NCBI GenBank assembly: GCA_965178125.1
Contig: OZ237774.1
Location: 62,001-126,000 of the forward strand
DNA from: Bilabrum cf. latius
Lineage: Eukaryota
DNA length: 64,000 bases
Direction of reading: 5' to 3'
Shown: one piece after another, positions 1-64,000 of the stretch
Layout of the letters: each line of letters begins with the position of its first letter
Position numbering within the stretch: the first letter of the stretch is position 1
Program-made: the position numbers and the translations under genes
Notes under the pieces: generated by a model
Seen by the model: only the letters and a program-made list of their open reading frames with translations
What the model was told of the DNA's origin: nothing
Databases searched by the model: none

Positions 1-1626
1 GAAGAGGAGGAGGAGGATGACCCAGCCCCCGAGGAAGCACGGCTGATTCCGGCCGCTCTCTTCCTCAGCTCACCCAGCAGTTTCAGCGACAGCGCCCTGC
101 CTGTCCCTTCGTATCCGTTGACTGTGGATGACATGAAGACGAGGTAGGGCCCCAGCAGTGACCTGACCACTGGCAGCGGGATGGCAGCGGCCTCGTCGAT
201 TGCGAGCAGCTCGCATTGGGACAGCTTCACTGCGTCTGTCGGGTGGATGTACTGCACCGTCTGCCGATGGTGCCTCGAGATGTCCACCCGCACGATGCTG
301 CTGCCCCCATCCCCTCCCCTGCCGCCCCCATGCCCCGACCCCATGCCCATGCTCGCCGCCGCCACCGCCGAGAAATCCGAGTGTTCCTCGTACCCAAGGG
401 CCCGCAGACCTCGGAATAGGAATTCGAACACCGTGCCGAGATTCTCGGGGGACGGCGCTGTGACGAATATGTTCGCATACCCGAACCCCACAGCGGAAGC
501 CAGGGCCAGACCAAGTGCCGCCGACTTGCCCCGCCCCCTGCCCGCCGTCAGCGCCACAGTGGCCCGCAGCGATTTCTCCGCCGTGGCCTCCCCGAAAGTC
601 ATGAGTGCCCTGGCCTGGTCCGCCGTCCTGGCCAGCCCGACGAGGGGACCCACCACGGGTGCATCTGCCATGGATTTCTGCACCTTTGCCAGCTCCTTGC
701 CCTCGGGCCCGCCGTCAGACTCTGCCGAGGCAGTCGGCAGCTTGCTCCCGCTCCCCTCTTGCTTCTCCTCCTCGTTGACCGCGCCCCCGGAAGCAGCGGC
801 CCCCAGTGCCCTCGCGTGCTGAGACACGGGCAGCACGTTGAGCTCGTCGTCCAGCACCAGGGCAGACCTGCACTGCGCAAGGGACAGCAGGAACCGCTCG
901 TTGAACCGGGGAACAACGTCAGTGTGCGCGGCGGTGCGGAACCTCTGGTGCGCGTCCATGGCCATGGTGAACAGCTGCCTCAGGGAACTCATCGTCCTGA
1001 GCAGCAGCACCACCAGGCCGCCACCTTCGACCGTCTCCACCGTGCGGCACAGCAGGTTGGGCGTCAGCGCCTCGAAGTCCTGCAGCACGCACACACCAAA
1101 GGTCTGTCCCAGGACCTTGTGTGTGTCCTTGTAGTAGGTCCACTTGACGTGCGTGGCAGATACGAAGAGCTCGAATGGCTCCTCCCTCTGGCTGTCCCAG
1201 GTGCCTTTGCGCTGCTGCTGCTTGATGGCCTTCATTCGCTTCTGTCGGTGGCTGCGAGGGTACGGTTGGATATATGCTTTGGAGTGATACACTTAGCACA
1301 GACGAGTTCGTTGCACTGCTAAGGAGCTGCCGTCCCACAACTCATCATGATGGTCATGTGCAACTGCAACAGCGAACACCGTGCTCTACTTGAATGAAGT
1401 TTGCGGTATCTGCAGACGCATCTCACGTGCTAAAGCCTAGTTCTTTTGAATAGCACCACAGTACGGAGGGGCGCGCTTTCACGCGAAGCTTGGATAGCAT
1501 GTGATGCAAGTTCACAACTTGATCCCTGCCGCGGTCTCCTACGATCACAAACAGGCTGCGGTGCCGGTGCTTGATCCCCTGCTCCATCAGCGTCCGCACT
1601 CGAGAGTCAACCTTTTTCTTTGGCAT
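1..1626 (-). CDS. NAT10: RNA cytidine acetyltransferase NAT10/Kre33, 5' part (continues beyond window start)
   Basis: Exon 1 (1626-1427) encodes MPKKKVDSRVRTLMEQGIKHRHRSLFVIVGDRGRDQVVNLH...VLWCYSKELGFS. A GT-AG intron spans 1426-1252. Exon 2 encodes HRQKRMKAIK...VLGQTFGVCVLQDFEALTPNLLCRTVETVEGGG...RFNERFLLSL and later ARGRGKSAALGL and IFVTAPSPENL, all typical NAT10 motifs. Confidence 0.95.
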
Positions 1627-1946
1627 AATGTCTTGGGAAAGGCTGTTGATGCTTGAACCAAGCAGTGTATTGCGGGGGACAGCGGCAGGTTCGCCACTCC
1701 AAATAGAACGTTCGGTACATCGTCTGAAATTTCGCAACCGGCAATCATTTGAAGTTCCGGCGCAATGGTGTGGCAGTACTACGATATTATGCACGAGTTA
1801 GTTTGAATGGTGAGTATTCTAGGCTCGATAGCGCTAGCTGCTCGTTTCGTTGCACCCGTAGTTGCAGTGCTTGCCAAAAAAAAATGCCAGGACGTTTCTT
1901 GGGCTAAACTCTCCAGTTCTCACTAGTGTCTGGATTTATCAAATGG

Positions 1947-3274
1947 ATGTTGGAGAAGCCAAAGATGGATCTGGTGATGATTGGACTGCCGGGATCTGGC
2001 AAAACAGTGAGTATATCCCCCGGAACAAGCGTGCAACTGCACAAGGCCTGCAGCTGCGTGGGAATCAAGCAGTAGCTCAGAAGGTACAAACTGTGGCGGC
2101 ATGCACTATCTAGTGCGGGTATTGCTCAGCCACCACTGGACCGACCTGATCCCATCCCAAGCTGAGCTCTCTCTGTCATACCCTCGCGCTCACATTCACC
2201 CTCGCGCTCACATTCACCCTCACGCTCACTCACCCTCGCCCTCGCGTTGCACTCTTCCCGCAGACCATGCTGGAGCGGGCCCGTCGGGACCTGAACGCAG
2301 CGGGGCCCCGGCGCGCCCTGGACAAGATCCACCCCACCAGGGGTGTCAACGTCGCCTCCCTCCCAGTCGGCAAATGGCACGTTACAACGAGCGACTGCGG
2401 GGGCTCCATGCCCTCCACCTGGCCCCATTACACGGCGGATGCGCACGGCCTCGTGTTCGCAGTAGACGCCAGGTGCCTGCTCCCCGGGGGAAACCCCGCC
2501 CCCACTGTGGGGGCGCTGGTCCGGTGCCTCAGGGGGAGGGAGGGGGGCATCCGGCTCGGCACCCCGGTGGCCGTGGTGGTGACACGGGCAGACGCAGCAG
2601 AGGGTGCGGGTGCAGCGCACGATGGTGCAGATGGAGCACCGGACAAGGGCAGGAAACGAGGACCCGGAGCCGGAAGCGGCACCGACGGGGGGCCCGCACT
2701 CCCTGGCAGCAAAGGAGGAGGAGGTGGGTCCTGCTCTGTGCTCGTTCACTCGGAGCCGCTGACCAAGGCCGCGGTGGAGCGGGTGCTGGTGCCTGCAGCC
2801 AGGGAGGTGGGGCTGCAGCTGCGGCTGGAGGGGGGCTTGGGACACGGCGAATCGGCGGTCGGGGGCTAGGGCGATGATGCCGGCGGTGGTGGGGGCACGA
2901 GTCCAACTGCCGTTGCTGTACCCAGGGAACACACAGGCGGCCTAGTATCAGGTGCGGGCACATCACCTGAGGCCGGCGTGCATGCCCTGGTAGAGGGGAA
3001 GGGGAAGATGAAGGGGGAGGAGCGGCTAGGAAGCGCCGAGGCCGATGGCTCCCCCACGGCGCCCACAAGGGCATTGGACCCGGAATCGGAAGCACAAGGG
3101 GTTGGGGGTCCGGTGCACCGCGGCAGGGTACTGCGGGCGCGCGTGTTTTGCTGCAGCGCACTGCGGGGGGAAGGCGAGGGGGCGAGCGCCCCCTTCCTGT
3201 GGCTGGTGGGCGCGGTGGAGGAGTCGCCCGCCGTCATGGCCAGGATCGAGGCGGCTGCCAAGGACGGAGTGTGA
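1947..3274 (+). CDS. ARF/ARL-family small GTPase-like protein with long low-complexity inserts (1 in-frame TAG)
   Basis: Exon 1 (1947-2006) encodes MLEKPKMDLVMIGLPGSGKT (P-loop). Intron 2007-2263. Exon 2 has PTRGVNV, DCGG, WPHY and GLVFAVDA. After TAG 2867-2869 the same frame reaches the ARF C-terminal motif RVFCCSALRGEG..FLWL and TGA at 3272-3274. The start is uncertain. Confidence 0.8.
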
Positions 3275-3518
3275 GGAACTATTGGAAACGAATACTCGCG
3301 TATGTACCATAGCAGACCACCGTATGTGCGGGAATAGATCTAGGGGTGAGTGGGTGCACCGAGATGCAGTGCGCGCCCTCCGTCTGGTCAGGTTCGGGCC
3401 AGACTACCATTGTTTAAGACCTAGATTCACTGTACAACCGAATGAGGCTGGATTAAACGATCGTATTGCAGAATAATTAAATCAACACATCATTCTCACG
3501 GCAGGTTGGGAATCTGGC

Positions 3519-5309
3519 ATGCGACGGCTGATCGCTGTGGGGTTGCTTTCGCCATCCATCCTATCCTTGGTCAGCTCGCTGGGGACTCAGCCCCAGCACA
3601 TATTCGACACATGCGATAAGACGGTATGTTCACCTCTCGTTGAATCAAGCGCGCTGATGGGAGCCAAGGTATCGTTCAATCTGGCGGGGCCGTGCTCGCA
3701 TGGCAAGGACCCTTCCGGCCGGGAAATTGCTCGGTTGGGCTACAGAGACGAGGAAGGCGCCCTGCAATATGCAGAGATGACATTTACGGCGAATCCATGC
3801 GGTGCATCGGACCAGTGCCGCCCGCTGCCGGCCTCCCCTGAGGCTTAGAGCATGGGACAGGTGCAGTCGGACGACCGTTTCGCCCTGCAGGGCCCCATGC
3901 AGGTGTTTTCATACGGACCAGAGGCACAGCCCGCCTGCAACACAACGCATCCTGCGTGCACGGACGCAGTGACGGGCCGGCCGGCGTGCTGCACGGCCGC
4001 CTGCGGCCCCCTGGCCCCCTTTGGGGGTGTCCCCAACTGGGGGACCATGTCGGGGGCAGCCGACTGGGCCACCGTGGACCGCCTAGGGGTGGGCGCCACG
4101 TTTCAGCCGGTCGCAGCCGTTCCCCCGCCACTAAAGGGAGTGTGCGGGCCAGGCGCACGGGGCGTTGCGTCTCGGCTGTGCGTGAGGTGCGAGCGACCTG
4201 ACGACCCGGCAGGTGGCTCTGGTGGCGTGCAGTCGGGGATCGGGCTTGACGGCGTCGTGGCCATTCCGCCGGGGCTTGATTCCAGGAGCGGGGAGGAGCC
4301 GCCTGCGTGGGGCAGTCCTTCCTTTTTGGCCTCATTTTCATCTTCATCTTCATCTTCGTCCTCCACAACCGGCGCACACGGGAGCTTGCTGCTTCGCACG
4401 TGCCCCCCTCCCCCCGCCGAGGATGGCATCTGCAGAGTGGTTGTCGTTGGACGGTCCCCCGGCGGGTGCGGGTCGATCGTGCTGTCCGCCGTATGGATGC
4501 TGCTGGCCGCCGCCCTCGGCTTGCTCACTCTCTTCTGCTGCTGCGGGCTAGCCGTTGAGCTCTCATGGAGTGGGAGGCTGCTGCTGCCAGGGGAGGAGTG
4601 CTTGCAGGACACGTGCCTCTGGGGCAACCGCCGGTGCATGCACTGCTGCATGGCACTGCAGCACAGGTGCCAGGGTCGATGCCGGGAGGCCTTCGGTCCA
4701 GGGGTGGATTGCTGCAGGAGGAGCGGGCCCTGCAGCTGGGCCCGGAGCAGCGCCGCGTGCATCACCAGCTACATGTGCAGGTGTGGGCCCAGGGAGCAGA
4801 GTCTGGCCGAGGGAAGGTGCCGCCGCAACTGCTGCTGCTGCATCCGGAGCCTGCCCTCGCCGCACACCATGCCGGGCTGGGCGGGGTTTTGCTGCGGTGT
4901 GACGAGTGCGGGCGCTGACAGCGAACGGCAGCGGCTGCTCAAGGGGACGGCGCAGGGGTATGGGGGGGGGGGTGCATCGCACGGTGGTACGCACCGGCGG
5001 AGGGGCCACGGCAAGAGCAAGGCAGGTGCAAGAGGCGACCAGGCCCGTTTGAAAGCAAAGGCGAAATCGACTCGGAGGGGGAAAGTCGGGGCTCGGGATC
5101 GGGGCCGGGCGGAAGGGTGGGAGGGACGGGACGATGGGGAGATGGGGGTCGGGCTGGTGGCCCGAGAACCGGGTCATGGGCGAGTGCGGGGCCGGGGGTC
5201 TGCAGCGGACGCCGACCGCGATAGCAAGCGAGCTGCCGGGTATGACGACAGTGGGGGTGCTGCTGCCGCTGCTGCTGCTGATGCCGCGCTCAGTGCGGCT
5301 TTTGGGTGA
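3519..5309 (+). CDS. Putative single-pass membrane protein with signal peptide and Cys-rich extracellular and juxtamembrane regions, about 596 aa (1 in-frame TAG)
   Basis: ORFs 3519-3848 and 3852-5309 share a frame and are separated only by TAG 3846-3848 plus one codon. It has a hydrophobic N-terminus (MRRLIAVGLLSPSILSLVSS), a TM-like segment (IVLSAVWMLLAAALGLLTLFCCCGLAV) and ends at TGA. Confidence 0.7.
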
Positions 5310-5587
5310 TGCAGATGTGACGAGTACGACCCAGTAGCCTCGGCTTTGTTTCAGACATGCCTCCCAATTACAGAGACACCAGCCGTTGATTGGTCACGCA
5401 TTCATACACGCAGTTCGATCCCTGTCGCGCTCGTGTGTTGAGCACGTTGAACGGCTCAACCGCAACCATGTTATAGCACCAGGCCTAGATCTAGCCTTAT
5501 AACCCGCATGGCCAATCTTCACCACCAAGCGGAGCATGATGCTGGCAAGCCCATGGATCTGGATACAGGACTCCTCAGGCATGCTCT

Positions 5588-6347
5588 TTAGTTCCCCTTC
5601 TTCGTCCCCTTATCCGACTTGAATGCCTCGAGGTCCTTCTTCACCTCCTTCTCCACCTCGTCGTGGAATCCTCGCATGAACCCGCACAGCATGAGGAACT
5701 CCATCAGCACGAACAGGGGGGCCATGAAGATGCTCTAGGGCAGGTTGTCCAGAAGGGCGGGGGCGCGGCCCTCGTGGACGAAGTGCCCGTAGAACTGGGC
5801 CACCCACGTGAAGCCGTGCACGGCCCATAGAGTGCCGTAGATGGACCAGCCGTACTCGGCTGCGACCATTTCGGCGGTGAGAAGACCGGCGCCCAGCAGC
5901 GGAAAGGCGAGCATGCCCAGCGGGATGTCCATGAACAGGTAAAACAGCGCGTAGCACGTGGCAAAGATGAAGGACACGTGTCCGAAGGAGAAGAACGGAA
6001 GTACTTTCTCCGCACTGGCCTGCAGACTAGCCACCGCGGGCACGTGCTCTGCGATGAGCTCCCTCGGAACCTCGTGGTAGCTGAAGATGCAGAAAGCTGT
6101 CCACAGGAGGATCGGTACGCAAACCAAATGAATCAGCTTGTTACTGCATTACTCGAATGAAATCAGCGACCGGATGGCAAGACAATTCAACGCAGCTGCG
6201 CACGTTGGAATATCCAGTTGCTGTTTACACGCCCCATCACGATCGGGTCAAGTGATCTACGGCTGCACCGACTCACACAAATTCACTGTGGTAACCGGCG
6301 TAGAAACGAAAGTTTCGAAACAGAAATGTGTCCTTTGCAGACCCCAT
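5588..6347 (-). CDS. MPO1: Mpo1/DUF962-family ER membrane protein (2-hydroxy fatty acid dioxygenase-like); 1 in-frame TAG, TAA stop
   Basis: Exon 1 (6347-6277) encodes MGSAKDTFLFRNFRFYAGYHSEFV. Intron 6276-6144. Exon 2 encodes NKLIHLVCVP...WVAQFYGHFVHEGRAPALLDNLP[TAG 5735-5737]SIFMAPLFVLME...KGTKKGN and stops at TAA 5588-5590, leaving a KKXX ER-retrieval terminus. Confidence 0.9.
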
Positions 6348-6485
6348 GACTCCTCAACTGCTTGCAGTATCCAAAGCCTAGCCTCTTTTCGTCTCATAAC
6401 CTTTACCTTACAAAGGAAGTCTGTATTACGCAACCAGAACGGCAACCGTGCATGGATACCACACAACACAATTCAAATCGATAGC

Positions 6486-7844
6486 ATGGCAGCCTTGAAA
6501 AAAGTGTCTGGTGTTTTTATCGTAGCGGTGAGTTGTTCCTAGAATGGCCAGTGTTTCTGGAATTAGCTCGCATGTCCCGGCGAATAGTATCGCCAGCATC
6601 CGTCACCCAGCTGAGCAACGCAAGTGATGGCATTCATATCACCAATTGCCTCACTATTCTATTGGCAGGCGCGGCGTACGGCCTTTGGTACGTTTGGCGG
6701 AGCTCTGAAAAACTTTACAGCAACCGATTTGGGCCAGTTTGCCTCCGAGGCGGCCATCAAGGACGCCGGCGTGGACCCCAAGCGGATCGATGCGAGCATC
6801 TTCGGCAGCGTGGCGCAGACCAGCACCGACGCTCCCTATTTGGCAAGGCATGTGGGCCTGCGGGCCGGCATGGACGTATCCTCCACCGCGCTGACGTTGA
6901 ACCGGCTGTGCGGCAGCGGGTTCCAATCAGTCATCACTGCAGCCGAGCAGATCCTGCTGGGGGAGTCCAGCGTGGTGCTGGCGGGCGGCAGCGAGAGCAT
7001 GTCCCAGGCGCCCCTGTCCGTGTACGGGCAACACGCCAGGTTCGGCCACCGCCTGGGGGCTGACCTGCAGCTGCAGGACACTCTCTGGAGCGCGCTGACG
7101 GACGCGCACGCCCAGGTGCCAATGGGCATCACCGCCGAGAACCTTGCGACCAAGTACGGCATCACCAGGGAACAAGCGGACGAGTACGGGTACCGCTCCC
7201 AGCAGGCGTGGGCCGCTGCACAGGAGGCCGGCGTCTTCTCCTCCGAGATCGCCCCCCTGGACCTGGGCAAGAAGAAGGGCCAGTTTGCAGTGGACGAGCA
7301 CCCTAGGCCGCAGACATCGCTGGAGAAGATGGGCCAGCTCAGGCCGGTCTTCAAGAAGGACGGGACCGTGACAGCGGCGAACGCATCTGGCATCGGTGAC
7401 GGGGCCGCTGCCCTCGTGGTCGCATCCGAAGAGGCCTTGGGCCCCGGCGGTGCCTTGGAAGGTGCCACCCCCCTGGTGCGGGTGGTGGGCTGGGGGGTAT
7501 CCGGCGTGGAGCCCACGGAGATGGGCATCGGGCCGTGCCCCGCCGTGCGCACCGCACTGCATCGCACGGGTCACTCTCTCGAGGACGCGGACGTGGTCGA
7601 GGTGAACGAGGCCTTCGCCTCCCAGTACCTAGCCGTTGAGAAGGAGCTGGGGCTAGACCGGAACAAGACGAACCGACACGGGGGTGCGATCGCCCTCGCG
7701 CACCCACTGGGCGCCTCGGGTGCTCGCATCCTGACTCACCTGACGCACCAGCTGTCCCAGGAGGGGGGGTCGGACAAGGTGGGCATCGGGGCCGCGTGCA
7801 TCGGGGGCGGGCAGGGCATCGCTGTGGTGCTGGAGCGGGTGTGA
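6486..7844 (+). CDS. 3-ketoacyl-CoA thiolase (ACAA2-like)
   Basis: Exon 1 is 6486-6527 and the intron is 6528-6668. Motifs are [55 protein letters not shown] and [10 protein letters not shown]. It ends at TGA and has no TAG. Confidence 0.95.
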
Positions 7845-8018
7845 GTGGAGAGGGGGCACTGTACTGCAGTGCACTGCAGTGTCGGGTGGGTTGATTGCAT
7901 GCATGCATAGGAAAGGAAGGATACTTGCAACGTTTTGATGGTGGCCGTACGGTTCCCGATTAGCCGATCCGGAGCCGCAGCGGCTAGATCTAGCCTAGAG
8001 CAATCACATGCCCTAAGC

Positions 8019-9462
8019 ATGGCAATGAAACAGATAGCCGGAGGGACACCAGATTCCTTACGCTTAGCGCTGGAGGACGGCGCTGATCCAAATCGCGTCT
8101 TGCCTGTGAGAGCCCACGCCAACTTGCTCTCAGACACCGAGTCTGTCGGTTGGTAGCATGGACGATACGCTAGCTGCAATGACTGAAGAAGCGACCAATC
8201 ACGTGTATACCTTTAGTTTCTACAACAGGGTGGAATGACTCCAGCCCATTGGTGTGTGGCCCTCGAGAGGCCCGATATGCTTGCTGTTCTTGCTGAATCA
8301 CATGGCGTGAATCTAGAGGCACGGGAGAGTGCGAGGCAACGAAGTACGGGCTTTGCACATCGAAACGAACCAATTGTATCCTTGTACGCCAGCTTGGATC
8401 AACGTTCCGGGCCAATGCAGAACGGTTCAACGCCGTTGCATGCGGCTGCTTACAAGAACGCCATCGATTGCGTGAGCGTATTGATCCAGAGCAATGCAGA
8501 CATCAACGCAAAAGACAATGTGAGGGACATGATATCACCTGTAAGTTGTTCCGATCCATCGAAACTGGATGCATGGCTCGATGCAGAGCGGGGAGTCCCC
8601 TCATGCTGCGGCGGCTCTGCGTTTGGGTCGGTTCCACCAACCGCAGGACAGGCGCACGCCCCTGCACTGGGCGGCCCGGACAGGCCACTTTGAATCTGTT
8701 GGCACGCTGCTGAAGGCGGGAGCAGATGCAAACGCTGCGGATAATGTGAGGATTTGGTAGAAGCTGTCGTACAGTGCAGTGCAGTTGGCCAGAACACTCT
8801 GCGATGAGCGGAATTCAACATGATCGATATGCGACTGTGTCATGCTATGCTCTCTACACTGCACCGCACTGCACCGCACTGCACCGCAGGCAGGGAACAC
8901 GCCGCTCCACCTGGCAGGTGTGGCGGGCTCTGTTGAATCCGCCGGTCTGCTCCTGCGGGCTGGGGCCTACAGGCGAGCAGTGAACAATGTAAGACCAAGA
9001 ACCTCAGGATAAACAGGCAGGGTGTCGGCCGAAACGATCGGGGTATCCCTCCATGCGACTTGTTTCCCCGCCCCCCTCTATCCCAGCCCCCATTTCTTCG
9101 CATCTATCTCGTAGGCTCGCGAGACCGCTGTATCTGCTGGAGAGCTGAATCAAGCGCGGAAATTGATCCGATCATACATTGATCCGATCCCCCTCAGGCT
9201 GCTCCTCTGGAGACGGGCCCATGAGGCGCACAGGGACGCGGGCATGGTGTTCAGGGCGGCTGCAGAGGGCAGGCCCATGGAGCTGGCCAGGAGGCTGAGG
9301 CTGGGCAAGCTGGCCGGCGGGCTGGAGATGGAGGGCGAGGTGGAGGACGGGGCTGGTGGCATTAAGATGGTGGGTCCGCTAGAGGCAGCTAGATTGGGGG
9401 GGCATGGCGAATGCGTTAAAACTCTCGAAAGTGGGGAAGAGGTCGAGCCAAATATTCCGTAA
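8019..9462 (+). CDS. Ankyrin-repeat protein with the shared C-terminal 'RAAAEGRPxELARRLRLG' module (copy 1)
   Basis: Exons are 8019-8105, 8229-8330, 8421-8519, 8647-8745, 8890-8988 and 9115-9462. Internal exons each encode one ANK repeat (TPAHWC, TPLHAAA, TPLHWAA, TPLHLA). The stop is TAA 9460-9462. Confidence 0.8.
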
Positions 9463-9630
9463 AACCGGAACTCTGTCCCGGCAAAACTGTGTCAAACAGT
9501 TGCTTGAAAATGTAAGTTGCATCGTGATATTTTGGATATTTGTTCCAGCGTGTGATTTATGTTACTTTAATGTCTGCTGTGCATCAACAGGTTTGCATCG
9601 CGCCGTGGACTTCTGCTCAGGTCGGCAATA

Positions 9631-11291
9631 ATGCAAGCTGTTGCAAGAAACGATGTGGACAAGCTTCGGGCGGCACTGCAAGCAGGAGGACCTGTGGATC
9701 GTGTTTTTGGAGTGAGCTCAGTCCACTATGCATCCTTTTAAGGATAGTAGCGAACGAAGTTTTCGAGTATGACTTCAACTTCCATATTCGCAGCGTGGCT
9801 CCACTCCATTGACTTGGGCCGCACTATACGGTCGTGTACAATGCTTGGATCTACTTGTTGAATTCGGTGCGGATCTTGAGCATAAAATGGCCGTGAGCAC
9901 GGCTTCCTTTGCAATTATGTATTGGATCTTACTCGATGCTGCCCTGCGCACCAGTTGCGAGTAATCCCAGTGAGTCATTGCATCAGTTGTATTACGCGTT
10001 CCAATTCCTTCCAAAAGTGAGTCGCGTGCAGTTTGGTTGGACCGCCCTGATGAGTGCCAGCAGCAACGGGCAGACGGCTGCCGTCCAGCGCCTGCTGGAT
10101 GCAGGTGCTGACGTTGGAACGACAGACGAGGTGAGGGCGAATCGCTTCTAGTATTCAATTGCTATGCTGGAAATGCATTTCTGAAATCAGCTGCGTCCGA
10201 TCGCTGCTCGCTTCCTCCCTCACTTCCCAGTACGGGTACACCCCGCTTCACACCGCCAGCCAGTCCCACCAGGATGGCCACCTGCAGTGCATGGAGGTGC
10301 TGATTCGCGCTGGCGCAGATGTGAACGCGCAGTCATCAGTGAGGTTTGCAATCGCTCTATACCGCTCGGCATACCGCCACTGCTGCCATCCTGGGGGTGT
10401 GAATGGTTGGGTTTGTGGGAGTGAATGCGCGCGGGCAGCTTGAAGCCATGTATCGCATCTGCGGCAGCTGTCACCGCTGCAACTATACGGCAGCGTGTGG
10501 CATTCCTCTGCTATGAATTCTAGTAGTTGTGTAGCTTTGCTTTGCTGCCGCAGGGGCTTGAGACCCCTCTGATGTGCGCCGCCGATGAAAGCATGCTGGA
10601 GGCATGCTCTCTGCTGCTGGGTGCAGGAGCCGACAGGTCTATTCAAGACGACGTGAGCGAATTGCAGAGTGCGTGATATTGATCGATTAAATGTGAATTT
10701 CCAGTGAAAGCGCAGATAGACCGCGCCGCCCTCCGACTCGTCTCTCATTTCAGCTGCCCAAGACGCTGCCTGCGCCGATCCACGATCCAAAAAGGATGAC
10801 ATCCCGACCTTCTACCGGTGCCAGCCATGCCGTGACTCCTAGCACCCGTCCATGACTCATAGCAACCGTCCATGACTCATAGCACCCGTCCATGACTCCT
10901 AGCACCCGTCCATGACTCCTAGCACCCGTCCATGACTCATACCAATCATCCGGACCCGCAGGAAGGGAAGACGCCAGCGCAACGAGCCTTGGATGAGAAT
11001 CGCACGACGTGTGCCGAGCTGATCCGATCGTACATTGATCCAATCCCCCTCAGGCTGCTGCTCTGGAAGCGGGCCCATGAGGCGCACAGGGACGCGGGCA
11101 TGGTGTTCAGGGCGGCTGCAGAGGGCAGGCCCATGGAGCTGGCCAGGAGGCTGAGGCTGGGCAAGCTGGCCGGCGGGCTGGAGATGAGGGGCGAGGTGGA
11201 GGACGGGGCGGGCGGGACTAAGGTGGTGGGTCCGCTGGAGGCGGCTCGATTGGGCGAGCATGGCGAGTGCGTTGAGCTGCTTGAAAGCTGA
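9631..11291 (+). CDS. Ankyrin-repeat protein with the shared C-terminal module (copy 2)
   Basis: Exons are 9631-9711, 9794-9892, 10032-10130, 10231-10338, 10554-10652 and 10962-11291, all phase 0 with GT-AG borders. ANK motifs are TPLTWAA, TALMSAS, TPLHTAS and TPLMCAA. It ends at TGA; the start is uncertain. Confidence 0.8.
10831..10940 (+). repeat. Intronic 20-bp minisatellite (CATGACTC[A/C]TAGCACCCGTC), about 5.5 copies
   Basis: The tandem copies are directly visible. The duplicated intron carries about 3 copies at roughly 14615-14675. Confidence 0.9.
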
Positions 11292-12641
11292 GTGGCGATC
11301 TGATGACCAGAGTCTTGTGAAGACGAAAGGAGGGAAATAAGCTGGCGAGTCGGGTGCTGAGTGATAGTGATCGCAGTGATTGAATGTAGAGTGGCCTAGA
11401 TCTAGGCACAACATTTTTTAAGTATCCGCAATTGCCACAGACCTGTATTGCCACCACCATGCAATGTAAGTGATTGAGGATCCCCAACCCTTCCCTCTAA
11501 GGTTCAGAAATCGTTTGTACTAGCATTGTCGAAATATGATGCAACGGCCCTCCGTGAGCGTGGACATCACGATGCAAAAGATCTGCCTTGACCTCGTCCT
11601 GCGACGCGATCCCATCTGGATACCTACATGTAACCTTACCAGAAGCTTCCCCAGTACGCAACTTCAACCGATTCCTTCATCATTCCGCTTTAGGGTCAGC
11701 TTGAGTCCCTAAAGAAGATGGAGCTGGAGGCTTTGGATTCCTCTGGCGTCACGATTGAGGAGCTACCGAGCGGGGCTGGAGGCGGATCCTCTGCTTCTGC
11801 TCCTGCTTCCCCACAGCTCCTGTGGAGCGAGCAGAGCTCATCCTCCTCGGACGGCGGGAACCATAGTGTTGTGCCACGCGTAAAGGAATGGTGGGCGGTG
11901 AGTTCTGCGGTTGATGCTCTAGCTTAGGCTGGGGGGGCAGGAGGACGACGGGTGGAGGGGCGTGTAGGGGAGGAGACGGTGGGAGCTGTGGGTCAGGAGG
12001 GTGTACGGATTGCCCTGCTGTGCGATCGAGAAATTGATCCCGTATATCTAAGAGATTACCATCGTGTTACCCTCACCCCCCGTAGTTGCCCCCTAGCACC
12101 AAGCAATCTCACGAGTTGCGGTTGGGGGCGAGGCTGGGATCCAGTCGCCACCTGTCTCCGACCTTGCCGCGTACTTTAGGAATAGCTGACCCACATCGAA
12201 CTGGTGCAATAACTTCGCTGTACTCACTGCCCCCGACGAAGAGACCACGAAGAAGCTGGATGCCCACCTAGAACATGGTGGATCGCTCAGCGGGTACTGC
12301 TGCCCGAGTCCTAAGGAGATCACCGATTCCGACAACGGAGCGACCTAGAGCGGGTGATGTGCTGAAATTCTTGGAGTGAATTGGCCGCATAAAGCGTCGG
12401 AGTCATAGCTGGTCTCGGAAACCGAGAGCCACATCAACCTTCAGGCGCTGTGGACGTTGAGATCCCAAAACGTTCAACGATACCAATGTAGAAGTAGAAT
12501 GTGGGGGGTTGGAAACAGGTTTCGAGGATTGTGTTAATGCATTGTTCTGTGTGTGGACGCTGGGAAATGTCTCATGCCAGACGGCGACGGGCCGTGCCGC
12601 AATCGCGAAGCTGGAAGCTCCCAAGGTGGCTGAAGCACGGT

Positions 12642-13728
12642 GCATACGGATTCGCCGACGAGATGGAGGCATACGAGGAGGAACGCGATGAGTCAGTTCT
12701 GATGGCTGATTGTCAGCTCGAGCGGGGCTGTGTGACGGAGGAGGTGGTTTGCCGACGGAGAGGGGCAGGGCCAGCAACACGTTGTATCCAAGAGACGGCG
12801 AGGCTGGGGCGAAGGAGCGATTGTCTGAATTCGTCCCACCGGAAAAACGGTTATAGGATCAAGTTAAAGTCATTGACACCGTGTCGTACTCCTCTCGAGC
12901 GGCATAAGAGCCTCGATTTTCGGATCACTAGCAAACACCCGTCGCCTCTCCACAAATCAGGATGCGGTCGCTCCCATCTACACTGTGGCAAGCACGTGCC
13001 GCTTCTGAGGCTCAATGACAAGGCATACGGATTCGCCGACGAGATGGAGGCACACGAGGAGGAACGTGATGAGTCAGTTCTGATGGCTGATTGTCAGCTC
13101 GAGCGGGGCTGTGTGACGGAGGAGGTGGTTTGCCGACGGAGAGGGGCAGGGCCAGCAACACGTTGTATCCAAGAGACGGCGAGGCTGGGGCGAAGGAGCG
13201 ATTGTCTGAATTCGTCCCACCGGAAAAACGGTTATAGGATCAAGTTAAAGTCATTGACACCGTGTCGTACTCCTCTCGAGCGGCATAAGAGCCTCGATTT
13301 TCGGATCACTAGCAAACACCCGTCGCCTCTCCACAAATCAGGATGCGGTCGCTCCCATCTACACTGTGGCAAGCACGTGCCGCTTCTGAGGCTCAATGAC
13401 AAGGCATACGGATTCGCCGACGAGATGGAGGCACACGAGGAGGAACGTGATGAGTCAGTTCTGATGGCTCAGCTCGAGCGGGGCTGTGTGACGGAGGAGG
13501 TGGTTTGCCGACGGAGAGGGGCAGGGCCAGCAACACGTTGTATCCAAGAGACGGCGAGGCTGGGGCGAAGGAGCGATTGTCTGAATTCGTCCCACCGGAA
13601 AAACGGTTATAGGATCAAGTTAAAGTCATTGACACCGTGTCGTACTCCTCTCGAGCGGCATAAGAGCCTCGATTTTCGGATCACTAGCAAACACCCGTCG
13701 CCTCTCCACAAATCAGGATGCGGTCGCT
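12642..13728 (+). repeat. 381-bp tandem repeat, about 2.85 near-identical copies
   Basis: The unit start GCATACGGATTCGCCGACGAGATGGAGGCA occurs at 12642, 13023 and 13404. The third copy lacks 6 bp (GATTGT) and is truncated. Confidence 0.95.
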
Positions 13729-14021
13729 TACACCAGTTCCCCCCGAGTAGCACGAGCTGCTTTGCTTGTCAGCGACATGACAGCATCAGATTTACCAAGT
13801 GCCATGGCGTAGGCCTTCTTCGCGTCTGTTGCTGCTTCACCTGCTGCTTCGAAGGCCTCTTTCTTGGCCTTCAATTCGGCTTGCACTGCAGTTCCAAGTC
13901 CCTCACAAGCCTCAACTATTAGTTTGGCCCCCGCGGATACCCCATTCTTGTACTCCTAAGTCTTCTTCAATTCTAGAGTGGCTTCCATCTCCTCAAATGG
14001 TTTCTTACCAACTCCGGCCAT
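13728..14021 (-). CDS. Small Ala/Lys/Glu-rich helical hypothetical protein, 97 aa (1 in-frame TAG, TAA stop)
   Basis: The start context is AAAAACAATG. It translates as MAGVGKKPFEEMEATLELKKT[TAG 13956-13958]EYKNGVSAGAKLIVEACEGLGTAVQAELKAKKEAFEAAGEAATDAKKAYAMALGKS...GELV-TAA. Confidence 0.45.
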
Positions 14022-14327
14022 TGTTTTTAAGGTTTAGCACTGGAGAAGTGGGGGTGGTTCAAATGGGTCCGTAAATAACGAATTGAAATAACCCCACACA
14101 ACAAAACTTAGTAACGAAAGTTCTTCAACTTTCGGCGCCGGTATCCGGGTCGGCTTGAGCGAGTTACCCTTGGGCTATTCCCGGGTCCGCCGCATTGTCT
14201 ATCTTTCTGGGCGCTTCGTCTACTGAAGTCCATTAGCTCGGACATCGGCTACCTGCTCCTCAGTGGTATCACCCGCAAACTCAGCAGCACGAGCTTGTGA
14301 GAGCTTTCGCCACATCCGCTCGCGCAG

Positions 14328-15015
14328 GCTTTGCTGCCGCAGGGGCTTGAGATCCCTCTGATGTGCGCCGCCGATGAAAGCATGGAGACATGCACTTTGC
14401 TGCTGGGTGCAGGAGCCGACAGGTCCATTCAAGACGACGTGAGCGAATTGCAGAGAGAACGCTATTGATCAACTATATGTCCATTTCCAGTGTGATTGCA
14501 GGTAGACTGCGACACTCTCCAACACAACTTGCATTATTGCTGGCTAGGAAAGTGCCTGCGGCGAACCACAATCTAAAAACGGGGATCCTGACCACCTGCC
14601 AGTGCCAGCCATGCCGTGACTCATAGCACCCGTCCATGACTCATGGCACCCGACCATGACTCATGGCACCCGACCGGATCCGCAGGAAGAAAAGACGCCA
14701 GCGCAACGGGCCTTGGAGGAGAATCGCACGACGTGCGCCGAGCTGATCCGATCATACATTGATCCGATCCCCCTCAGGCTGCTCCTCTGGAGACGGGCCC
14801 ATGAGGCGCACAGGGACGCGGGCATGGTGTTCAAGGCAGCGAGCGAGGGCAGGCCCATGGAGCTGGCCAGGAGGCTGAGGCTGGGCAAGCTGGCGGGGGG
14901 GCTGGAGATGGAGGGCGAGGTGGAGGACGGGGCGGGCGGGACGAGGGTGGTGGGTCCGATGGAGGCGGCTCGATTAGGGGGTCATGACGAGTGCGTTGAG
15001 CTGCTTGAAAACTGA
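14328..15015 (+). pseudogene. 5'-truncated duplicate of the last two exons of ANK copy 2 (module copy 3); pseudogene or alternative 3' cassette
   Basis: From 14328 the sequence closely matches 10539 onward. Exon 14343-14438 has a 3-nt deletion and exon 14686-15015 ends at TGA. Splice sites are intact, but no upstream exons are visible. Confidence 0.65.
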
Positions 15016-15283
15016 GAGGTGATCTGATGACTAGAGTCTTGTGAAGACGAAAGGAGGGAAATAAGCTGGCGAGTCGGGTGGTGAGTGATTGGAGCTGGAG
15101 CGGGCTCGATTTAGGCACAGTTTTTCCGAGTCTCCGCTATTGCCACAGAACCGTATTTGCCACCAGTCACCAGTGGCGCACCACCATGCAATGTTGCGTG
15201 CTATTCCTAGAGACGTAGTTCTCGACAATCTCCCCCAGTCCATTTACATTGAGGCCAAAACAACTACTTGTCTGCTGTATATC

Positions 15284-18200
15284 ATGGCAATGCGTACGGA
15301 TGCCCCTCATTGTGACAAAAGCTACGCGATCCAGCCTGGAACCGGGGATGGACGGCGTAGGCATGGCATCAATTTGCCGAACCAGGTACCATAGTACGGA
15401 CATGATACCTCGCAAAATCATATTGTTGATTCAATATTTCCAAGTTTGCCAGCTTTGCTGGAATCCTTACCACCTAGTAAAGCGGCAGAATTGCGCGGGG
15501 TTCTGTTTGGCCTGGCTGTTCCAACACTGCGAGACACCAAACTGCAGATTTTTCATGGGTCCATACGACGAGCAGTGCATGTATATTTCAATAGCCGCCG
15601 TCGTAATGCTCAACACGATTGTGGTGAACTTCAGAGACGTGTCCAGCAGTCGATCAGGGACCGAAAGAAGAGCATCTTGCTCGCCAGCAAATGGACCAAG
15701 AACATGGCTGGTAGATCCGGGACGGTAATGTCATCGGTCTTACCCTACCTATCGATGGCTGATATCAGCAGGCTAGCATAGACGTGTAGTGCTATTCGGG
15801 CAAGCCTCGCAGCTCACTCCAACCAGGTCGCATCGAGCATTGCAAGCGAGCTCGGTACAAGGGTAAGCCAGCAGGTTGGAAACGGATCGCATGGTCTCGC
15901 AAGATTATGGCAACGTACGTCCATGCTCATTTAGTGCGGAGGGCTGCTGGCAAGCGCTGTAGAAGTGCCAGAGACTCACCCTGATGGTGGCGGCGAGAAT
16001 ACCGCTGCGGTGCCAGTGTACGATAGAGATATTCGCGAAGGCAGCAGCAGTTCGCCTCACGGATGGAAATACATGCGCGCGGATGTAGTGCGTGGTCACG
16101 AGGATACGGGCAAGTCCTGTGGTACCCATGCCTCACCCGTGGGATAGTCCCCAACCCATGCTAGAGGAAGAAATTCACGTCTCCGTGGCTCCGCTGCATC
16201 CTAGCCGCTGCTTGGTTCTGCAAAGAAGTTTCATTCGAGTGTAGGCGTGCAAGGTGTCATGAGCTCCACCAAGGGCAAGCCTTCAATATATGGGGCAATC
16301 AATGCCACCGAGAAAGCTTCCTGCCAAGGTGTTCCGCTGCCTACCAACACAGCCGATGGCCAGGGTCACGGCACGTCTGTAGATCTAATTCATGAACTAA
16401 GGTAGCTATGCATGTAGCATGGGGTTGCAGTACCCTCCCGTCTTCAGGCCATGGCAAGGGATCCTGCTGCAGGTGGGCTAGCGCGGGCCATCGTGGAGTG
16501 GGAGGCGGCCGGGATGGTGCTGGGAGGGGAAGACCCTCGCGAGTTCGAAGGATGGTTGGAAGAATCAGCTGCCACTGCTCTGCTGCTTATGGGAGTCGCG
16601 GGTGCGCTGGTGCATCTTCCGGGGCGCATGGATGCCATCCGCAACGTGTTCAAGAACACCCACGAGACGAGGCGTCGGTTGACTCGGGAGGAACATCCAT
16701 GGCACCGTACCACGCGAATAAATGCTAGCTAGGATGATTTGCATCTGGAGCATGCCTCTGCGACCAATTCCTCCCGGGTGTTGATTCCGCATCCTGGGGG
16801 TGTGCTGGTAGACCCCGATGTCATGGAGCTGGATGCGGTGCAAGGGCTGTTTCATGTTTCCCAGGACAGTGAGGACGACGGTAACGAAGCCAGCCATCAA
16901 GATCGTTTTCGACGAATCGTAGTGGGTGCGATGAAAGACTTCAGACAGGAGGGGCCCGACTTGGAGTGGCGCATTGAGCGATTGGGTCTAAACACTCGAA
17001 CCGATAGTCTTGGTTTGAACACGCAGGGAAATTTAGGGCTGCACTTTGACTGGCTGACTAGTTCTGGAGCGATAAGTGGGCATCATAAGGTATCGGGCTG
17101 TATTCGGATGCAGGTACTTGCGACCCCTGGAGTATTCCCTGGCCGACGGTAGGAGATCTAGCAACTTTACACCCAGTCTGATACGATACTAGGAGGGACC
17201 TCGCACCAGAATGATCTAGCAGTGCAATCCTCCCGCAGCAAGTGCTCGAGGCCAAGTCGTAGGCAGTGGGCCATGCCTGCTCCATCGCCTCTAGACGCAG
17301 CTCGCTGGCATCAGATTGCCGCCCTTGAAGGCAGGGACATTGACATGGTGTCAGAGCTCGTCTACAAGCTTCCGCATCAATGTGACATTGCGGCAAACAA
17401 CCTCAGTTTAATTGATCACTACTGGTGCTACTGCAAGAGCTGCTCCTGCTGTAGGATCTTCTGCTCGTCCTACCCATGGCGCCTAGTGCTGATGCTGTTA
17501 GTGGACTGCTGTCATGTCACTGTCCCTCTGGTGTTTTTTCTGGTGTTTGCGATGTCATTCGTAGCTCAAGCCGTGCCAATGGCTTGCACCCGCATGGAGC
17601 TGGCTGCCTACAACGAGACGGTGCTGTCAGTTCCTCCATCACAGACCAACGTACCCATGGATGTGTTGGATGACATCACGTCCCACTGCTGGTCTGGCAA
17701 GATGCTCGGGTGGGGTGGGCACAATTCAACAGCAGCAAATGTGGTGAGCACAGTGCAGGATTTCAGTTTGGATCCATGGTTGCAGTGGACGATGCTCTTC
17801 CCAGCTTGGGTAGCCGCCATGTGCGTGTGCTGCGTCATCGTTTGCTTGCAGCCATGCATGTGCCACACTTCCGACGGATCAATGTATCCCCCCATAGTGC
17901 TACTGCTGTGGTCGACGTGGGACTTGAAAACTCCAACTGACCGTGATATCGTTGGAGCGGATGGTCAACGTCAAGTGCGCATCAGAGATTTTGTTTAGAT
18001 TTCCAGCTGGACGGCCAAAGTCAGCTTTAATGAAGCGGCTTTCTTCCGGAGCTCGCGGATAGCAGGGCGCCCTATCAACTACCTCCCTATTTCTATTTCT
18101 AATGCCCAAATGATGCTGTACGATCCCGTGATGGCGGGATTAAGTGGTATCCTTGCGCCTCCCATCCTAAGTGTACTATCAGTATTGGCTGTTGCAAGTA

Positions 18201-20131
18201 CGTATACGATGCTCGGTATCGACCTACTCGTACAGGAGAGAGCCCGCGATGCTTGCCAATACGCAGGAATATCGGTTTTGACGGCTCTTGTCGTGCCACT
18301 TGTCCTGAATATACTTCGGCTCCAATGGCGAAATGGCGGGAGGCACGGCTGGTGGCCAACCCTGCACACTATCAAACTCGGGTGCTTGTGGTTGTCATGG
18401 TCATTTTTCGATTGTTTTGGGTTGGGTGTTCTGTTAGTTATTTGGAGCGACGGGGGCTCTCATGCTGCTGGTATTGCACTTTGGGTGTTTGCTTGTATGC
18501 GGCTGCTACTCATGTTCTGTCACAGTGGACTGGTGTATGGATGTCTCGACAACTAGTCTCATGGGGCGCGTATGGTCATGGAGAATGCATTCGATGTTCC
18601 ATTCTGGGACGTTCTATTTGAAGCACCAAAGTATGCCGTCCTGGCTACGATTTGCACAGTGATTGCAATGCATGCGAGCCCTGTTGCGATCATCACGTCT
18701 CCGGTGTCGCTTGGGGCTTGGGTCATGGCGACGTATATGGTCGCAGCTGGTGCATCCATCATTTAGCTCTGTCTCTGCTGTGGACTTCCTATTGGAATTG
18801 CGTTCAATAGATCCATATTGCAGACAGGTGGAAGCTACGCGGGCGAGTTGAAAGGCATACGCTTAGCGAATTAGACTATATCAGCCATGCGGCAGCGAGT
18901 TGCGTCACACCAAGTGCAGACACGCTTCCTAGGGTGCTGTTTGTTGCATGGCTCCATGTACGAAAACGATGGCTGCTACAGGGGGACATGCTGTCAATGC
19001 TCGGACGATCCAGGGTATTCGAATCCGACTGCAGCTGTCGCACAGCGGTGGTACAGCCCGGAATTTAGTGCAACGTTCAATAGAATCCGTAGAGACAGTT
19101 CGATGCGCCTTCCCACAAGCGATGCCAGCGACTGCTGCCCTCGATGGGTTTCTCTCTGTTGCGGTGACAAATCCATACGGGACTATGAGGACGACCTCCA
19201 ACAGCGAATGGCTAGCTGGCCTCCAGCTTGTCACTTCGGGTTGACTCTCCCTAACCCTAACGGAAAGTAGAGCAGGCGGTTCAACCCGAAGCGCGGAGCA
19301 GAAGCAGGACTGGCTGCCGCCAGCATGGCCAGCAAATATCTGATAAGGCGCGCTGTCCTTGCTCTTCGGTCTGCCCACGGATCTGCTGAAGGGACGGGGG
19401 CGGCCATGCTGCAACTGCATCTCCGGCTTGAGAGGCTGCAAGCATCCATTCGCTAGGCACTGAGCAGTGATAGACGTCCACATACCATCAGCCGTTCATA
19501 TCATTCGCATCGCCAAGGGAACACGCCTCGTATTGATCCTTCCAGCTTTGCCATGACTGGGCTGAACTTGCCACAGTTGCACATGCAGGTGCGGGCGGCG
19601 AGTGGGGCTGCGATTACCGCTGCCATGCTGCTGCTGGGGGGTCCTAAATCGCTCATGGGCGAGTTCGTCAGCGTGCAGAGATAGCATTCGCAACATGGAC
19701 AGAGCCATAGTCGCGCGAACCGTAAAGGACGTGGCAGGTCACTGGCAGGAGGCAGCAGCGCGGCAAGGGGATATGGTGACAGTGTAGATGCATGGACCGT
19801 TTCTGATCAGTCTTCTGCCAATGCAGCCGGCTCCGCAGCTATGCATAATGCAGAAGATGGTGGTAGCGACCGTGATAGGCTATCCCATGCCTTGGAGCGG
19901 GGGAGATCGGCTTGGAGGCGAATGGTATCCAGGAGCATGCCAGAGGGAGGTGCTCCATCATGGACGACTGCAGATGCATCGATGTTGGTGGAGATGGGGG
20001 GAGGGGAGGCGGTGTACAGAGTGCAGGCGGGTGGCAATTTGGCAAGGTCGCAGGGCGGGATACGTGGAAAAGGAGCATCGCTGCCTGCCGGTGGGAAGGG
20101 TGGCATGGGTGACAGTGATCTGAGCGATTGA
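15284..20131 (+). CDS. Large intronless protein of about 1615 aa with an F-box-like motif and a multi-pass TM region; 17 in-frame TAGs
   Basis: The single frame has TAG at 15392, 15779, 15932, 16145, 16202, 16403, 16415, 16730, 17150, 17159, 17996, 18554, 18764, 18872, 19268, 19454 and 19682, with no TAA/TGA until TGA 20129-20131. The F-box-like motif is VLPYLSMADISRLA[TAG]TCSAIR. Many hydrophobic segments lie at about 17470-18800. An alternative start is ATG 15191. Confidence 0.8.
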
Positions 20132-20355
20132 ATGGCGCATTCTTTGTGAGTTTCTTCCTTGGCAGGTGCTCAGCAGAGGCTATGCTACGTTGTCGCTGTT
20201 AACTGCCTGGCTTCTTTGCCGCACTGCCCACAATCACAACCATGCAACAAGACTGCACCGGGGTCAATCGCACTCGTCACATGGCTTCGAACCGCTTCGG
20301 GTTCCCCAAGTGAAACTGGGGGACTACCCCATTCTTCTGCGCTTTGTTTCGGAGA

Positions 20356-22695
20356 ATGCCAGCCGGAAAAGGAAGAAAAGGAAAACGATCGAAAGGTGGA
20401 TAGCGCAGTGCTATCACTGGGACAACGGCTGCTTTGAAAACGGTGGACGTGCTGAAAGCTGCAACTGCTGTGTCAAACACTAGCTCTGGGCGGAAACGAA
20501 GCCGCGCTGAAATGAAAGCAGGTGGACAGACATCAACAGGATCTACTTCATCTGCTTCCTCCATTATGGACATGCTTGGCGGTGACGATGTCGAACAGGA
20601 TGCATCGGCCCTGTCGACCGCATTCGATGCGTTCGGATCGAGTGCAGGCCCCGCAGAGACAGTCCCAAGCATCCCTATGCTACAAACCAAGTCATCGGAT
20701 AATACAGATAGTGCAACTGACAAGGATATCGAGACCGACTCGAATAAAGCCGAGCTCGACGACAGCGAGGAGCCAGACGCAGACACCAAGAAAGCGCTGG
20801 AGGCTAGCCGCCGCCTCACAGGCAGCGCAGAGCCCGAGGGAAAGCGAGCCAGGAAAGTGAAGAAATCCATCCGCGCAGCAGAGGCGAGGGCGCGGGCGGG
20901 GGACGCACCATCCCGAGCCAGAGAAGGTTCCTCGGGTTCCTCGGCCGACGGGGCGCAGGGCGAGCACGGAGCAGGTGCCCCGGAGCGGCTCGGTCGCACA
21001 CTGTTCCTCGCTGGAGTGCCGGTCCCCTGCAGGGCCAGGGAGCTGCAGGCCCTGGCAGAGCTGGCTCTGGGAATCGAACCTGGGACCAAGGAGGGGACAA
21101 CCGGAGCCGCAGCTGCAGCAGGAAGCAAGGGCAAGGACAAGGACAAGGACAAGGACAAGGACAAGGACAAGGACAAGGACAAGGACAAGGGCAAAGGCAA
21201 GGGCATTGGATAGGAACAAATGCCGGAGACGAAATCGCTAGCAGCATCCTCGTCCTCATCAGCCCCAGCCCCAGCCACGACTGCGCAACCCAAGGCCCCT
21301 CCCGCCGGGCCCTCCCCTGTGGAGTCGGTGCGGTTCCGGTCTGTGCCAGTGCGTGCTGTCGCCGTCAAGGCAGGATCGGATCAGGCCGCCATGCGCAAGG
21401 CCGCTGCTCAGAAAGGGGTGTACCGCACTGCGGCGCACGGGACGGGCACCTCTGGCAAGTCCGCCCCCGCCGACGGCCCCGAGGGCGGGGGCGCGGACGG
21501 GTCGGGTGAGTGGAGGATCAAGACAACGGAAGGGCAGAAGAAGGGCAAGGGGCAGGGGCACGGGGGCAGGACGGACGGGGGGCTGAGGGCCATCGCTGCA
21601 GCCGCGCCCGCTGCCGCCGCCGTGCAGAACGCCTACGTGGTGTTCCGCACGAAGCAGGCCGCGGAACAGGCGCTGACGTCACTCCAGGGTGCGTGGATCA
21701 GGGGACACCGCATGCGGGCTGACTGGGCCACCGCCGCAGGTGCATCGCAGGGCAGCGGGGAACAAAAGCAAGGCAGCGGGGAGCAGGCGCGCAGGCGGTG
21801 CGTGGTGGTGGCGAGGCTGCCTTGGAGGGCGGAGGAGGCCGACGTGGAGGCGGCGGTGGAGCGGGCGCTGGCCGCTGCTGGTGTGACGAGTGAGGGGGGC
21901 GCGGGGGCGGGTGGTCTCAACGAGGCGCTGGGGGTGGATTTGGACGCGGAGGAGAGCGGCGGGGGGTCTCTCGTGGTGGCGCACGACGCGCGGCTTAGAG
22001 CAGGGGGGTACACTGGCCTGGCGGTGGGTCCCTTGGAGGCGGCCCGCAGTGTGACGAGTGTGAGGATCCCGAGGGACCGCGTGTCGCAGGCCTCGAGGGG
22101 AGTGGCCTTCGTGTGGCTGACGCCGGGGGCACTGGGTCGCGGTGCCGTGGCTGTGCTCCTGCAGCTGGGCCGGAGGGCAGAGGGTGTGATCGAGGAGACT
22201 GACAAGCGGGTGGAACGGGCCGTGCTGGGGGGCGGGCTGTCGGTGCCTGGGAGGAGGCGGGTGAGGGAGGAGGAGGAGGCTGCGGCTGCGGGGGGCAGGG
22301 GCGTGCTTGCAGTGGGGGGGCGGGTGGTGCGCGTGATGCCGTACAAGCCCTCGGCCCAGACAACAACCGGGGGGGGCGGGCGCGGTGCTGGCAGGGGTAG
22401 GGGTCGCGATGGGGGGGGTACGGGCCAGGGGGATAGGGCGGCGCGGGGAACAGGGGGCAGTGGCAGGGGTCGGGGTGGCAGTAGGGGTCGTTCGGACAGT
22501 CGTGGGCGGGGCAGGGGCAGGGGCGGTGGCCGTGGCCGTGGTCGTGGTGGTGGCATGGGCGGCGGGAAGGCGGGCCCTGGAGGTGGCGCGAGTGGCGGTT
22601 CGGACGGGGCGCCCAAGAAGAAGAAGGCGAGATGGAGCGATGGCAGGAACGGTCCCATGGGAGCTAGGCGCAGGGGCGGGGCCGGCGGGCAGTGA
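20356..22695 (+). CDS. RBM34: Two-RRM nucleolar RNA-binding protein (RBM34/Nop12-like); 2 in-frame TAGs
   Basis: It begins MPAGKGRKGKRSKGG[TAG 20401]. RRM1 is RTLFLAGVP...[TAG 21211]...VESVRFRSVP...NAYVVF...GHRMRAD. RRM2 is RCVVVARLPW...VTSVRIPRDRVSQASRGVAFVWL. An RG-rich tail precedes TGA. Confidence 0.75.
21133..21189 (+). repeat. (AAGGAC)n coding microsatellite encoding a KD dipeptide run
   Basis: About nine tandem AAGGAC units lie inside the RBM34-like CDS. Confidence 0.9.
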
Positions 22696-22769
22696 AGGTC
22701 GCTTTCGGGCCTGAGCGAACCTTCGTTGCTTGCGATCGAATTGCTGGTCTACTCGCACACTTGTTCAAG

Positions 22770-25700
22770 ATGCCTGCGAAGCAGATGTCCCTCATGTCTA
22801 TGTTCGGCGCTCGCTCAGGGGTAAGCAAATCAACTAAGCCACCCACGAAATAGGAAAACGCCGCTGCCGGGCGCTCCTCCCCGCGGAGAAGCAGCCCTCG
22901 CCGAGCGAGCAAAGGTTCAAAAGATTCTCCGGCACCTGACGTGGGGTCTGCCAGCAGCTCCAAAGCGGCCGCCAAGGGCGCATCATCGAACCGCAGCAGC
23001 TCTAGTGATGATAAAATTCCCGTATAGGACGATTTGGAAACGACCATGTCCGGGGATGGCGCGGAGGAGGACCGAGAAGCAGACACGCGTAGCAGCCCAG
23101 CGGCGCTCGAGACTGGAGCAGACACGCCCGCTAGCAGTGCAAGCTCGTCATCAAACGCAGCCATGGGTAGCTATACTAGTGCTCAAGACCAAGCAGCAAG
23201 CTCCGGGCGCCGTTCCTCCCCGCGAAGAGCGCACTAGGGAGCTGCCTCGTCTACAGCTGCAGGCACCGCGACAGCTTCGGGCCCGGTAGCCGACGCTTCC
23301 AAGTCGCATGAAGGCACATTCTCGCAGGAGCTAGAGCAAGAGGCCAGCGAAACCGAGCGGGCGGCGAGGGAGCAGCAAGAGGCCGCCGCCCGCCGACTGG
23401 CCGATTTGCGTGCCATGGCGGCCGACGACCGCGAGCAGCAGTACCAGCGGGCCGTGGCCGACCTGCAGGCGATGCTCTCTAAAGCGGAACGATTCAACGC
23501 CGGCTGCGACGCGCTCGCCAGCGAGAGCCCCTTTTTGTGCAAGGAGCAGCCCGCAGGGTTCAGCGGGGGCCAGCTGCGCGACTACCAGCAAAAGGCCGTG
23601 GCGTGGCTTTCAGAGAAGCACTGGCTGGGCGAGAGCTGCATTCTGGCGGACGAAATGGGACTAGGAAAGACCGTGATGATCGCCGCATTCGTCGCTTGGA
23701 TGACGGCAGCGCCCGTGCAGGACGGCCCCGTCCTCGTGGTGGCGCCCCTGTCCACGCTCAGGAACTGGGTGAACGAATTCAGGAAATTCTGCCCGGGCGT
23801 GCCCGTGGTGGAATACCATGGCGATAAGGAGGAGCGCGCCGCCCTGAGAAGGGAGCACCTCCCGCACCTGCCCAGGTGGGCGGGGAGGGTGCCCACGAGG
23901 CCGGGGCAGCGGCCGGGGATGGGGCCTAGGCCTCCCAGGGGCAGGGGGAAAGGCAGGGGGAGGGCAAGCGGGGCATCGTCATCGTCTTCATCCTCCTCTT
24001 CATCTGCCAGCGCGGCACGCAACGAAGATGAAGACGACGAGGACGAGGACGATGTGCTGGACCCCTCGGAGCTCAAGGAAGCCAGGCAGGCCGAGAGGGA
24101 CAGGGAGGCCATGCGTGGGTGGAAGGGGGGCTAGGGGCCCGCGGCATGGACCAGGGAACACAGGAGCAACTGCCCCGTGTTCATCACCACGTACAGCATC
24201 GCGATGAACGACCGCGTGGTGCTGGGCAGGGACGCTGTTCCCTGGGGGCTGCTGGTGGTGGACGAGTCCCACCGCCTCAAAGGGGTCGACTCTAGGCTCA
24301 AGCAGGAGCTGGCGGCCTACTGCACCGCCCCCGGGCAGGGGCCTGGCACTTCGGGGGCCGGCACGATGCGCGTGATCCTGACTGGCACACCTCTGTAGAA
24401 CGACCTGCTGGAGCTGTGGTCCCTCTGCAACTTCGTGATGCCCATGATATTCGCGGACAGGGAGGCCTTCGCGTCCGTGTACGGGTTTCTTTCCCTGGAT
24501 GACGAGCAGGGGCGGGCGGACGTGAAGGCCAGGCAGGAGAGGGACCACATCGTTGGCACACTGCACAGGCTCATGGGGAGGTACGTGCTCCGGAGAACCA
24601 AGGCGGACGTGAAGCTGGCGCTGCCCCCCAAGGTGGAGTGCGTGGTGTACTGCGGGGTGAGCGAGGAGCAGAAGAGGATCGGGAGGGCCCTCGGGGGTGT
24701 GACGAGTGAGGTTGGTGGTGGGGAGGGGGAGGAGGAGGGGGGGGAGGGGGGCGAGTCGCTGGCCGGGGCGCTGGCAGGGATGGGGTGGGTGTCGCGCGAT
24801 GACATGGAGAGGGGCAGGGTGGGCGATCAGGGGGCTGGGGGTCGCGGTTTGGATGTGACGAGTGCAACGGTGAACGACTATGACCAGTCGGCATTCGTGG
24901 AGCTGGCGTCCAGCAGCGACGAGGACGAGGACGAGGACGAGGAGGACGAGAAGGCGAAGGCGAAGGCGAAGGCGGGACGGAAGGGCCGGGCGTCTTCGTC
25001 GCCATCGTAGCGCTTTGGCAAGACGGCGCCGCGCAGTCCCAGCGGAACCAAGGACCTGGCCGCAAGGGCCGCGCGACGCGTTGCACGGGGCAGGAGCGGG
25101 GTGGAGCGGCAGATCGCGGCCGAGCTGGGGCTGGGGCTGACAGCCGCGGAGGACGCTTCTGCGGAACATGACGCCGCGCAGGAGAAGCGCGCGTTAGAGA
25201 TGGCCGCTCGGCTCGGTCGTAAGCGAACGAGGAGGAGCATCAACATCAGTGGTAATGCGGGTGCTGCTCCTGCCTCCAATCAGGGGGGCGAACGGGGGGA
25301 GGAGGAGGGGGAGAAAGGAGGCAGCGGGTCCAAGTTCATGGAACTGTCCTGGTCCAGCAAGAGGGGGCGAGGGAACAAGGGGATGGGGTCCAGGGAACAA
25401 GCGGCGGATGGGACAGGTGTTGGCGGTGGTGGCAGGGGCGGGCATGGGCGCGCGGGCGGGGGCATTAACAACCTGACCATGCAGCTGCGGAAACTAAGCA
25501 ACCACCCCTTCATGTTCGGGGAGCCCAGGGAACTCGCGGAGGAAGCCGCCGCCGGGGGCCAGGGAACAGATGATCGGATCATCCGGTGCAGCGGGAAGAT
25601 GCAGGTGCTGGACTCCATGCTGCGGCAGCTGCGGGCGCGGGGGCACAAGGTGCTGATTTTCACCCAGTTCGTCCGCGTGATGGAGCTGCTTGCAGATTAC

Positions 25701-27026
25701 ATGGACTACCGCAAGGACGAGTTCGGGGGTTACTGCTACCTGGAGGGGTCCACGGGGAGGGAGGAGAGGCAGGCGCACATCGACAGGTTCAACCGTGTGA
25801 CGAGTGGGCCCATGGCGCTGGAGGCGGCTGCGGCGAGACGGGCAAAACTGCACGCGCGAGAGAAGGAGATGCAGAAGCAGAAGCAGAAGCGGAAGCTGGG
25901 GCAGGGGCGATCGGCTGGTGCAGGCGTCAGGAGCAGGGGTAGAGGGCAGGTCGCCATGGACGACGATGATGTCAATAATGAAGATGAAGACAACACCGAG
26001 GATGGTGCGGACGAGGAGGATGACGACGACGACGATGACGTGTTCTGCTTCCTTCTGTCCACCCGCGCTGGCGGGCTCGGCATCAACCTGACTGCAGCGG
26101 ACACCGTGATCATGTTCGACTCGGATTGGAACCCGCACTCCGACTCCCAGGCGGAGGACAGGGCACACAGGATCGGGCAGACGAGGCCGGTCGTGGTGTA
26201 TCGGCTGGTGACCGCGGGAGGGGTGGAGGAGAGCATGGTCAGGCGGGCCAACGGGAAGAGAGCCCTGGAGCGGATGGTGCTGCAGGAGGGCAAGTGGCTC
26301 CGGGACAGGATGGAGGGTGTGGCGAGTGATGGTGTGACGAGTGAGGACGAGGGCACCAGCAAGAAGAGGCGCAGAACAGAGGCAGGGGCCGGGAGCTCGG
26401 CCGGATCGACTGCCCCTGCTGCTGCTGCTGCCTCTGCTGCCAGCGGTGCAGCTACACCCAGCACCAGCACCAATGGCACCGGCAGTGCAGGGGTCAAGGG
26501 AACAAGCAGCAGCGCGGGCGGTGAGGAAGCGGTCCCCATCGCCCCTGAGCTGAAGATCGACAGGCACCTGCTGGAGCGCTGGCTCAGGTTCGACCTCAGG
26601 GGGGACGGGTCCCAGGCGGCCGCTGCCAATGGGATCACCGACCGGGAGCTGGCTGTGGTGTGCGATCGGCAGTGCGCCATGCAGGCGGGTGCAAGGCTGC
26701 TGGTGGAGGTGGAGGGGGAGGAGGGGGCGAGGGCGGCGGGGGCTGGGCCGTGGCTGCAGCAGCTGGGGGCAAGGGATGGGGAGAATGGGGAGGAGGAGCA
26801 AGGGGATGGAGCAGGTGCTCGGAGCTCGATTGGTCGCAAGTCATCTCCAAGGCGCAAGGCAGCTGCAGGCAAGGGCAGGGGCAGGGGCAAGTCATCGGCA
26901 GGGGGTATTGAAACCAAGCCGTTGGCGGGTGATCGTGGCGGTGCTGTCCCCGTGATGGGGGCGGGGTACGAGTTCGTGTGCCACAGCACCGCGCATCTGG
27001 ATGGCCTAGGGCAAGGGGGACCGTGA
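22770..27026 (+). CDS. SNF2-family chromatin-remodelling ATPase (LSH/HELLS/DDM1-like), about 1418 aa; 6 in-frame TAGs
   Basis: One frame runs from ATG 22770 to TGA 27024-27026 with TAG at 22851, 23025, 23235, 24132, 24396 and 25008. Motifs are LRDYQ, ILADEMGLGKT, VVDESHRLK, LTGTPL[TAG]NDLLELWSL, MQLRKLSNHPF, SGKMQVLD, FLLSTRAGGLGINLTAADTV, DSDWNP and EDRAHRIGQ. Confidence 0.92.
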
Positions 27027-27186
27027 GAAGGATCCATTCGGTACATGCCATCTTGGATCTGAAGCACCTTGGACACGATATGTCATGATGATATCTGCGA
27101 TAAACGCTGGAACACCTCTGTGTCGTCGCCTTCCCACTGCTCTGCCTCCTTGGGCGTCAATCGAGGCCAGTCAGGTCACTGCCGCT

Positions 27187-27244
27187 GATTCAGGATTCAG
27201 GATTCAGGATCCAGGATTCAGGATTCAGGATTCAGGATTCAGGA
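27187..27244 (+). repeat. 7-bp tandem repeat (GATTCAG), about 8 copies, in the convergent 3' intergenic region
   Basis: It is directly visible, with one variant unit GATCCAG. Confidence 0.9.
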
Positions 27245-27290
27245 CTCACTCGTACACCGAGATGCAATCGTACTCGGATCCGATGCAGGG

Positions 27291-28429
27291 TCAACCCTGC
27301 GCATGCTCAAGCAGCTCAACGCACTCGTCATGCCCCCCCAATCTAGCTGCCTCTAGCGGACCCACCACCTTAATGCCGCCCGCCCCGTCCTCCACCTCGC
27401 CCTCCATCTCCAGCCCGCCCGCCAGCTTGCCCAGCCTCAGCCTCCTGGCCAGCTCCATGGGCCTGCCCTCACTCGCTGCCCTGAACACCAGCCTTGCGTC
27501 CGTTTGAGCGTCGCGAGCTATGCGCCAGCGCAACACACAAGCCACTCTTGGTCGGACAAACTGCCGAATCTTTGCTGCAGTTAACGGGTGCTTGCTCGTC
27601 TCCGCAAGCTCGGCAGGGGTCATACCTTCCTGTGCTGCATCGGGAGCGGCACAATCACGATGTCACTGTGCATGCTAGCAGCTACCAACCTCAAAAAGCT
27701 ACAATCAATATCCATCTACAGCAAACAATGCTTGCAGCGAATGGAGCCTTACACTGTTTAAGGCTGATTTCAAAGCCCCGGCATCCAGTAGCACACCGGC
27801 GCACCTGGTGTGGCCCCAGTATGCAGCCACATGTAGCGGACTCAATCCACACTGCGAGAGAATGATGCTGCCCTCCGATTATTTTAAAAATGGTCTGCAA
27901 TGTGCCCATGTGCCAGTGGTGCCTGATACACAGAGAATCCGATTGAAAGCTGGCGCACTGCTGTGGCACGCGACCCTCACACTGTCAGAAATATTCACAT
28001 CAGCGCCTGCCTGAACAAGCACACGCAAGCAGCTAAGGTCTTTGTTGGATACTGCCCAATGGGCAGCGCTCAAACCATCCTATGGAATTTAAACGGCTAG
28101 CAGCTGAGGCAATGGGACGATAAGAACACTCTTAAGGAACCCGTATGGCCATATGGCAATACTGGGTGGGCAAAATGCGAGTATAGCTACTGTTCCATTA
28201 CAGTTATGGTAGGGCGGCCGCGGCATCTAACATCATCGAGAGAATTTACGTTTGCACCACCCTGTATTACGTCTGTCATCACATCAGCTTCAAAGCCATG
28301 CTCCGCGCACAATATGAGCTGTTTGTCCCTGCGATACAAATATCGGCAAATGATTCTTGTGAACTCGGTCGCTTTTTGGCTGATTGGGAAACGATACAAG
28401 GCGGACGACATGCAATGTGCAACTCACAT
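27291..28429 (-). CDS. Ankyrin-repeat protein with the shared C-terminal module (copy 4)
   Basis: Exons are 28429-28428 (AT), 28328-28232, 28079-27981 (99 nt, DGLSAAHWAV), 27851-27753 (99 nt, CGLSPLHVAAYWGH) and 27629-27291 (module, TGA). Confidence 0.78.
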
Positions 28430-28685
28430 GCTGGATCCACAGACGTCAAGCTAATATCACAAAAAACGGGCGGCAAACTGTGGTATTGCAAATGATAAAA
28501 TGTTCTCTTATGGATCTATCGGTATCAGGGTCGCCCACCGAGCAGGACTGATACATGTGCTCCCTCTCGTCACGATCCTGGTATACAGTTCGTCCTGGTG
28601 TGCTCCAGCCTGTTCATCTGCCCACTTGCTGCACCCATCCATGCAATCGCATTTATATTAAAACTAGAGCGAGTGTGGCTGAAGC

Positions 28686-29603
28686 ATGGCTGGAACCGTT
28701 AGTAGTGATGCAGCCGCTCCATCCACAACGGCGGAAGATGTTTTCTTTTTGCGCGTATCTGCCTAGCTAGCCAGGAATTGCGCGTCTGCTGCAACCGCCT
28801 ATGATGTTGGATGCGTCATTACCGCACCTACGCCGGTGGATGGGCGCGCAGTCGACCGCGATGATATGCTCCTGAAAGCCTGCAACGCAGCGGCAGAGCC
28901 TCCAATCGCTGGCTTGGCTCCCAGCGCAACCCCCGAAACACTCTTCAGCCGAATCATATCGTGGGGATACAGCCGCGAGCTGCCCGGAAACACGCACGCG
29001 GAGGAGTGCGCCCTCCTGAAACTCGGCCTGGGCGCCGTGGAGCAGGACGGGAAGGACGGGAAGGACGAGCACGACGAGCAAGTGAGCGCGCCACCGACAG
29101 ACGCACTTGGGGCAGGTGCTCCATCAGGTGCGAAGAGCAAGGCAGCAGAATCGCCTGACCCAGATGCACCTACCACTTCAGGAGCTGGCGCGCACGCCAC
29201 CGTCGAATCCACCGTCCCAGCATCGAGCCATGGGGGGGGGCACCTCGCCCCGGTTGCAACCGTCTACACGAGCATGGAGCCATGTTCCCTGCGGCTTAGC
29301 GGACGACCCCCGTGCACGGACCGGCTGCTCGCATGCCGCGCCCGGAGAGTGGTGGTCGCTGTCCCGGAGCCGCCCAAGTTCGTGGCAGCGTGCGAGGGGA
29401 CCGTTCGGCTGCGGGCTGGTGGGTGCGAGGTGCTGTACGGGTGTGACGAGTGCGCTGCCGAGTGGGCGCGGGAGGTCAACGCGCACCACGCACCCAGCGT
29501 GAAGCCTCCTGCTGTTGGGGCAGGGGCAGGGGCAGGGGCTGGACCTGGTGCTTCGGGCGGCAAGGGGGTGCTAAAGGGAGAGGGGAAGGGGAAGGGGGAA
29601 TGA
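28686..29603 (+). CDS. Zinc-dependent pyrimidine deaminase (RIB2/RibD-type deaminase domain); 1 in-frame TAG
   Basis: It reads MAGTVSS...EDVFFLRVSA[TAG 28764]LARNCASAATAYDVGCVI, then GYSRELPGNTHAEECAL (HAE), then VYTSMEPCSLRLSGRPPCTDRLL (PCx9C), and ends at TGA. Confidence 0.85.
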
Positions 29604-29746
29604 AGTAGCCTGTGGGCATGGGCATGAGTAAGAGTATGGACCGTTTCAAGACAGTTGATGCGCACGAACATCAATATTCTATCATGCCACAAGAGTGGAA
29701 GGAGCTGCGACCAAACTGTGCGACCACCTGGTTGCAACCTTATTCA

Positions 29747-29758
29747 TTGGTTACAACC
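29747..29758 (+). promoter_or_regulatory. Candidate promoter element TTGGTTACAACC
   Basis: The identical 12-mer starts 106 nt upstream of ATG 29853 and also lies upstream of two other genes. Confidence 0.5.
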
Positions 29759-29852
29759 GGGATTGCACAAAGCCGGACGCTGGCTCCAGTACGCCTTCGT
29801 GCACCTTTGGCAGTTGCAAGGAGTTAATTGTCCACATTGTGCAAGTGAAACA

Positions 29853-32204
29853 ATGAGAACGATAAGCGCTCTAATCTTTGCAGCGGCTGCTGCCTGTCTG
29901 CTTCCGACCTCTTGGGCTGTCGGGCATGAGAGGCGCGGCGTGCTTCGCAGGAACCGGCACCAGGCCGACACCACCGCCAAAGGCAAGTCTTCCGGCCCAT
30001 CCAAGGATAAAATGGTTGAATCGCACTATGATACTCTTACGGAGAGCCTTGGCCTAACGGAGGACCCGAGTGACGAGCAGGAAGCACTGCTTCCGATGGT
30101 CATGCATGGCCTGGACATCGATCAGGACGATAGCGTCAGAGCGGTGCTTGGGCCCGAGCTACTTGAGGCATTTATGATCCCAATGCGCGAGCGCGGAATC
30201 GTGGCGAGCACGTACGCCAAGACCTTCCAGCTGCTGCTCAACGGGAAGAGCGAGAAGGCCGTCCTCCCCGCAACGAGAGCCAAAGGGCTCGTCCCTCAAT
30301 TCTTCCCGGCCGCAATCGCAAACCTCGACAAGCAGTCCGGATACGCGGACGAATATCTTGACGATATCATCGCAGGCAGCAGCACTCTCATGGATGGCAT
30401 CAAGAACCCGGGGAAATTCATGTACATCAAAGCGAAGCACACCACTCCCGTGGGCGAGCGAGCGCTCGACAAGGAAGCCGATTTCCTATCCGACGTGAAA
30501 GTCTTCCAGGACACGTCTTACCTCAAGCTGACGGCAGACGGCACCAAGTACGTGGCGTTCAAGGACCCCGCCGACCCTTCCAAGGGCACTGTGGAGAAGC
30601 CCGTCAACTTCATGGATATTGCCAGCATGGAGGCGGATGGGGTGGCCATGACTTCAAAGGAGGCGCAGGAGAGCGCGCTGATGATCCAGAAAGCAGGGAA
30701 CGAGGTCGTCAGGGCCATCGCCGAGTCGATCACGGGCAAGGACAAGGACGGCAAGACCAGCCAGCGCAAGTCGCCCCCCAAGATGATGATGAAGGCGGCC
30801 GCAGTGGCAGTCGAGGCGCAGTGCAGCGACGACTCCGTCCACAAAGACTATCTCTGCAACAGCGCCACTGACTTCGAGAAGCTCAACGGCATTCGCCACC
30901 CCGAGTACTACATTCCGGTGCAGAACGCCCTGCTCCGGGGCCCTCTCGCCGACCTGTGTAAGAGGGTGATCGAGACCAGCAGGCAGCACCTCAGGGAGCA
31001 GCTGAGCGGGGGAAAGGATCAGGGCAAAGAGCAGGAGCAGGAGCAGAGCGAGGATCAGGATCAGGATCAGGACCAGCAGCAGGGCGGGGATGGCGAGCAG
31101 GCCGAGGAGTCCGAGGACGAGGAGCTGACCGAGGACCAGCAGCAAGCTCTGGAAGCACGATCCGCTGTGGTGCAGCAGCAGTGCGCCTACATCTCTGCCC
31201 ACGCGCAGGCAATCTTCACCGGCAAGGTGGACGGCAGCCGCATCAAGACGGACCCCGTATTTGCTTCATCGCCAGAGACCATGGAGGAATTCATGACGAA
31301 GAAACCCGACGATGTCGAGGCCGCAGGTGGGAACAGCCGCGTGATCGCCGTGTACTCCCGTAAGCTCATGAACGAGTTCATCACGAAGGGCAAGGGCGTG
31401 GTTGAGCCCAAGCTCGAGTCAACCAAGAAGGGCAAGGAGAGCTTCCTGGACATCTTCACCACACTCGTGCCCGTGGACAGAATCAAAGCCATCACGGACG
31501 GCACGATCGAGAGCAGCAAGATCATGTTCCCCACGCTGAAGGACAAGGAAAATGACGTGATGAAGAAGCTGCAATCATTCGCGGACCAGTACGAGAAGGT
31601 CCACAGCTGGTCCCGGGCCCTGACCCGAGCCGTGATGGCGACGGAGGTCAAGAAGGTCGCTAGGCGCAAGGGGGTCAAGCCCCAGGCCAGGAGCGTGTTC
31701 ATCACCCCGACCCACATGGTGTACGACAAGACGAAAGGCGAGCTAACCAAGAGCATCGCTGGCGGCAATTTGGACCAGGACCAGCTGGCTGCAGCCGTCG
31801 TGGGCTTGGGCGAGGAGAAGAAAACGATCGATTTCAAAAAGTACGTGCCCCCCACGACCCAAAAGGAGAAACAGGATGCCATCAAGAACATGAAGAAGCG
31901 CGGCAAGTGCTACTTCAAGAAGTGGGAGTTCGGGACGGAGGAGCAGTGCAAGCAGAAGGCCAAGGAAGGGGAATCCTGCATCGTGATCCACGCCTACTGC
32001 CTCAAGTCCTCCACGTTCTTCGGCAAGCGCAAGGACAAATCGGGCGACGAGGAGCTGGTGTTCATTGGGCCGCAGGAGAACATCAAGGCCATCTCGTGCG
32101 CGCTGGCACTCAACACCGCAGAAGACCCGGAGGCGTGGGCGGCGTCCGTCGGGGCGCAGACCTGCAAGGAGGTCAAGTACGACCAGGTCGCCCTCTCCAA
32201 CTGA
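29853..32204 (+). CDS. Orphan secreted protein, 783 aa, Lys/Glu/Asp-rich with Cys in the C-terminal region
   Basis: It has a signal-peptide-like start (MRTISALIFAAAAACLLPTSWA), is intronless, shows strong C/G-ending codon bias, has no TAG and ends at TGA. I recognised no family. Confidence 0.85.
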   Translation: MRTISALIFAAAAACLLPTSWAVGHERRGVLRRNRHQADTTAKGKSSGPSKDKMVESHYDTLTESLGLTEDPSDEQEALLPMVMHGLDIDQDDSVRAVLGPELLEAFMIPMRERGIVASTYAKTFQLLLNGKSEKAVLPATRAKGLVPQFFPAAIANLDKQSGYADEYLDDIIAGSSTLMDGIKNPGKFMYIKAKHTTPVGERALDKEADFLSDVKVFQDTSYLKLTADGTKYVAFKDPADPSKGTVEKPVNFMDIASMEADGVAMTSKEAQESALMIQKAGNEVVRAIAESITGKDKDGKTSQRKSPPKMMMKAAAVAVEAQCSDDSVHKDYLCNSATDFEKLNGIRHPEYYIPVQNALLRGPLADLCKRVIETSRQHLREQLSGGKDQGKEQEQEQSEDQDQDQDQQQGGDGEQAEESEDEELTEDQQQALEARSAVVQQQCAYISAHAQAIFTGKVDGSRIKTDPVFASSPETMEEFMTKKPDDVEAAGGNSRVIAVYSRKLMNEFITKGKGVVEPKLESTKKGKESFLDIFTTLVPVDRIKAITDGTIESSKIMFPTLKDKENDVMKKLQSFADQYEKVHSWSRALTRAVMATEVKKVARRKGVKPQARSVFITPTHMVYDKTKGELTKSIAGGNLDQDQLAAAVVGLGEEKKTIDFKKYVPPTTQKEKQDAIKNMKKRGKCYFKKWEFGTEEQCKQKAKEGESCIVIHAYCLKSSTFFGKRKDKSGDEELVFIGPQENIKAISCALALNTAEDPEAWAASVGAQTCKEVKYDQVALSN

Positions 32205-32680
32205 TTGGCGCGAGTGGGGGACGGGGGGTTGAGTGGGGGACGGGGGGTCGGATCAGGGATCGGCTTCTGATGCCTGCTCCGGATGTGTTTCATTTTGGTG
32301 TGCGCGTGCACCTGCGTAGCCTCGTGTGTCAGGGGATGGAATCATCAAGAGATCGGATCGTCCGTTGGCGGCGGTTGAGGCCCCTGGCTATGACGGGTTG
32401 CTTGCGGTCCCCTTGGGAGTCGTGACGGCACAGAGGTCGGGGGTAGGGTGGAAAGGAAACTTGCGTTGAGCTGCTGTGGTTGCTGCACAGAAGCGCGCTT
32501 TGCTGTTGGTTAAATTCATGCTGGACTAGTCATTATTCCCAGCGATCGATCAGTCAACCCAATTGAAGCGAACATTTCCGGATTGGACGTTTTGGACTAT
32601 AGGGGTATGGTTGGATCCTAGGCTAGATCCATGGATAGATGGCAGGGGTACAACTCGAATGTATACTATTGCAACGAAGG

Positions 32681-34023
32681 TCATGTTCCATGCACCCCAG
32701 ACCGCCTCACCACACTCACTGGATCCCGGAACGCAAACTCACCCTCCGCTCCCGCCCCGCTCGAAGCACCCCCACTTGCCCCATCGCCGCCATCACCGCC
32801 AGCACCGGCGCCGCTCTTCCCGATCACGGCCGGCGCCGCGGTAACGACCTTCACTCCCGAGCCCAAGCGGAACCTCCTAAGCATCTCCCCCTCCAAATCG
32901 TGCGTCTCGCCCACCAGCACCAGAGAGTGCAGAGGCGGCCCCAGCTCATCCCCCGCCCGGCCGCTCGTCCCCGGCCCCTCCCCCTCACCGTCCTCGCCAT
33001 CTCCATCTGGTTTGCCAGCCCCTGGAGCGGGCGCCAGCATGTCATCGAGGCTGGCGAATCCAGGCGCCGCGCCATCGGCCGGCGGAACCTCCGCCGCGTC
33101 CTCCTCCTCGTTGGATCCGTCCAGTTTGGCCATGTCCCTGAGCGTGGCGGCCACGATCTTCTGCGACGGCTGTCCAATCCTGCACACAGCCACGCACATG
33201 GTATCACCTGTGACTGCCGGGTTGAATGCAGCCCCCTAGCCCACACCCTCGCCCTCGCCCTCACCTACACCTGCCTTCTCACCTGCCTGTTCCTCATCCC
33301 CCCCTGCACCGCCCTCCACCAGCTCTAGGATCTGCCTCGCTGCCCGCGCGGCCGTCATGAACCTGGGCGGCAGGAACTGCTCCTTGCCTCGCATCATCGC
33401 CTCCATGTCGGGCTCTTTGGTTTTGATATCCAGCAGGCACAGGGTGTGCAGGCCCAGCTTGCGGTTGTCGAGTGCCTTGTCAAGCCAAGAAGAAGGGCGC
33501 CACGTGCCCCTGAAAAATGGGATGGACACCGTCTCCCCGAAACGGTACAGCTGCAAGCCGCACGAGGCGACGGCGTTCATGATGCTCGCGTTGTGAATTA
33601 CGTGAACATCAATGCCCTCGTCCAAGGCACGAATGGCGAAATCTGTGTGGGTAGTGGCACACAATGCGTCACCGACAACGAGGAACGCAACGGTCTTTCC
33701 CTCCCTAGCTGGCGCAAGAATCGTCTCAGACGCGCTCTCCACCACGCCCCGGTCCGCCAGCTCCACCTTCTTCCCGTAAGTCTTTTCCTGCGCAAGAATA
33801 TATTAAAAATAGTCTGGGCTACTCTATTCGCTTCGGATGCAGCAACATCAACTCTTTCAGGCGATGCAGTGTCCGAGATTCTCACAAGTGCAGCAACGTC
33901 AACTCCGAGCACGCTCGTGTACATTTCCAAAAACACACGGTCCGCCGCCTTGATTGCCTCAGCCCCCTTGATAGTGATATCTTTATGATCTCCTAGCCCA
34001 AGACCGATCATGTAGAGCGACAT
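32681..34023 (-). CDS. DPH5: Diphthine methyl ester synthase DPH5; 1 in-frame TAG
   Basis: Exon 1 (34023-33886) encodes MSLYMIGLGLGDHKDITIKG..VFLEMYTS. Intron 33885-33788. Motifs are VVGDALCATTHTD, HNASIMNAVASCGLQLYRFGETVSIPFF and GLHTLCLLDIK. After TAG 33236-33238 the frame continues with CVAVCRIG...GPPLHSLVLVG to TGA 32681-32683. Confidence 0.93.
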
Positions 34024-34290
34024 GCTGGAAGGAGCTAACTCTTTGCAGCGGACAACTGCAGGTGCAACTCCTGCTTCTCATGTGACAAATGTAACTCCGG
34101 ATCTGATCCGGTTTAGGCCTAATCAATCGCCTGCAGCTTACCATACATACAACAGGCGAAGTAAAGCTGGTAAGTGTATCAAATATAATAGATATTGTTG
34201 GCAAGTACGATCATTCCTGCAGTATCGAATCCGGTCGTGTCCACCACTTGGCAATAATGGATTATTCAATACTGCACCCTACAATAATAT

Positions 34291-34302
34291 TTGGTTACAA
34301 CC
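34291..34302 (+). promoter_or_regulatory. Candidate promoter element TTGGTTACAACC
   Basis: It starts 87 nt upstream of the IDH ATG, in the DPH5/IDH divergent intergenic region. Confidence 0.5.
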
Positions 34303-34377
34303 GCTGGAAATGGGTCGCGCGGCGATCGCTCGAGAAGTCGCGATTCTGCAGTTTTTATCATCGCTCGCGAATAAGCC

Positions 34378-36390
34378 ATGCTTCGCCGGTTCGCAACGAG
34401 TTCTGCTCGCATTATGTCCCGCGCTAGCAGCCGGTCTTGGTCGCAGGGAGGTCGCTGGATGTCGGCAGCGGCGTCCGCATCAGCCACGCTGGAGCCTACG
34501 GAGATCACCGTGGCTCGCGGCGATGGCATCGGCCCCGAGATCATGGACGCAACCCTTCGCATTCTTGAAGCTAGCAAGGCTCAGCTTGTGACACATGAGA
34601 TTGAGATCGGAGAGAAGGTGTACAAGGCGGGGTACACGAGCGGCATCAAGCCAGAGGCTTGGGACCTTCTTCGCAGCACCAAGGTCTTCCTGAAGGCGCC
34701 AATCACCACCCCGACAGGCGGAGGTTACAAGAGCCTTAATGTGTCGGTGCGGAAGACGCTTGGTCTTTTCGCCAACGTGCGCCCGGTGCAGAGCATGCAT
34801 CCATTCGTTCAGTGCGACAGGCACCCCATCGACATGGGTGAGTCCGACACTTCAATATCGCGCGAATCCGCACTGGTTGATAAATACGTACGCACCATTG
34901 TGATTGTGACCGCGTTCCAGGCATTGCTGGGCATTTCATCGCAAAGCCACACTTGTTCGCGCACCGTCGCGCGGTTGCTTGTCCCAAGGTGCACCACTCA
35001 AATCTGCATTATGTTCTACGCCTACCCACGCAGTCATTATGTAAGAACTAAAAAATAACTAATTAGTGGATTGGCTTCGCCGATCGATGCTTTGAACGCC
35101 TGCTGGAACGCGACGCGAACATTCTTCGCGCTCTCGCATCAATGCCGCACACCCTTTGCTGCTCCTCGAATTCATTTTCTTCTCGCGCTATCCGCATTCA
35201 CCTATACCCGCAGCCGCGAGAACGAGGAGGACCTGTACGCCGGCATCGAGCACCAGCAGACGCCCGACGTGACGCAGTGCCTCAAGATCATCACCAGGCA
35301 GGGGTGCGAGCGCATCGCTCGGTACGCCTTCGACTTCGCCCGCCGCAACAACCGCAAGCGCGTGACGTGCATGGTCAAGGACAACATCATGAAGATGACG
35401 GACGGGCTCTTCTACGACGTGTTCGAGAACATCGGCAAGACCGAGTATCCCGACATCGCCCGCGATCGCATGATCATCGACATCGGGTCTGCCATCGTGG
35501 CGGATGACCCGGGGAGGTTCGACGTAATCCTGACGACCAACCTGTACGGTGACATCATCTCCGACGTGGCCGTGCAGGTGGCAGGGTCCGTGGGCCTGGG
35601 CGGGTCGGCCAACGTGGGCGACTCTTGCGCCATGTTCGAGGCAGTGCACGGCTCTGCGCCCGACATCTCGGGCAAGAACATCGCCAACCCCAGCGGACTT
35701 CTCCTGGGCTCGGTGCAGATGCTGCAGCACATCCGCCAGCCCGGCGCCGCTGAGCAGATCTACAACGCCTGGCTGAGGACGATCGAGGACGGCTGCCACA
35801 CGGTGGACATCTACCAGCCCGACAACGAGGAGGTGGGCTCCAAGTACAAGATGGGGACGAAGGAATTCGCAGACGCGGTCATCGAGAGGCTGGGCCAGGA
35901 GCCGCAGAAGATGAAGCCCGTGAGGTACACGGGCAAGGCCCAGGCCGCCTCGATGGGGCAGGGGCACGGGTCCTCGGCGGGGGAGGGGGAGGGAACAAGC
36001 GAGTCCCCCGTGTGGGACCCCCCGAGGAAGGAGAAGACCCTCCACGGGGTGGATGCATTCGTCCAGTGGGAGGGCAAGGACCCCGACTCGCTGGCGGCGA
36101 CGCTCAAGGCAGCCGCCGAGAAGGCAGGCATCGAGGACCTGGAGCTGCGGCTCATCACCAACAGGGGGGTCCGCTGCTGGCCCGACCACTTCCCCGAGAC
36201 CTTCCTGGTGGACCACTGGAGGTGCAGGTTCAGGCCCGTGGGCGACGACAAGGGCGTGGTGCCCATGAGCTCCGTGCTCAAGGTGCTGGGGGCCGTGGCC
36301 GAGTCGGGGGATGGCGTGGATCTCATCAAGATGGAGGGGCTCTACCTCTTCGATGGAGAGCTCGGGTTCTCGCTGGGCCAGGGCGAGTGA
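34378..36390 (+). CDS. icd: Bacterial-type isocitrate dehydrogenase with a C-terminal extension and a mitochondrial-type presequence
   Basis: Exons are 34378-34837, 35034-35040 (7 nt) and 35214-36390. Motifs are ITVARGDGIGPEIM, LKAPITTP.GGGYKSLNV, DMVIIRENEEDLYAGIEH, KDNIMKMTDGLF, NLYGDIISD, MFEAVHGSAPDI and C-terminal ITNRGVRCWP...DHWRCRF...GFSLGQGE. It ends at TGA. Confidence 0.93.
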
Positions 36391-36810
36391 GCAACGCGAT
36401 GATTTTTGTTTGGGAGGAGTTGCTGGGGCTTGCGAATTACGAGGCTGGTTTTGCGTGGCGGTGTTTCGGCCCATGGGACGGGAGGATCACTGCCATGATC
36501 CGAGGGCGAGCAGATGTTGGAAATTGCTCGCTTTGGAGGATCGCGGTATTCGCCAGCGGAGACAGGGCACGGTACATGCGATAAGCAAGGCGGGCCATGC
36601 GGGGCGGCAGAGTGCTTCTTTCAGTTTAGATTCGTTGCTTGCAGACGCTTGCGGCAGTTGGCGGTGAAATAGCAGCCGGACTGGGATGGAGTGAATAGAA
36701 CAACGTTCGGCTTTTATGTATGACCAAATATTTTTCAAGTTAATACCTCTCAGAGAATACTCCCATTTCTTAATTTTGGATGAGGGCCGCCGGTACAAAT
36801 TTGCGGTGAA

Positions 36811-36822
36811 TTGGTTACAACC
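36811..36822 (+). promoter_or_regulatory. Candidate promoter element TTGGTTACAACC
   Basis: It starts 82 nt upstream of ATG 36893. Confidence 0.5.
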
Positions 36823-36892
36823 ACCCCTGGGGCATCCAGCCCTCGTCAAGTGGCCCACTTGGTACGATTACAGATCCATCAACCACTGCACG

Positions 36893-39800
36893 ATGGCTCT
36901 CACAGATGACGAAGTGAGGAAACCCATGGAATTTTCTGTGTTGCATGCTCAGTAATATCCACCATACCCGTGTGCATCACGTGACGGGTGTTCGCGGGTT
37001 GCTCAGCAGGCTGTTCGGTGTTTGCTCTACATTCCGATAAATGACAAGATCTTGGACACCAGAACGTGCATGTGTTTTCAAGTAGTAGTAAATTGTTGTT
37101 TACGATCCAGGCAAGCGCCAATGGGTCATTGACTGGTGCAAAGACATTTCGCAGCATTCCCGCAAACCGAGCGGAGACATAGTCAATAGTTCGCTACTAG
37201 CAAGCAACAACGCATTCCGTATGCTACCTGACGTGCATTAAAATCGAGTGGTTCACATTACTGCTAGCTTTCACGGCCTTTCTACGCAGTTCGAGGATCT
37301 GACAGACTCTGATGAGGAAAGCCCGGGACCGCTGCGATCGAGAGCAGATTTTGGCAGCACAGGCACGGGCCCCATCGGCCTAACCACCCCGAGTCTACCC
37401 GTGGATAGCCGTTCTATCCGAAGCGAGTCGGCTGGTGGCGCATCATTCGGCAGTACGGGCGGCAGCAACGCCCGCGGGATGGGAGTATCGCCGCAGGGCG
37501 CGGCTGCAGCCGCTGAGACTGGCACTGCCGCTGGCATGACAGGTGCGGGCCGGTCGGGGGATATGCCTAATCGAACCTACGGAGACACTGACTCTGAGCC
37601 GGCGCCGCACAAAGGCAACGGGGCATACCACGGGGGCAGCGGGGGCAGCGTCAAGGCAGCCACGGTGGCAGCAGGAGAAGTGGACGGATTGCGCGGCGCC
37701 GCCGTTGCGGAACCAACCGACCCTGTCCACCCCACAACAGCGGCACATAGCGGCAGCGGAGTCAGCAGCACCCGCCACTCGGAATCGAAATCCCCCCGGG
37801 ACGTTGCGGGCAGCGAGGCCGGCAGCAGCGGCAGCGGCAGCAGCGGACCCCCCAGCTCTAGGGCACCCTCAAGGATCAGCGCCCCCAAGCCGGAAGTAGG
37901 AGCGCGAGGCCTATCGATGAGCCAGTTGGAAGAACACCAGCAGGGACAGGAACAGGAACAGGAACAGGGGCAGGGGCATGTGGAGCCCCCAGCATTCGAC
38001 GCTCTTGGCAGGGTCCGGATCGTGGATCGGGACAGGGGGGTCGTCTACTGGATGGACCCTGCATCGGGGGAGATCTTCGATGCCCCCGCGGAGGGGACAT
38101 CGTCGGGGGCAGGACCCCGGGGGGGTGGCAAGGCAGATGACGAGCGCGCGCTGGGCGGGATCGGCGCCCCCCCCGCAGTGGTGGCGGCTGGACTGAGGGG
38201 GGGGGCGGTGGGCGTGACTGCGGCCAGCGACGGGGGGAGCCGGATGGGGGGGACTGGGGCAGGACCCCGGGGGATTGTGGGGTCAGCGAGCGATGCGGGT
38301 GGGGAGGGGGGCCAGGATGCATCGCACGGTGGTGCAATGGGCGGGTTCTACTCCAAGCACCACACGTTCCTCGGTGTTGGGAGGCAGGCTGCAGCCATCG
38401 AGGAAGAGGAGGAGGAGGAAGACGAAGAGGACGGTACCGGTGGCGGAAAGGGTGAGGCGGGCCGTGCGGGCAGTGGCCAGGTCGGTAGCGGTGTGACGAG
38501 TGCGATGGCCGGCGGTGGTGCCGGGCGCACGGCGGACGCGGCCGAGGCCAGGGGTCTGGCTCGGGCCACTGAGAGGGCGGCCTAGCAGGCCGGCTCCGGA
38601 TCTTCTTCAGGGAACAAGGGAGGTGCGACGAGTGAGGAAGGGAAAGTGGGTGAGGGGGGCAGCGGCAACGGTGGCATGTTTGGGTTCTTCGGGCGAATGT
38701 TCGGCGGAGGTTCGTCAGGAGCAGCCGCGGGGAGCGGCAGCAGCGGCGGCACCCTTCCCACCCCTGGGTCACCCATGGTGGGGGCAGCGGGGCAGGACAG
38801 CGCCATCGGCCCCCTGCAGCACCCCTCCCCCGTGGAGGCCACCTACGTGCAGAAGAACGTTCGCGAACTCACGAGGCTGTGCGAGGTGCAGAGGCTGGGG
38901 GCCCACTGCAGGGACTCGGAATCGCTATGGTGCGGCCGCTGGTCGCCCGACGGACGGTTCCTCGCCACCGCCGGGGGAAGGGAGGACGAAGGTTCGGTGA
39001 GGCTCTGGGACATCACGGCCGTGCTGCCCACGCTGGACGTGGTCCCGGATGGTGTGACGAGTGCGGGCGACGGTGCGGTGCCTCCGTCGCTGCCCGCATC
39101 GCACCCGTCACACGCTGGCCCCCTCAGTGGCAGCTCCGGCCGGGCCTCTGACGGGACGGCCGGAGCCGGGCCGTCTGGGTCGGGGACTTCGAGCAGCGCA
39201 AGCAGCAGGCGGGGGGGCAGCAGCAGCAGCAGCAGCAGCAGAAGGCGGGTCCGGCAGGTGGAGCTGGCCCGGTCGAAGCGCCCCCCCGCCCTGTGGGTCA
39301 TGCAGCCCACCTGCGCGCACCACTACCGCGGCCACTCGTCACACGTGGTGGACCTGTCCTGGTCCCGCAGCCAGCTGCTGCTGTCTGCCAGTTTGGACAG
39401 GTCCGTCCGCCTGTGGCACGCCTCCAGGGGGGAGTGTCTCCACAAGTTCCTGCACCCGGACGCCGTGTCCTCCGTGTCGTTCCACCCGTCCGAGGACAGG
39501 TACTTTGTGACTGGGTGTTTCGACCAGAAGCTGAGGGTTTGGTCGCTGGAGACCGGGCGCGTTGTTCTCTGGCACGCGACGGCGGCCGTCATCACGAGCG
39601 TCGCCTTCAGCCCGGACGCGAGGTTTGTAGCGTGCGGTTTGTACACGGGGCTGGTGACTTTATACCACACGGATGGGCTGCGGTACCACACCCAGGTTGA
39701 GTGCAGGAACAGGAGCGGGGCCCTCAGGAAGGGCCGCAAGGTCACTGGGCTCGACTTCGCCAGGGGGGGATCCCACTTGCTCGTGACAACGAACGATTCC

Positions 39801-40814
39801 AGGGTCCGTTTGATTGCTCTGGACGACTACTCGCAGGCGTACAAGTACGCGGGTGCGAGCAACATGCACCGGCAGATCCGCGCGAGTCTGGACGCCTCAG
39901 GTGCCAGGGTCATTTGCGGGTCGGAGGACGGGAGAGTGGTGGTCTGGCGCACTCGTCACGACCACTTTGTTCCCCACGTGCACCCCCGCTTCACGGGCTA
40001 CTCGGCCAAGAAGGTCAGGGGGTACGAGTGCTTTCAGGGGGGGATTCCCCTGGGGGCTGCGGGGGCGGGAGGGGACCCCAGTGCGGGGTCACACGGTGCC
40101 GGTGGGGCAATGGGAGCGGTTGCTGGTCGGAACGGAGGAGCACCGGCGTCGGAGAGTGTTGGTCGGTTCCCTGACCCGGTCCTTGAAGACGAGGGAGACG
40201 ACGTGCCGCAGGATTCTGACTCCGAGTCGGACTCTGGGACGAGCGGCGGCGGGAGGTCCCGGCGGTCCGGTGAAGCTGGGCCGGGGATGGGGATGGGGAT
40301 GGGAGTTCCGAGTCGGGCGGGGTCGGTTGGGGGCACAGGCGCCGGAGAGGCCGGCAGCGACGGGGACAGTGACGGTGACGAGTCCGGTAGCGGAACCGGC
40401 GCCGCGCGTCCGGCCCCCGTGGCGTGCACCGTGGCCTTGTTCGCACCCCCCTCCACTGTGGCGGCGGTGCAGACGCGGCGCCGCGCGATGATCCGCAAGT
40501 ACGAGGAGGCCATGGGACTCCCCCCCGCGGTGGCGCCGCGCGGGGGAGGTTCCGCAACCGAGGGTAAGAAGGGTAGCAGGGCTGGCAGTGGCAGTGTCAG
40601 TGTCAGTGGGGGCAAGCACGGGCCTGCGTCCGGCAGGGCCCTTGCATGCCCCAAGGACAAGGCGGGGATCTGGCTCCTTCGGAAGCAGGAGCTGGCCCGG
40701 CAGGAGGCGGCGAGGCAGGGGCTCGTGTGGAATCACCTGGTGCTCGTGGTGGGGGACAGCGCGGGTCACCTGAGGGTGATGGAGAGTGACGGTCCTCTTG
40801 AGATCGCGGGGTGA
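36893..40814 (+). CDS. WD40-repeat protein (WDR44-like) with a long disordered N-terminus; 1 in-frame TAG
   Basis: Exon 1 (36893-36913) encodes MALTDDE. Intron 36914-37289. After TAG 38583 come WSPDGRFLATAG, GHSSHVVDLSWSRSQLLLSASLDRSVRLWH, FHPSEDRYFVTGCFDQKLRVW, GRKVTGL, LLVTTNDSRVRL and ICGSEDGRVVVW, then TGA. Confidence 0.87.
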
Positions 40815-41049
40815 TGACGGATCGCCGAGCCGGTCCCCGGTGGGTTGCAAGCAAGTAGTCGACGGATTGCGATCGTGAAGGCCTCGGCATCTGCCGCCAT
40901 GTGTATATGATCCTGATAATATCAGTTCATATTCCCTACGCATTTATTTGAGTGGAGCACTTACTATTTCGGTCGCTTCAAGGCACAGCTTGCGCACACT
41001 GATACTGTTGCAATGAGCGCAGTCACTGTATACCCAGCGCTGTTTCAGT

Positions 41050-43360
41050 CAGCATTCCACCATGCCCAAACTACGAGCGGTATGTTGACTTCAATGGAGT
41101 CTCGGGAACCCCAGTGAAAATAACCATAGTAGTCGTGTCCAATGCAGGTGGAATCCGGGACATGTTCGCGGGATTCCGGGTTTGCGTCGTTCACCCCAGC
41201 GGTCAGATCGCCAGGTGCTGGAAAAGTTTACTAGATACGAGATATCTTGAGACGGATAAAACCCCAGATCTCCTCGCTGCAACTGGTCACACAGTAGAGC
41301 CACATCGTTGGAATGGTGAGATGAGCTCAAGCTACTATGGCCATCCTGCGTTTGGTAGCCAGCACGTGCAACCAGCTGCTACCTACCTCCAGCGTTTCAA
41401 TGAATAGAAACCAAGTTTTGTACGATTGATTCAATGGTAGGGGTTGGATTTAACTGGTCAAGTATATTCTCGCGGCTGAGCCACTGATGATGCGTGCGTT
41501 CTCGCATACACCGGAGGTTACCTTGACCGAGTTGATGGAGTTCCGCCCCATCCAGGTGCACCAGAAGAAGAACATAAGTTTAATACAGCTCTCGTATTCC
41601 GTTTGCAGTCTGGAGCGAACAGCCATGTAGTTGGTCAGCTCGTCCGCGTCGCGCTATTGGCAGCAATCATGGGGGCCTTGTTCCTGACGACTGGTGGCTT
41701 GGCCAGGCCAATGGTGAACGCTGATATCAAAGGTGTCTCCATCGCGGGCGCCACGCGATCCCACGGGACACACCATCGTGCGCACAATACGCGACCATTC
41801 AAGTTAGTGCGACTGCTAGCTGATGGCTCGCCAGCATCGGGCATACAAGAGGACAACACCATCACGTCATTGCTGTCAGTGGTATCCAAACACTTGGAAC
41901 ATGTAGCGCATGGGCTCGGCCTACTTGTTGGGGTCAGCTAGGAAGTAGGAAATAAGGAGCGGCCAAACCGTCAGCACTTCATTCTGCAAGCGAAGCTACT
42001 GGGACTGCTGCTGGCGAGAACGACGCAACCGAGCTGCATCCTTTATGACGCATGTTATTCGGAGCCAAGAGGCACTTGAACGTGTTTATTATGGACATCT
42101 ATGTCATGGAAGCGAGGCCCAGTTTTCCAGCACCAGTCCTGTGGGTGGGTGGTGATGACATGTGACAGGGTGGATGGCTCTATTGTCAGGTAGTTCGTGA
42201 TGTAGTATAAGTATGTTACTAAATATGCGTGTTTCCGACTCGTAGACTCACGAACTTGTATGATAGATCCGAACGGCCCGGGGCCTCATCACCTCCTATG
42301 GTTCCGGTTTGCAGATTTACCACGTCCCGCCGGCGGCGGCCGCGCCACGACGTTCGTCATTCCACGGTCACAACAAATTGTCACTGGGTCAAATCATTGC
42401 AGCGAGAAGGGCTCGATCAATACAGAAAGTTACGTTAAGGGCAAAACACTAGTATATTCCGCTGCTACTGCTAGCGATCTTCTTCGAATGGTGAGAGTTA
42501 CAACGAGTACCCTGTACGTGATTGCTAGCTTGAGTAACGACGTCCCACATCCCTTGATTATTTCCATGTACTATTGGCACATTGATTTGGACTGGGCAGA
42601 GGCATGGAACTGCACTGGAATGGTCACTCAACTGCCATGGCCCCATTCTCGCTGTTGTCCTTTTCTCGAACGGAGGAGCCAAACCGCGCCATTGACCTAA
42701 ATCTGCAAATCACAACTTGTGTATAGTTTTGCTAACTTGTGTATGGCTTTGCTGTCCAATCGCAGTTAGGTAGAAGACAAAATATAGGTGTCATCCAGTT
42801 GGTTCGTACCACGCTGCTTGCTCTCATGGTGGTAGCTATTTTTCTGATGGTAGGTGGTTCAGCTGTGCATGGGTACCGTGGCTTTATCAACAACTAGTTG
42901 AAACCTTAGTTTAGCATACGCCCAAGCCCCACGGTCTCGGCGTCAGATCCAAACGAAAGCACGAAGTCGAGCGACAACTCAGAGAATAGAGAGAAAGAAC
43001 AGAAAGAGAAAGAACAGAAAGAGAAAGCCTCATCGCAGTCATTGCGTGACGAAAATTCAGAATTGTAAGTTTGCCTGGCTGTTAGGGCTTACTTGGTGCC
43101 CGTGCATTCCTGTCCTGATCGAGCGCACGCAAATTCAGGAGGAGAGATGTCGATTTGTCACGGTGCACAACCTTGCACCCTTGTATTGATATCTCACGGT
43201 TGCTCGCAACTGTAATACTGAACCCGCCGCGGCGGACTGGGCGTTCATGATCTGCACGCATGCATGGCTGGAGCCTCCTTCCCGGACGCTCCTGGGCGCA
43301 GGATTCCGAAAGGTTGGAACGGCGTCGGACTCGGACCCTGCTGCCCCGCTCTTCGACCAT
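41050..43360 (-). other. Unresolved AT-richer region, possibly a multi-exon minus-strand gene
   Basis: Exon-like stretches end in GT donors, for example ...CCQ[TAG]RDADELTNYMAVRSRLQTEYESCIKLMFFFWCTWMGRNSINSVK|gtaa near 41520-41750 and ...GRSDLSYKF|gtgagt near 42250. I could not build a full model. Confidence 0.25.
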
Positions 43361-43457
43361 TTCGATCGATTCGATCCGTGGGTAGCGTATTATATTAAAA
43401 TAGTGAGCAAACGTTACAATATGAAGTCAAATCATGATAAAACATGGAATTCATCGA

Positions 43458-44774
43458 TCACTCGTTGCCCTCGGATGCCACCCCGCACCGCCGCAAGGCA
43501 GCCTTAGCACCGCCCGCGCTGTTGCCTCTGCCCGCTACCACTACCTCCCTGAGGGCAGAATCCCCGCCTGCCGCTTTGACCACCTTCCAGTAGACCAGGT
43601 CAAAGGTGCACATGACCCCTAGAGCCCTAGAAGCGCCATCGGCCTCCTCGCTCCCAGGGTCATCCCGAATCACGCTCACCAGCAAGTCAGCCCCCCCAGC
43701 CGCGGCGAACTGCTTCCACACACTGGCCCAGCCGCTCGCGTCGTGGACAGAGTACTGTTTCTCCTAGAAGGCACTCAATTTCACGCTGGACAGCCGGCTC
43801 ACCAAGATGCTCGCTTGCACGCCCATTCGCTTCCTCAAGTAGTCCACCACGGCCCTCACTCCCCCGCTCTGCACCAGGTGCTCCCTGCATGCGCTGGACC
43901 GAGGCCCCTCCAGCATGCCCATTAGCATCGAGTTCGCAAGAGATGCCGCATCATCAGACGTGAGATCATTTCTGGACTTGGTTTGGAGCAGCTTCACCAG
44001 GGCAGGCACGACGCCCTGGCGCATGAACGAGTGGCACGTGTCGTTCTCCACGTGCCCCGACAAGCTGTGGAGCACTCCGACGGCGACGTCGGCTGCATCA
44101 AGAGGTATCCTGCCAGCGGCCCACCCTTTGATAACGCCAGATAGTGCACTGAACGCCTTTGCTTTGACTGCAGCTCGCACGGCCAAGGAAGATTGTTCGG
44201 TCATCAGCTTGTTTAGCGTGATCATTGCTAGCGTAGATACCTCGTTCCTGCGGTCAAACAGCGCGACTAGCTTCGGGACAACTCCCGCTTCCACGAGTTT
44301 ACGGTCGATGCTCCTGCTCTTGGCAGCAATGGCTCTAGTCAATCGAGCTGCTGCCAGCTGCAGCACCAAGGCCTGCGAATCCAGCGCCTCCACGATGCTC
44401 CCGATCACACCGTCTGCCTCAATCACGACATGCACCCTCTTGCCCTTATCGCACAGCAGTATAAGCTCGTTCATCGCGTCAGCTCGCTCCGTGGGTGAAG
44501 CGATTGCATTCCTTATGAACGCTACTAGTCTCTTTGCAGGCTCAGGCGTCGCACCCGGCAGCCTACTCGGCAGACCTGCCCCCTGCCCTGTGATCGCATC
44601 TGCACGCGGGCTTTCTGCGTCTCCTGCCATCGAAGCATCGATGTCGGTCAAGTATGAGGCGTTTGTAGTAGGCGATGCATTGCCGTTTGAGCAAATGTCA
44701 GAGCTGTTGCTCGCCCAAGTACGGTCCAAGTGGCTGGCACACGATGCCTAGCCAGTTGGCTTCAAATCGGCCAT
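43458..44774 (-). CDS. Armadillo-repeat protein; 2 in-frame TAGs
   Basis: ORFs 44748-44951, 43764-44729 and 43458-43721 share one frame joined across TAG 44748-44750 and TAG 43764-43766. ARM-like segments are LVEAGVVPKLVALF, QGVVPALVKLL, LVQSGGVRAVVDYL and AAGGADLLVSVI. It ends at TGA. The start could be 44951. Confidence 0.8.
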
Positions 44775-45364
44775 TCGTACCGGTGACTGCGGATCCCAGG
44801 CAAACAAGATTGCTCCTAGTAGAGTCGCTATAGTCCTACTTAAAGTAAGCTGCCTGAATCTATGTATATTGCACCCAAACTGCGCGTGCATAGAACACGG
44901 ACGTGAGAGGCAGAAGTAGGCACCTGCTTTACGGGGGCTAGCTGCTTTCATGTCCTACTGGGCGCATGGCATCCGCAAGCATGTATGAGCGAAACAGTTC
45001 GGTGCAGTGAGGCTTGTGAGCAGTAAGGCTTGTGAGCAGTAAGGCTTGTGAAAGTATGCTTTGTTTTCGCAGAACTCAGCAGAAATGTTAGGTGCAGCAA
45101 CAGTGTATCCTCTCACCATTGCAGAATCAGTTGATGAAGCTGAACAAATGACGTGTCGAAGCGATACCGATTGATGTGATTTTCAATTTTCTTGCTAAGA
45201 AAGTTTGCGTAGCCACACTTTAGCAACCTATGACAGCTGTCTCGTGACTGACCACCCTGCATTTGTTAACCGGAACTCCACACGTGTTCGGTGCTGAACG
45301 TTCGATAGTTTTTGTCCAGGCTGGATTGCTTGTCGCCCAAAAATCTGACGTACACAGCTCAGCA

Positions 45365-48300
45365 ATGCCAAGGCGAAAAGGCAAGTAGGGCTAGCGCCGG
45401 CAATTTGATGCTTCGTGAGGATCTTTCAGCTTCAGGCAACTCGCCCTCGAAGAAATGCAGTGGGTGGAGAATGCGCCTAGTTTACGCGATCCTGGGATGC
45501 TCCCTCGCCATGAATGTGTCAATACCCGATAATATGTACTCAGATCGACGCTACACGATGCAATCGATGATCCAGCACACCTGGAAGACGTTCTTCAAAC
45601 TTTGGGTACCCTTCACTTCCTGAACTCGGCAGATCCCTCGAGTGTGAGAGCAAGTCTGGGTGCTTATCGAACTCACTTCGACTGCCAGCTATGTGCAGCC
45701 TCATAAACAGCTTGCCCACATCCTACTGTCTCTGTGCTATGTATACCAGAGTGGCCGCACACCTCTACATAAGTGCGCTGCCGCGGGAAATGCAGAATCT
45801 AGCATTGTGCTGCTTCGCGCAGGCGCAAATCCGCTGATTCCAGATCACGTAAGGATTTCACGCTTGCTAGATTCAGTTAAACTAGTATATATTGCATATC
45901 TCTCAGCGCCCATCTTTTGCTTCTCCTCGAATTGCTCAGGCTGGACGGACTGCATTTGACCTTGCAGTGCTCAGTGGCCATGCTTCTGTTCTCGAGCAAC
46001 TGCTGCTTCTAGCGCGGTAGCCAGGCGCAAGCCAATACATCGTGAGCGCTCACATGTGCACAGCTGCTCGGCCAGTCACCAGGTCAACCTGTGCTACTTG
46101 GTATTGCCATCATCCGACTGAATCGTTCCCGCAGTCTCTGGTGACCAGTGCCATTCAATCCATGCACCTGCCCACTTTGGCTGTGCTCCTGCATCATGAC
46201 GCCGACCGCTCTGGGGACTCTCTGATATACCCTGACGCGCCCAACCCATCGATTCGTCCCCTATCCGAGTCGGTCGTCGACTCCGCCCCCGAGGGCATGC
46301 GAGCCGCCATCGAGCAGGGCCGCGGCTCATCGGCACTGACTCTGTACCTCCTGGTGCAACGACTCGGAGCCGACGTAGTCCTCGAGGGAACAAGCATCGA
46401 TCCGGATGCTCTCGTGAGGCGAGCGGCCGCAATGGTGTCCCACCCATCAGTTCGACCCAACAGAACCCTGTACCGTGTGGCGTTCGAGGCCGGTATCGAG
46501 GCTGGGGGTCACTTCAAGGAACAAGTCATCGATCTGGCGTTCGAGCAGCAGCAGCAAGCTGCCCGTCGCGGCTCCCAAGCATCCGTGCTAGATGCGGTGC
46601 GTACCACCGAGCTCAGCATCGCTGCCCTCAGGCTGGCCCACGCAGCCAGCGCAGCAAGAGACCCAAAGCACGACCCCGGCCAGCTGATGCAGGCCCACTC
46701 GATGGCGATCGCGACTCGGAATCGACCCACCGTGCCAGTGTCTGGGAATCTCACAGCGCACCACCCGAGGCCGGCGCTTCGGCAGGCGCGACGGCGTGGC
46801 TTGCAGGAAGCAGCCGAAGCAGAGGGAGGACACGCGCGAATGGAAAAGTGGGTCGGGCCTGCTGAGGACCTGGAGCGGCTGGGTGACGAGTGGGGCGGCG
46901 CCAACTGGCTGGTTGTAGTGGAGGGCGGCTGCAGCGAGCGAGCAGGTGGGGATGCAGGCGCGCTGACCTGCTCTCAGCGAGGCAGGAAGAGGCCCTTCCG
47001 GTGGGACGGGAGCACCGAGATGGCGACGGTGGGGGAGAGGGCAGCGGAGGGGCAGGGGGGCAACTCGATCGTGTTCGCGGTGAGATGCAACGCAAGGTCA
47101 AGCGGCGGATCCCACAACCCGTGGCCAAAGTGGTGGCAGGGCGTGCTGAAAGGGGGGCTGCCACTTGGCCCAAACAAGGACTACTACTCTGGCGTAGCCC
47201 AGTAGCAGCAGCATGACTGGCTGCTGCCGAGGGTGCTGGGAGATCGAGTGGACAGCAGGGGGCGAGTGGTGCTGCGGGGGCACCCGAATGTGCTGGCCGT
47301 GCACCACGCCTGGCTGGGCTCCACGCAGCTGATGCTGCCCTGGTTCGAGTGGATCCCCCGCAGGCGCACCACCTGGATGCTGACGGAGCGGTTCCCCACC
47401 ACGCTGCAGGGGGCGGCGAAAGCGGCGCTGCGGGCAGGTGGCATGATCTCGGGGCGGCAGGCGGCTCTGTGGCTGCTTTAGGTGCTGCAGGCGTTGGAGC
47501 ACGCCCGGTCCCGCGGGGTGGTGCACCGGGACGTGAAGGCGGACAACATCTTTCTCTCTGCGGACGGTCGGCCGGTGCTGGGCGACTGGGGGGAGGGCTG
47601 CTTGCTGTTTGAGGGCGGTTTGAGAGTGAAGGTGGATCAGACTCTCGAATCAAGGATTCGGCGTCAGCAGCAAAGCGACTCTGCGGACCTAGACCGACCC
47701 ACACCTACGCCAATGGTCATGCCTGCCAGTGGTGGCTCCAGCAAAAGCGGGAAAGCTGCACAAAGCGTCCAAAGAGCATCGGGATGGCGCAGCGCCGTGG
47801 CAAGGAGGAACGGCAGGCGCGACGAGCAATCAATCGATCCAGCTGCAGCGACTGCGGCAGGATCGGCTTTATCCACTGGACAGAGAGCTCAGGGTGGCCA
47901 GACCCGGGCCGATCAAGCACCGCCAGGAACGGACGGGGACTGGGACCGTGCCTGGACAGACGAACACGCACCCTCAGGCAGCGCAGGGGGTACGGCTGCA
48001 GGGGCGGGCGAAAGCAGTCCAGGATCAGACACGGCAAGCGGCAGCATCGCGCGTGCTGGCAATGTGGACGCAACCGATGGGTTCGGCGCTCTCTCGATCG
48101 CCAGCCTATAGGGTGATTCTAGAGAAGAATCACCAGGCTCATCGCCATCGTCATCGTCATCGCCATCAAGCTCTCCTGCTGAACAAGATGACCCATGGCC
48201 GTTCATCGGTTGCGGCGCCGGAGCAGAGCCAGAGCTCCTGGCGGTGTCGATGCTTAGCATGCGCGGCAGGGCATGCGGCAGGCCCCCGGAGGTGCTACAG

Positions 48301-49815
48301 CGAGCGACGGGAAAGGGAGTAACCGACGCGTGGGACAGACCCATGCGCACGCTGGCGCAGGCATATGCTTCCAGCGACGCCTGGGCGGCCGGTGGGATGG
48401 TCTGGGAGCTCTTTGCGGAGCAGGGGCACGAGCTGGGCGGGGCTCTCGTGAAGCTGCCTGACGCGAGCAGCCGGGAGTACTACAAAGATCAAGACATCCC
48501 CCGGCTGCCTGAGAAAGCGGGCTGCCCCCCTGCGCTTGAGGCCGTGCTGCGGGGTCTGCTTTAGGCCCACCCCCGGTCCCGTGTTCCCCAGGAGGAGGCC
48601 ATCGGGGCGCTGATGGGGATGCTGTACGGGCCAGAGGACCCCACTGCCCTGATCGGCTCTTAGCTGCAGCAGCACCCGGGCGATTCCGCGTCGGGACGTG
48701 CTAGAGGTTCCGGCGCCCGTGCACCATCTCCAACCGTGGATGCTTCAAAGTGCGCCGCATTCGTCACTGGACAGCTCCGCGCGCTGACGATTGCGGAGGG
48801 TCTGCTGGCCCCCTTGCCCTACGCTTCCCTACTGGGAGAAACCGCCGCCAAAGAGAAGTGGTAGCAGGCCGTCGAGAGCGGCAGTGCGATGCACCAACCG
48901 CAATCGGGGCCAGCCAGTGGCGCAGGTGCCAGCGCATCGACCCAGGCTGGAGCATCCCAGCAAGGAGGCAGCCATGATCGAGACGAAGGGCGAGGAGTTG
49001 ACAGGTGTCCGGAAGATCCCAACGCGCCGGCCACTGACCCCGACCGCACGCTGCAGCAGGCCGCCATCGCGGTGGCGGATGTGCTCGCGCCGCCAGGAGG
49101 AATTTGTTCCCCAGGGAACATCGATGCAGCCGATTCGGGCGGTGCCTCAGCCAGTAGAGCCACTAGATCTACCGAGTCGCGGGATGCTCGTGGGTCTGCT
49201 GCTCGGAGCGAGATAGCAAGGCTGCCTGGGGGAGCGGCCAAGCTGAGCATGGGGTGCGTGGGCGAGCACGTGTTTGCCGGGAAATTTGCCGGCGCTGTGG
49301 GGTCGGGCTCTCTGGAGGACAGGGTCAGGGCGGAGGAAGCCGTGCTAGAGGCTGGGCCCATGGCCGTGCTGCGGCCCCCGAGCGCCGGCACGCGAGCCAT
49401 GTATGGCTGGGGCGTGGAGGGCGTGCTGGGCCGGGTGCGTCCTCTGGTGGAGGGGGAGGCTTCGCTGTGCGACAGGCACTTGCGGCGGGGGCTGCTGTCG
49501 GGCGAGGACGCACAGGGTCAAGTGGCGCAGCACTGCGCCTCACTAGCTCGCGTGCTTGCGTGCTACGGTACCGGGGAAGCGTGTGACGGCACGTGGAACG
49601 GACCGAGGAGCAGGAAGTGGGTCCCAGCCCAGAGACGGGACAGCCCCACTGGCAGTGCTACCCTCGCCGGTGTGACGAGGGCACACGGATCCGATGGCAG
49701 CGGGGAGCAGGCTGCCTTGCCACCCAACTGGGTGGCGCTTCCGGCGCAGAATGGAAGTGTGTCCTATTGGAACCAAGTGACGGGCGCCATCTTGAGCGAG
49801 AGACCAAGTGAGTGA
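45365..49815 (+). CDS. Ankyrin-repeat + PINK1-like Ser/Thr kinase + C-terminal WW-like domain protein; 9 in-frame TAGs
   Basis: Exons are approximately 45365-45414, 45544-45643, 45750-45848, 45940-46041 and 46135-49815. ANK motifs are SGRTPLHKCAAAG and GRTAFDLAV. Kinase motifs are HPNVL, ERFPTTL, LWLL[TAG]VLQALEH, HRDVKADN, DWG, PPEV, SDAWAAG and LRGLL[TAG]AHPRSR. The WW-like segment is LPPNWVALPAQNGSVSYWNQVTG...ERP. TAGs are at 45386, 45392, 46018, 47203, 47479, 48109, 48562, 48661 and 48862. Confidence 0.8.
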
Positions 49816-50093
49816 CTGCACCGGGTGGTTTGGTTAACGTTACCTATTAGGTTAAGCCATCGTGGGGACGTGTCGCGTACCCGTACGGGTACCCGTACAC
49901 TGGAACCGGGGGGTTGGAGGCTGGGATTTATAACTTCTCCGGATCCATCGAATAGACAAAGTTAGGTTTTGTACAAGGGATCTGGCGAAATGATTTAAGG
50001 TTAACCTAACCAACTGACGGATCCTACGTAGCCACAATAAATATTCATCCTGGAAGTCAACATTGGTATCAATCCGTTATATATTGATGTGGG

Positions 50094-52301
50094 TCAAATG
50101 CAAACCATCGGACCCGCCCCGTCACCACCAGAGGGCAGCACCGCCACATTGAACAGCGCCAGACCCAGCGCAAGGTTCACAAAGAAACAGCTCATGGCAG
50201 CCCCCACAATCAGGCCCGGCGACACCTCCCAGCCGATGCGCGGCCTCAGCAGCAGCAGCGAGGGAAACCCGAACAGCAGGGTCTGCAGGCCCCACCCGAG
50301 TGCGAACTGCTTGCCCCCAAACGCGCCCAGAAACCCCACGGCTCCCTCCACCACGTGCGTCGCGACCAGCCCGAACACGATCGAGTCTAGGAGCCCCTGG
50401 GTGGTCAAGCGCACCCCAAAACAGGCCCCACCTTCATCTCCTCCTAGTTCTCCTCCTTCACCCAACCCGACTACCCCAGCCATCCCAGCGAACAGCTCCA
50501 GCCCACTGGCCCAGCCTCCCCACTCCGAGGCAGACGCAAGCCCCTGCACTATGGCCCGCCCCGCCCCAGTATCGGTCTCTATCCAGGTCCGCAGACCCCT
50601 CCAGTCCAGCCACAGGAGCAGCAGGACCGCGGCCGCGACACCGAGCCCCTTGGCGCTTCCTTGTGCCCCCGCCCACTCGACTTCTCCCGACCATCCTTCC
50701 TCACTCAGTGCATCTGCCAGGAGCACAGGCTGCTGCACTGGGGGCACCAGCGGAACATATCCGAGCCGGCGCCGCGCCTCCCCGCACAGGTAGAAGTTGT
50801 GCCGGTGGATCTTGCGGCAGTCGGCCCGCGTCAGAAACGGCTCCGGGCGGAATGCCCCCAGGGTGACGGTTGCAACCGCCCAGGCCAGGAGCTCTAGAAA
50901 GCAGGCCCCCAGCCAGACGAGCCACTCCGGGGCGTAGAACAGCGGAGGCACCTGCTCCAGCGAAACCGCCTCCCTCGTCAGCTCACCCGCCTCTGCATCG
51001 ATGCCCTTGCCATCAGCTGCAACACGGCCATCACCCCCGGTTGCAACCACCGCGCGGGTCCCGTAGGCCGCCGGGAAGCCCAGCCTGCGGCCCACCTCGG
51101 AGAACAGCCCGAGGGTTGCAACCGGCCACTCGTCAGTGACGAAGAGGGCACGTCCCGCTGCCCTCCTGCGGGCCTCCTCGCCCTCCAGCTCCAGGGAACA
51201 AATACCCCTCACAAAAGCGCGAGCCAAATTCTCGCAGTAGGTGTAGTCCATCAATCCGGAGCCAAATGCCATGGCAAGGGGCGCACCCAGCTGGGAGGCC
51301 AGCATGAACTTGGGCAGGTGGTGCGCTTCGCCCGGGCCCAGGATGCCGTTGGGACGGAGTGCCAGACAGGCCATCTGCGGGGTGCTGGTGGTGCTGCTGC
51401 TGCTGCTGCTGGTGCTGGTGCTGGTGCTGGTGCTGGTGATAGCAGATCGCACCTTTTGCTTCTTTTGACCATTGGCGCCCCCGCTTCCATTCCTGTCGCT
51501 CCCTCGCTTTCCATCCCTTGGACCGTCATGGGCAGTAGATGCCGATCCAGCTGCGGCCGGCTACACGGCACCCTCCCCCTCCCCCTGCCCCTCCCTGGTG
51601 TCAGGGAATGGCCCGATGGACGCCCTCATCGCCAGCCTCTCCGCTGCCCATTTGGACCAGGAATACGAGTCGTTGAGGATACCAGCATCGGGGCCCACTT
51701 CAAGGGCAAGGGGATCGGCGGCTGCACGACTATCCCTCGCGAGCCCGCTGTCAACAGGATCGGAGCCTGGCGGTTGGCTAGAGGCAGCATGAGTATCGCC
51801 ATTGCTGGAAAGCAGGAATAAGAACTCGTCGGGGGGCGGCGGGCACGTGTGCTCGGTTCCGTTCGCGACGTCCGAGTGTCCCCGAAACACCACGCCGGTG
51901 GAAGATGCCAGTAGGAAGCTGGTCGCCCCTCCATCTCTGGCATGCCGCAGAAGCTTGCGTGTGCCCTCTATGTTAACGCGGCGAAGCATCGTTTCTGTGG
52001 CCGCGGCCGGCAGGTTGAATGGGACGAGTGCCCCGAGGTGCACGACAGACCGGAAGGGACCGTGCTCCTCGAACAGAGCGGCGATGCTCGACCCGTCCGA
52101 AAGATCACTGGCAATAAATTGTACTAGTTTGAACTGGTCATCGCTCATTCGCATGCTAGATGCTGAGCATGATTCAATGGCGCGAGGCAAGTCAGTGGCA
52201 GTGACGTCGAACCGCCCGTCCTCCAACAGCTACCGAATCACGGTCCGGCCGGTTAGGCCAGTCGCACCAGTCACAAGAACTCTCAATTGGGTCATACTCA
52301 T
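50094..52301 (-). CDS. 3-beta-hydroxysteroid dehydrogenase/NSDHL-like extended SDR with a hydrophobic C-terminus; 2 in-frame TAGs
   Basis: It starts MSMTQLRVLVTGATGLTGRTVIR[TAG 52230]LLEDG (Rossmann). Further motifs are VVHLGA, VNIEGT, ASSTGVVF, YSWSKWAAE (YxxxK), then after TAG 51561 LRPNGILGPG and DYTYCENLA. It ends at TGA 50094-50096. Confidence 0.88.
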
Positions 52302-52678
52302 CAAGTCTGCGCGAGCAATATTCAATTAGATCTAGGACCCGCAGGATTGCTGAACGCGACTTCCGGGTTTAGGCTACATGTGGTTCCGCCGCCGGCGTGC
52401 GCGGTGCCCGCCGGCGTGCTCAAGTGGCCAAGCCACCGGCGTCAGCCGGTGTATGCATCACTGCCAGCACAATGCACAACCACCGCCGCCATCTTTTCAG
52501 TGCGAACCGCATTGTCTTAAATCACTGTAAGGCTCGATTGGTTGGCGTGGCATACATACGAGCACTCCCTCATCTTTGCTTTGAATACCCGGGACCTATA
52601 ACCGCATATATACTTGACAGACGAAATTGACAAGGCGGGAAAACCGCCTTTTTTTTTGACTCGAAGCATGGATCCAAC

Positions 52679-54091
52679 TCACGAAACGCTGCAGCCACAA
52701 CCCCGTCCGGCACATATACCCGCCTCGACTTCCCAGCCCAGTGTAGCTCCTGAATGAATCGCACGCCTGTTTCTCTCTCTCGCCAGTGACCTCCGAAGTA
52801 GCTTGGCGCACTCATCATGCCCATTCCTTGCTGCAGCCTGCATCGCGTCAATCTTCACACCGCCGACAGCCACCTTCTATTCCGCACCACCTGCCATCAC
52901 TCCCAGCCTCAGCCTCCTTGCAAGCTCCAGTGGCCTGCCCTCAGCTGCTGCCCGCCACACCAGTCCGGCATCTCTCTTCGCATCACTTGCTGCTCGGTGC
53001 CGCACGATTGTCCTTATCTTGGACATCCTGGACCGGTGTTCTTCGAGTTTGGGTAGGAATTTGCGGCGAGCCATAGCGGTGAAATGTCTCATCTCAAAGT
53101 TCCTCCAATCAAAAAACACCATTCGTGGGTTATCAGCAACAGCATCTATTGTATTTGTGTACTCAACAAACGCTTTCTCTTGGTTGCGACTACCATCATA
53201 CGAGTAGCCAATTGCCAGCGACTGCAAAGCTACATTCCGTCGTATTGCCTGTCTCACCAAATCCATCGTGGTTTGACCTGGCGGCCTTATATTGCGCGGA
53301 TCTTCGCGCATATTGAACCTAATCCACAAGTCATGAATGCCCTTGTTGAGCTGAATGAAGCGAGGCACGGTGCTTGCGATCAGTTGGAAAGCCTGCCTGT
53401 TGCCTGCTCGTATGGATATGGATAGCCACCTGATAGTCCTGTTTGCAACCAGTGCATTCGACCACGCCTAGAGTTCGTCACACAACACAATACACGTCCC
53501 AAGACCACAGTGGGTCACGCTCTTGTTCCGTTCGATCGCATCTGCCGTAATTCGATTGTGCAGGCAGTACCTCGTCATTGTGTCCGCAGTCAAGGGCGGA
53601 CCACCGATATGCAAACCAAGCGTCCCTCCCATGCACAGTGAGGTAATACTGCAATTCGAGTCGACCAACACATCGCGAAGACACTCCATGCATTCTGTGG
53701 GTATCGTCAATGCATGGTGGAGGTGCAGAGAGGCGAGTCTGGGTGCCCCGCCCTTTCTGAGCATCGCAGGAGCCAGTGCAGCCATGGCATCGTTCGTCCA
53801 CTTGCACTATTCGAAGCAAAGGCATTGCAAATGCTACTCATCAGAACCGTCGCATGCCATTCGGTACAAAATGGAAGCGAGATCTGCATGAATCGTATCA
53901 CGATTCAGTTGCAAGGTTCGGAGACGAACGCCTTCTTCTCCAATCACTTTCTCTAGTTGCGCAGCACATGCATTTCCTGCCGAATTCGGGAGGCTCAAAG
54001 TAGAAAAGCCAAACAGAGCTGCTTGCACGGCCGCACGAACTCCCTTTGACTTACCGGTATATTCAAAGCCGTGAGTCTAGATACCTGGCAT
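52679..54091 (-). CDS. RNI/LRR-like protein fused to the shared C-terminal module (module copy 5); at least 5 in-frame TAGs
   Basis: One frame spans ORFs 53834-54028, 53468-53785, 52877-53368 and 52679-52873 via TAG at 54077, 53834, 53807, 53468 and 52877. LxxLxL-type segments are LRTLQL, LASLHL and ITSLCM. The module reads RDAGLVWRAAAEGRPLELARRLRLG...AARNGHDECAKLL. It ends at TGA; the 5' end is uncertain. Confidence 0.7.
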
Positions 54092-54413
54092 AAATCCACA
54101 AGCTGGCTGCATGTAAATCAGTGATAGCACACAATAAGGGGGCCACAAGTGGGCAGTATGAGGCAGATGGAAACACTTCAAACCGCTCTACCAATCGCTC
54201 ACCAGTGGTTGTTCACATGGGAATTCCCACGAAAACTACCTACATCCTATCATCACTAGCAATAACTTTACTTTCTATACACAATATAATACTGGTGGCA
54301 ATCACCGGGCTTCCATTTTAGCAGTTCATGTCGAAGGTTCCATTTGGTTCCGCCGCATGATTTCGCGCGGTGCCTCCAGCTCTGCCTCGGCCTCGCGCCG
54401 GCCTACAGTTGGA

Positions 54414-55763
54414 TCACCGTCGCCGCTGCGCCTCGGCCTCGTGCTGGTTGCAGTCCACGCGTGCCACGCCTTGCGACCACCTCCGCTCCCATACCCCGGG
54501 AGCCACGAGCCGCCCCCCCGCCGGCTCCAGCGGAACCCCCCAGTCCTCGTCCAGCTGGCTCGGCCACGTGTACCCGCTGCTCTGGCCCGTCCCACACGGC
54601 CCGCTCGCGCACTCATAGGCGCCTTCCACCTGGAACATGAGCAGCGCACTCGCGGGCCGCAGCACCTGGAAGGCCTGCAGGGTCAGGTTGAAGGTCGCGG
54701 GGTTGAGGTCCCACCTCAGCTGCAAGGTGGTGTCGTTGTAGAGGGGCGACAAGGGGCCATATGCCTCCCTGAGTCGCTGCATGTCCTGGGAGCAGGTCTT
54801 GGCGGAGATGCTCTCCCCCGCCCAGGCGATGGTGGCCTTGCCCAGCGCGCGCACCACGGGGAGGTGGGAGTCGAAGCCGGCCTGCGCCGCGCCCATGAAG
54901 GCCGGCATGTCGCCCGAGGGCACGCCAACTGTCCCGCAGCTGCAGTCCCAGTAGACCCCGTCGATGCAGGGGACGGAGGACTTCCCGTCCCGGCCCACCA
55001 CCTCAACTTTGCATGCATCCACGATCGGGGTGAGTGCATGCCGGTTGAGCCATATGTCAGGCATGTCTGGGTCGGTCCAGTTCCAGTACACCTTGCCATA
55101 GGGTACCTCGGTGGTGGCGGGGGGGCGGCCGCAGTGGTCGCAGGACCATGAGCCGTTGCACAGCATGCGGGACTAATTGCCGAGGGGTGGCGCAAGCATT
55201 GGTATGCTCGTCTCACCGGGCCGCATTGATGCCTCCAGGCTGACGGGATCTTGCGCGTCCTCGCTCGCGAGCGGTCGCTCGCACGAGGTTGCTCCCTCGG
55301 GCGCACGAATGAACAGATTCGGGTTCTCCTCCGGGCCGGGGGACAGCATGAGCGAACGCGTTGCGTCCCAGACGCTGGTCAAAACCTCAGTATTACGGCT
55401 TGCCAACACTTTGACGCTGGGATTCGCTTTCTTGAGAGCGATCGCAGTTTCCCGTTCGAGGGATTCAAGGTGCTGCCAGTTTTTCTCGTGCATTGCGATC
55501 TGCCACCCCATCCCCACGACACCAAACTTCGCCTCAGATATAATTTCTAGAATAGAGTTCATTCCAGTGTCGTTGCCAACGAAATATAGCGACGTTGAAG
55601 CAGCAAGATTCCAGGTCTGCCAAGGTAGTGACGGGTAGCCGAGTCCAGATCCATTAGCGCGCTCCAAAAATCCCCAACCAGGGCGAAAGTCTGCAGGAGT
55701 CGCTAAGGCTGAAATCGACATTACCGCCACAAGCCGTAAACTGGCACAAAACATAGACTTCAT
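54414..55763 (-). CDS. Secreted putative glycoside hydrolase (GHL15-like, tentative); 1 in-frame TAG
   Basis: It has a signal-peptide-like start (MKSMFCASLRLVAVMSISALA). ORFs 55173-55763 and 54414-55166 are in frame across TAG 55173-55175. Motifs are YWNWTDP, IDGVYWD and GVWERRWSQGVARVDCN. The family call is from motif impression only. Confidence 0.6.
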
Positions 55764-56507
55764 GGGTTGAGGAGCGTTAAAAGTTGACGATTTGCACTTG
55801 CGTTCCGCCGCACTATTTCGCGCGGCGCCTCCAGTCCGGGGTGCGTGACTTCACCTGAGGGTCTTGCACCTCGAAGGCTGAGGTCGCGCGATGGGCGTGG
55901 CGCTTGGCCGAGTCGACAGGTCGTGTGGCGTGATTGTTGGTGAGGCCAGCAAGGTCTCTGAGATTGAGGTCGCTCGGTGGGCGCAGGACCCGCTCGAGGA
56001 GCAGGCTCAGATGCGACGGAGCGATGCGGAGGAGTGCGAGAGAGAGAGAGAGAGAGAGAGGGCAGCTAGGGGGGGGAGGGTAGAGCAAAGGGAGGGGGGG
56101 ACGACGGTTCACCGGAACGGGGGAGGAAATGGTGGAAGAGAAGATGATCGGTGGGGTCATTGGGTTGATGAGGCGGATAGGAAGGGGGAGGCACAGGCCG
56201 GGCAGGTGTGGGTTGGGCATGTGTGACGAGTGACTCGGATCAGGGGGATCGGATCACCGACCACATGCGGATGTGGAAGTTGAGAGGTCACAATTAGACT
56301 CGAGCGGCAATCAAGCCGCGTGCTATTCGGGCGCTGAGGGGCAGCGTTCGCCAGTTTTCTTTTTTTGGTAACTTTGAGGATGGGCTCTCGGAGGAAACCA
56401 ACTGCAACCATGTGTGACTGTCTGCGAGATTAGGGTGCTGTGTACAACGTGTGATCTCAATGTCCAAGTAATATAGCAGGATGTGTGGCAACTTGCAAGT
56501 TGGCAAC

Positions 56508-57911
56508 TCAAGAAAGGATGCAAGGACATACGGCACTAATGCAATCATCATCTTTCCAACCCCTCCTCTTGCCTGAGTATATGACACGCCTGTTTCTCTC
56601 TCTCGCAAGAGATCTCCGTACTAGCTGAGCACATTCATCGTGCCCATTCCTTGCTGCAGCCTGCATCGCGTCAATCTTCACACCGCCGACAGCCACCTTC
56701 TACTCCGCACCACCTGCCATCACACCCAGTCTCAGCCTCCTTGCAAGCTCCAGTGGCCTGCCCTCGGCTGCGGCCCGCCACACCAGTCCGGCGTCTCTCT
56801 TTGCATCACTTGCTGCTCGATGCCGCACGATTGTCCTTATCTTGGACATCCTGGACCGGTGTTCTTCGAGTTTGGGCAGGAAGGTCCGCTTGACTCTGAC
56901 GACGCTTGCTCTCATACACGAGCTCCACCAGTTGAAAAACACCATTCGCGGGTTGTCTGCCACGGCCTGAAGCGTTTTGGAGTACTCGTCGTGCGCCTTC
57001 CGACGGTCCTAGAACTCGTCTCCAAGCCCAATGGACAACGCTCGCATTCCCTAGTTTTGCCGTATTGCCTGTCTCAGCAAATCCATCGTGGTTTGACCTG
57101 TTTTTTTTTTATACCAGGGATCTTCGCACATATTGAACCTCATCCACAAGTCACGAATGCCCTTGTTGAGCTGAACGAAGCGAGGCACAGTGCTTGCGAT
57201 CAGTTGGAAAGCCTGCAGGTTGCCAGCTAGTATGGATATGGATAGCCACCTGATAGTTCTGTTTGCAACCAGTGCATTCGACCACGCCTAGAGCTCGTCT
57301 TGGAACACTATACACGTCCCTAGGCCGCAGTGGGTTACGCTCTTGTTCCGTTCGATCGCATCTGCCATCACTCGATTTCGGTTGCAGTTCAACTGTATCG
57401 CGGGCTAAGCCAGCGATATAGAGTCCTCAAGCCAGCCAAGCGTCCCTCCCATACATAGTGAATCAATGCTGCAATTCGAGTCGACCAAGACATCCCGAAG
57501 CAGCTCGATGCATTCGATAGGTATAGTACGTGCGTGGTGGAGGTGCAGAGATGTGAGCCTGGGAGCCCCGCCCTTTGCAAGCATTGCTGGTGCTAGTGCA
57601 GCCATGGCATCTCGCTTCCATTCGCACTATTGGAAGCATAAGCATTGCAAGTGCAGCTCATCAATTGCAACGGAAGCCAGTTGGCTCAAGTTTGCGGCAA
57701 GTTCTGCATCTACTACATCCTGATGCAGTTGCAAGCACCGAAGTCGAGCACCATCTAAATTATGCATGCTACATAACTCTGAGACGCTTGCGCTCCCTGT
57801 TGAATCAGGAAGGTAAATGGTTGAGAAGCCTGCCTTCACAGCTCTACGTACTTCGCCAGTCGAGCTGGTATTACCGGAGCAATCGCACTTTTTGAAATCA
57901 ATGCCAGGCAT
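56508..57911 (-). CDS. Paralog of 52679-54091: RNI/LRR-like protein + shared C-terminal module (module copy 6); at least 6 in-frame TAGs
   Basis: It aligns with the other paralog from MPGI onward (HLQCLCF, AMAALAPAML.KGGAPRL, ADAIERNKSVTHCGLGTCIV, ADNPRMVFF). TAGs are at 57627, 57405, 57288, 57051, 57009 and 56700, with TGA at 56508-56510. The 5' end may extend toward about 58300. Confidence 0.7.
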
Positions 57912-58363
57912 GCAGCTGCACCTTAACTGTAGCACGGGAAATACAAGAGGGCGTTGTGGCAAGACGCGTTCAAACTACCAGTGAGCATAGGAGTAGAGCT
58001 CAGATCTCAATGCGGTTCTCACCATGGCATGATCACATGGAAACTCCGAAGCAAACCAACATCCTCTCATTATAATCCTGTAAATCAATGTTCTGATGAC
58101 TGATACCTGGAATAGATAGTCTAGTTTCTTTAGTTCCGCTAAATCCTGATGCGCGGCGCCATTGGAACCATCGAATCCGTGGATAAACATCCAGACTGCA
58201 TCAGATATCGCCAGGTATTATCTGGAGTATAAGTTTTTTCATCTTTTGCACGAGTCGCTGTAGAGCAGCCGCTAAACGTAGCAATCGATTGATTGAATCC
58301 AGTGGTTGAAGAACCCTTCAGCGACATCCTGGAACTTCGCAGTTCTCCTGGTTGTTTGTTGCA

Positions 58364-61300
58364 ATGGCGAAACCCCCTTCCAAAGAGAGAGCCAAGCGTC
58401 TGACCCCAGCCCCGCTCGGCTTGCTATCGGCTACAGTGCTTCGGCCTGCAGCATGGATGGCCTGGCCAGGAGAGCGATCATCCACTGCCACTGGCAGCAC
58501 GCAGCGCAGCACCGGCATAGGCGACAGGCTCACCGACGGACCAGCATCATCATCTAAGACCGGCAAGGCATCGCATGTTACGGCTCGAAGCGGCACTCGA
58601 CCGTCGTAGCCGCCCACCACCGCCCCTTAGCAGCCGCACCACAGCAGCAATCACCTCTAGCTGGAGCGAGCAGCAGCACCCATGCCGCGCGCGGGTGCAG
58701 TGGTCTCCGTGGCTGCCTCCTCGGGGGGATGCTACGCCGTCACCGACCGGGGACAGCTGCTGCGCGCGGGTGCATCGCACGGTGGCGTGGCACAGCTGAG
58801 GCCGGTCCCGGTGCGGGTGCCCCTGGCCCAGGTGGCCTGCGGCTTTGAGCACACCATGCTGCTGGATAGGCAGGGCGGTTTGCTGTGCGTGGGCAAGGAC
58901 GGGGGCACGGGGGCCCTGGGGGTGCCTGGGACCTCCGTTGTTCCCCGGGTGCGACCGTGCGTGGCGACGATCGGTCGCAAGGTCCTGGCGGTGGCAGCGT
59001 TCGGGCGTGGCACCGCCGTGGCGGTGCAGCGTGGCGGCGGTTCCGGTGTGCTGCGCTGGGGATCCGGAGCCGATCCCTCGGGGGGTGACGTGGGGGAGGA
59101 GAGCGGGGGCGATGGTGTGACGAGTGCGGCGGCGCGCGGGAAGGGGCTGGGGCCGCAGGGCGGGGGCGAGGGGCTGGTCTGGAGCGCGGGCGCATCGCAG
59201 TGCAATGCAGCCGGCATCCCGATCGAGGAGTGGGACCCTTGGCGCTTCACCCCCTTCCTGCATGAGGGCGGGGGCAGGCGCAGGCACATGCCACGGGTGG
59301 AGCAGGTGGCCCTGGGGCCGGAGCACTGCATTGCGGTGACGTCCGAGGGTCACGCGTACTACTGGGGCACGCATCAGGTGGTCAAACGCAGCGATGAAGG
59401 GGTGGTCAAAGCTGCGGAACTGCTGCGGCGCACATCGGCTGGCAATGGGCCCAGCGGGAGCAGCGAACGTGCCCAAAAGGCGGGTACGGGGTCAGGTGCA
59501 CTGCACGGTGGTGCAGTGTCGCTGCCCCCCGACCTGGAGCCCACGGGCACGCTGCGGGACAAGTTCGTCGCGGCGCCGGAACTGGTCGGTTCCGCAGCCC
59601 TCCGGGTGGCCGGCGCCAGTGCGGGCCGAGGGCGATCCTTTGTGCTGACCCAGGAAGGCCGGCTGCTGGCGTGGGGCTGCCTCGCGGGTTTGGCCAGGTC
59701 CAGGCCGGAACACCTTCTGGAGGCGGCGGCGCCGCGCATAGTTGGGGAGGCCGGGGATGTTGGGCCCAGCGGAACCGGTTCCGCTCCGCGCGGCGCCCGC
59801 GTGCCCCTGGAGCTGGCCCAGGCGGCCCGGCGCGCCGGGTGCGTCGTGCCGTGCGGGTGGGAGAGCGGCGGGATCCGGAGCCTAAACTACGGCCCGGCTT
59901 CGGTTGGTGGTGCCAGCGGTGGCGTGAGGTCTGCTGGGGCTGGGGGGCTGCCGCCTCGGGGACCCGGTTCCGCAGACGGCCGCGCGGGAGCGGGAAAGGC
60001 GGGCCTTGGGGTCGGACTCGATGCAATGGGTGGTGCTGGCTCTGGGGCAGTTTTGGCTCCGGGTCACTTGCTGTCGGCCGGGTCCATGCGTCGGGTGCAG
60101 AGCGAGACCGGGCCGCTGGACCGGTTGAGTGCCGGTGTGACGAGTGACGGAGGGAGTGTAACGAGTGAGCCGGAGGGCAAGGGGAAGCACCCGCTCGGGT
60201 CTCCGCTCGGGCGGCGGGGCAGGGGGGGTAATTCACCGGGGGGAAGGAAGGGGGCATCGACCCCATCGAGGGGACAGCGGGGTCTGCAGGCCATGGCCGC
60301 TCTTAGTTCCGCAAACGAGGGCGCCGCGCAGAAGCTCACCACGCCGCAGCTGATCCGGCAGATGTCCGAAGGCAGGATCGGATCGGGCAGCGGCAGCCGG
60401 GCCGGTTCGCCGGCGCCGCGCGGCGGGCCTGGTTCCGCAACCAGCAGCACTGAAGGCGCGCCGCGCGTGGCGCTCGCCGGTCTCCTGCATTCCGACTCCG
60501 ACTCCGACTCGGACTCGGACTCGGAATCGAAACCCGACCAGGCAGGCCCCGGGGCGGCGGCACAGGGGGGCCATGTGCCGGGTACAGGCGCGCGCGTGCC
60601 CAGGCAGGCCCCCCTTCGGACCAGGGCCGACAGCGACGGGCAGGGAGGCGCATGGAACGTGGCAGGGGGCGGGAACGTGGCAGGGGGCGGGAACGTGGCA
60701 GGGGGCGGGAGCGTGGCAGGGGGCGGGCCCGGTTCCGGTTTTGCCGCGGGGGCCAAGGGGGGGGGGCCCTCACCGGCAGGGAACAAGGCCCAGTCGGCAG
60801 GCGGGGGGAGCGGGCCCGAGGAGGACGACGATCGGAGCAGTGAGGCATCGGGGGCAAGGCGTAGCGCGCTATCGGGCGGAGCAGGTGCACTGCACGCAGG
60901 CGCGGGCGCGGGTCACGATCGCGACGATCTTGTCGGTGCCGGCGATGATGACTCACCGCACGGCGTTCCCGCGGGGAGGCAGAGCAGCCAGGAGACTGCA
61001 CCAATCGAAGATGAAGATGATACACGCATGGTTAGGTTGCAACCGCCGTGGCCGCCGTTGGGGTGGATTCCCCTGGGGGTTGTGGGGAGGGCGGGGGCGG
61101 CGCGAGACGTGGCTGCGGCGGGGCGGGGGCAGCCATGGCGGGTGGTTCCGCAAGGCGCGGCGCCGCTGCCGCCCACCCGGCGGGAGCAGCAGCTCGCACT
61201 TGCGACCAAGGCTGCGAGCACCTGCTTCCAGCCGCACTCGTCACCCCTGGACGTGAGCGGTGGCCTCCGGTGGCGGGCCATCGTGGAGGGGCCCTGGAGC

Positions 61301-64000
61301 GCGGAGGGGCAGCTGCGGGGCAGCGGTGTGACGAGTGCGATGGGGACTTCGCATGGGCTGGGCGGTGGCACGCTATCCCGGGATGCGTCTGCCCTGTCCC
61401 GGGGGTCCAGTGTGACGAGTGCGACGGGGGAGGAGGCCTTCGTGGCGGGTGCCACGGGCCTGCCGGGGCCGCGGGCGAGGGCGCTGCTCCGCCTGTGCGG
61501 GGGGAGTCCCGAGGCGGCCGTGGAATCCTGGCTGGGAGGAGGTGTGACGAGTGACCAGGTGGAGGCGGCCGTGTTTGAAGATGAAGCAGAGGCGGCCAGC
61601 AGGGAGGGGCGACTCACGCAGGCTAACAGGGGGGTGGCGGGGGCGGGGGCTCCCGACCCCCTGCCCAGGGCGGACTGCCCTCTGCCCGTGCACGGTGTGA
61701 CGAGTGACCACAGGGTGGCCGCCGTGCTTCTTCCGCCGGAGCGCCCTGCCGACCTGGTGGTGGGTGCATCGCACGGCGGTGCATGGGCGGGCGATCTCCT
61801 CGCCGATCCCCGGCCCCTCGGGCGAGTCGATGAGGTGGAGGGTTCGTCAGGCGCATCGCCATCATCGCCCTCGAAGGTTGCGGGATCGAAGCGGTTTTCG
61901 GGGAGTGAAGGTCGTTTTGCCGCCTCTGGCAGGGCACAAATGGCAGCCTGGCTTGCTCAGCGACTGGTTGGGTCCGCATGCGCGGCGCCGGTTCCGCTGC
62001 CAAAGCCCGCGGGTGCAGGATCGGCATTCCGAGCAGCAGCAGCCGCCGCCGGCGCTTCGGCCTCGGGCGATGCCGGCGCCGCGCAGCCTTCCGATGTTCC
62101 GCAATCCTTGTCGGAGGACGAGGGGCGCGACCTTGCGATCGCGGCGGGGCCACGCATGGCCGTGCTGTTTTCAGCTCCGGACGAATCGGTGCCCGGGCCC
62201 GTATCGGCTTCTATCCAGGGTGCAGCGCACGGCAGTGCACCCGGGGATGTCTGGGCCGCGGACGGACTCGACGCATAGATCGCGGTTGCAACCGCCGTCC
62301 TGATGGATTCGGAGCCACAACTCGCGGCGGAGGCAGCGCGGGTCTTGTGGGAGCACTTGGAAGGCGGCGAAACCGCAACCGGCAGAGGAAATGCGCGGCG
62401 CCCCCCGGGCCCCCTGGCCATGGTTCCGCTGCTCCCCGCCCGGCTCACCACGGCGGACGGTCCCCTGCACGTGACCCCACGATGGGGGGGGATTTCCCCC
62501 GAGTCCCACCGGCTGCTCCCCGGGCCCCTAGGCCTAGCCATCAGCCCCGCCCGGCTGCAGGTGCACGTCACTGCGGTGCTGCTGGCGTCCGGTGGGTCGC
62601 AGAAGCCCTTCGATCCTGCGAGCGGAGCGATGCTTCCAGCAGATGACCGCCCATCAGCGGCCCAGCCACCGCGAGCTGCATCGTCATCATCGTCATCGTC
62701 GTCGTCGTCGTCACATGCAGCCCAGGCCCAGGCCCTGGCCATCGCCATGCGGGGAGCCCCGGCCGGCGCGCTGGGGCCGTGGATGGGTCGGCTTGGGTCC
62801 GGTGTGACGCGCGTGGATGGGGGGGCCTCGACGGGGGCGCTCGTGGGGGCGGCGGCGGGTCTGCGGGCCGCGGCTGACGTCAGCGGGTCATCAGCTCTGA
62901 TGGTGCACTCGCTCGGGTCTAGGTGCCTGCGGGCGCCCACCGTGGCCGAGGAACAATCCGCGCTGGGAGTGCGCGGCGCCGGTTCCGCTGTGACGGGCAG
63001 GGTGCTCCGGGTGATGGGCCGGCGGGCGGTGTCGCAGGGCCTGGCGAGGGTGTGGGGCGGGCGTGTGACGAGTGCTGCGGCACGGTTCGGGAGTGGCGGC
63101 GGTGGTGACACGACTCGGGTCGCGGGGACAATTTCGGCACCGGATCTTGCCTGGCTCGCGGTGCGGGTCGCTTCCGGCGGGTCTGGTGGTTCGAGCCGAT
63201 CGAGTGCAGAGGTGGGCAGCAGCAGCAGCAGCAGCGGGAGCAGCATGGATGCCCAGTGGCTGGGGCGATTCGTTGTGTCGCTGCCTGGCGGTGCCCTCGA
63301 CCTCGAGATGGATGCTGGCGCACGGCAGAGGTCAGGGGGCCCTGAACACGATGACGATGGCGATGACGATGACGGTGATAATGGCCATGCTCCGCGATTG
63401 GACGCATAGTCACACCCAGGGCCCAGGGAACAAATGGGGCCCAGGGAACAACTGGGTCCCAGGGAACAACTGGGGCCCAGGGAACACGCCTTGGAAGCCG
63501 CACCCGCCGTGCGCGTGGCGGCGGGCTCGAGGAGCAGATGGCTGCTGACCCATCTCGGTGACCGACTGCGCTTGAGGGGTGGCCAAAGTGGCACCCCGGC
63601 GCGGGAGGGCCCTCGAGCAGCTTCTAATGCGCGAGGCAGGAGCGGCCTGTGGCACCCCTGGGAGGCACTGCCCCAGTACGGTCCCCCGCGCGGCGCCGAC
63701 GGAACCGAAGCGCCGCTGGCTGCGGATTTGACCGCGCTTGTGATGAACGGGCTCTTGTACGCCGGCGGTCTCCGCTCCGATGGAGACGAGGACGGCGGGC
63801 TCGCATCCGGGGAGGATGGTGTGACGAGTGGATCGGATCGCCGCGTGCTGCCGTCATCGCGCCGCCCCTCGGCCCGCGCCGTGCTCGGGCTCCTGGCCCA
63901 GTGGATCCACGAGGATCGGATCACCGTGCCTTGCTTGTTCCCTGGGGAACAGCAAGGACCGCGCGGCAGCACCGCCGGCGGCCAGGCCTCTCGGACCGAG
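58364..64000 (+). CDS. Very large RCC1-repeat protein with UBA-like and possible degenerate BTB-like segments (3'-incomplete); 5 in-frame TAGs
   Basis: One frame runs from ATG 58364 to the window end with TAG at 58607, 58628, 58658, 62276 and 63407 and no TAA/TGA. RCC1-like segments are QVACGFEHTMLLDRQG, QVALGPEHCIAVTSEGHAYYWG and SAGRGRSFVLTQEGRLLAWG. The UBA-like segment is ARALLRLCGGSPEAAVESWL. Confidence 0.75.

Follow-up and report, generated by a model that had tools for sequence, protein, structure and literature searches.

In the window, the whole 64 kb stretch of DNA analysed here, TAG is best read as a glutamine codon: we consider it about 87% probable that this is nuclear DNA of a GC-rich eukaryote in which UAG encodes Gln and UGA (the main terminator) and UAA are stops, that is, a code of the NCBI table 15 type. 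TAG stands in frame within functional genes and is Gln-specific at conserved sites, coding frames are free of TAA and TGA, and UAG would presumably never terminate. The scope of all our conclusions is this one window, which is GC-rich (~60% GC) and has short GT-AG introns; the genome-wide reassignment proposed in an earlier, sequence-only reading of the same DNA would be an extrapolation from these 64 kb.

Open reading frames (ORFs) were delimited by TAA and TGA and read through TAG. Thirty-six in-frame TAGs were found in 15 ORF pieces supported by homology, which belong to 14 genes, 11 of them with at least one TAG, and a further 39 in 7 of 10 additional long ORFs that have no Pfam hit; TAA and TGA are absent in frame from both sets. 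The sequence-only reading had put the number of TAGs at about 60, on both strands and in 16 genes or more, which is right in order of magnitude, and the coordinates it quoted for the SNF2, Mpo1 and kinase sites, the Gln run and the two TAG CAG pairs (Table 1) are exact. Most of the TAGs in the homology-supported set (30/36) lie after the first ATG, and about seven are probably upstream of the real starts, four in the 5'-terminal part of the SNF2 ORF, which shares DNA with the RRM gene in a different frame, and three before the RCC1 methionine.

Table 1. Positions of genes, ORFs and TAG sites in the window
Feature	Position	Strand	In-frame TAGs	Remarks
Mpo1 gene	5588..6347	-		Pfam PF06127; exon 1 ~6347-6277, GT-AG intron, exon 2 6143-5591 (putative splice sites, placed by eye); TAA stop 5590-5588
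Mpo1 site, LLDNLP[TAG]SIFMAP	5735..5737	-
Thiolase gene	6615-7844	+	none	TGA stop 7842..7844
orf15089, 1680-codon ORF	15089..20131	+	17	55% GC (lower-GC stretch); no TAA/TGA
orf15089 codon 1226	18764..18766	+
SNF2-family (DDM1/LSH-like) gene	22770..27026	+	6 past likely start (22851, 23025, 23235, 24132, 24396, 25008)	putative start; Pfam SNF2-rel_dom 1.5e-53, Helicase_C 4.1e-20; ends TGA
SNF2 motif III, TGTPL[TAG]N	24396..24398	+
Diphthine synthase (DPH5) TAG	33236..33238	-		within low-complexity insert
Isocitrate dehydrogenase (IDH) gene	exons ~34378-34835, 35214-36387	+	none	TGA 36388..36390
TAG CAG	38583 and 48862
Armadillo-repeat (ARM) gene	43458..45182	-	3	ends TGA
PINK1-like kinase ORF	45853..49815	+	9 (6 past first ATG)	ends TGA
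Gln run, CAG TAG CAG CAG	47200-47211	
Kinase site 1, WLL[TAG]VLQALEH	47479..47481	+		directly ahead of HRD catalytic loop
Kinase site 2, LRGLL[TAG]AHPRSR	48562..48564	+		C-lobe
3-beta-HSD/epimerase-type SDR gene	50094..52325	-	2 (first bases 52232, 51563)	ends TGA
Paralogue A	52679..54301	-	8	multicopy family: LRR-like middle, common C-terminal domain
Paralogue B	56508..58217	-	7	same family as A
RCC1-repeat gene	58685..64000	+	2 past likely start (62276, 63407); 3 more upstream	extends beyond window end

The three stop triplets behave differently in coding and non-coding frames. Over the 9,764 homology-supported codons the in-frame counts of TAG/TAA/TGA are 32/0/0, whereas the two other frames hold 37/11/170 and 41/20/138; in the further ORFs (5,665 codons) the in-frame counts are 39/0/0. 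An unselected six-frame test, which counted stops flanked on both sides by at least 150 stop-free codons, returned 13 TAG, 4 TGA and 2 TAA, while the window as a whole holds 874 TAG, 1700 TGA and 452 TAA. Coding frames therefore exclude TAA and TGA but do not avoid TAG. Within these frames TAG is a minor Gln codon: its share of Gln codons is ~9-10% in the GC-rich housekeeping genes and 16-36% in lower-GC, lineage-specific genes, and the most conserved metabolic genes have none.

The identity of the residue was read from alignments, in which only ~8 TAG sites in total can be aligned. At all five strongly conserved columns among them TAG matches Gln, and the sense reading of TAG, with Gln as its most likely meaning, is borne out at each. 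In motif III of the SNF2 gene, for which 74 PDB sequences were matched at E<=1e-10, the DDM1 chains have ltgtplQn in three of the three alignments listed. At the Mpo1 column Q is found in 107 of 120 homologues (G in 10, D in 2, E in 1), among them a relative with 96% identity, P0001, which carries Q at the position of the window's TAG; the N-terminus of P0001 is a translation of the window's Mpo1 intron, so this protein was evidently predicted from genomic DNA. Both kinase sites had been proposed as Gln sites of PINK1-type kinases, and both hold: the first is Q in the relative P0121 and in all five PINK1 PDB alignments listed, and the second is Q in P0121 and in three of five (the human PINK1 constructs), the two insect sequences having K. 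At codon 1226 of orf15089 the 76%-identical P0246 has Q and the 35%-identical P0249 has W. The three other alignable sites are variable columns, where A, W, L, D and E occur and no single residue consistently rivals Gln: the TAG in the Rossmann helix of the SDR gene faces D, A, E, E and A across five alignments, a non-conserved site has A in a 78%-identical fragment, and a gap-adjacent site has W or L. When the comparison is confined to the closest homologues, those of 50% identity or more, Q stands at four of the six alignable sites.

Twelve gene ends were usable, and 11 of these gene models end in TGA and one, Mpo1, in TAA. Judged by where their profiles finish, TGA is the true stop in the thiolase gene, where the Thiolase_C match runs to the final profile position, reached at residue 408 of 409, and in the IDH gene, where the C-terminal domain profile is matched over 1-110 of 110 and ends at the last residue. 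A TGA shortly past the end of NAT10 exon 1 falls within the NAT10 intron. In-frame TGA as a sense codon, as in codes without dedicated stops, was found nowhere in the homology-supported frames, and the known codes of that kind (Condylostoma, karyorelicts, Blastocrithidia and Amoebophrya sp. ex Karlodinium veneficum) were rejected on the count of zero in-frame TGA or TAA.

That none of the gene models ends in TAG, as had been noted before, is true, but it is partly a product of construction, the ORFs being read through TAG; a terminal TAG would stay hidden, and this leaves some room for a code in which UAG is both sense and stop, as in Condylostoma, karyorelicts or Amoebophrya sp. ex K. veneficum. 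In some ORFs a TAG does precede a long terminal stretch in which no domain was detected, such as the TAG at codon 473 of 574 in the ARM gene. We nevertheless regard a dual role as unlikely, since every one of the 12 gene models runs on to a TGA or TAA and no model requires a TAG end, since TAG is equally common in and out of frame without the depletion expected of a stop, and since seven genes have a recognised domain or conserved block beyond their last TAG: SNF2 (Helicase_C), DPH5, Mpo1, the kinase, SDR (its TMEM254 part), WD40 and RRM. The earlier observation that domains continue past TAG is upheld here for DPH5 (whose conserved C-terminal blocks, including GPPLHSL, are downstream of the TAG), RRM, SDR and the kinase; for ARF, also cited at that time, the match is weak (Pfam E 1.4e-4, under the curated cut-off).

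Table 6, in which both UAA and UAG are Gln, is used by many ciliates, hexamitin diplomonads and others, and like the code proposed here it has captured a stop codon for Gln, presumably via a mutated tRNA-Gln. If it applied to the window, in-frame TAA would have to be merely rare through high GC; TAA is indeed the least frequent of the three stop triplets here and is used at one gene end alone. However, the ORFs with 71 TAGs contain not one in-frame TAA in about 15,400 codons (15,400-15,900), where CAA:CAG ratios of 62:268 and 62:141 predict roughly 7-25. In the lower-GC orf15089 there are 23 CAA codons beside the TAGs and still no TAA, and the TAA end of Mpo1 lies within one residue of the end of P0001. 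TAA is thus not a sense codon in the window, and since it is absent in frame and ends Mpo1, the code is of the table 15 and not the table 6 type, which we regard as less probable still than a dual role of UAG.

A different residue at UAG (Leu, as in the rhizarian exLh, Ser, Glu, Lys or Trp), or ambiguous decoding, could be entertained on the strength of the variable sites, where TAG is paired with L, W, A, M, S and others. Paralogues A and B give nine pairs of TAG with a non-TAG codon (S, W, L, P, D, L, A, V and R, with no Q), including one well-aligned pair of TAG with CTG, and three shorter copies of the family have M at a shared TAG column. Only Q, however, recurs at conserved columns, and L, the residue expected if UAG were Leu, occurs solely at two poorly conserved paralogue positions, so that we find any residue other than Gln very unlikely.

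Hardly credible is the remaining possibility that the TAGs are not translated as such, being assembly or sequencing errors, marks of pseudogene decay, or sites of U-to-C mRNA editing to CAG: editing would likewise place Gln at these columns, but we know of no nuclear U-to-C editing at such a scale, and error or decay is opposed by ORFs of 1,300-1,900 codons that are open save for TAG, by the essential genes affected, and by three TAGs kept at identical columns in the diverged paralogues A and B. Nor is this C-to-T damage, since the apparent CAG-to-TAG rate of 10% predicts ~7 TAA and ~8 TGA in frame and neither was seen; error or decay, too, would have produced in-frame TAA and TGA. The segment 22203-31000 occurs wholly or partly in eight runs from four studies, with at least half of its words in five, although the runs that contain most of it are not independent.

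The preferred reading, UAG as Gln with UGA and UAA as stops, would, by analogy with other UAG-only lineages, probably depend on a tRNA-Gln whose CUA anticodon pairs with UAG and not with UAA, and on a release factor eRF1 that may no longer compete well at UAG. ARAGORN found no tRNA genes in the 64 kb window, and an eRF1 gene is absent from it.

Codes of this kind have been published, in the excerpts available, for Iotanema and several ciliates (PMC5304391; PMC11687900). In the fornicate Iotanema spirale UAG is Gln and UAA and UGA are stops (Panek et al. 2017, PMC5304391), and the window resembles it in that UAG alone has gone to Gln with UAA still a terminator, the meanings of UAG and UAA being decoupled. 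The excerpted account, however, describes an anaerobic metamonad with UAA as primary terminator, whereas the window has TGA in that role and represents another lineage, and the evidence from it is genomic. Hartmannula sinica, Trochilia petrani and Protocruzia tuzeti use table 15 with UAG only as Gln (McGowan et al. 2024, PMC11687900); they share the codon table and the wide use of UAG as sense with the window, and 58-70% of their internal UAGs fall on conserved Gln columns, against the four of six closest-homologue sites here. As far as that source is excerpted, these ciliates prefer UAA and use UGA least, whereas the 60% GC window prefers TGA (PMC11687900). Nothing else in the window is ciliate-like, with its long, low-complexity-rich genes and ordinary GT-AG introns.

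On the myzozoan side, Amoebophrya sp. ex K. veneficum translates all three stops contextually, with UAR thought to encode Gln, and about half of its genes, essential ones included, contain in-frame stops (excerpts of PMC12005148); essential genes are affected in the window as well. Unlike the window, where TAG alone is affected in GC-rich DNA with clean TGA and TAA stops, all three codons are affected there, in a genome richer in AT than those of other Amoebophrya (PMC12005148). UAG is also reported, in the passages cited, as Leu in the rhizarian exLh (PMC5304391) and as Ser in Scotinosphaera (as cited in PMC11687900); in both, as here, UAG alone has changed and UAA is still a stop, but the conserved columns of the window are Gln.

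The change from UAG to Gln therefore looks, from the window's sequence, like a rare but already known kind of code change, with a GC-rich, TGA-terminating case as what is new. More tentatively, at somewhat less than even odds, we suggest an independent and unpublished UAG-to-Gln change in a sparsely sampled, GC-rich, non-ciliate protist, possibly from the alveolate/Chromera side. No earlier code of the table 15 type would have UGA above UAA as terminator; TAG positions are apparently conserved in relatives or paralogues, with TAG use concentrated in lower-GC islands of lineage-specific families. NAT10 is nearest to Chromera and stramenopiles, at about 57-62% identity, and the Chromera-side signal is weak. 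One of the lineage-specific families is that of orf15089, a membrane protein family whose relatives amount to eight protein fragments (84-454 residues) among 1.84 billion representatives. These fragments begin and stop at the window's TAG positions: P0246 begins 6 codons past TAG 1156 and stops just short of TAG 1262, as expected if a relative or paralogue also has in-frame stops and was called with the standard code, and the short fragments look like artefacts of such annotation.

Changes to the nuclear code are rare, and a change of UAG with UAA left unchanged is rarer still, described in a handful of lineages in the literature as excerpted, where the preferred terminator of the UAG-only cases is UAA. 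A GC-rich genome that mostly terminates with UGA would be a new setting for it. In GC-rich genomes with the standard code UAG is commoner as a stop, ending 30% of genes in one GC-richer ciliate (excerpt of PMC11687900), so that capture of UAG should have cost more here, which bears on the codon-capture and ambiguous-intermediate models. Annotation with the standard code would cut short or break up 11 of the window's 14 recognisable genes, and table 15 is therefore needed wherever this genome is used for proteome, orthology or phylogenomic work.

Searches of Pfam and the PDB recognised 14 genes in the window, and at least one in-frame TAG lies in 11 of them. When only TAA and TGA are taken as stops, 15 homology-supported ORF pieces contain 36 TAGs, 30 of which follow the first ATG. 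About 7 of the 36 probably lie outside true coding sequence: four are the earliest ones in the SNF2 frame, where it overlaps the RRM gene (3' end, different frame), and three precede the probable start of RCC1. Another 39 TAGs occur in ten more long ORFs that lack a Pfam match; 17 of these are in orf15089, a 1680-codon ORF of a membrane protein family. Two paralogous LRR-like ORFs, A and B, carry eight and seven, respectively. The sequence-only reading had put the number at about 60 TAGs, spread over both strands and no fewer than 16 genes; these counts bear it out, and every coordinate that it quoted is exact.

Features of the window, with positions in nucleotides
Feature	Position	Strand	Remark
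NAT10	3-1292	-	plus upstream exon
ARF-like GTPase	2150-3274	+	weak match
Mpo1/DUF962	5588-6347	-	
Thiolase	6615-7844	+	
RRM protein	20314-22695	+	
DDM1/LSH-like SNF2 ATPase	about 22770-27026	+	
CMP/dCMP-type deaminase	28683-29603	+	
Diphthine synthase (DPH5)	32681-33802	-	
Isocitrate dehydrogenase (IDH)	34375-36390	+	two exons
WD40 protein	37242-40814	+	
Armadillo-repeat protein	43458-45182	-	
PINK1-like kinase	45853-49815	+	
3-beta-HSD-type SDR	50094-52325	-	
RCC1-repeat protein	58310-64000	+	
NAT10 intron			ordinary, GTGAGA...CGCAG
Mpo1 intron			ordinary, GTGAGT...TGCAG
IDH intron			ordinary, GTGAGT...CGCAG
orf15089	15089-20131	+	
Paralogue A	52679-54301	-	
Paralogue B	56508-58217	-	
C-terminal domain copies	10896-11291, 14620-15015	+	
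C-terminal domain copies	27291-27662, 52679-53100, 56508-56930	-	
Tandem-unit ORF	12393-14030	+	
858-codon ORF	29628-32204	+	
Motif GGTGTGACGAGTG, example sites	4896, 21880, 24696, 26331, 29440, 38490, 39051, 59114, 60134, 61325, 61541, 61694, 63818	+	

Over 12 homology-supported ORFs (9,764 codons), the coding frame holds 32 TAG, 0 TAA and 0 TGA, whereas the other two frames hold 37, 11 and 170, and 41, 20 and 138, so that TAA and TGA are kept out of the coding frame and TAG occurs there as often as in the other two. Because these ORFs had been picked as free of TAA and TGA, we added a six-frame test of the whole window that involved no gene selection. Stops flanked to either side by 150 or more stop-free codons numbered 13 for TAG, 4 for TGA and 2 for TAA; with at least 200 codons the numbers were 7, 1 and 1, and the window totals in frame positions are 874 TAG, 1700 TGA and 452 TAA triplets. 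Of the flanked stops, the TGA and TAA ones come from GC-rich genes read in alternative or antisense frames, or from a stretch that crosses the IDH intron. The stretch 22203-31000 is present, in whole or in part, in eight sequencing runs from four studies, none recorded as RNA.

That TAG is a sense codon for glutamine is well supported, since Q is found at every strongly conserved site that can be aligned. Every TAG with an alignable homologue was included in the tally. At the TAG in SNF2 motif III, Q occupies the position in all three of the DDM1 alignments listed (74 PDB sequences matched at E<=1e-10), and in the Mpo1 column 120 homologues give Q 107 times, G 10, D 2 and E 1, with P0001, a 96% identical relative, in the Q group. 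The PINK1-like kinase has Q at 47479 in 5 of the 5 alignments listed, both human and insect, and at 48562 in three human constructs, with K in two insect ones. Both kinase sites are Q in P0121, the sole match of its kinase search, which is 53-68% identical in the aligned blocks. Codon 1226 of orf15089 (18764) is Q in the database fragment P0246 (76% identity) and W in P0249 (35% identity). Other sites lie in variable or poorly aligned columns: the TAG in the SDR Rossmann helix (52232) faces D, A, E, E and A, codon 548 of orf15089 faces A in a 78%-identical fragment, and codon 1156 faces either W beside a gap or L. The ARF-like GTPase match is weak, and no PDB alignment covers the deaminase TAG. 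If only the closest homologue is considered (at least 50% identity), Q is found at 4 of 6 TAG sites, and no residue other than Q recurs. TAG makes up 16-36% of putative Gln codons in ORFs of the lower-GC islands, which show little GC3 bias, versus about 10% in GC-rich genes. Gln codons adjoin it in 4 of 29 cases; the corresponding figures are 32 of 270 with CAG and 6% with other codons, a trend toward Gln in small numbers.

Database relatives of orf15089 bear on how such genes are called. The ORF has no in-frame TAA or TGA, while its other frames hold 32 and 45, and it is under selection to stay open, yet contains its 17 TAGs. Eight related fragments (P0242-P0249), 29-82% identical, turned up among 1.84 billion representative proteins, and orf15089 therefore represents a real, lineage-restricted protein family. 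These relatives are present only as fragments of 84-454 residues, several of whose boundaries adjoin TAG positions of the window. P0246 starts six codons past the TAG at codon 1156 and ends exactly before that at codon 1262, as is expected from a standard-code gene caller if the relative or paralogue has in-frame stops at both places. This suggests that use of the standard code has broken up public gene calls of this lineage. In P0001 the first 16 residues are the translation of sequence that is Mpo1 intron in the window, and so P0001 was predicted from a near relative's genomic DNA under the standard or a bacterial code. Its Q at the window's TAG is presumably encoded by CAR, and CAR versus TAG would be the synonymous C/T difference expected if TAG encodes Gln.

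Comparison of paralogues A and B was judged uninformative on Gln, neither supporting nor contradicting it, because most pairs sit in poorly aligned parts. Three TAGs are common to both, and the nine others are paired with S, W, L, P, D, L, A, V and R, with no Gln signal among them. One shared TAG column has M in three shorter family copies, and of 332 identical residues 241 keep the same codon. A conserved domain at the C-terminus, some 120 residues long (...AAAEGRP(M/L)ELARRLRLG...), occurs in five copies, two of them joined to larger LRR-like proteins; this lineage-specific family is situated in lower-GC parts and has no Pfam match. The tandem-unit ORF consists of about three copies of a roughly 125-residue unit; it has no Pfam match, and at its ends there are four TAGs in frame.

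Allowing up to 2 mismatches, the window has 34 occurrences of a 13-nt motif, GGTGTGACGAGTG, versus 1.94 expected, and none of 100 shuffles had as many. Its 13 exact copies all lie on the + strand inside + strand ORFs, in a constant frame that reads (G)VTS, with no synonymous variation and with unrelated flanks; the motif was not found in minus-strand genes, thiolase or IDH. We considered whether it marks the 5' end of introns, which would place the low-complexity TAGs in introns, and rejected this. The three real introns (splice sites read by eye, guided by the points where homology breaks off and resumes) begin with GTGAG, end with CAG and are AT-richer with stops, whereas segments past the motif are GC-rich and stay open, so it is probably not an intron 5' end. 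A second candidate, GGATCGGATCAC, was only weakly enriched (16 matches versus 6.35 expected).

TAA and TGA remain stops, which refines the sequence-only reading. The 12 complete gene models, whose ORFs were read through TAG by construction, end with TGA in 11 cases and TAA in one (Mpo1). In thiolase and IDH the final position of the Pfam profile falls on the last residue before TGA, which is the true end of both, and the TAA of Mpo1 is no more than one residue away from where P0001 ends. If TAA also encoded Gln (table 6), the CAA:CAG ratios of 62:268 and 62:141 would lead one to expect some 7-25 TAAs in frame alongside the 71 TAGs; there are none, and the code is thus of the table 15 type. An origin of the TAGs from C-to-T error or decay is excluded, since the apparent CAG-to-TAG rate of 10% predicts about 7 TAA and 8 TGA in frame and there are 0 of either. 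No tRNA genes were found within the 64-kb window; by analogy with other lineages, a tRNA-Gln with a CUA anticodon, together with eRF1, would be the basis of the reassignment.

The window is eukaryotic nuclear DNA, with 60.6% G+C over 64 kb and lower-GC islands of 55-57% (about 8-20 kb, 40-44 kb and 52-56 kb) in a background of 60-71%. In IDH there is a match to PF18324 (E 4.9e-33), which Pfam names 'bacterial isocitrate dehydrogenase C-terminal domain', and this architecture is unusual for an intron-bearing eukaryotic nuclear gene. The 858-codon ORF has good codon usage, a signal-peptide-like start and K/E-rich, Cys-containing C-terminal parts, with no TAG and no Pfam match. Among the matches listed, no protein of 729 residues or more exceeds 62% identity to NAT10, and the nearest named proteins are from oomycetes, Cafeteria and Chromera. 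A FastTree analysis (382 columns; 48 of the 120 listed matches plus the window) pairs the window with Chromera at a local support of 0.915, which is a lead only, as it comes from one gene and a biased sample. One close relative each was found in the searches with Mpo1 and with the kinase.

Iotanema spirale was the first organism described with UAG alone reassigned to Gln and UAA kept as a stop (PMC5304391), and Protocruzia tuzeti, Hartmannula sinica and Trochilia petrani, described later, share this code, NCBI table 15 (PMC11687900). The latter source gives conserved Gln under 58-70% of internal UAGs in table 15 ciliates, similar to our 4 of 6 closest-homologue sites. These four organisms prefer UAA as terminator, whereas the window is GC-rich and TGA is dominant in it. 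In Amoebophrya sp. ex K. veneficum all three stops are translated, depending on context, and the genome is richer in AT than those of its congeners (PMC12005148), a pattern that does not fit the window. In the literature searched, supplements aside, there was no report of a GC-rich non-ciliate with UAG alone as Gln, which is weak evidence of absence. The code type is already known, and the window adds an instance unless the code of this organism is already published. It is a GC-rich, UGA-terminating example of UAG capture, and under the standard code truncation of 11 of the 14 recognisable genes is to be expected here in annotation.

Follow-up and report, generated by a model that had tools for sequence, protein, structure and literature searches.

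Evidence for a nuclear genetic code with UAG as glutamine and UAA and UGA as stops in GC-rich eukaryotic DNA

The window analysed here, a 64-kb stretch of intron-bearing, GC-rich DNA of microbial eukaryote type (GC 0.55-0.71 in 4-kb bins), very probably comes from an organism whose nuclear code has UAG for glutamine, with UAA and UGA retained as terminators. Such an assignment corresponds to NCBI table 15, and its bearer is probably a new lineage. The data behind this reading are the window itself and one related locus of about 2 kb, L005. The initial annotation had proposed that UAG is split from UAA in this DNA, and this is borne out: TAG stands at invariant Gln positions, whereas TAA is absent in frame and closes an Mpo1-like gene at the C-terminus of its family.

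The Mpo1-like gene lies on the minus strand and matches Pfam PF06127 (DUF962) at 47.4 bits, where the curated cut-off is 24. Its features are:

6277-6347, minus strand: exon 1, with the ATG at 6347-6345, read from the sequence; the exon and the intron position are also found in L005
6144-6276, minus strand: intron, GT..AG on this strand (CT..AC on the plus strand), with the joint 6143 to 6277 bridged by contigs of runs X7 and X8
5591-6143, minus strand: exon 2, coding up to the last sense codon, placed by PF06127, the spliced contigs and the alignment
5735-5737, minus strand: in-frame TAG, Q in 11/11 aligned homologues
5588-5590, minus strand: terminal TAA, directly after K-K-G-N

Both the internal TAG and the TAA that follows KKGN, as the initial annotation had described them, can be read in the sequence. 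The alignment has 22 invariant columns common to the window protein and 11 homologues, and a protein that is 96% identical to that of the window (P0124) carries Q at the TAG position. Contigs from sequencing runs were used only for the joints they bridge and the positions they cover, their kind being guessed. Contigs of the runs X7 and X8, which belong to two studies, are spliced and RNA-like; they span the Mpo1 TAG and show no other letters there, so that the codon is unedited in spliced transcripts. A second informative TAG lies in the SNF2 open reading frame (ORF; 22203-27026, plus strand), which encodes a DDM1/LSH-type helicase:

24396-24398, plus strand: TAG at the Gln of the ...TGTPLQN... 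motif, by alignment to DDM1 (7ux9_P)

This codon aligns with a Q of Arabidopsis DDM1. The third is in the Mpo1 gene of L005, which has TAG at another invariant Q and CAG at the position of the window TAG. These are the three TAG positions that can be checked against homologues, and all are at Gln; most other TAGs fall in stretches of poor conservation or low complexity, in which the identity of the residue cannot be checked in this way.

The relative L005 came from a scan of metagenomes with the thiolase that neighbors Mpo1 in the window:

6486-7844, plus strand: ACAA2-like thiolase, with exon 1 at 6486-6527, an intron at 6528-6668, exon 2 at 6669-7841 and TGA at 7842-7844

The scan returned 21 loci, of which five were inspected (L001, L002, L003, L005 and L012); the remaining 16 are at 23-60% identity. 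L005 is syntenic with the window, has a thiolase of 85% identity and is the only close relative among the five. L001-L003 and L012 were rejected as relatives, since they look bacterial (59-68% identity, GC 0.68-0.73, an intronless thiolase and GC3 of 0.94-0.95). In L005, Mpo1 stops with TGA at the family C-terminus position, and a further TAG is found two codons ahead of this TGA. The C-terminal tails are KKGN in the window (before TAA), KKQA in L005 (before TGA) and KKRS in P0124, all of the dilysine form KKXX. Read as Gln, the TAG near the end of the L005 gene would yield a tail like that of its orthologues, and termination there would not.

We then counted stop triplets in frame. A first count over 17 ORF bodies (13,898 codons) gave 67 TAG, no TAA and no TGA. 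For a conservative recount, 21 ORF pieces (14,680 codons) were each cut back to the first ATG or splice site; these hold 62 TAG, no TAA and no TGA, in line with the roughly 60 internal TAGs and absent TAA noted earlier for this DNA. TAG makes up about 11% of all Gln codons, and the avoidance of TAA in frame is as complete as that of TGA. When ORFs were recomputed with TGA as the sole stop, the long ones were unchanged or gained short 5' pieces only. The TGA-only ORFs gain no coding sequence, and the absence of TAA in frame is not circular. The TAAs inspected in such 5' extensions, upstream of an IDH and of a WD40 gene, are intronic by splice reading:

35056-35058, plus strand: TAA between two long in-frame pieces of the IDH ORF, in an intron by splice reading
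36913-37289, plus strand: putative first intron of the WD40 gene, with GTGAGG as donor behind the ATG exon and CAG as acceptor, placed from the sequence

For IDH, exon 1 is read as ending at 34837, with a 7-nt micro-exon at 35033-35039 and the next exon beginning at 35214, a splice reading that restores ...IDMVIIRENEEDLY.... The TAA at 35056 was therefore rejected as a sense codon bridging the two pieces, as it appears to be intronic, behind the micro-exon. The in-frame TAAs of the WD40 gene at 37038, 37089 and 37239 are all inside its putative first intron. Introns of the window are GT-AG and 126-376 nt long. We also considered whether the word GTGACGAGT marks the donors of a class of introns lying in frame, and rejected this: over the 300 nt that follow its 17 in-frame sites, TGA and TAA are absent from the reading frame while the remaining two frames contain 60 TGA, and the codon-position composition is the same as in the 150 nt before. 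Contig cover is thin at 24643-25299 and 21975-22641 and is uninformative there on splicing at GTGACGAGT sites.

ORF ends, each set at whichever of TGA and TAA comes first, are TGA in 18 of the 21 cases and TAA in the other three. With this definition a terminating TAG can be scored only at the three ends that homology defines. The thiolase, whose gene structure is backed by a contig joint and a loose poly-A end at 7930, ends with TGA, and two homologues, P0004 and P0005, stop at the corresponding residue. IDH also ends with TGA, its Pfam C-terminal domain being matched through the last position (110/110). Mpo1 ends with TAA, and 11/11 of its homologues terminate no more than about 5 alignment columns from it. 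GC3 is 0.84 in the Mpo1 coding sequence and 0.55 over the 22 codons between the TAA and the next TGA. Reading through the TAA would add Gln and only 22 more residues, and the contigs extend past the next TGA, so RNA ends do not discriminate at this codon.

Homology backs only Mpo1 among the three genes that end in TAA. The others are a copy of an ANK gene and an orphan:

9115-9462, plus strand: last exon of ANK copy 1, with TAA at 9460-9462, placed by the contig joint 8988 to 9115 and a three-copy alignment
11289-11291, plus strand: TGA stop of ANK copy 2, from the three-copy alignment
15013-15015, plus strand: TGA stop of ANK copy 3, from the three-copy alignment
13728-14021, minus strand: orphan gene of 97 codons that holds one in-frame TAG and has TAA 13728-13730 as its stop, from the sequence, its translation and contigs of runs X7 and X8

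The alignment agrees with the earlier remark that ANK copy 1 ends at a TAA slightly past the TGA of its paralogues, and sets the distance at 9 codons. Copy 1 carries GGG at the TGA position of copies 2 and 3, and its TAA is just the stop that follows a lost TGA; were TAA sense, a TGA would follow 15 codons downstream. A search of 1.84 billion representatives gave no relative of the 97-residue orphan, so homology offers no test of its TAA end.

These ends bear on the alternative that survives best, an ambiguous code in which the meaning of a stop codon depends on context. TAG would then be sense internally and terminate near mRNA 3' ends, or TAA would occasionally be read through. Such codes exist in Condylostoma, karyorelicts and Amoebophrya sp. 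ex K. veneficum (PMC4967479, 10.1101/2022.04.12.488043, PMC12005148). With ends set by TGA or TAA, a terminating TAG slightly upstream would escape notice wherever the C-terminus is not conserved. However, the three homology-defined ends are TGA, TGA and TAA with no TAG shortly before any of them (3/3), and the L005 TAG appears to be translated close to the end of its gene, as its KKXX tail suggests. In-frame TAA and TGA are also missing from all 14,680 codons, unlike in fully ambiguous codes. We consider an ambiguous code unlikely.

A fixed code in which UAA and UAG are both Gln (table 6), with TAA just rare in a GC-rich genome, is less likely still, and we regard it as very improbable. It has in its favor the base composition given above and the rarity of TAA, which is the rarest stop triplet on the plus strand (224 against 441 TAG), and the majority of known reassignments are coupled (PMC11687900). 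A-ending codons are nevertheless common in frame: CAA:CAG is 110:385 in the recount, and the first count holds 187 GAA and 115 AAA. A code that treated TAA like TAG would, at this CAA:CAG ratio, be expected to give 17.7 in-frame TAA, and none is observed (Fisher p = 7.2e-7). Measured against the out-of-frame TAG:TAA ratio in the same DNA (166:88), the in-frame deficit has p = 1.8e-10 (Fisher). The Pfam-supported subset (9,960 codons) has 28 TAG and no TAA against 6.4 expected, a modest deficit (p = 0.007). Three ORFs of low GC3 alone hold 31 TAG and no TAA against 23 expected (p = 9.5e-7). The strongest single test is one of low GC3:

15089-20131, plus strand: ORF of 1,681 codons with 17 in-frame TAG, no TAA and no TGA, GC3 0.56

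Its CAA:CAG ratio is 23:39, and its other two frames carry 22 TAA and 55 TGA. The closure of Mpo1 by TAA at the family C-terminus likewise speaks against a coupled code.

Least probable of all, and hardly credible, is that the in-frame TAGs are not Gln and reflect RNA editing, another amino acid, pseudogenes or missed introns: most do stand in weakly conserved or low-complexity sequence, and the TAG at residue 156 of LRR-A pairs with a Leu of its paralogue LRR-B, but spliced contigs retain the Mpo1 TAG, two window TAGs and one of L005 sit at invariant Gln positions, and the TGA- and TAA-free frames around TAGs run for 1,200 to 1,900 codons, unexpected for pseudogenes or introns.

With UAG as Gln and UAA as a terminator, the decoding machinery can be predicted from the mechanism described for such codes (PMC5304391). 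A tRNA-Gln with a CUA anticodon would decode UAG and could not pair with UAA; its simplest origin would be a mutated copy of tRNA-Gln(CUG). A tRNA with a UUA anticodon would be expected to be absent from the organism. In eRF1, G at the third stop-codon position would no longer be recognized, or only weakly, with recognition of UAA and UGA kept (PMC5304391). A tRNA scan of the 64-kb window returned no tRNA genes, an Rfam search of it at gathering thresholds gave no matches, and no eRF1 gene lies within it. As the available material includes genomic DNA and spliced transcripts, along with at least one relative, the tRNA set and eRF1 should be recoverable directly from the same public data.

Regarding the identity of the organism, the searched protein collections seem to lack most of its proteins, the exception being the Mpo1 protein of 96% identity. 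Within the best 120 listed matches of its NAT10 protein, none is from a ciliate, and the best named ones, at 57-62%, come from Chromera, oomycetes and Cafeteria. In a quick NAT10 tree (LG+G4; the window and 32 of the 120 listed matches, 20 named and 12 unnamed, first 620 residues each), the window falls next to Chromera and Cafeteria, at the end of a long branch; the tree carries a long-branch warning and was not relied on. Thiolase matches reach 72% at best and 67% for the best named one, Symbiodinium sp. KB8, and give no placement. As a tentative proposal that we hold at somewhat less than even weight, the window may come from an undescribed lineage of aerobic, GC-rich protists, with alveolates and stramenopiles as its nearest named relatives by NAT10, in which UAG alone would have changed to Gln independently of ciliates and fornicates. 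As part of the same tentative reading, at least two species-level members of this lineage may be visible, in the window and in L005.

If true, that region of the tree would gain its first UAG-only change to Gln, which would also be the first one for which genomic DNA allows the tRNA and eRF1 changes to be sought. The meaning of UAA and UAG is common to nearly all translation systems, and a handful of nuclear lineages deviate (PMC11687900, PMC5304391). Each new independent case tests the proposal that decoupling takes a CUA-anticodon tRNA and a specific alteration of those eRF1 residues by which the third stop-codon base is read. On the practical side, gene callers that use the standard code will cut short about half of the organism's long genes.

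The fornicate Iotanema spirale translates UAG as Gln, with UAA as its primary stop (Panek et al. 2017, PMC5304391). It shares with the window the reading of UAG as Gln with UAA kept as a terminator, and for both a tRNA-Gln(CUA) is predicted, as is an altered eRF1. The main stop differs, being UAA in Iotanema and TGA in the window. Iotanema is an anaerobic metamonad represented by a transcriptome, whereas the window is GC-rich genomic DNA with an IDH that has an N-terminal extension of mitochondrial type and an ACAA2-type thiolase. Among ciliates, UAG alone has become Gln in two phyllopharyngean lineages and in Protocruzia tuzeti (McGowan et al. 2024, PMC11687900). As far as tested, their codon table is identical to that of the window, which, unlike them, has GT-AG introns of 126-376 nt, 55-71% GC and long multi-gene chromosomal DNA. 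The introns, GC content and multi-gene DNA, together with the lack of ciliates among the best 120 NAT10 matches, are why the organism does not look like a ciliate, a judgement that also draws in part on what is generally known of ciliate genomes. It looks like neither a ciliate nor a fornicate, the groups with known UAG-only changes to Gln, and we found no published nuclear code of this kind outside these two groups in a search that missed most subscription journals and supplements.

The initial annotation had listed Iotanema, phyllopharyngean ciliates and an uncultured rhizarian as UAG-only cases; the first two stand, but in the rhizarian UAG means Leu instead of Gln (PMC5304391, PMC11687900). 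Other decoupled codes are those of this rhizarian (exLh), of Scotinosphaera, where UAG is Ser, and of an uncultured ciliate with UAA as Lys and UAG as Glu (PMC11687900). In all three, as in the window, the meaning of UAG has shifted and UAA has not gone along with it; the amino acid differs, the invariant positions of the window pointing to Gln. Coupled codes with both UAA and UAG as Gln are found in many ciliates, ulvophycean green algae, Hexamita, Streblomastix and Amoeboaphelidium (PMC11687900). They share with the window Gln as the new meaning, one anticodon mutation away from tRNA-Gln, but in these codes TAA is sense as well, in contrast to its complete absence in frame here.

The 64 kb of eukaryotic DNA has a GC content of 55-71% and contains GT-AG introns of 126-215 nt, spanned by contigs from public sequencing runs; one intron-spanning contig carries a poly-A loose end 3' of the thiolase gene. 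Pfam matches in the window comprise NAT10, Arf-like GTPase, Mpo1-like, thiolase, DDM1/LSH-type SNF2 helicase and RRM proteins, along with cytidine-deaminase-like, isocitrate dehydrogenase (IDH), WD40, armadillo, kinase, 3-beta-HSD-like and RCC1-like proteins. Ankyrin-repeat (ANK) paralogues, leucine-rich paralogues and several orphan ORFs are also present, and neither tRNA genes nor Rfam matches were found in the 64-kb window. The ORF at 28683-29603 matches PF18785, "invertebrate AID/APOBEC-like deaminase" (E = 8.6e-22), and a low-complexity tail comes after the match. Contigs from runs X6 and X7 jump back from 22274 to 21880 within the RRM gene region, with 16 additional letters at the join, which suggests a tandem duplication or paralogous copy of ~400 nt (21880-22274).

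A first count over 17 ORF bodies (13,898 codons) gave 67 TAG, 0 TAA and 0 TGA in frame. Some ORFs have non-coding 5' parts; the first ~165 codons of the SNF2 ORF, for instance, share DNA with the end of the RRM gene, which uses a different frame. We therefore counted again, starting each piece at its first ATG or at a splice site, known or inferred. The resulting 21 pieces (14,680 codons) contain 62 TAG, 0 TAA and 0 TGA, in agreement with the initial annotation, which had reported about 60 internal TAGs and no internal TAA. The TAA triplet itself is not rare, as the other two frames of the same DNA hold 88 TAA, 166 TAG and 511 TGA. Codons ending in A are also used in frame (110 CAA vs 385 CAG), and at this ratio 17.7 TAAs are expected where none is observed (Fisher p = 7.2e-7). 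Three ORFs with GC at the third codon position (GC3) near 0.55 contain 31 TAG and 0 TAA vs 23 expected (p = 9.5e-7). The test is weakest when restricted to the Pfam-supported subset (28 TAG and 0 TAA vs 6.4 expected, p = 0.007). In-frame avoidance of TAA is as complete as that of TGA.

With TGA as the sole stop, the long ORFs were unchanged or lengthened only by short 5' pieces. We inspected the two extensions with several in-frame TAAs, those of IDH and WD40; the shorter 5' pieces of the remaining ORFs have 1-3 TAAs each. Judging from the splice-site reading, both inspected extensions appear to represent introns, with the following putative features:

34378-36390, IDH gene; exon 1 ends at 34837, donor GTGAGT
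35033-35039, IDH micro-exon of 7 nt between two introns
from 35214, next IDH exon
36913-37289, WD40 intron after a short ATG exon, acceptor before ...FEDLTDSDEE...

The proposed IDH splicing restores the frame and the family's ...IDMVIIRENEEDLY... stretch, before ...RENEEDLY.... TAA 35056 was rejected as an IDH sense codon, as it falls in the putative second intron, and the three in-frame TAAs of WD40 lie inside its putative intron.

The Mpo1-like gene contains both triplets, and its structure was determined as follows:

6347-6277, minus strand, exon 1
6276-6144, minus strand, intron; bridged from 6143 to 6277 by contigs of runs X7 and X8, its plus-strand ends being CT..AC
from 6143, minus strand, exon 2
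5737-5735, minus strand, single in-frame TAG, read in the sequence
5590-5588, minus strand, stop TAA after K-K-G-N, read in the sequence

An internal TAG in a gene that ends at TAA after KKGN is what had been noted initially, and both features hold. When the window's Mpo1 is aligned with 11 homologues of 33-96% identity, every one of them has Q at the TAG position. Removal of the TAG by RNA editing is unlikely, since the spliced X7 and X8 contigs, from two studies, cover this codon and keep it with no differing letter. The tails of all 11 homologues are Lys-rich and stop within ~5 columns of the end of the window's Mpo1 in the alignment. The tails of close orthologues are all K-K-X-X: KKGN in the window (TAA), KKRS in P0124, the sole near-identical protein found (Mpo1, 96%), and KKQA in L005, a metagenome locus from a relative (TGA). 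A K-K-X-X tail serves for ER retrieval only at the extreme C-terminus. If the TAA were read through, the protein would grow by a Gln plus 22 further residues up to the next TGA, a stretch whose GC3 is 0.55 vs 0.84 in the gene.

Alignment of the SNF2 helicase to Arabidopsis DDM1 (PDB 7ux9_P) pairs its TAG codon at 24396-24398 with the Gln in the ...TGTPLQN... stretch of DDM1. Locus L005 (2,149 nt, GC 0.54) has the same divergent Mpo1-thiolase pair with both intron positions kept; protein identity to the window is 78% for Mpo1 and 85% for the N-terminal part of the thiolase. The window's Mpo1 TAG position is CAG in L005, where a TAG instead occupies another invariant family Q, in the ...AQFYGH... 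stretch; one TAG lies in the L005 thiolase, and another precedes the TGA stop of Mpo1 by two codons. In total, L005 has 4 in-frame TAGs in ~410 codons. TAG is thus a sense codon in at least two related organisms, and the conserved positions point to Gln. The SNF2 ORF (22203-27026) also has large low-complexity inserts relative to the solved DDM1, all open in frame, of ~100 residues inside the N-lobe, ~280 before ...MQLRK... and ~85 inside the C-lobe.

Three genes have homology-defined C-termini, with a stop at the expected place in each: thiolase ends at a TGA one residue position from the ends of its homologues P0004 and P0005, IDH at a TGA at the end of the Pfam C-terminal domain (positions 1-110 of 110), and Mpo1 at its TAA. 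Stops at 21 ORF ends are TGA in 18 and TAA in 3; only these two triplets were used to define an end, so TAG could not be scored. The stop of ANK copy 1 is TAA 9460-9462, which had been placed a few codons beyond the TGA of its paralogues; the distance from the TGA position of copies 2 and 3 is nine codons, and copy 1 has GGG there. As evidence for TAA termination this end is weak: copy 1 has lost a TGA, and its TAA is simply the first stop that follows. A further TAA ends an orphan gene:

14021-13731, minus strand, orphan gene of 97 codons, stop TAA at 13730-13728

This end is also weak evidence because the protein has no homologue (no relative among 1.84 billion representatives). Directly downstream of the orphan gene is a 381-nt unit in three tandem copies, 98-99% identical (12642-14030); contig depth, which is not an expression measure, is far above that of neighbours in this bin. 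The three ANK paralogues are in tandem on the plus strand (7990-15015), and two leucine-rich paralogues lie on the minus strand (52679-54301, 56508-58217). Both families share a C-terminal module, ...RAAAEGRP.ELARRLRLG..., and the two leucine-rich paralogues have kept several TAG codons in common.

The most over-represented 9-mer in the window is GTGACGAGT, with 26 occurrences vs 0.5 expected, 22 of them on the plus strand; its extended form is about GGT GTGACGAGT G. Example sites are:

24699, 24855, 25797, 26334, 38493, 39054, 59117
60137, 61328, 61412, 61544, 61697, 63065, 63821

Inside examined ORFs, 17 of 20 occurrences are in one frame, reading Val-Thr-Ser, and 17 of 20 Val-Thr-Ser tripeptides are encoded by exactly these codons, although AGT makes up only 10% of Ser codons. 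The word is often at the start of low-complexity inserts relative to DDM1 and WD40 homologues. A role as an intron donor or boundary was ruled out because the flanks on either side are coding.

The initial observation is confirmed, and its reading of UAG as sense with UAA terminating is supported. Under this code, a tRNA with anticodon CUA, one mutation from tRNA-Gln(CUG), would read UAG, and eRF1 would have lost or weakened UAG recognition. Panek et al. 2017 (PMC5304391) argue that CUA is the only possible anticodon where UAG is read while UAA is ignored; Iotanema eRF1 carries a substitution of the GTS-motif Thr.

The best NAT10 matches (57-62% identical) are from Chromera, oomycetes and Cafeteria, with no ciliates among the 120 matches listed. 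In a quick tree built with 32 of the 120 listed NAT10 matches, the window sits on a long branch whose position is not resolved, and the best thiolase match is 72%. This DNA occurs in sequencing runs from four studies that carry four different organism labels. A fornicate or ciliate is disfavoured by the mitochondrial-type enzymes, the high GC and GT-AG introns of ordinary size, in part by what is generally known of such genomes. UAG-only reassignment to Gln is described in ciliates and fornicates (PMC11687900), and literature searches limited to openly accessible main texts listed no report of it outside these groups. The code variant itself is already known and the window is a further case, of interest because the code probably arose independently here, in a lineage for which genomic data exist.
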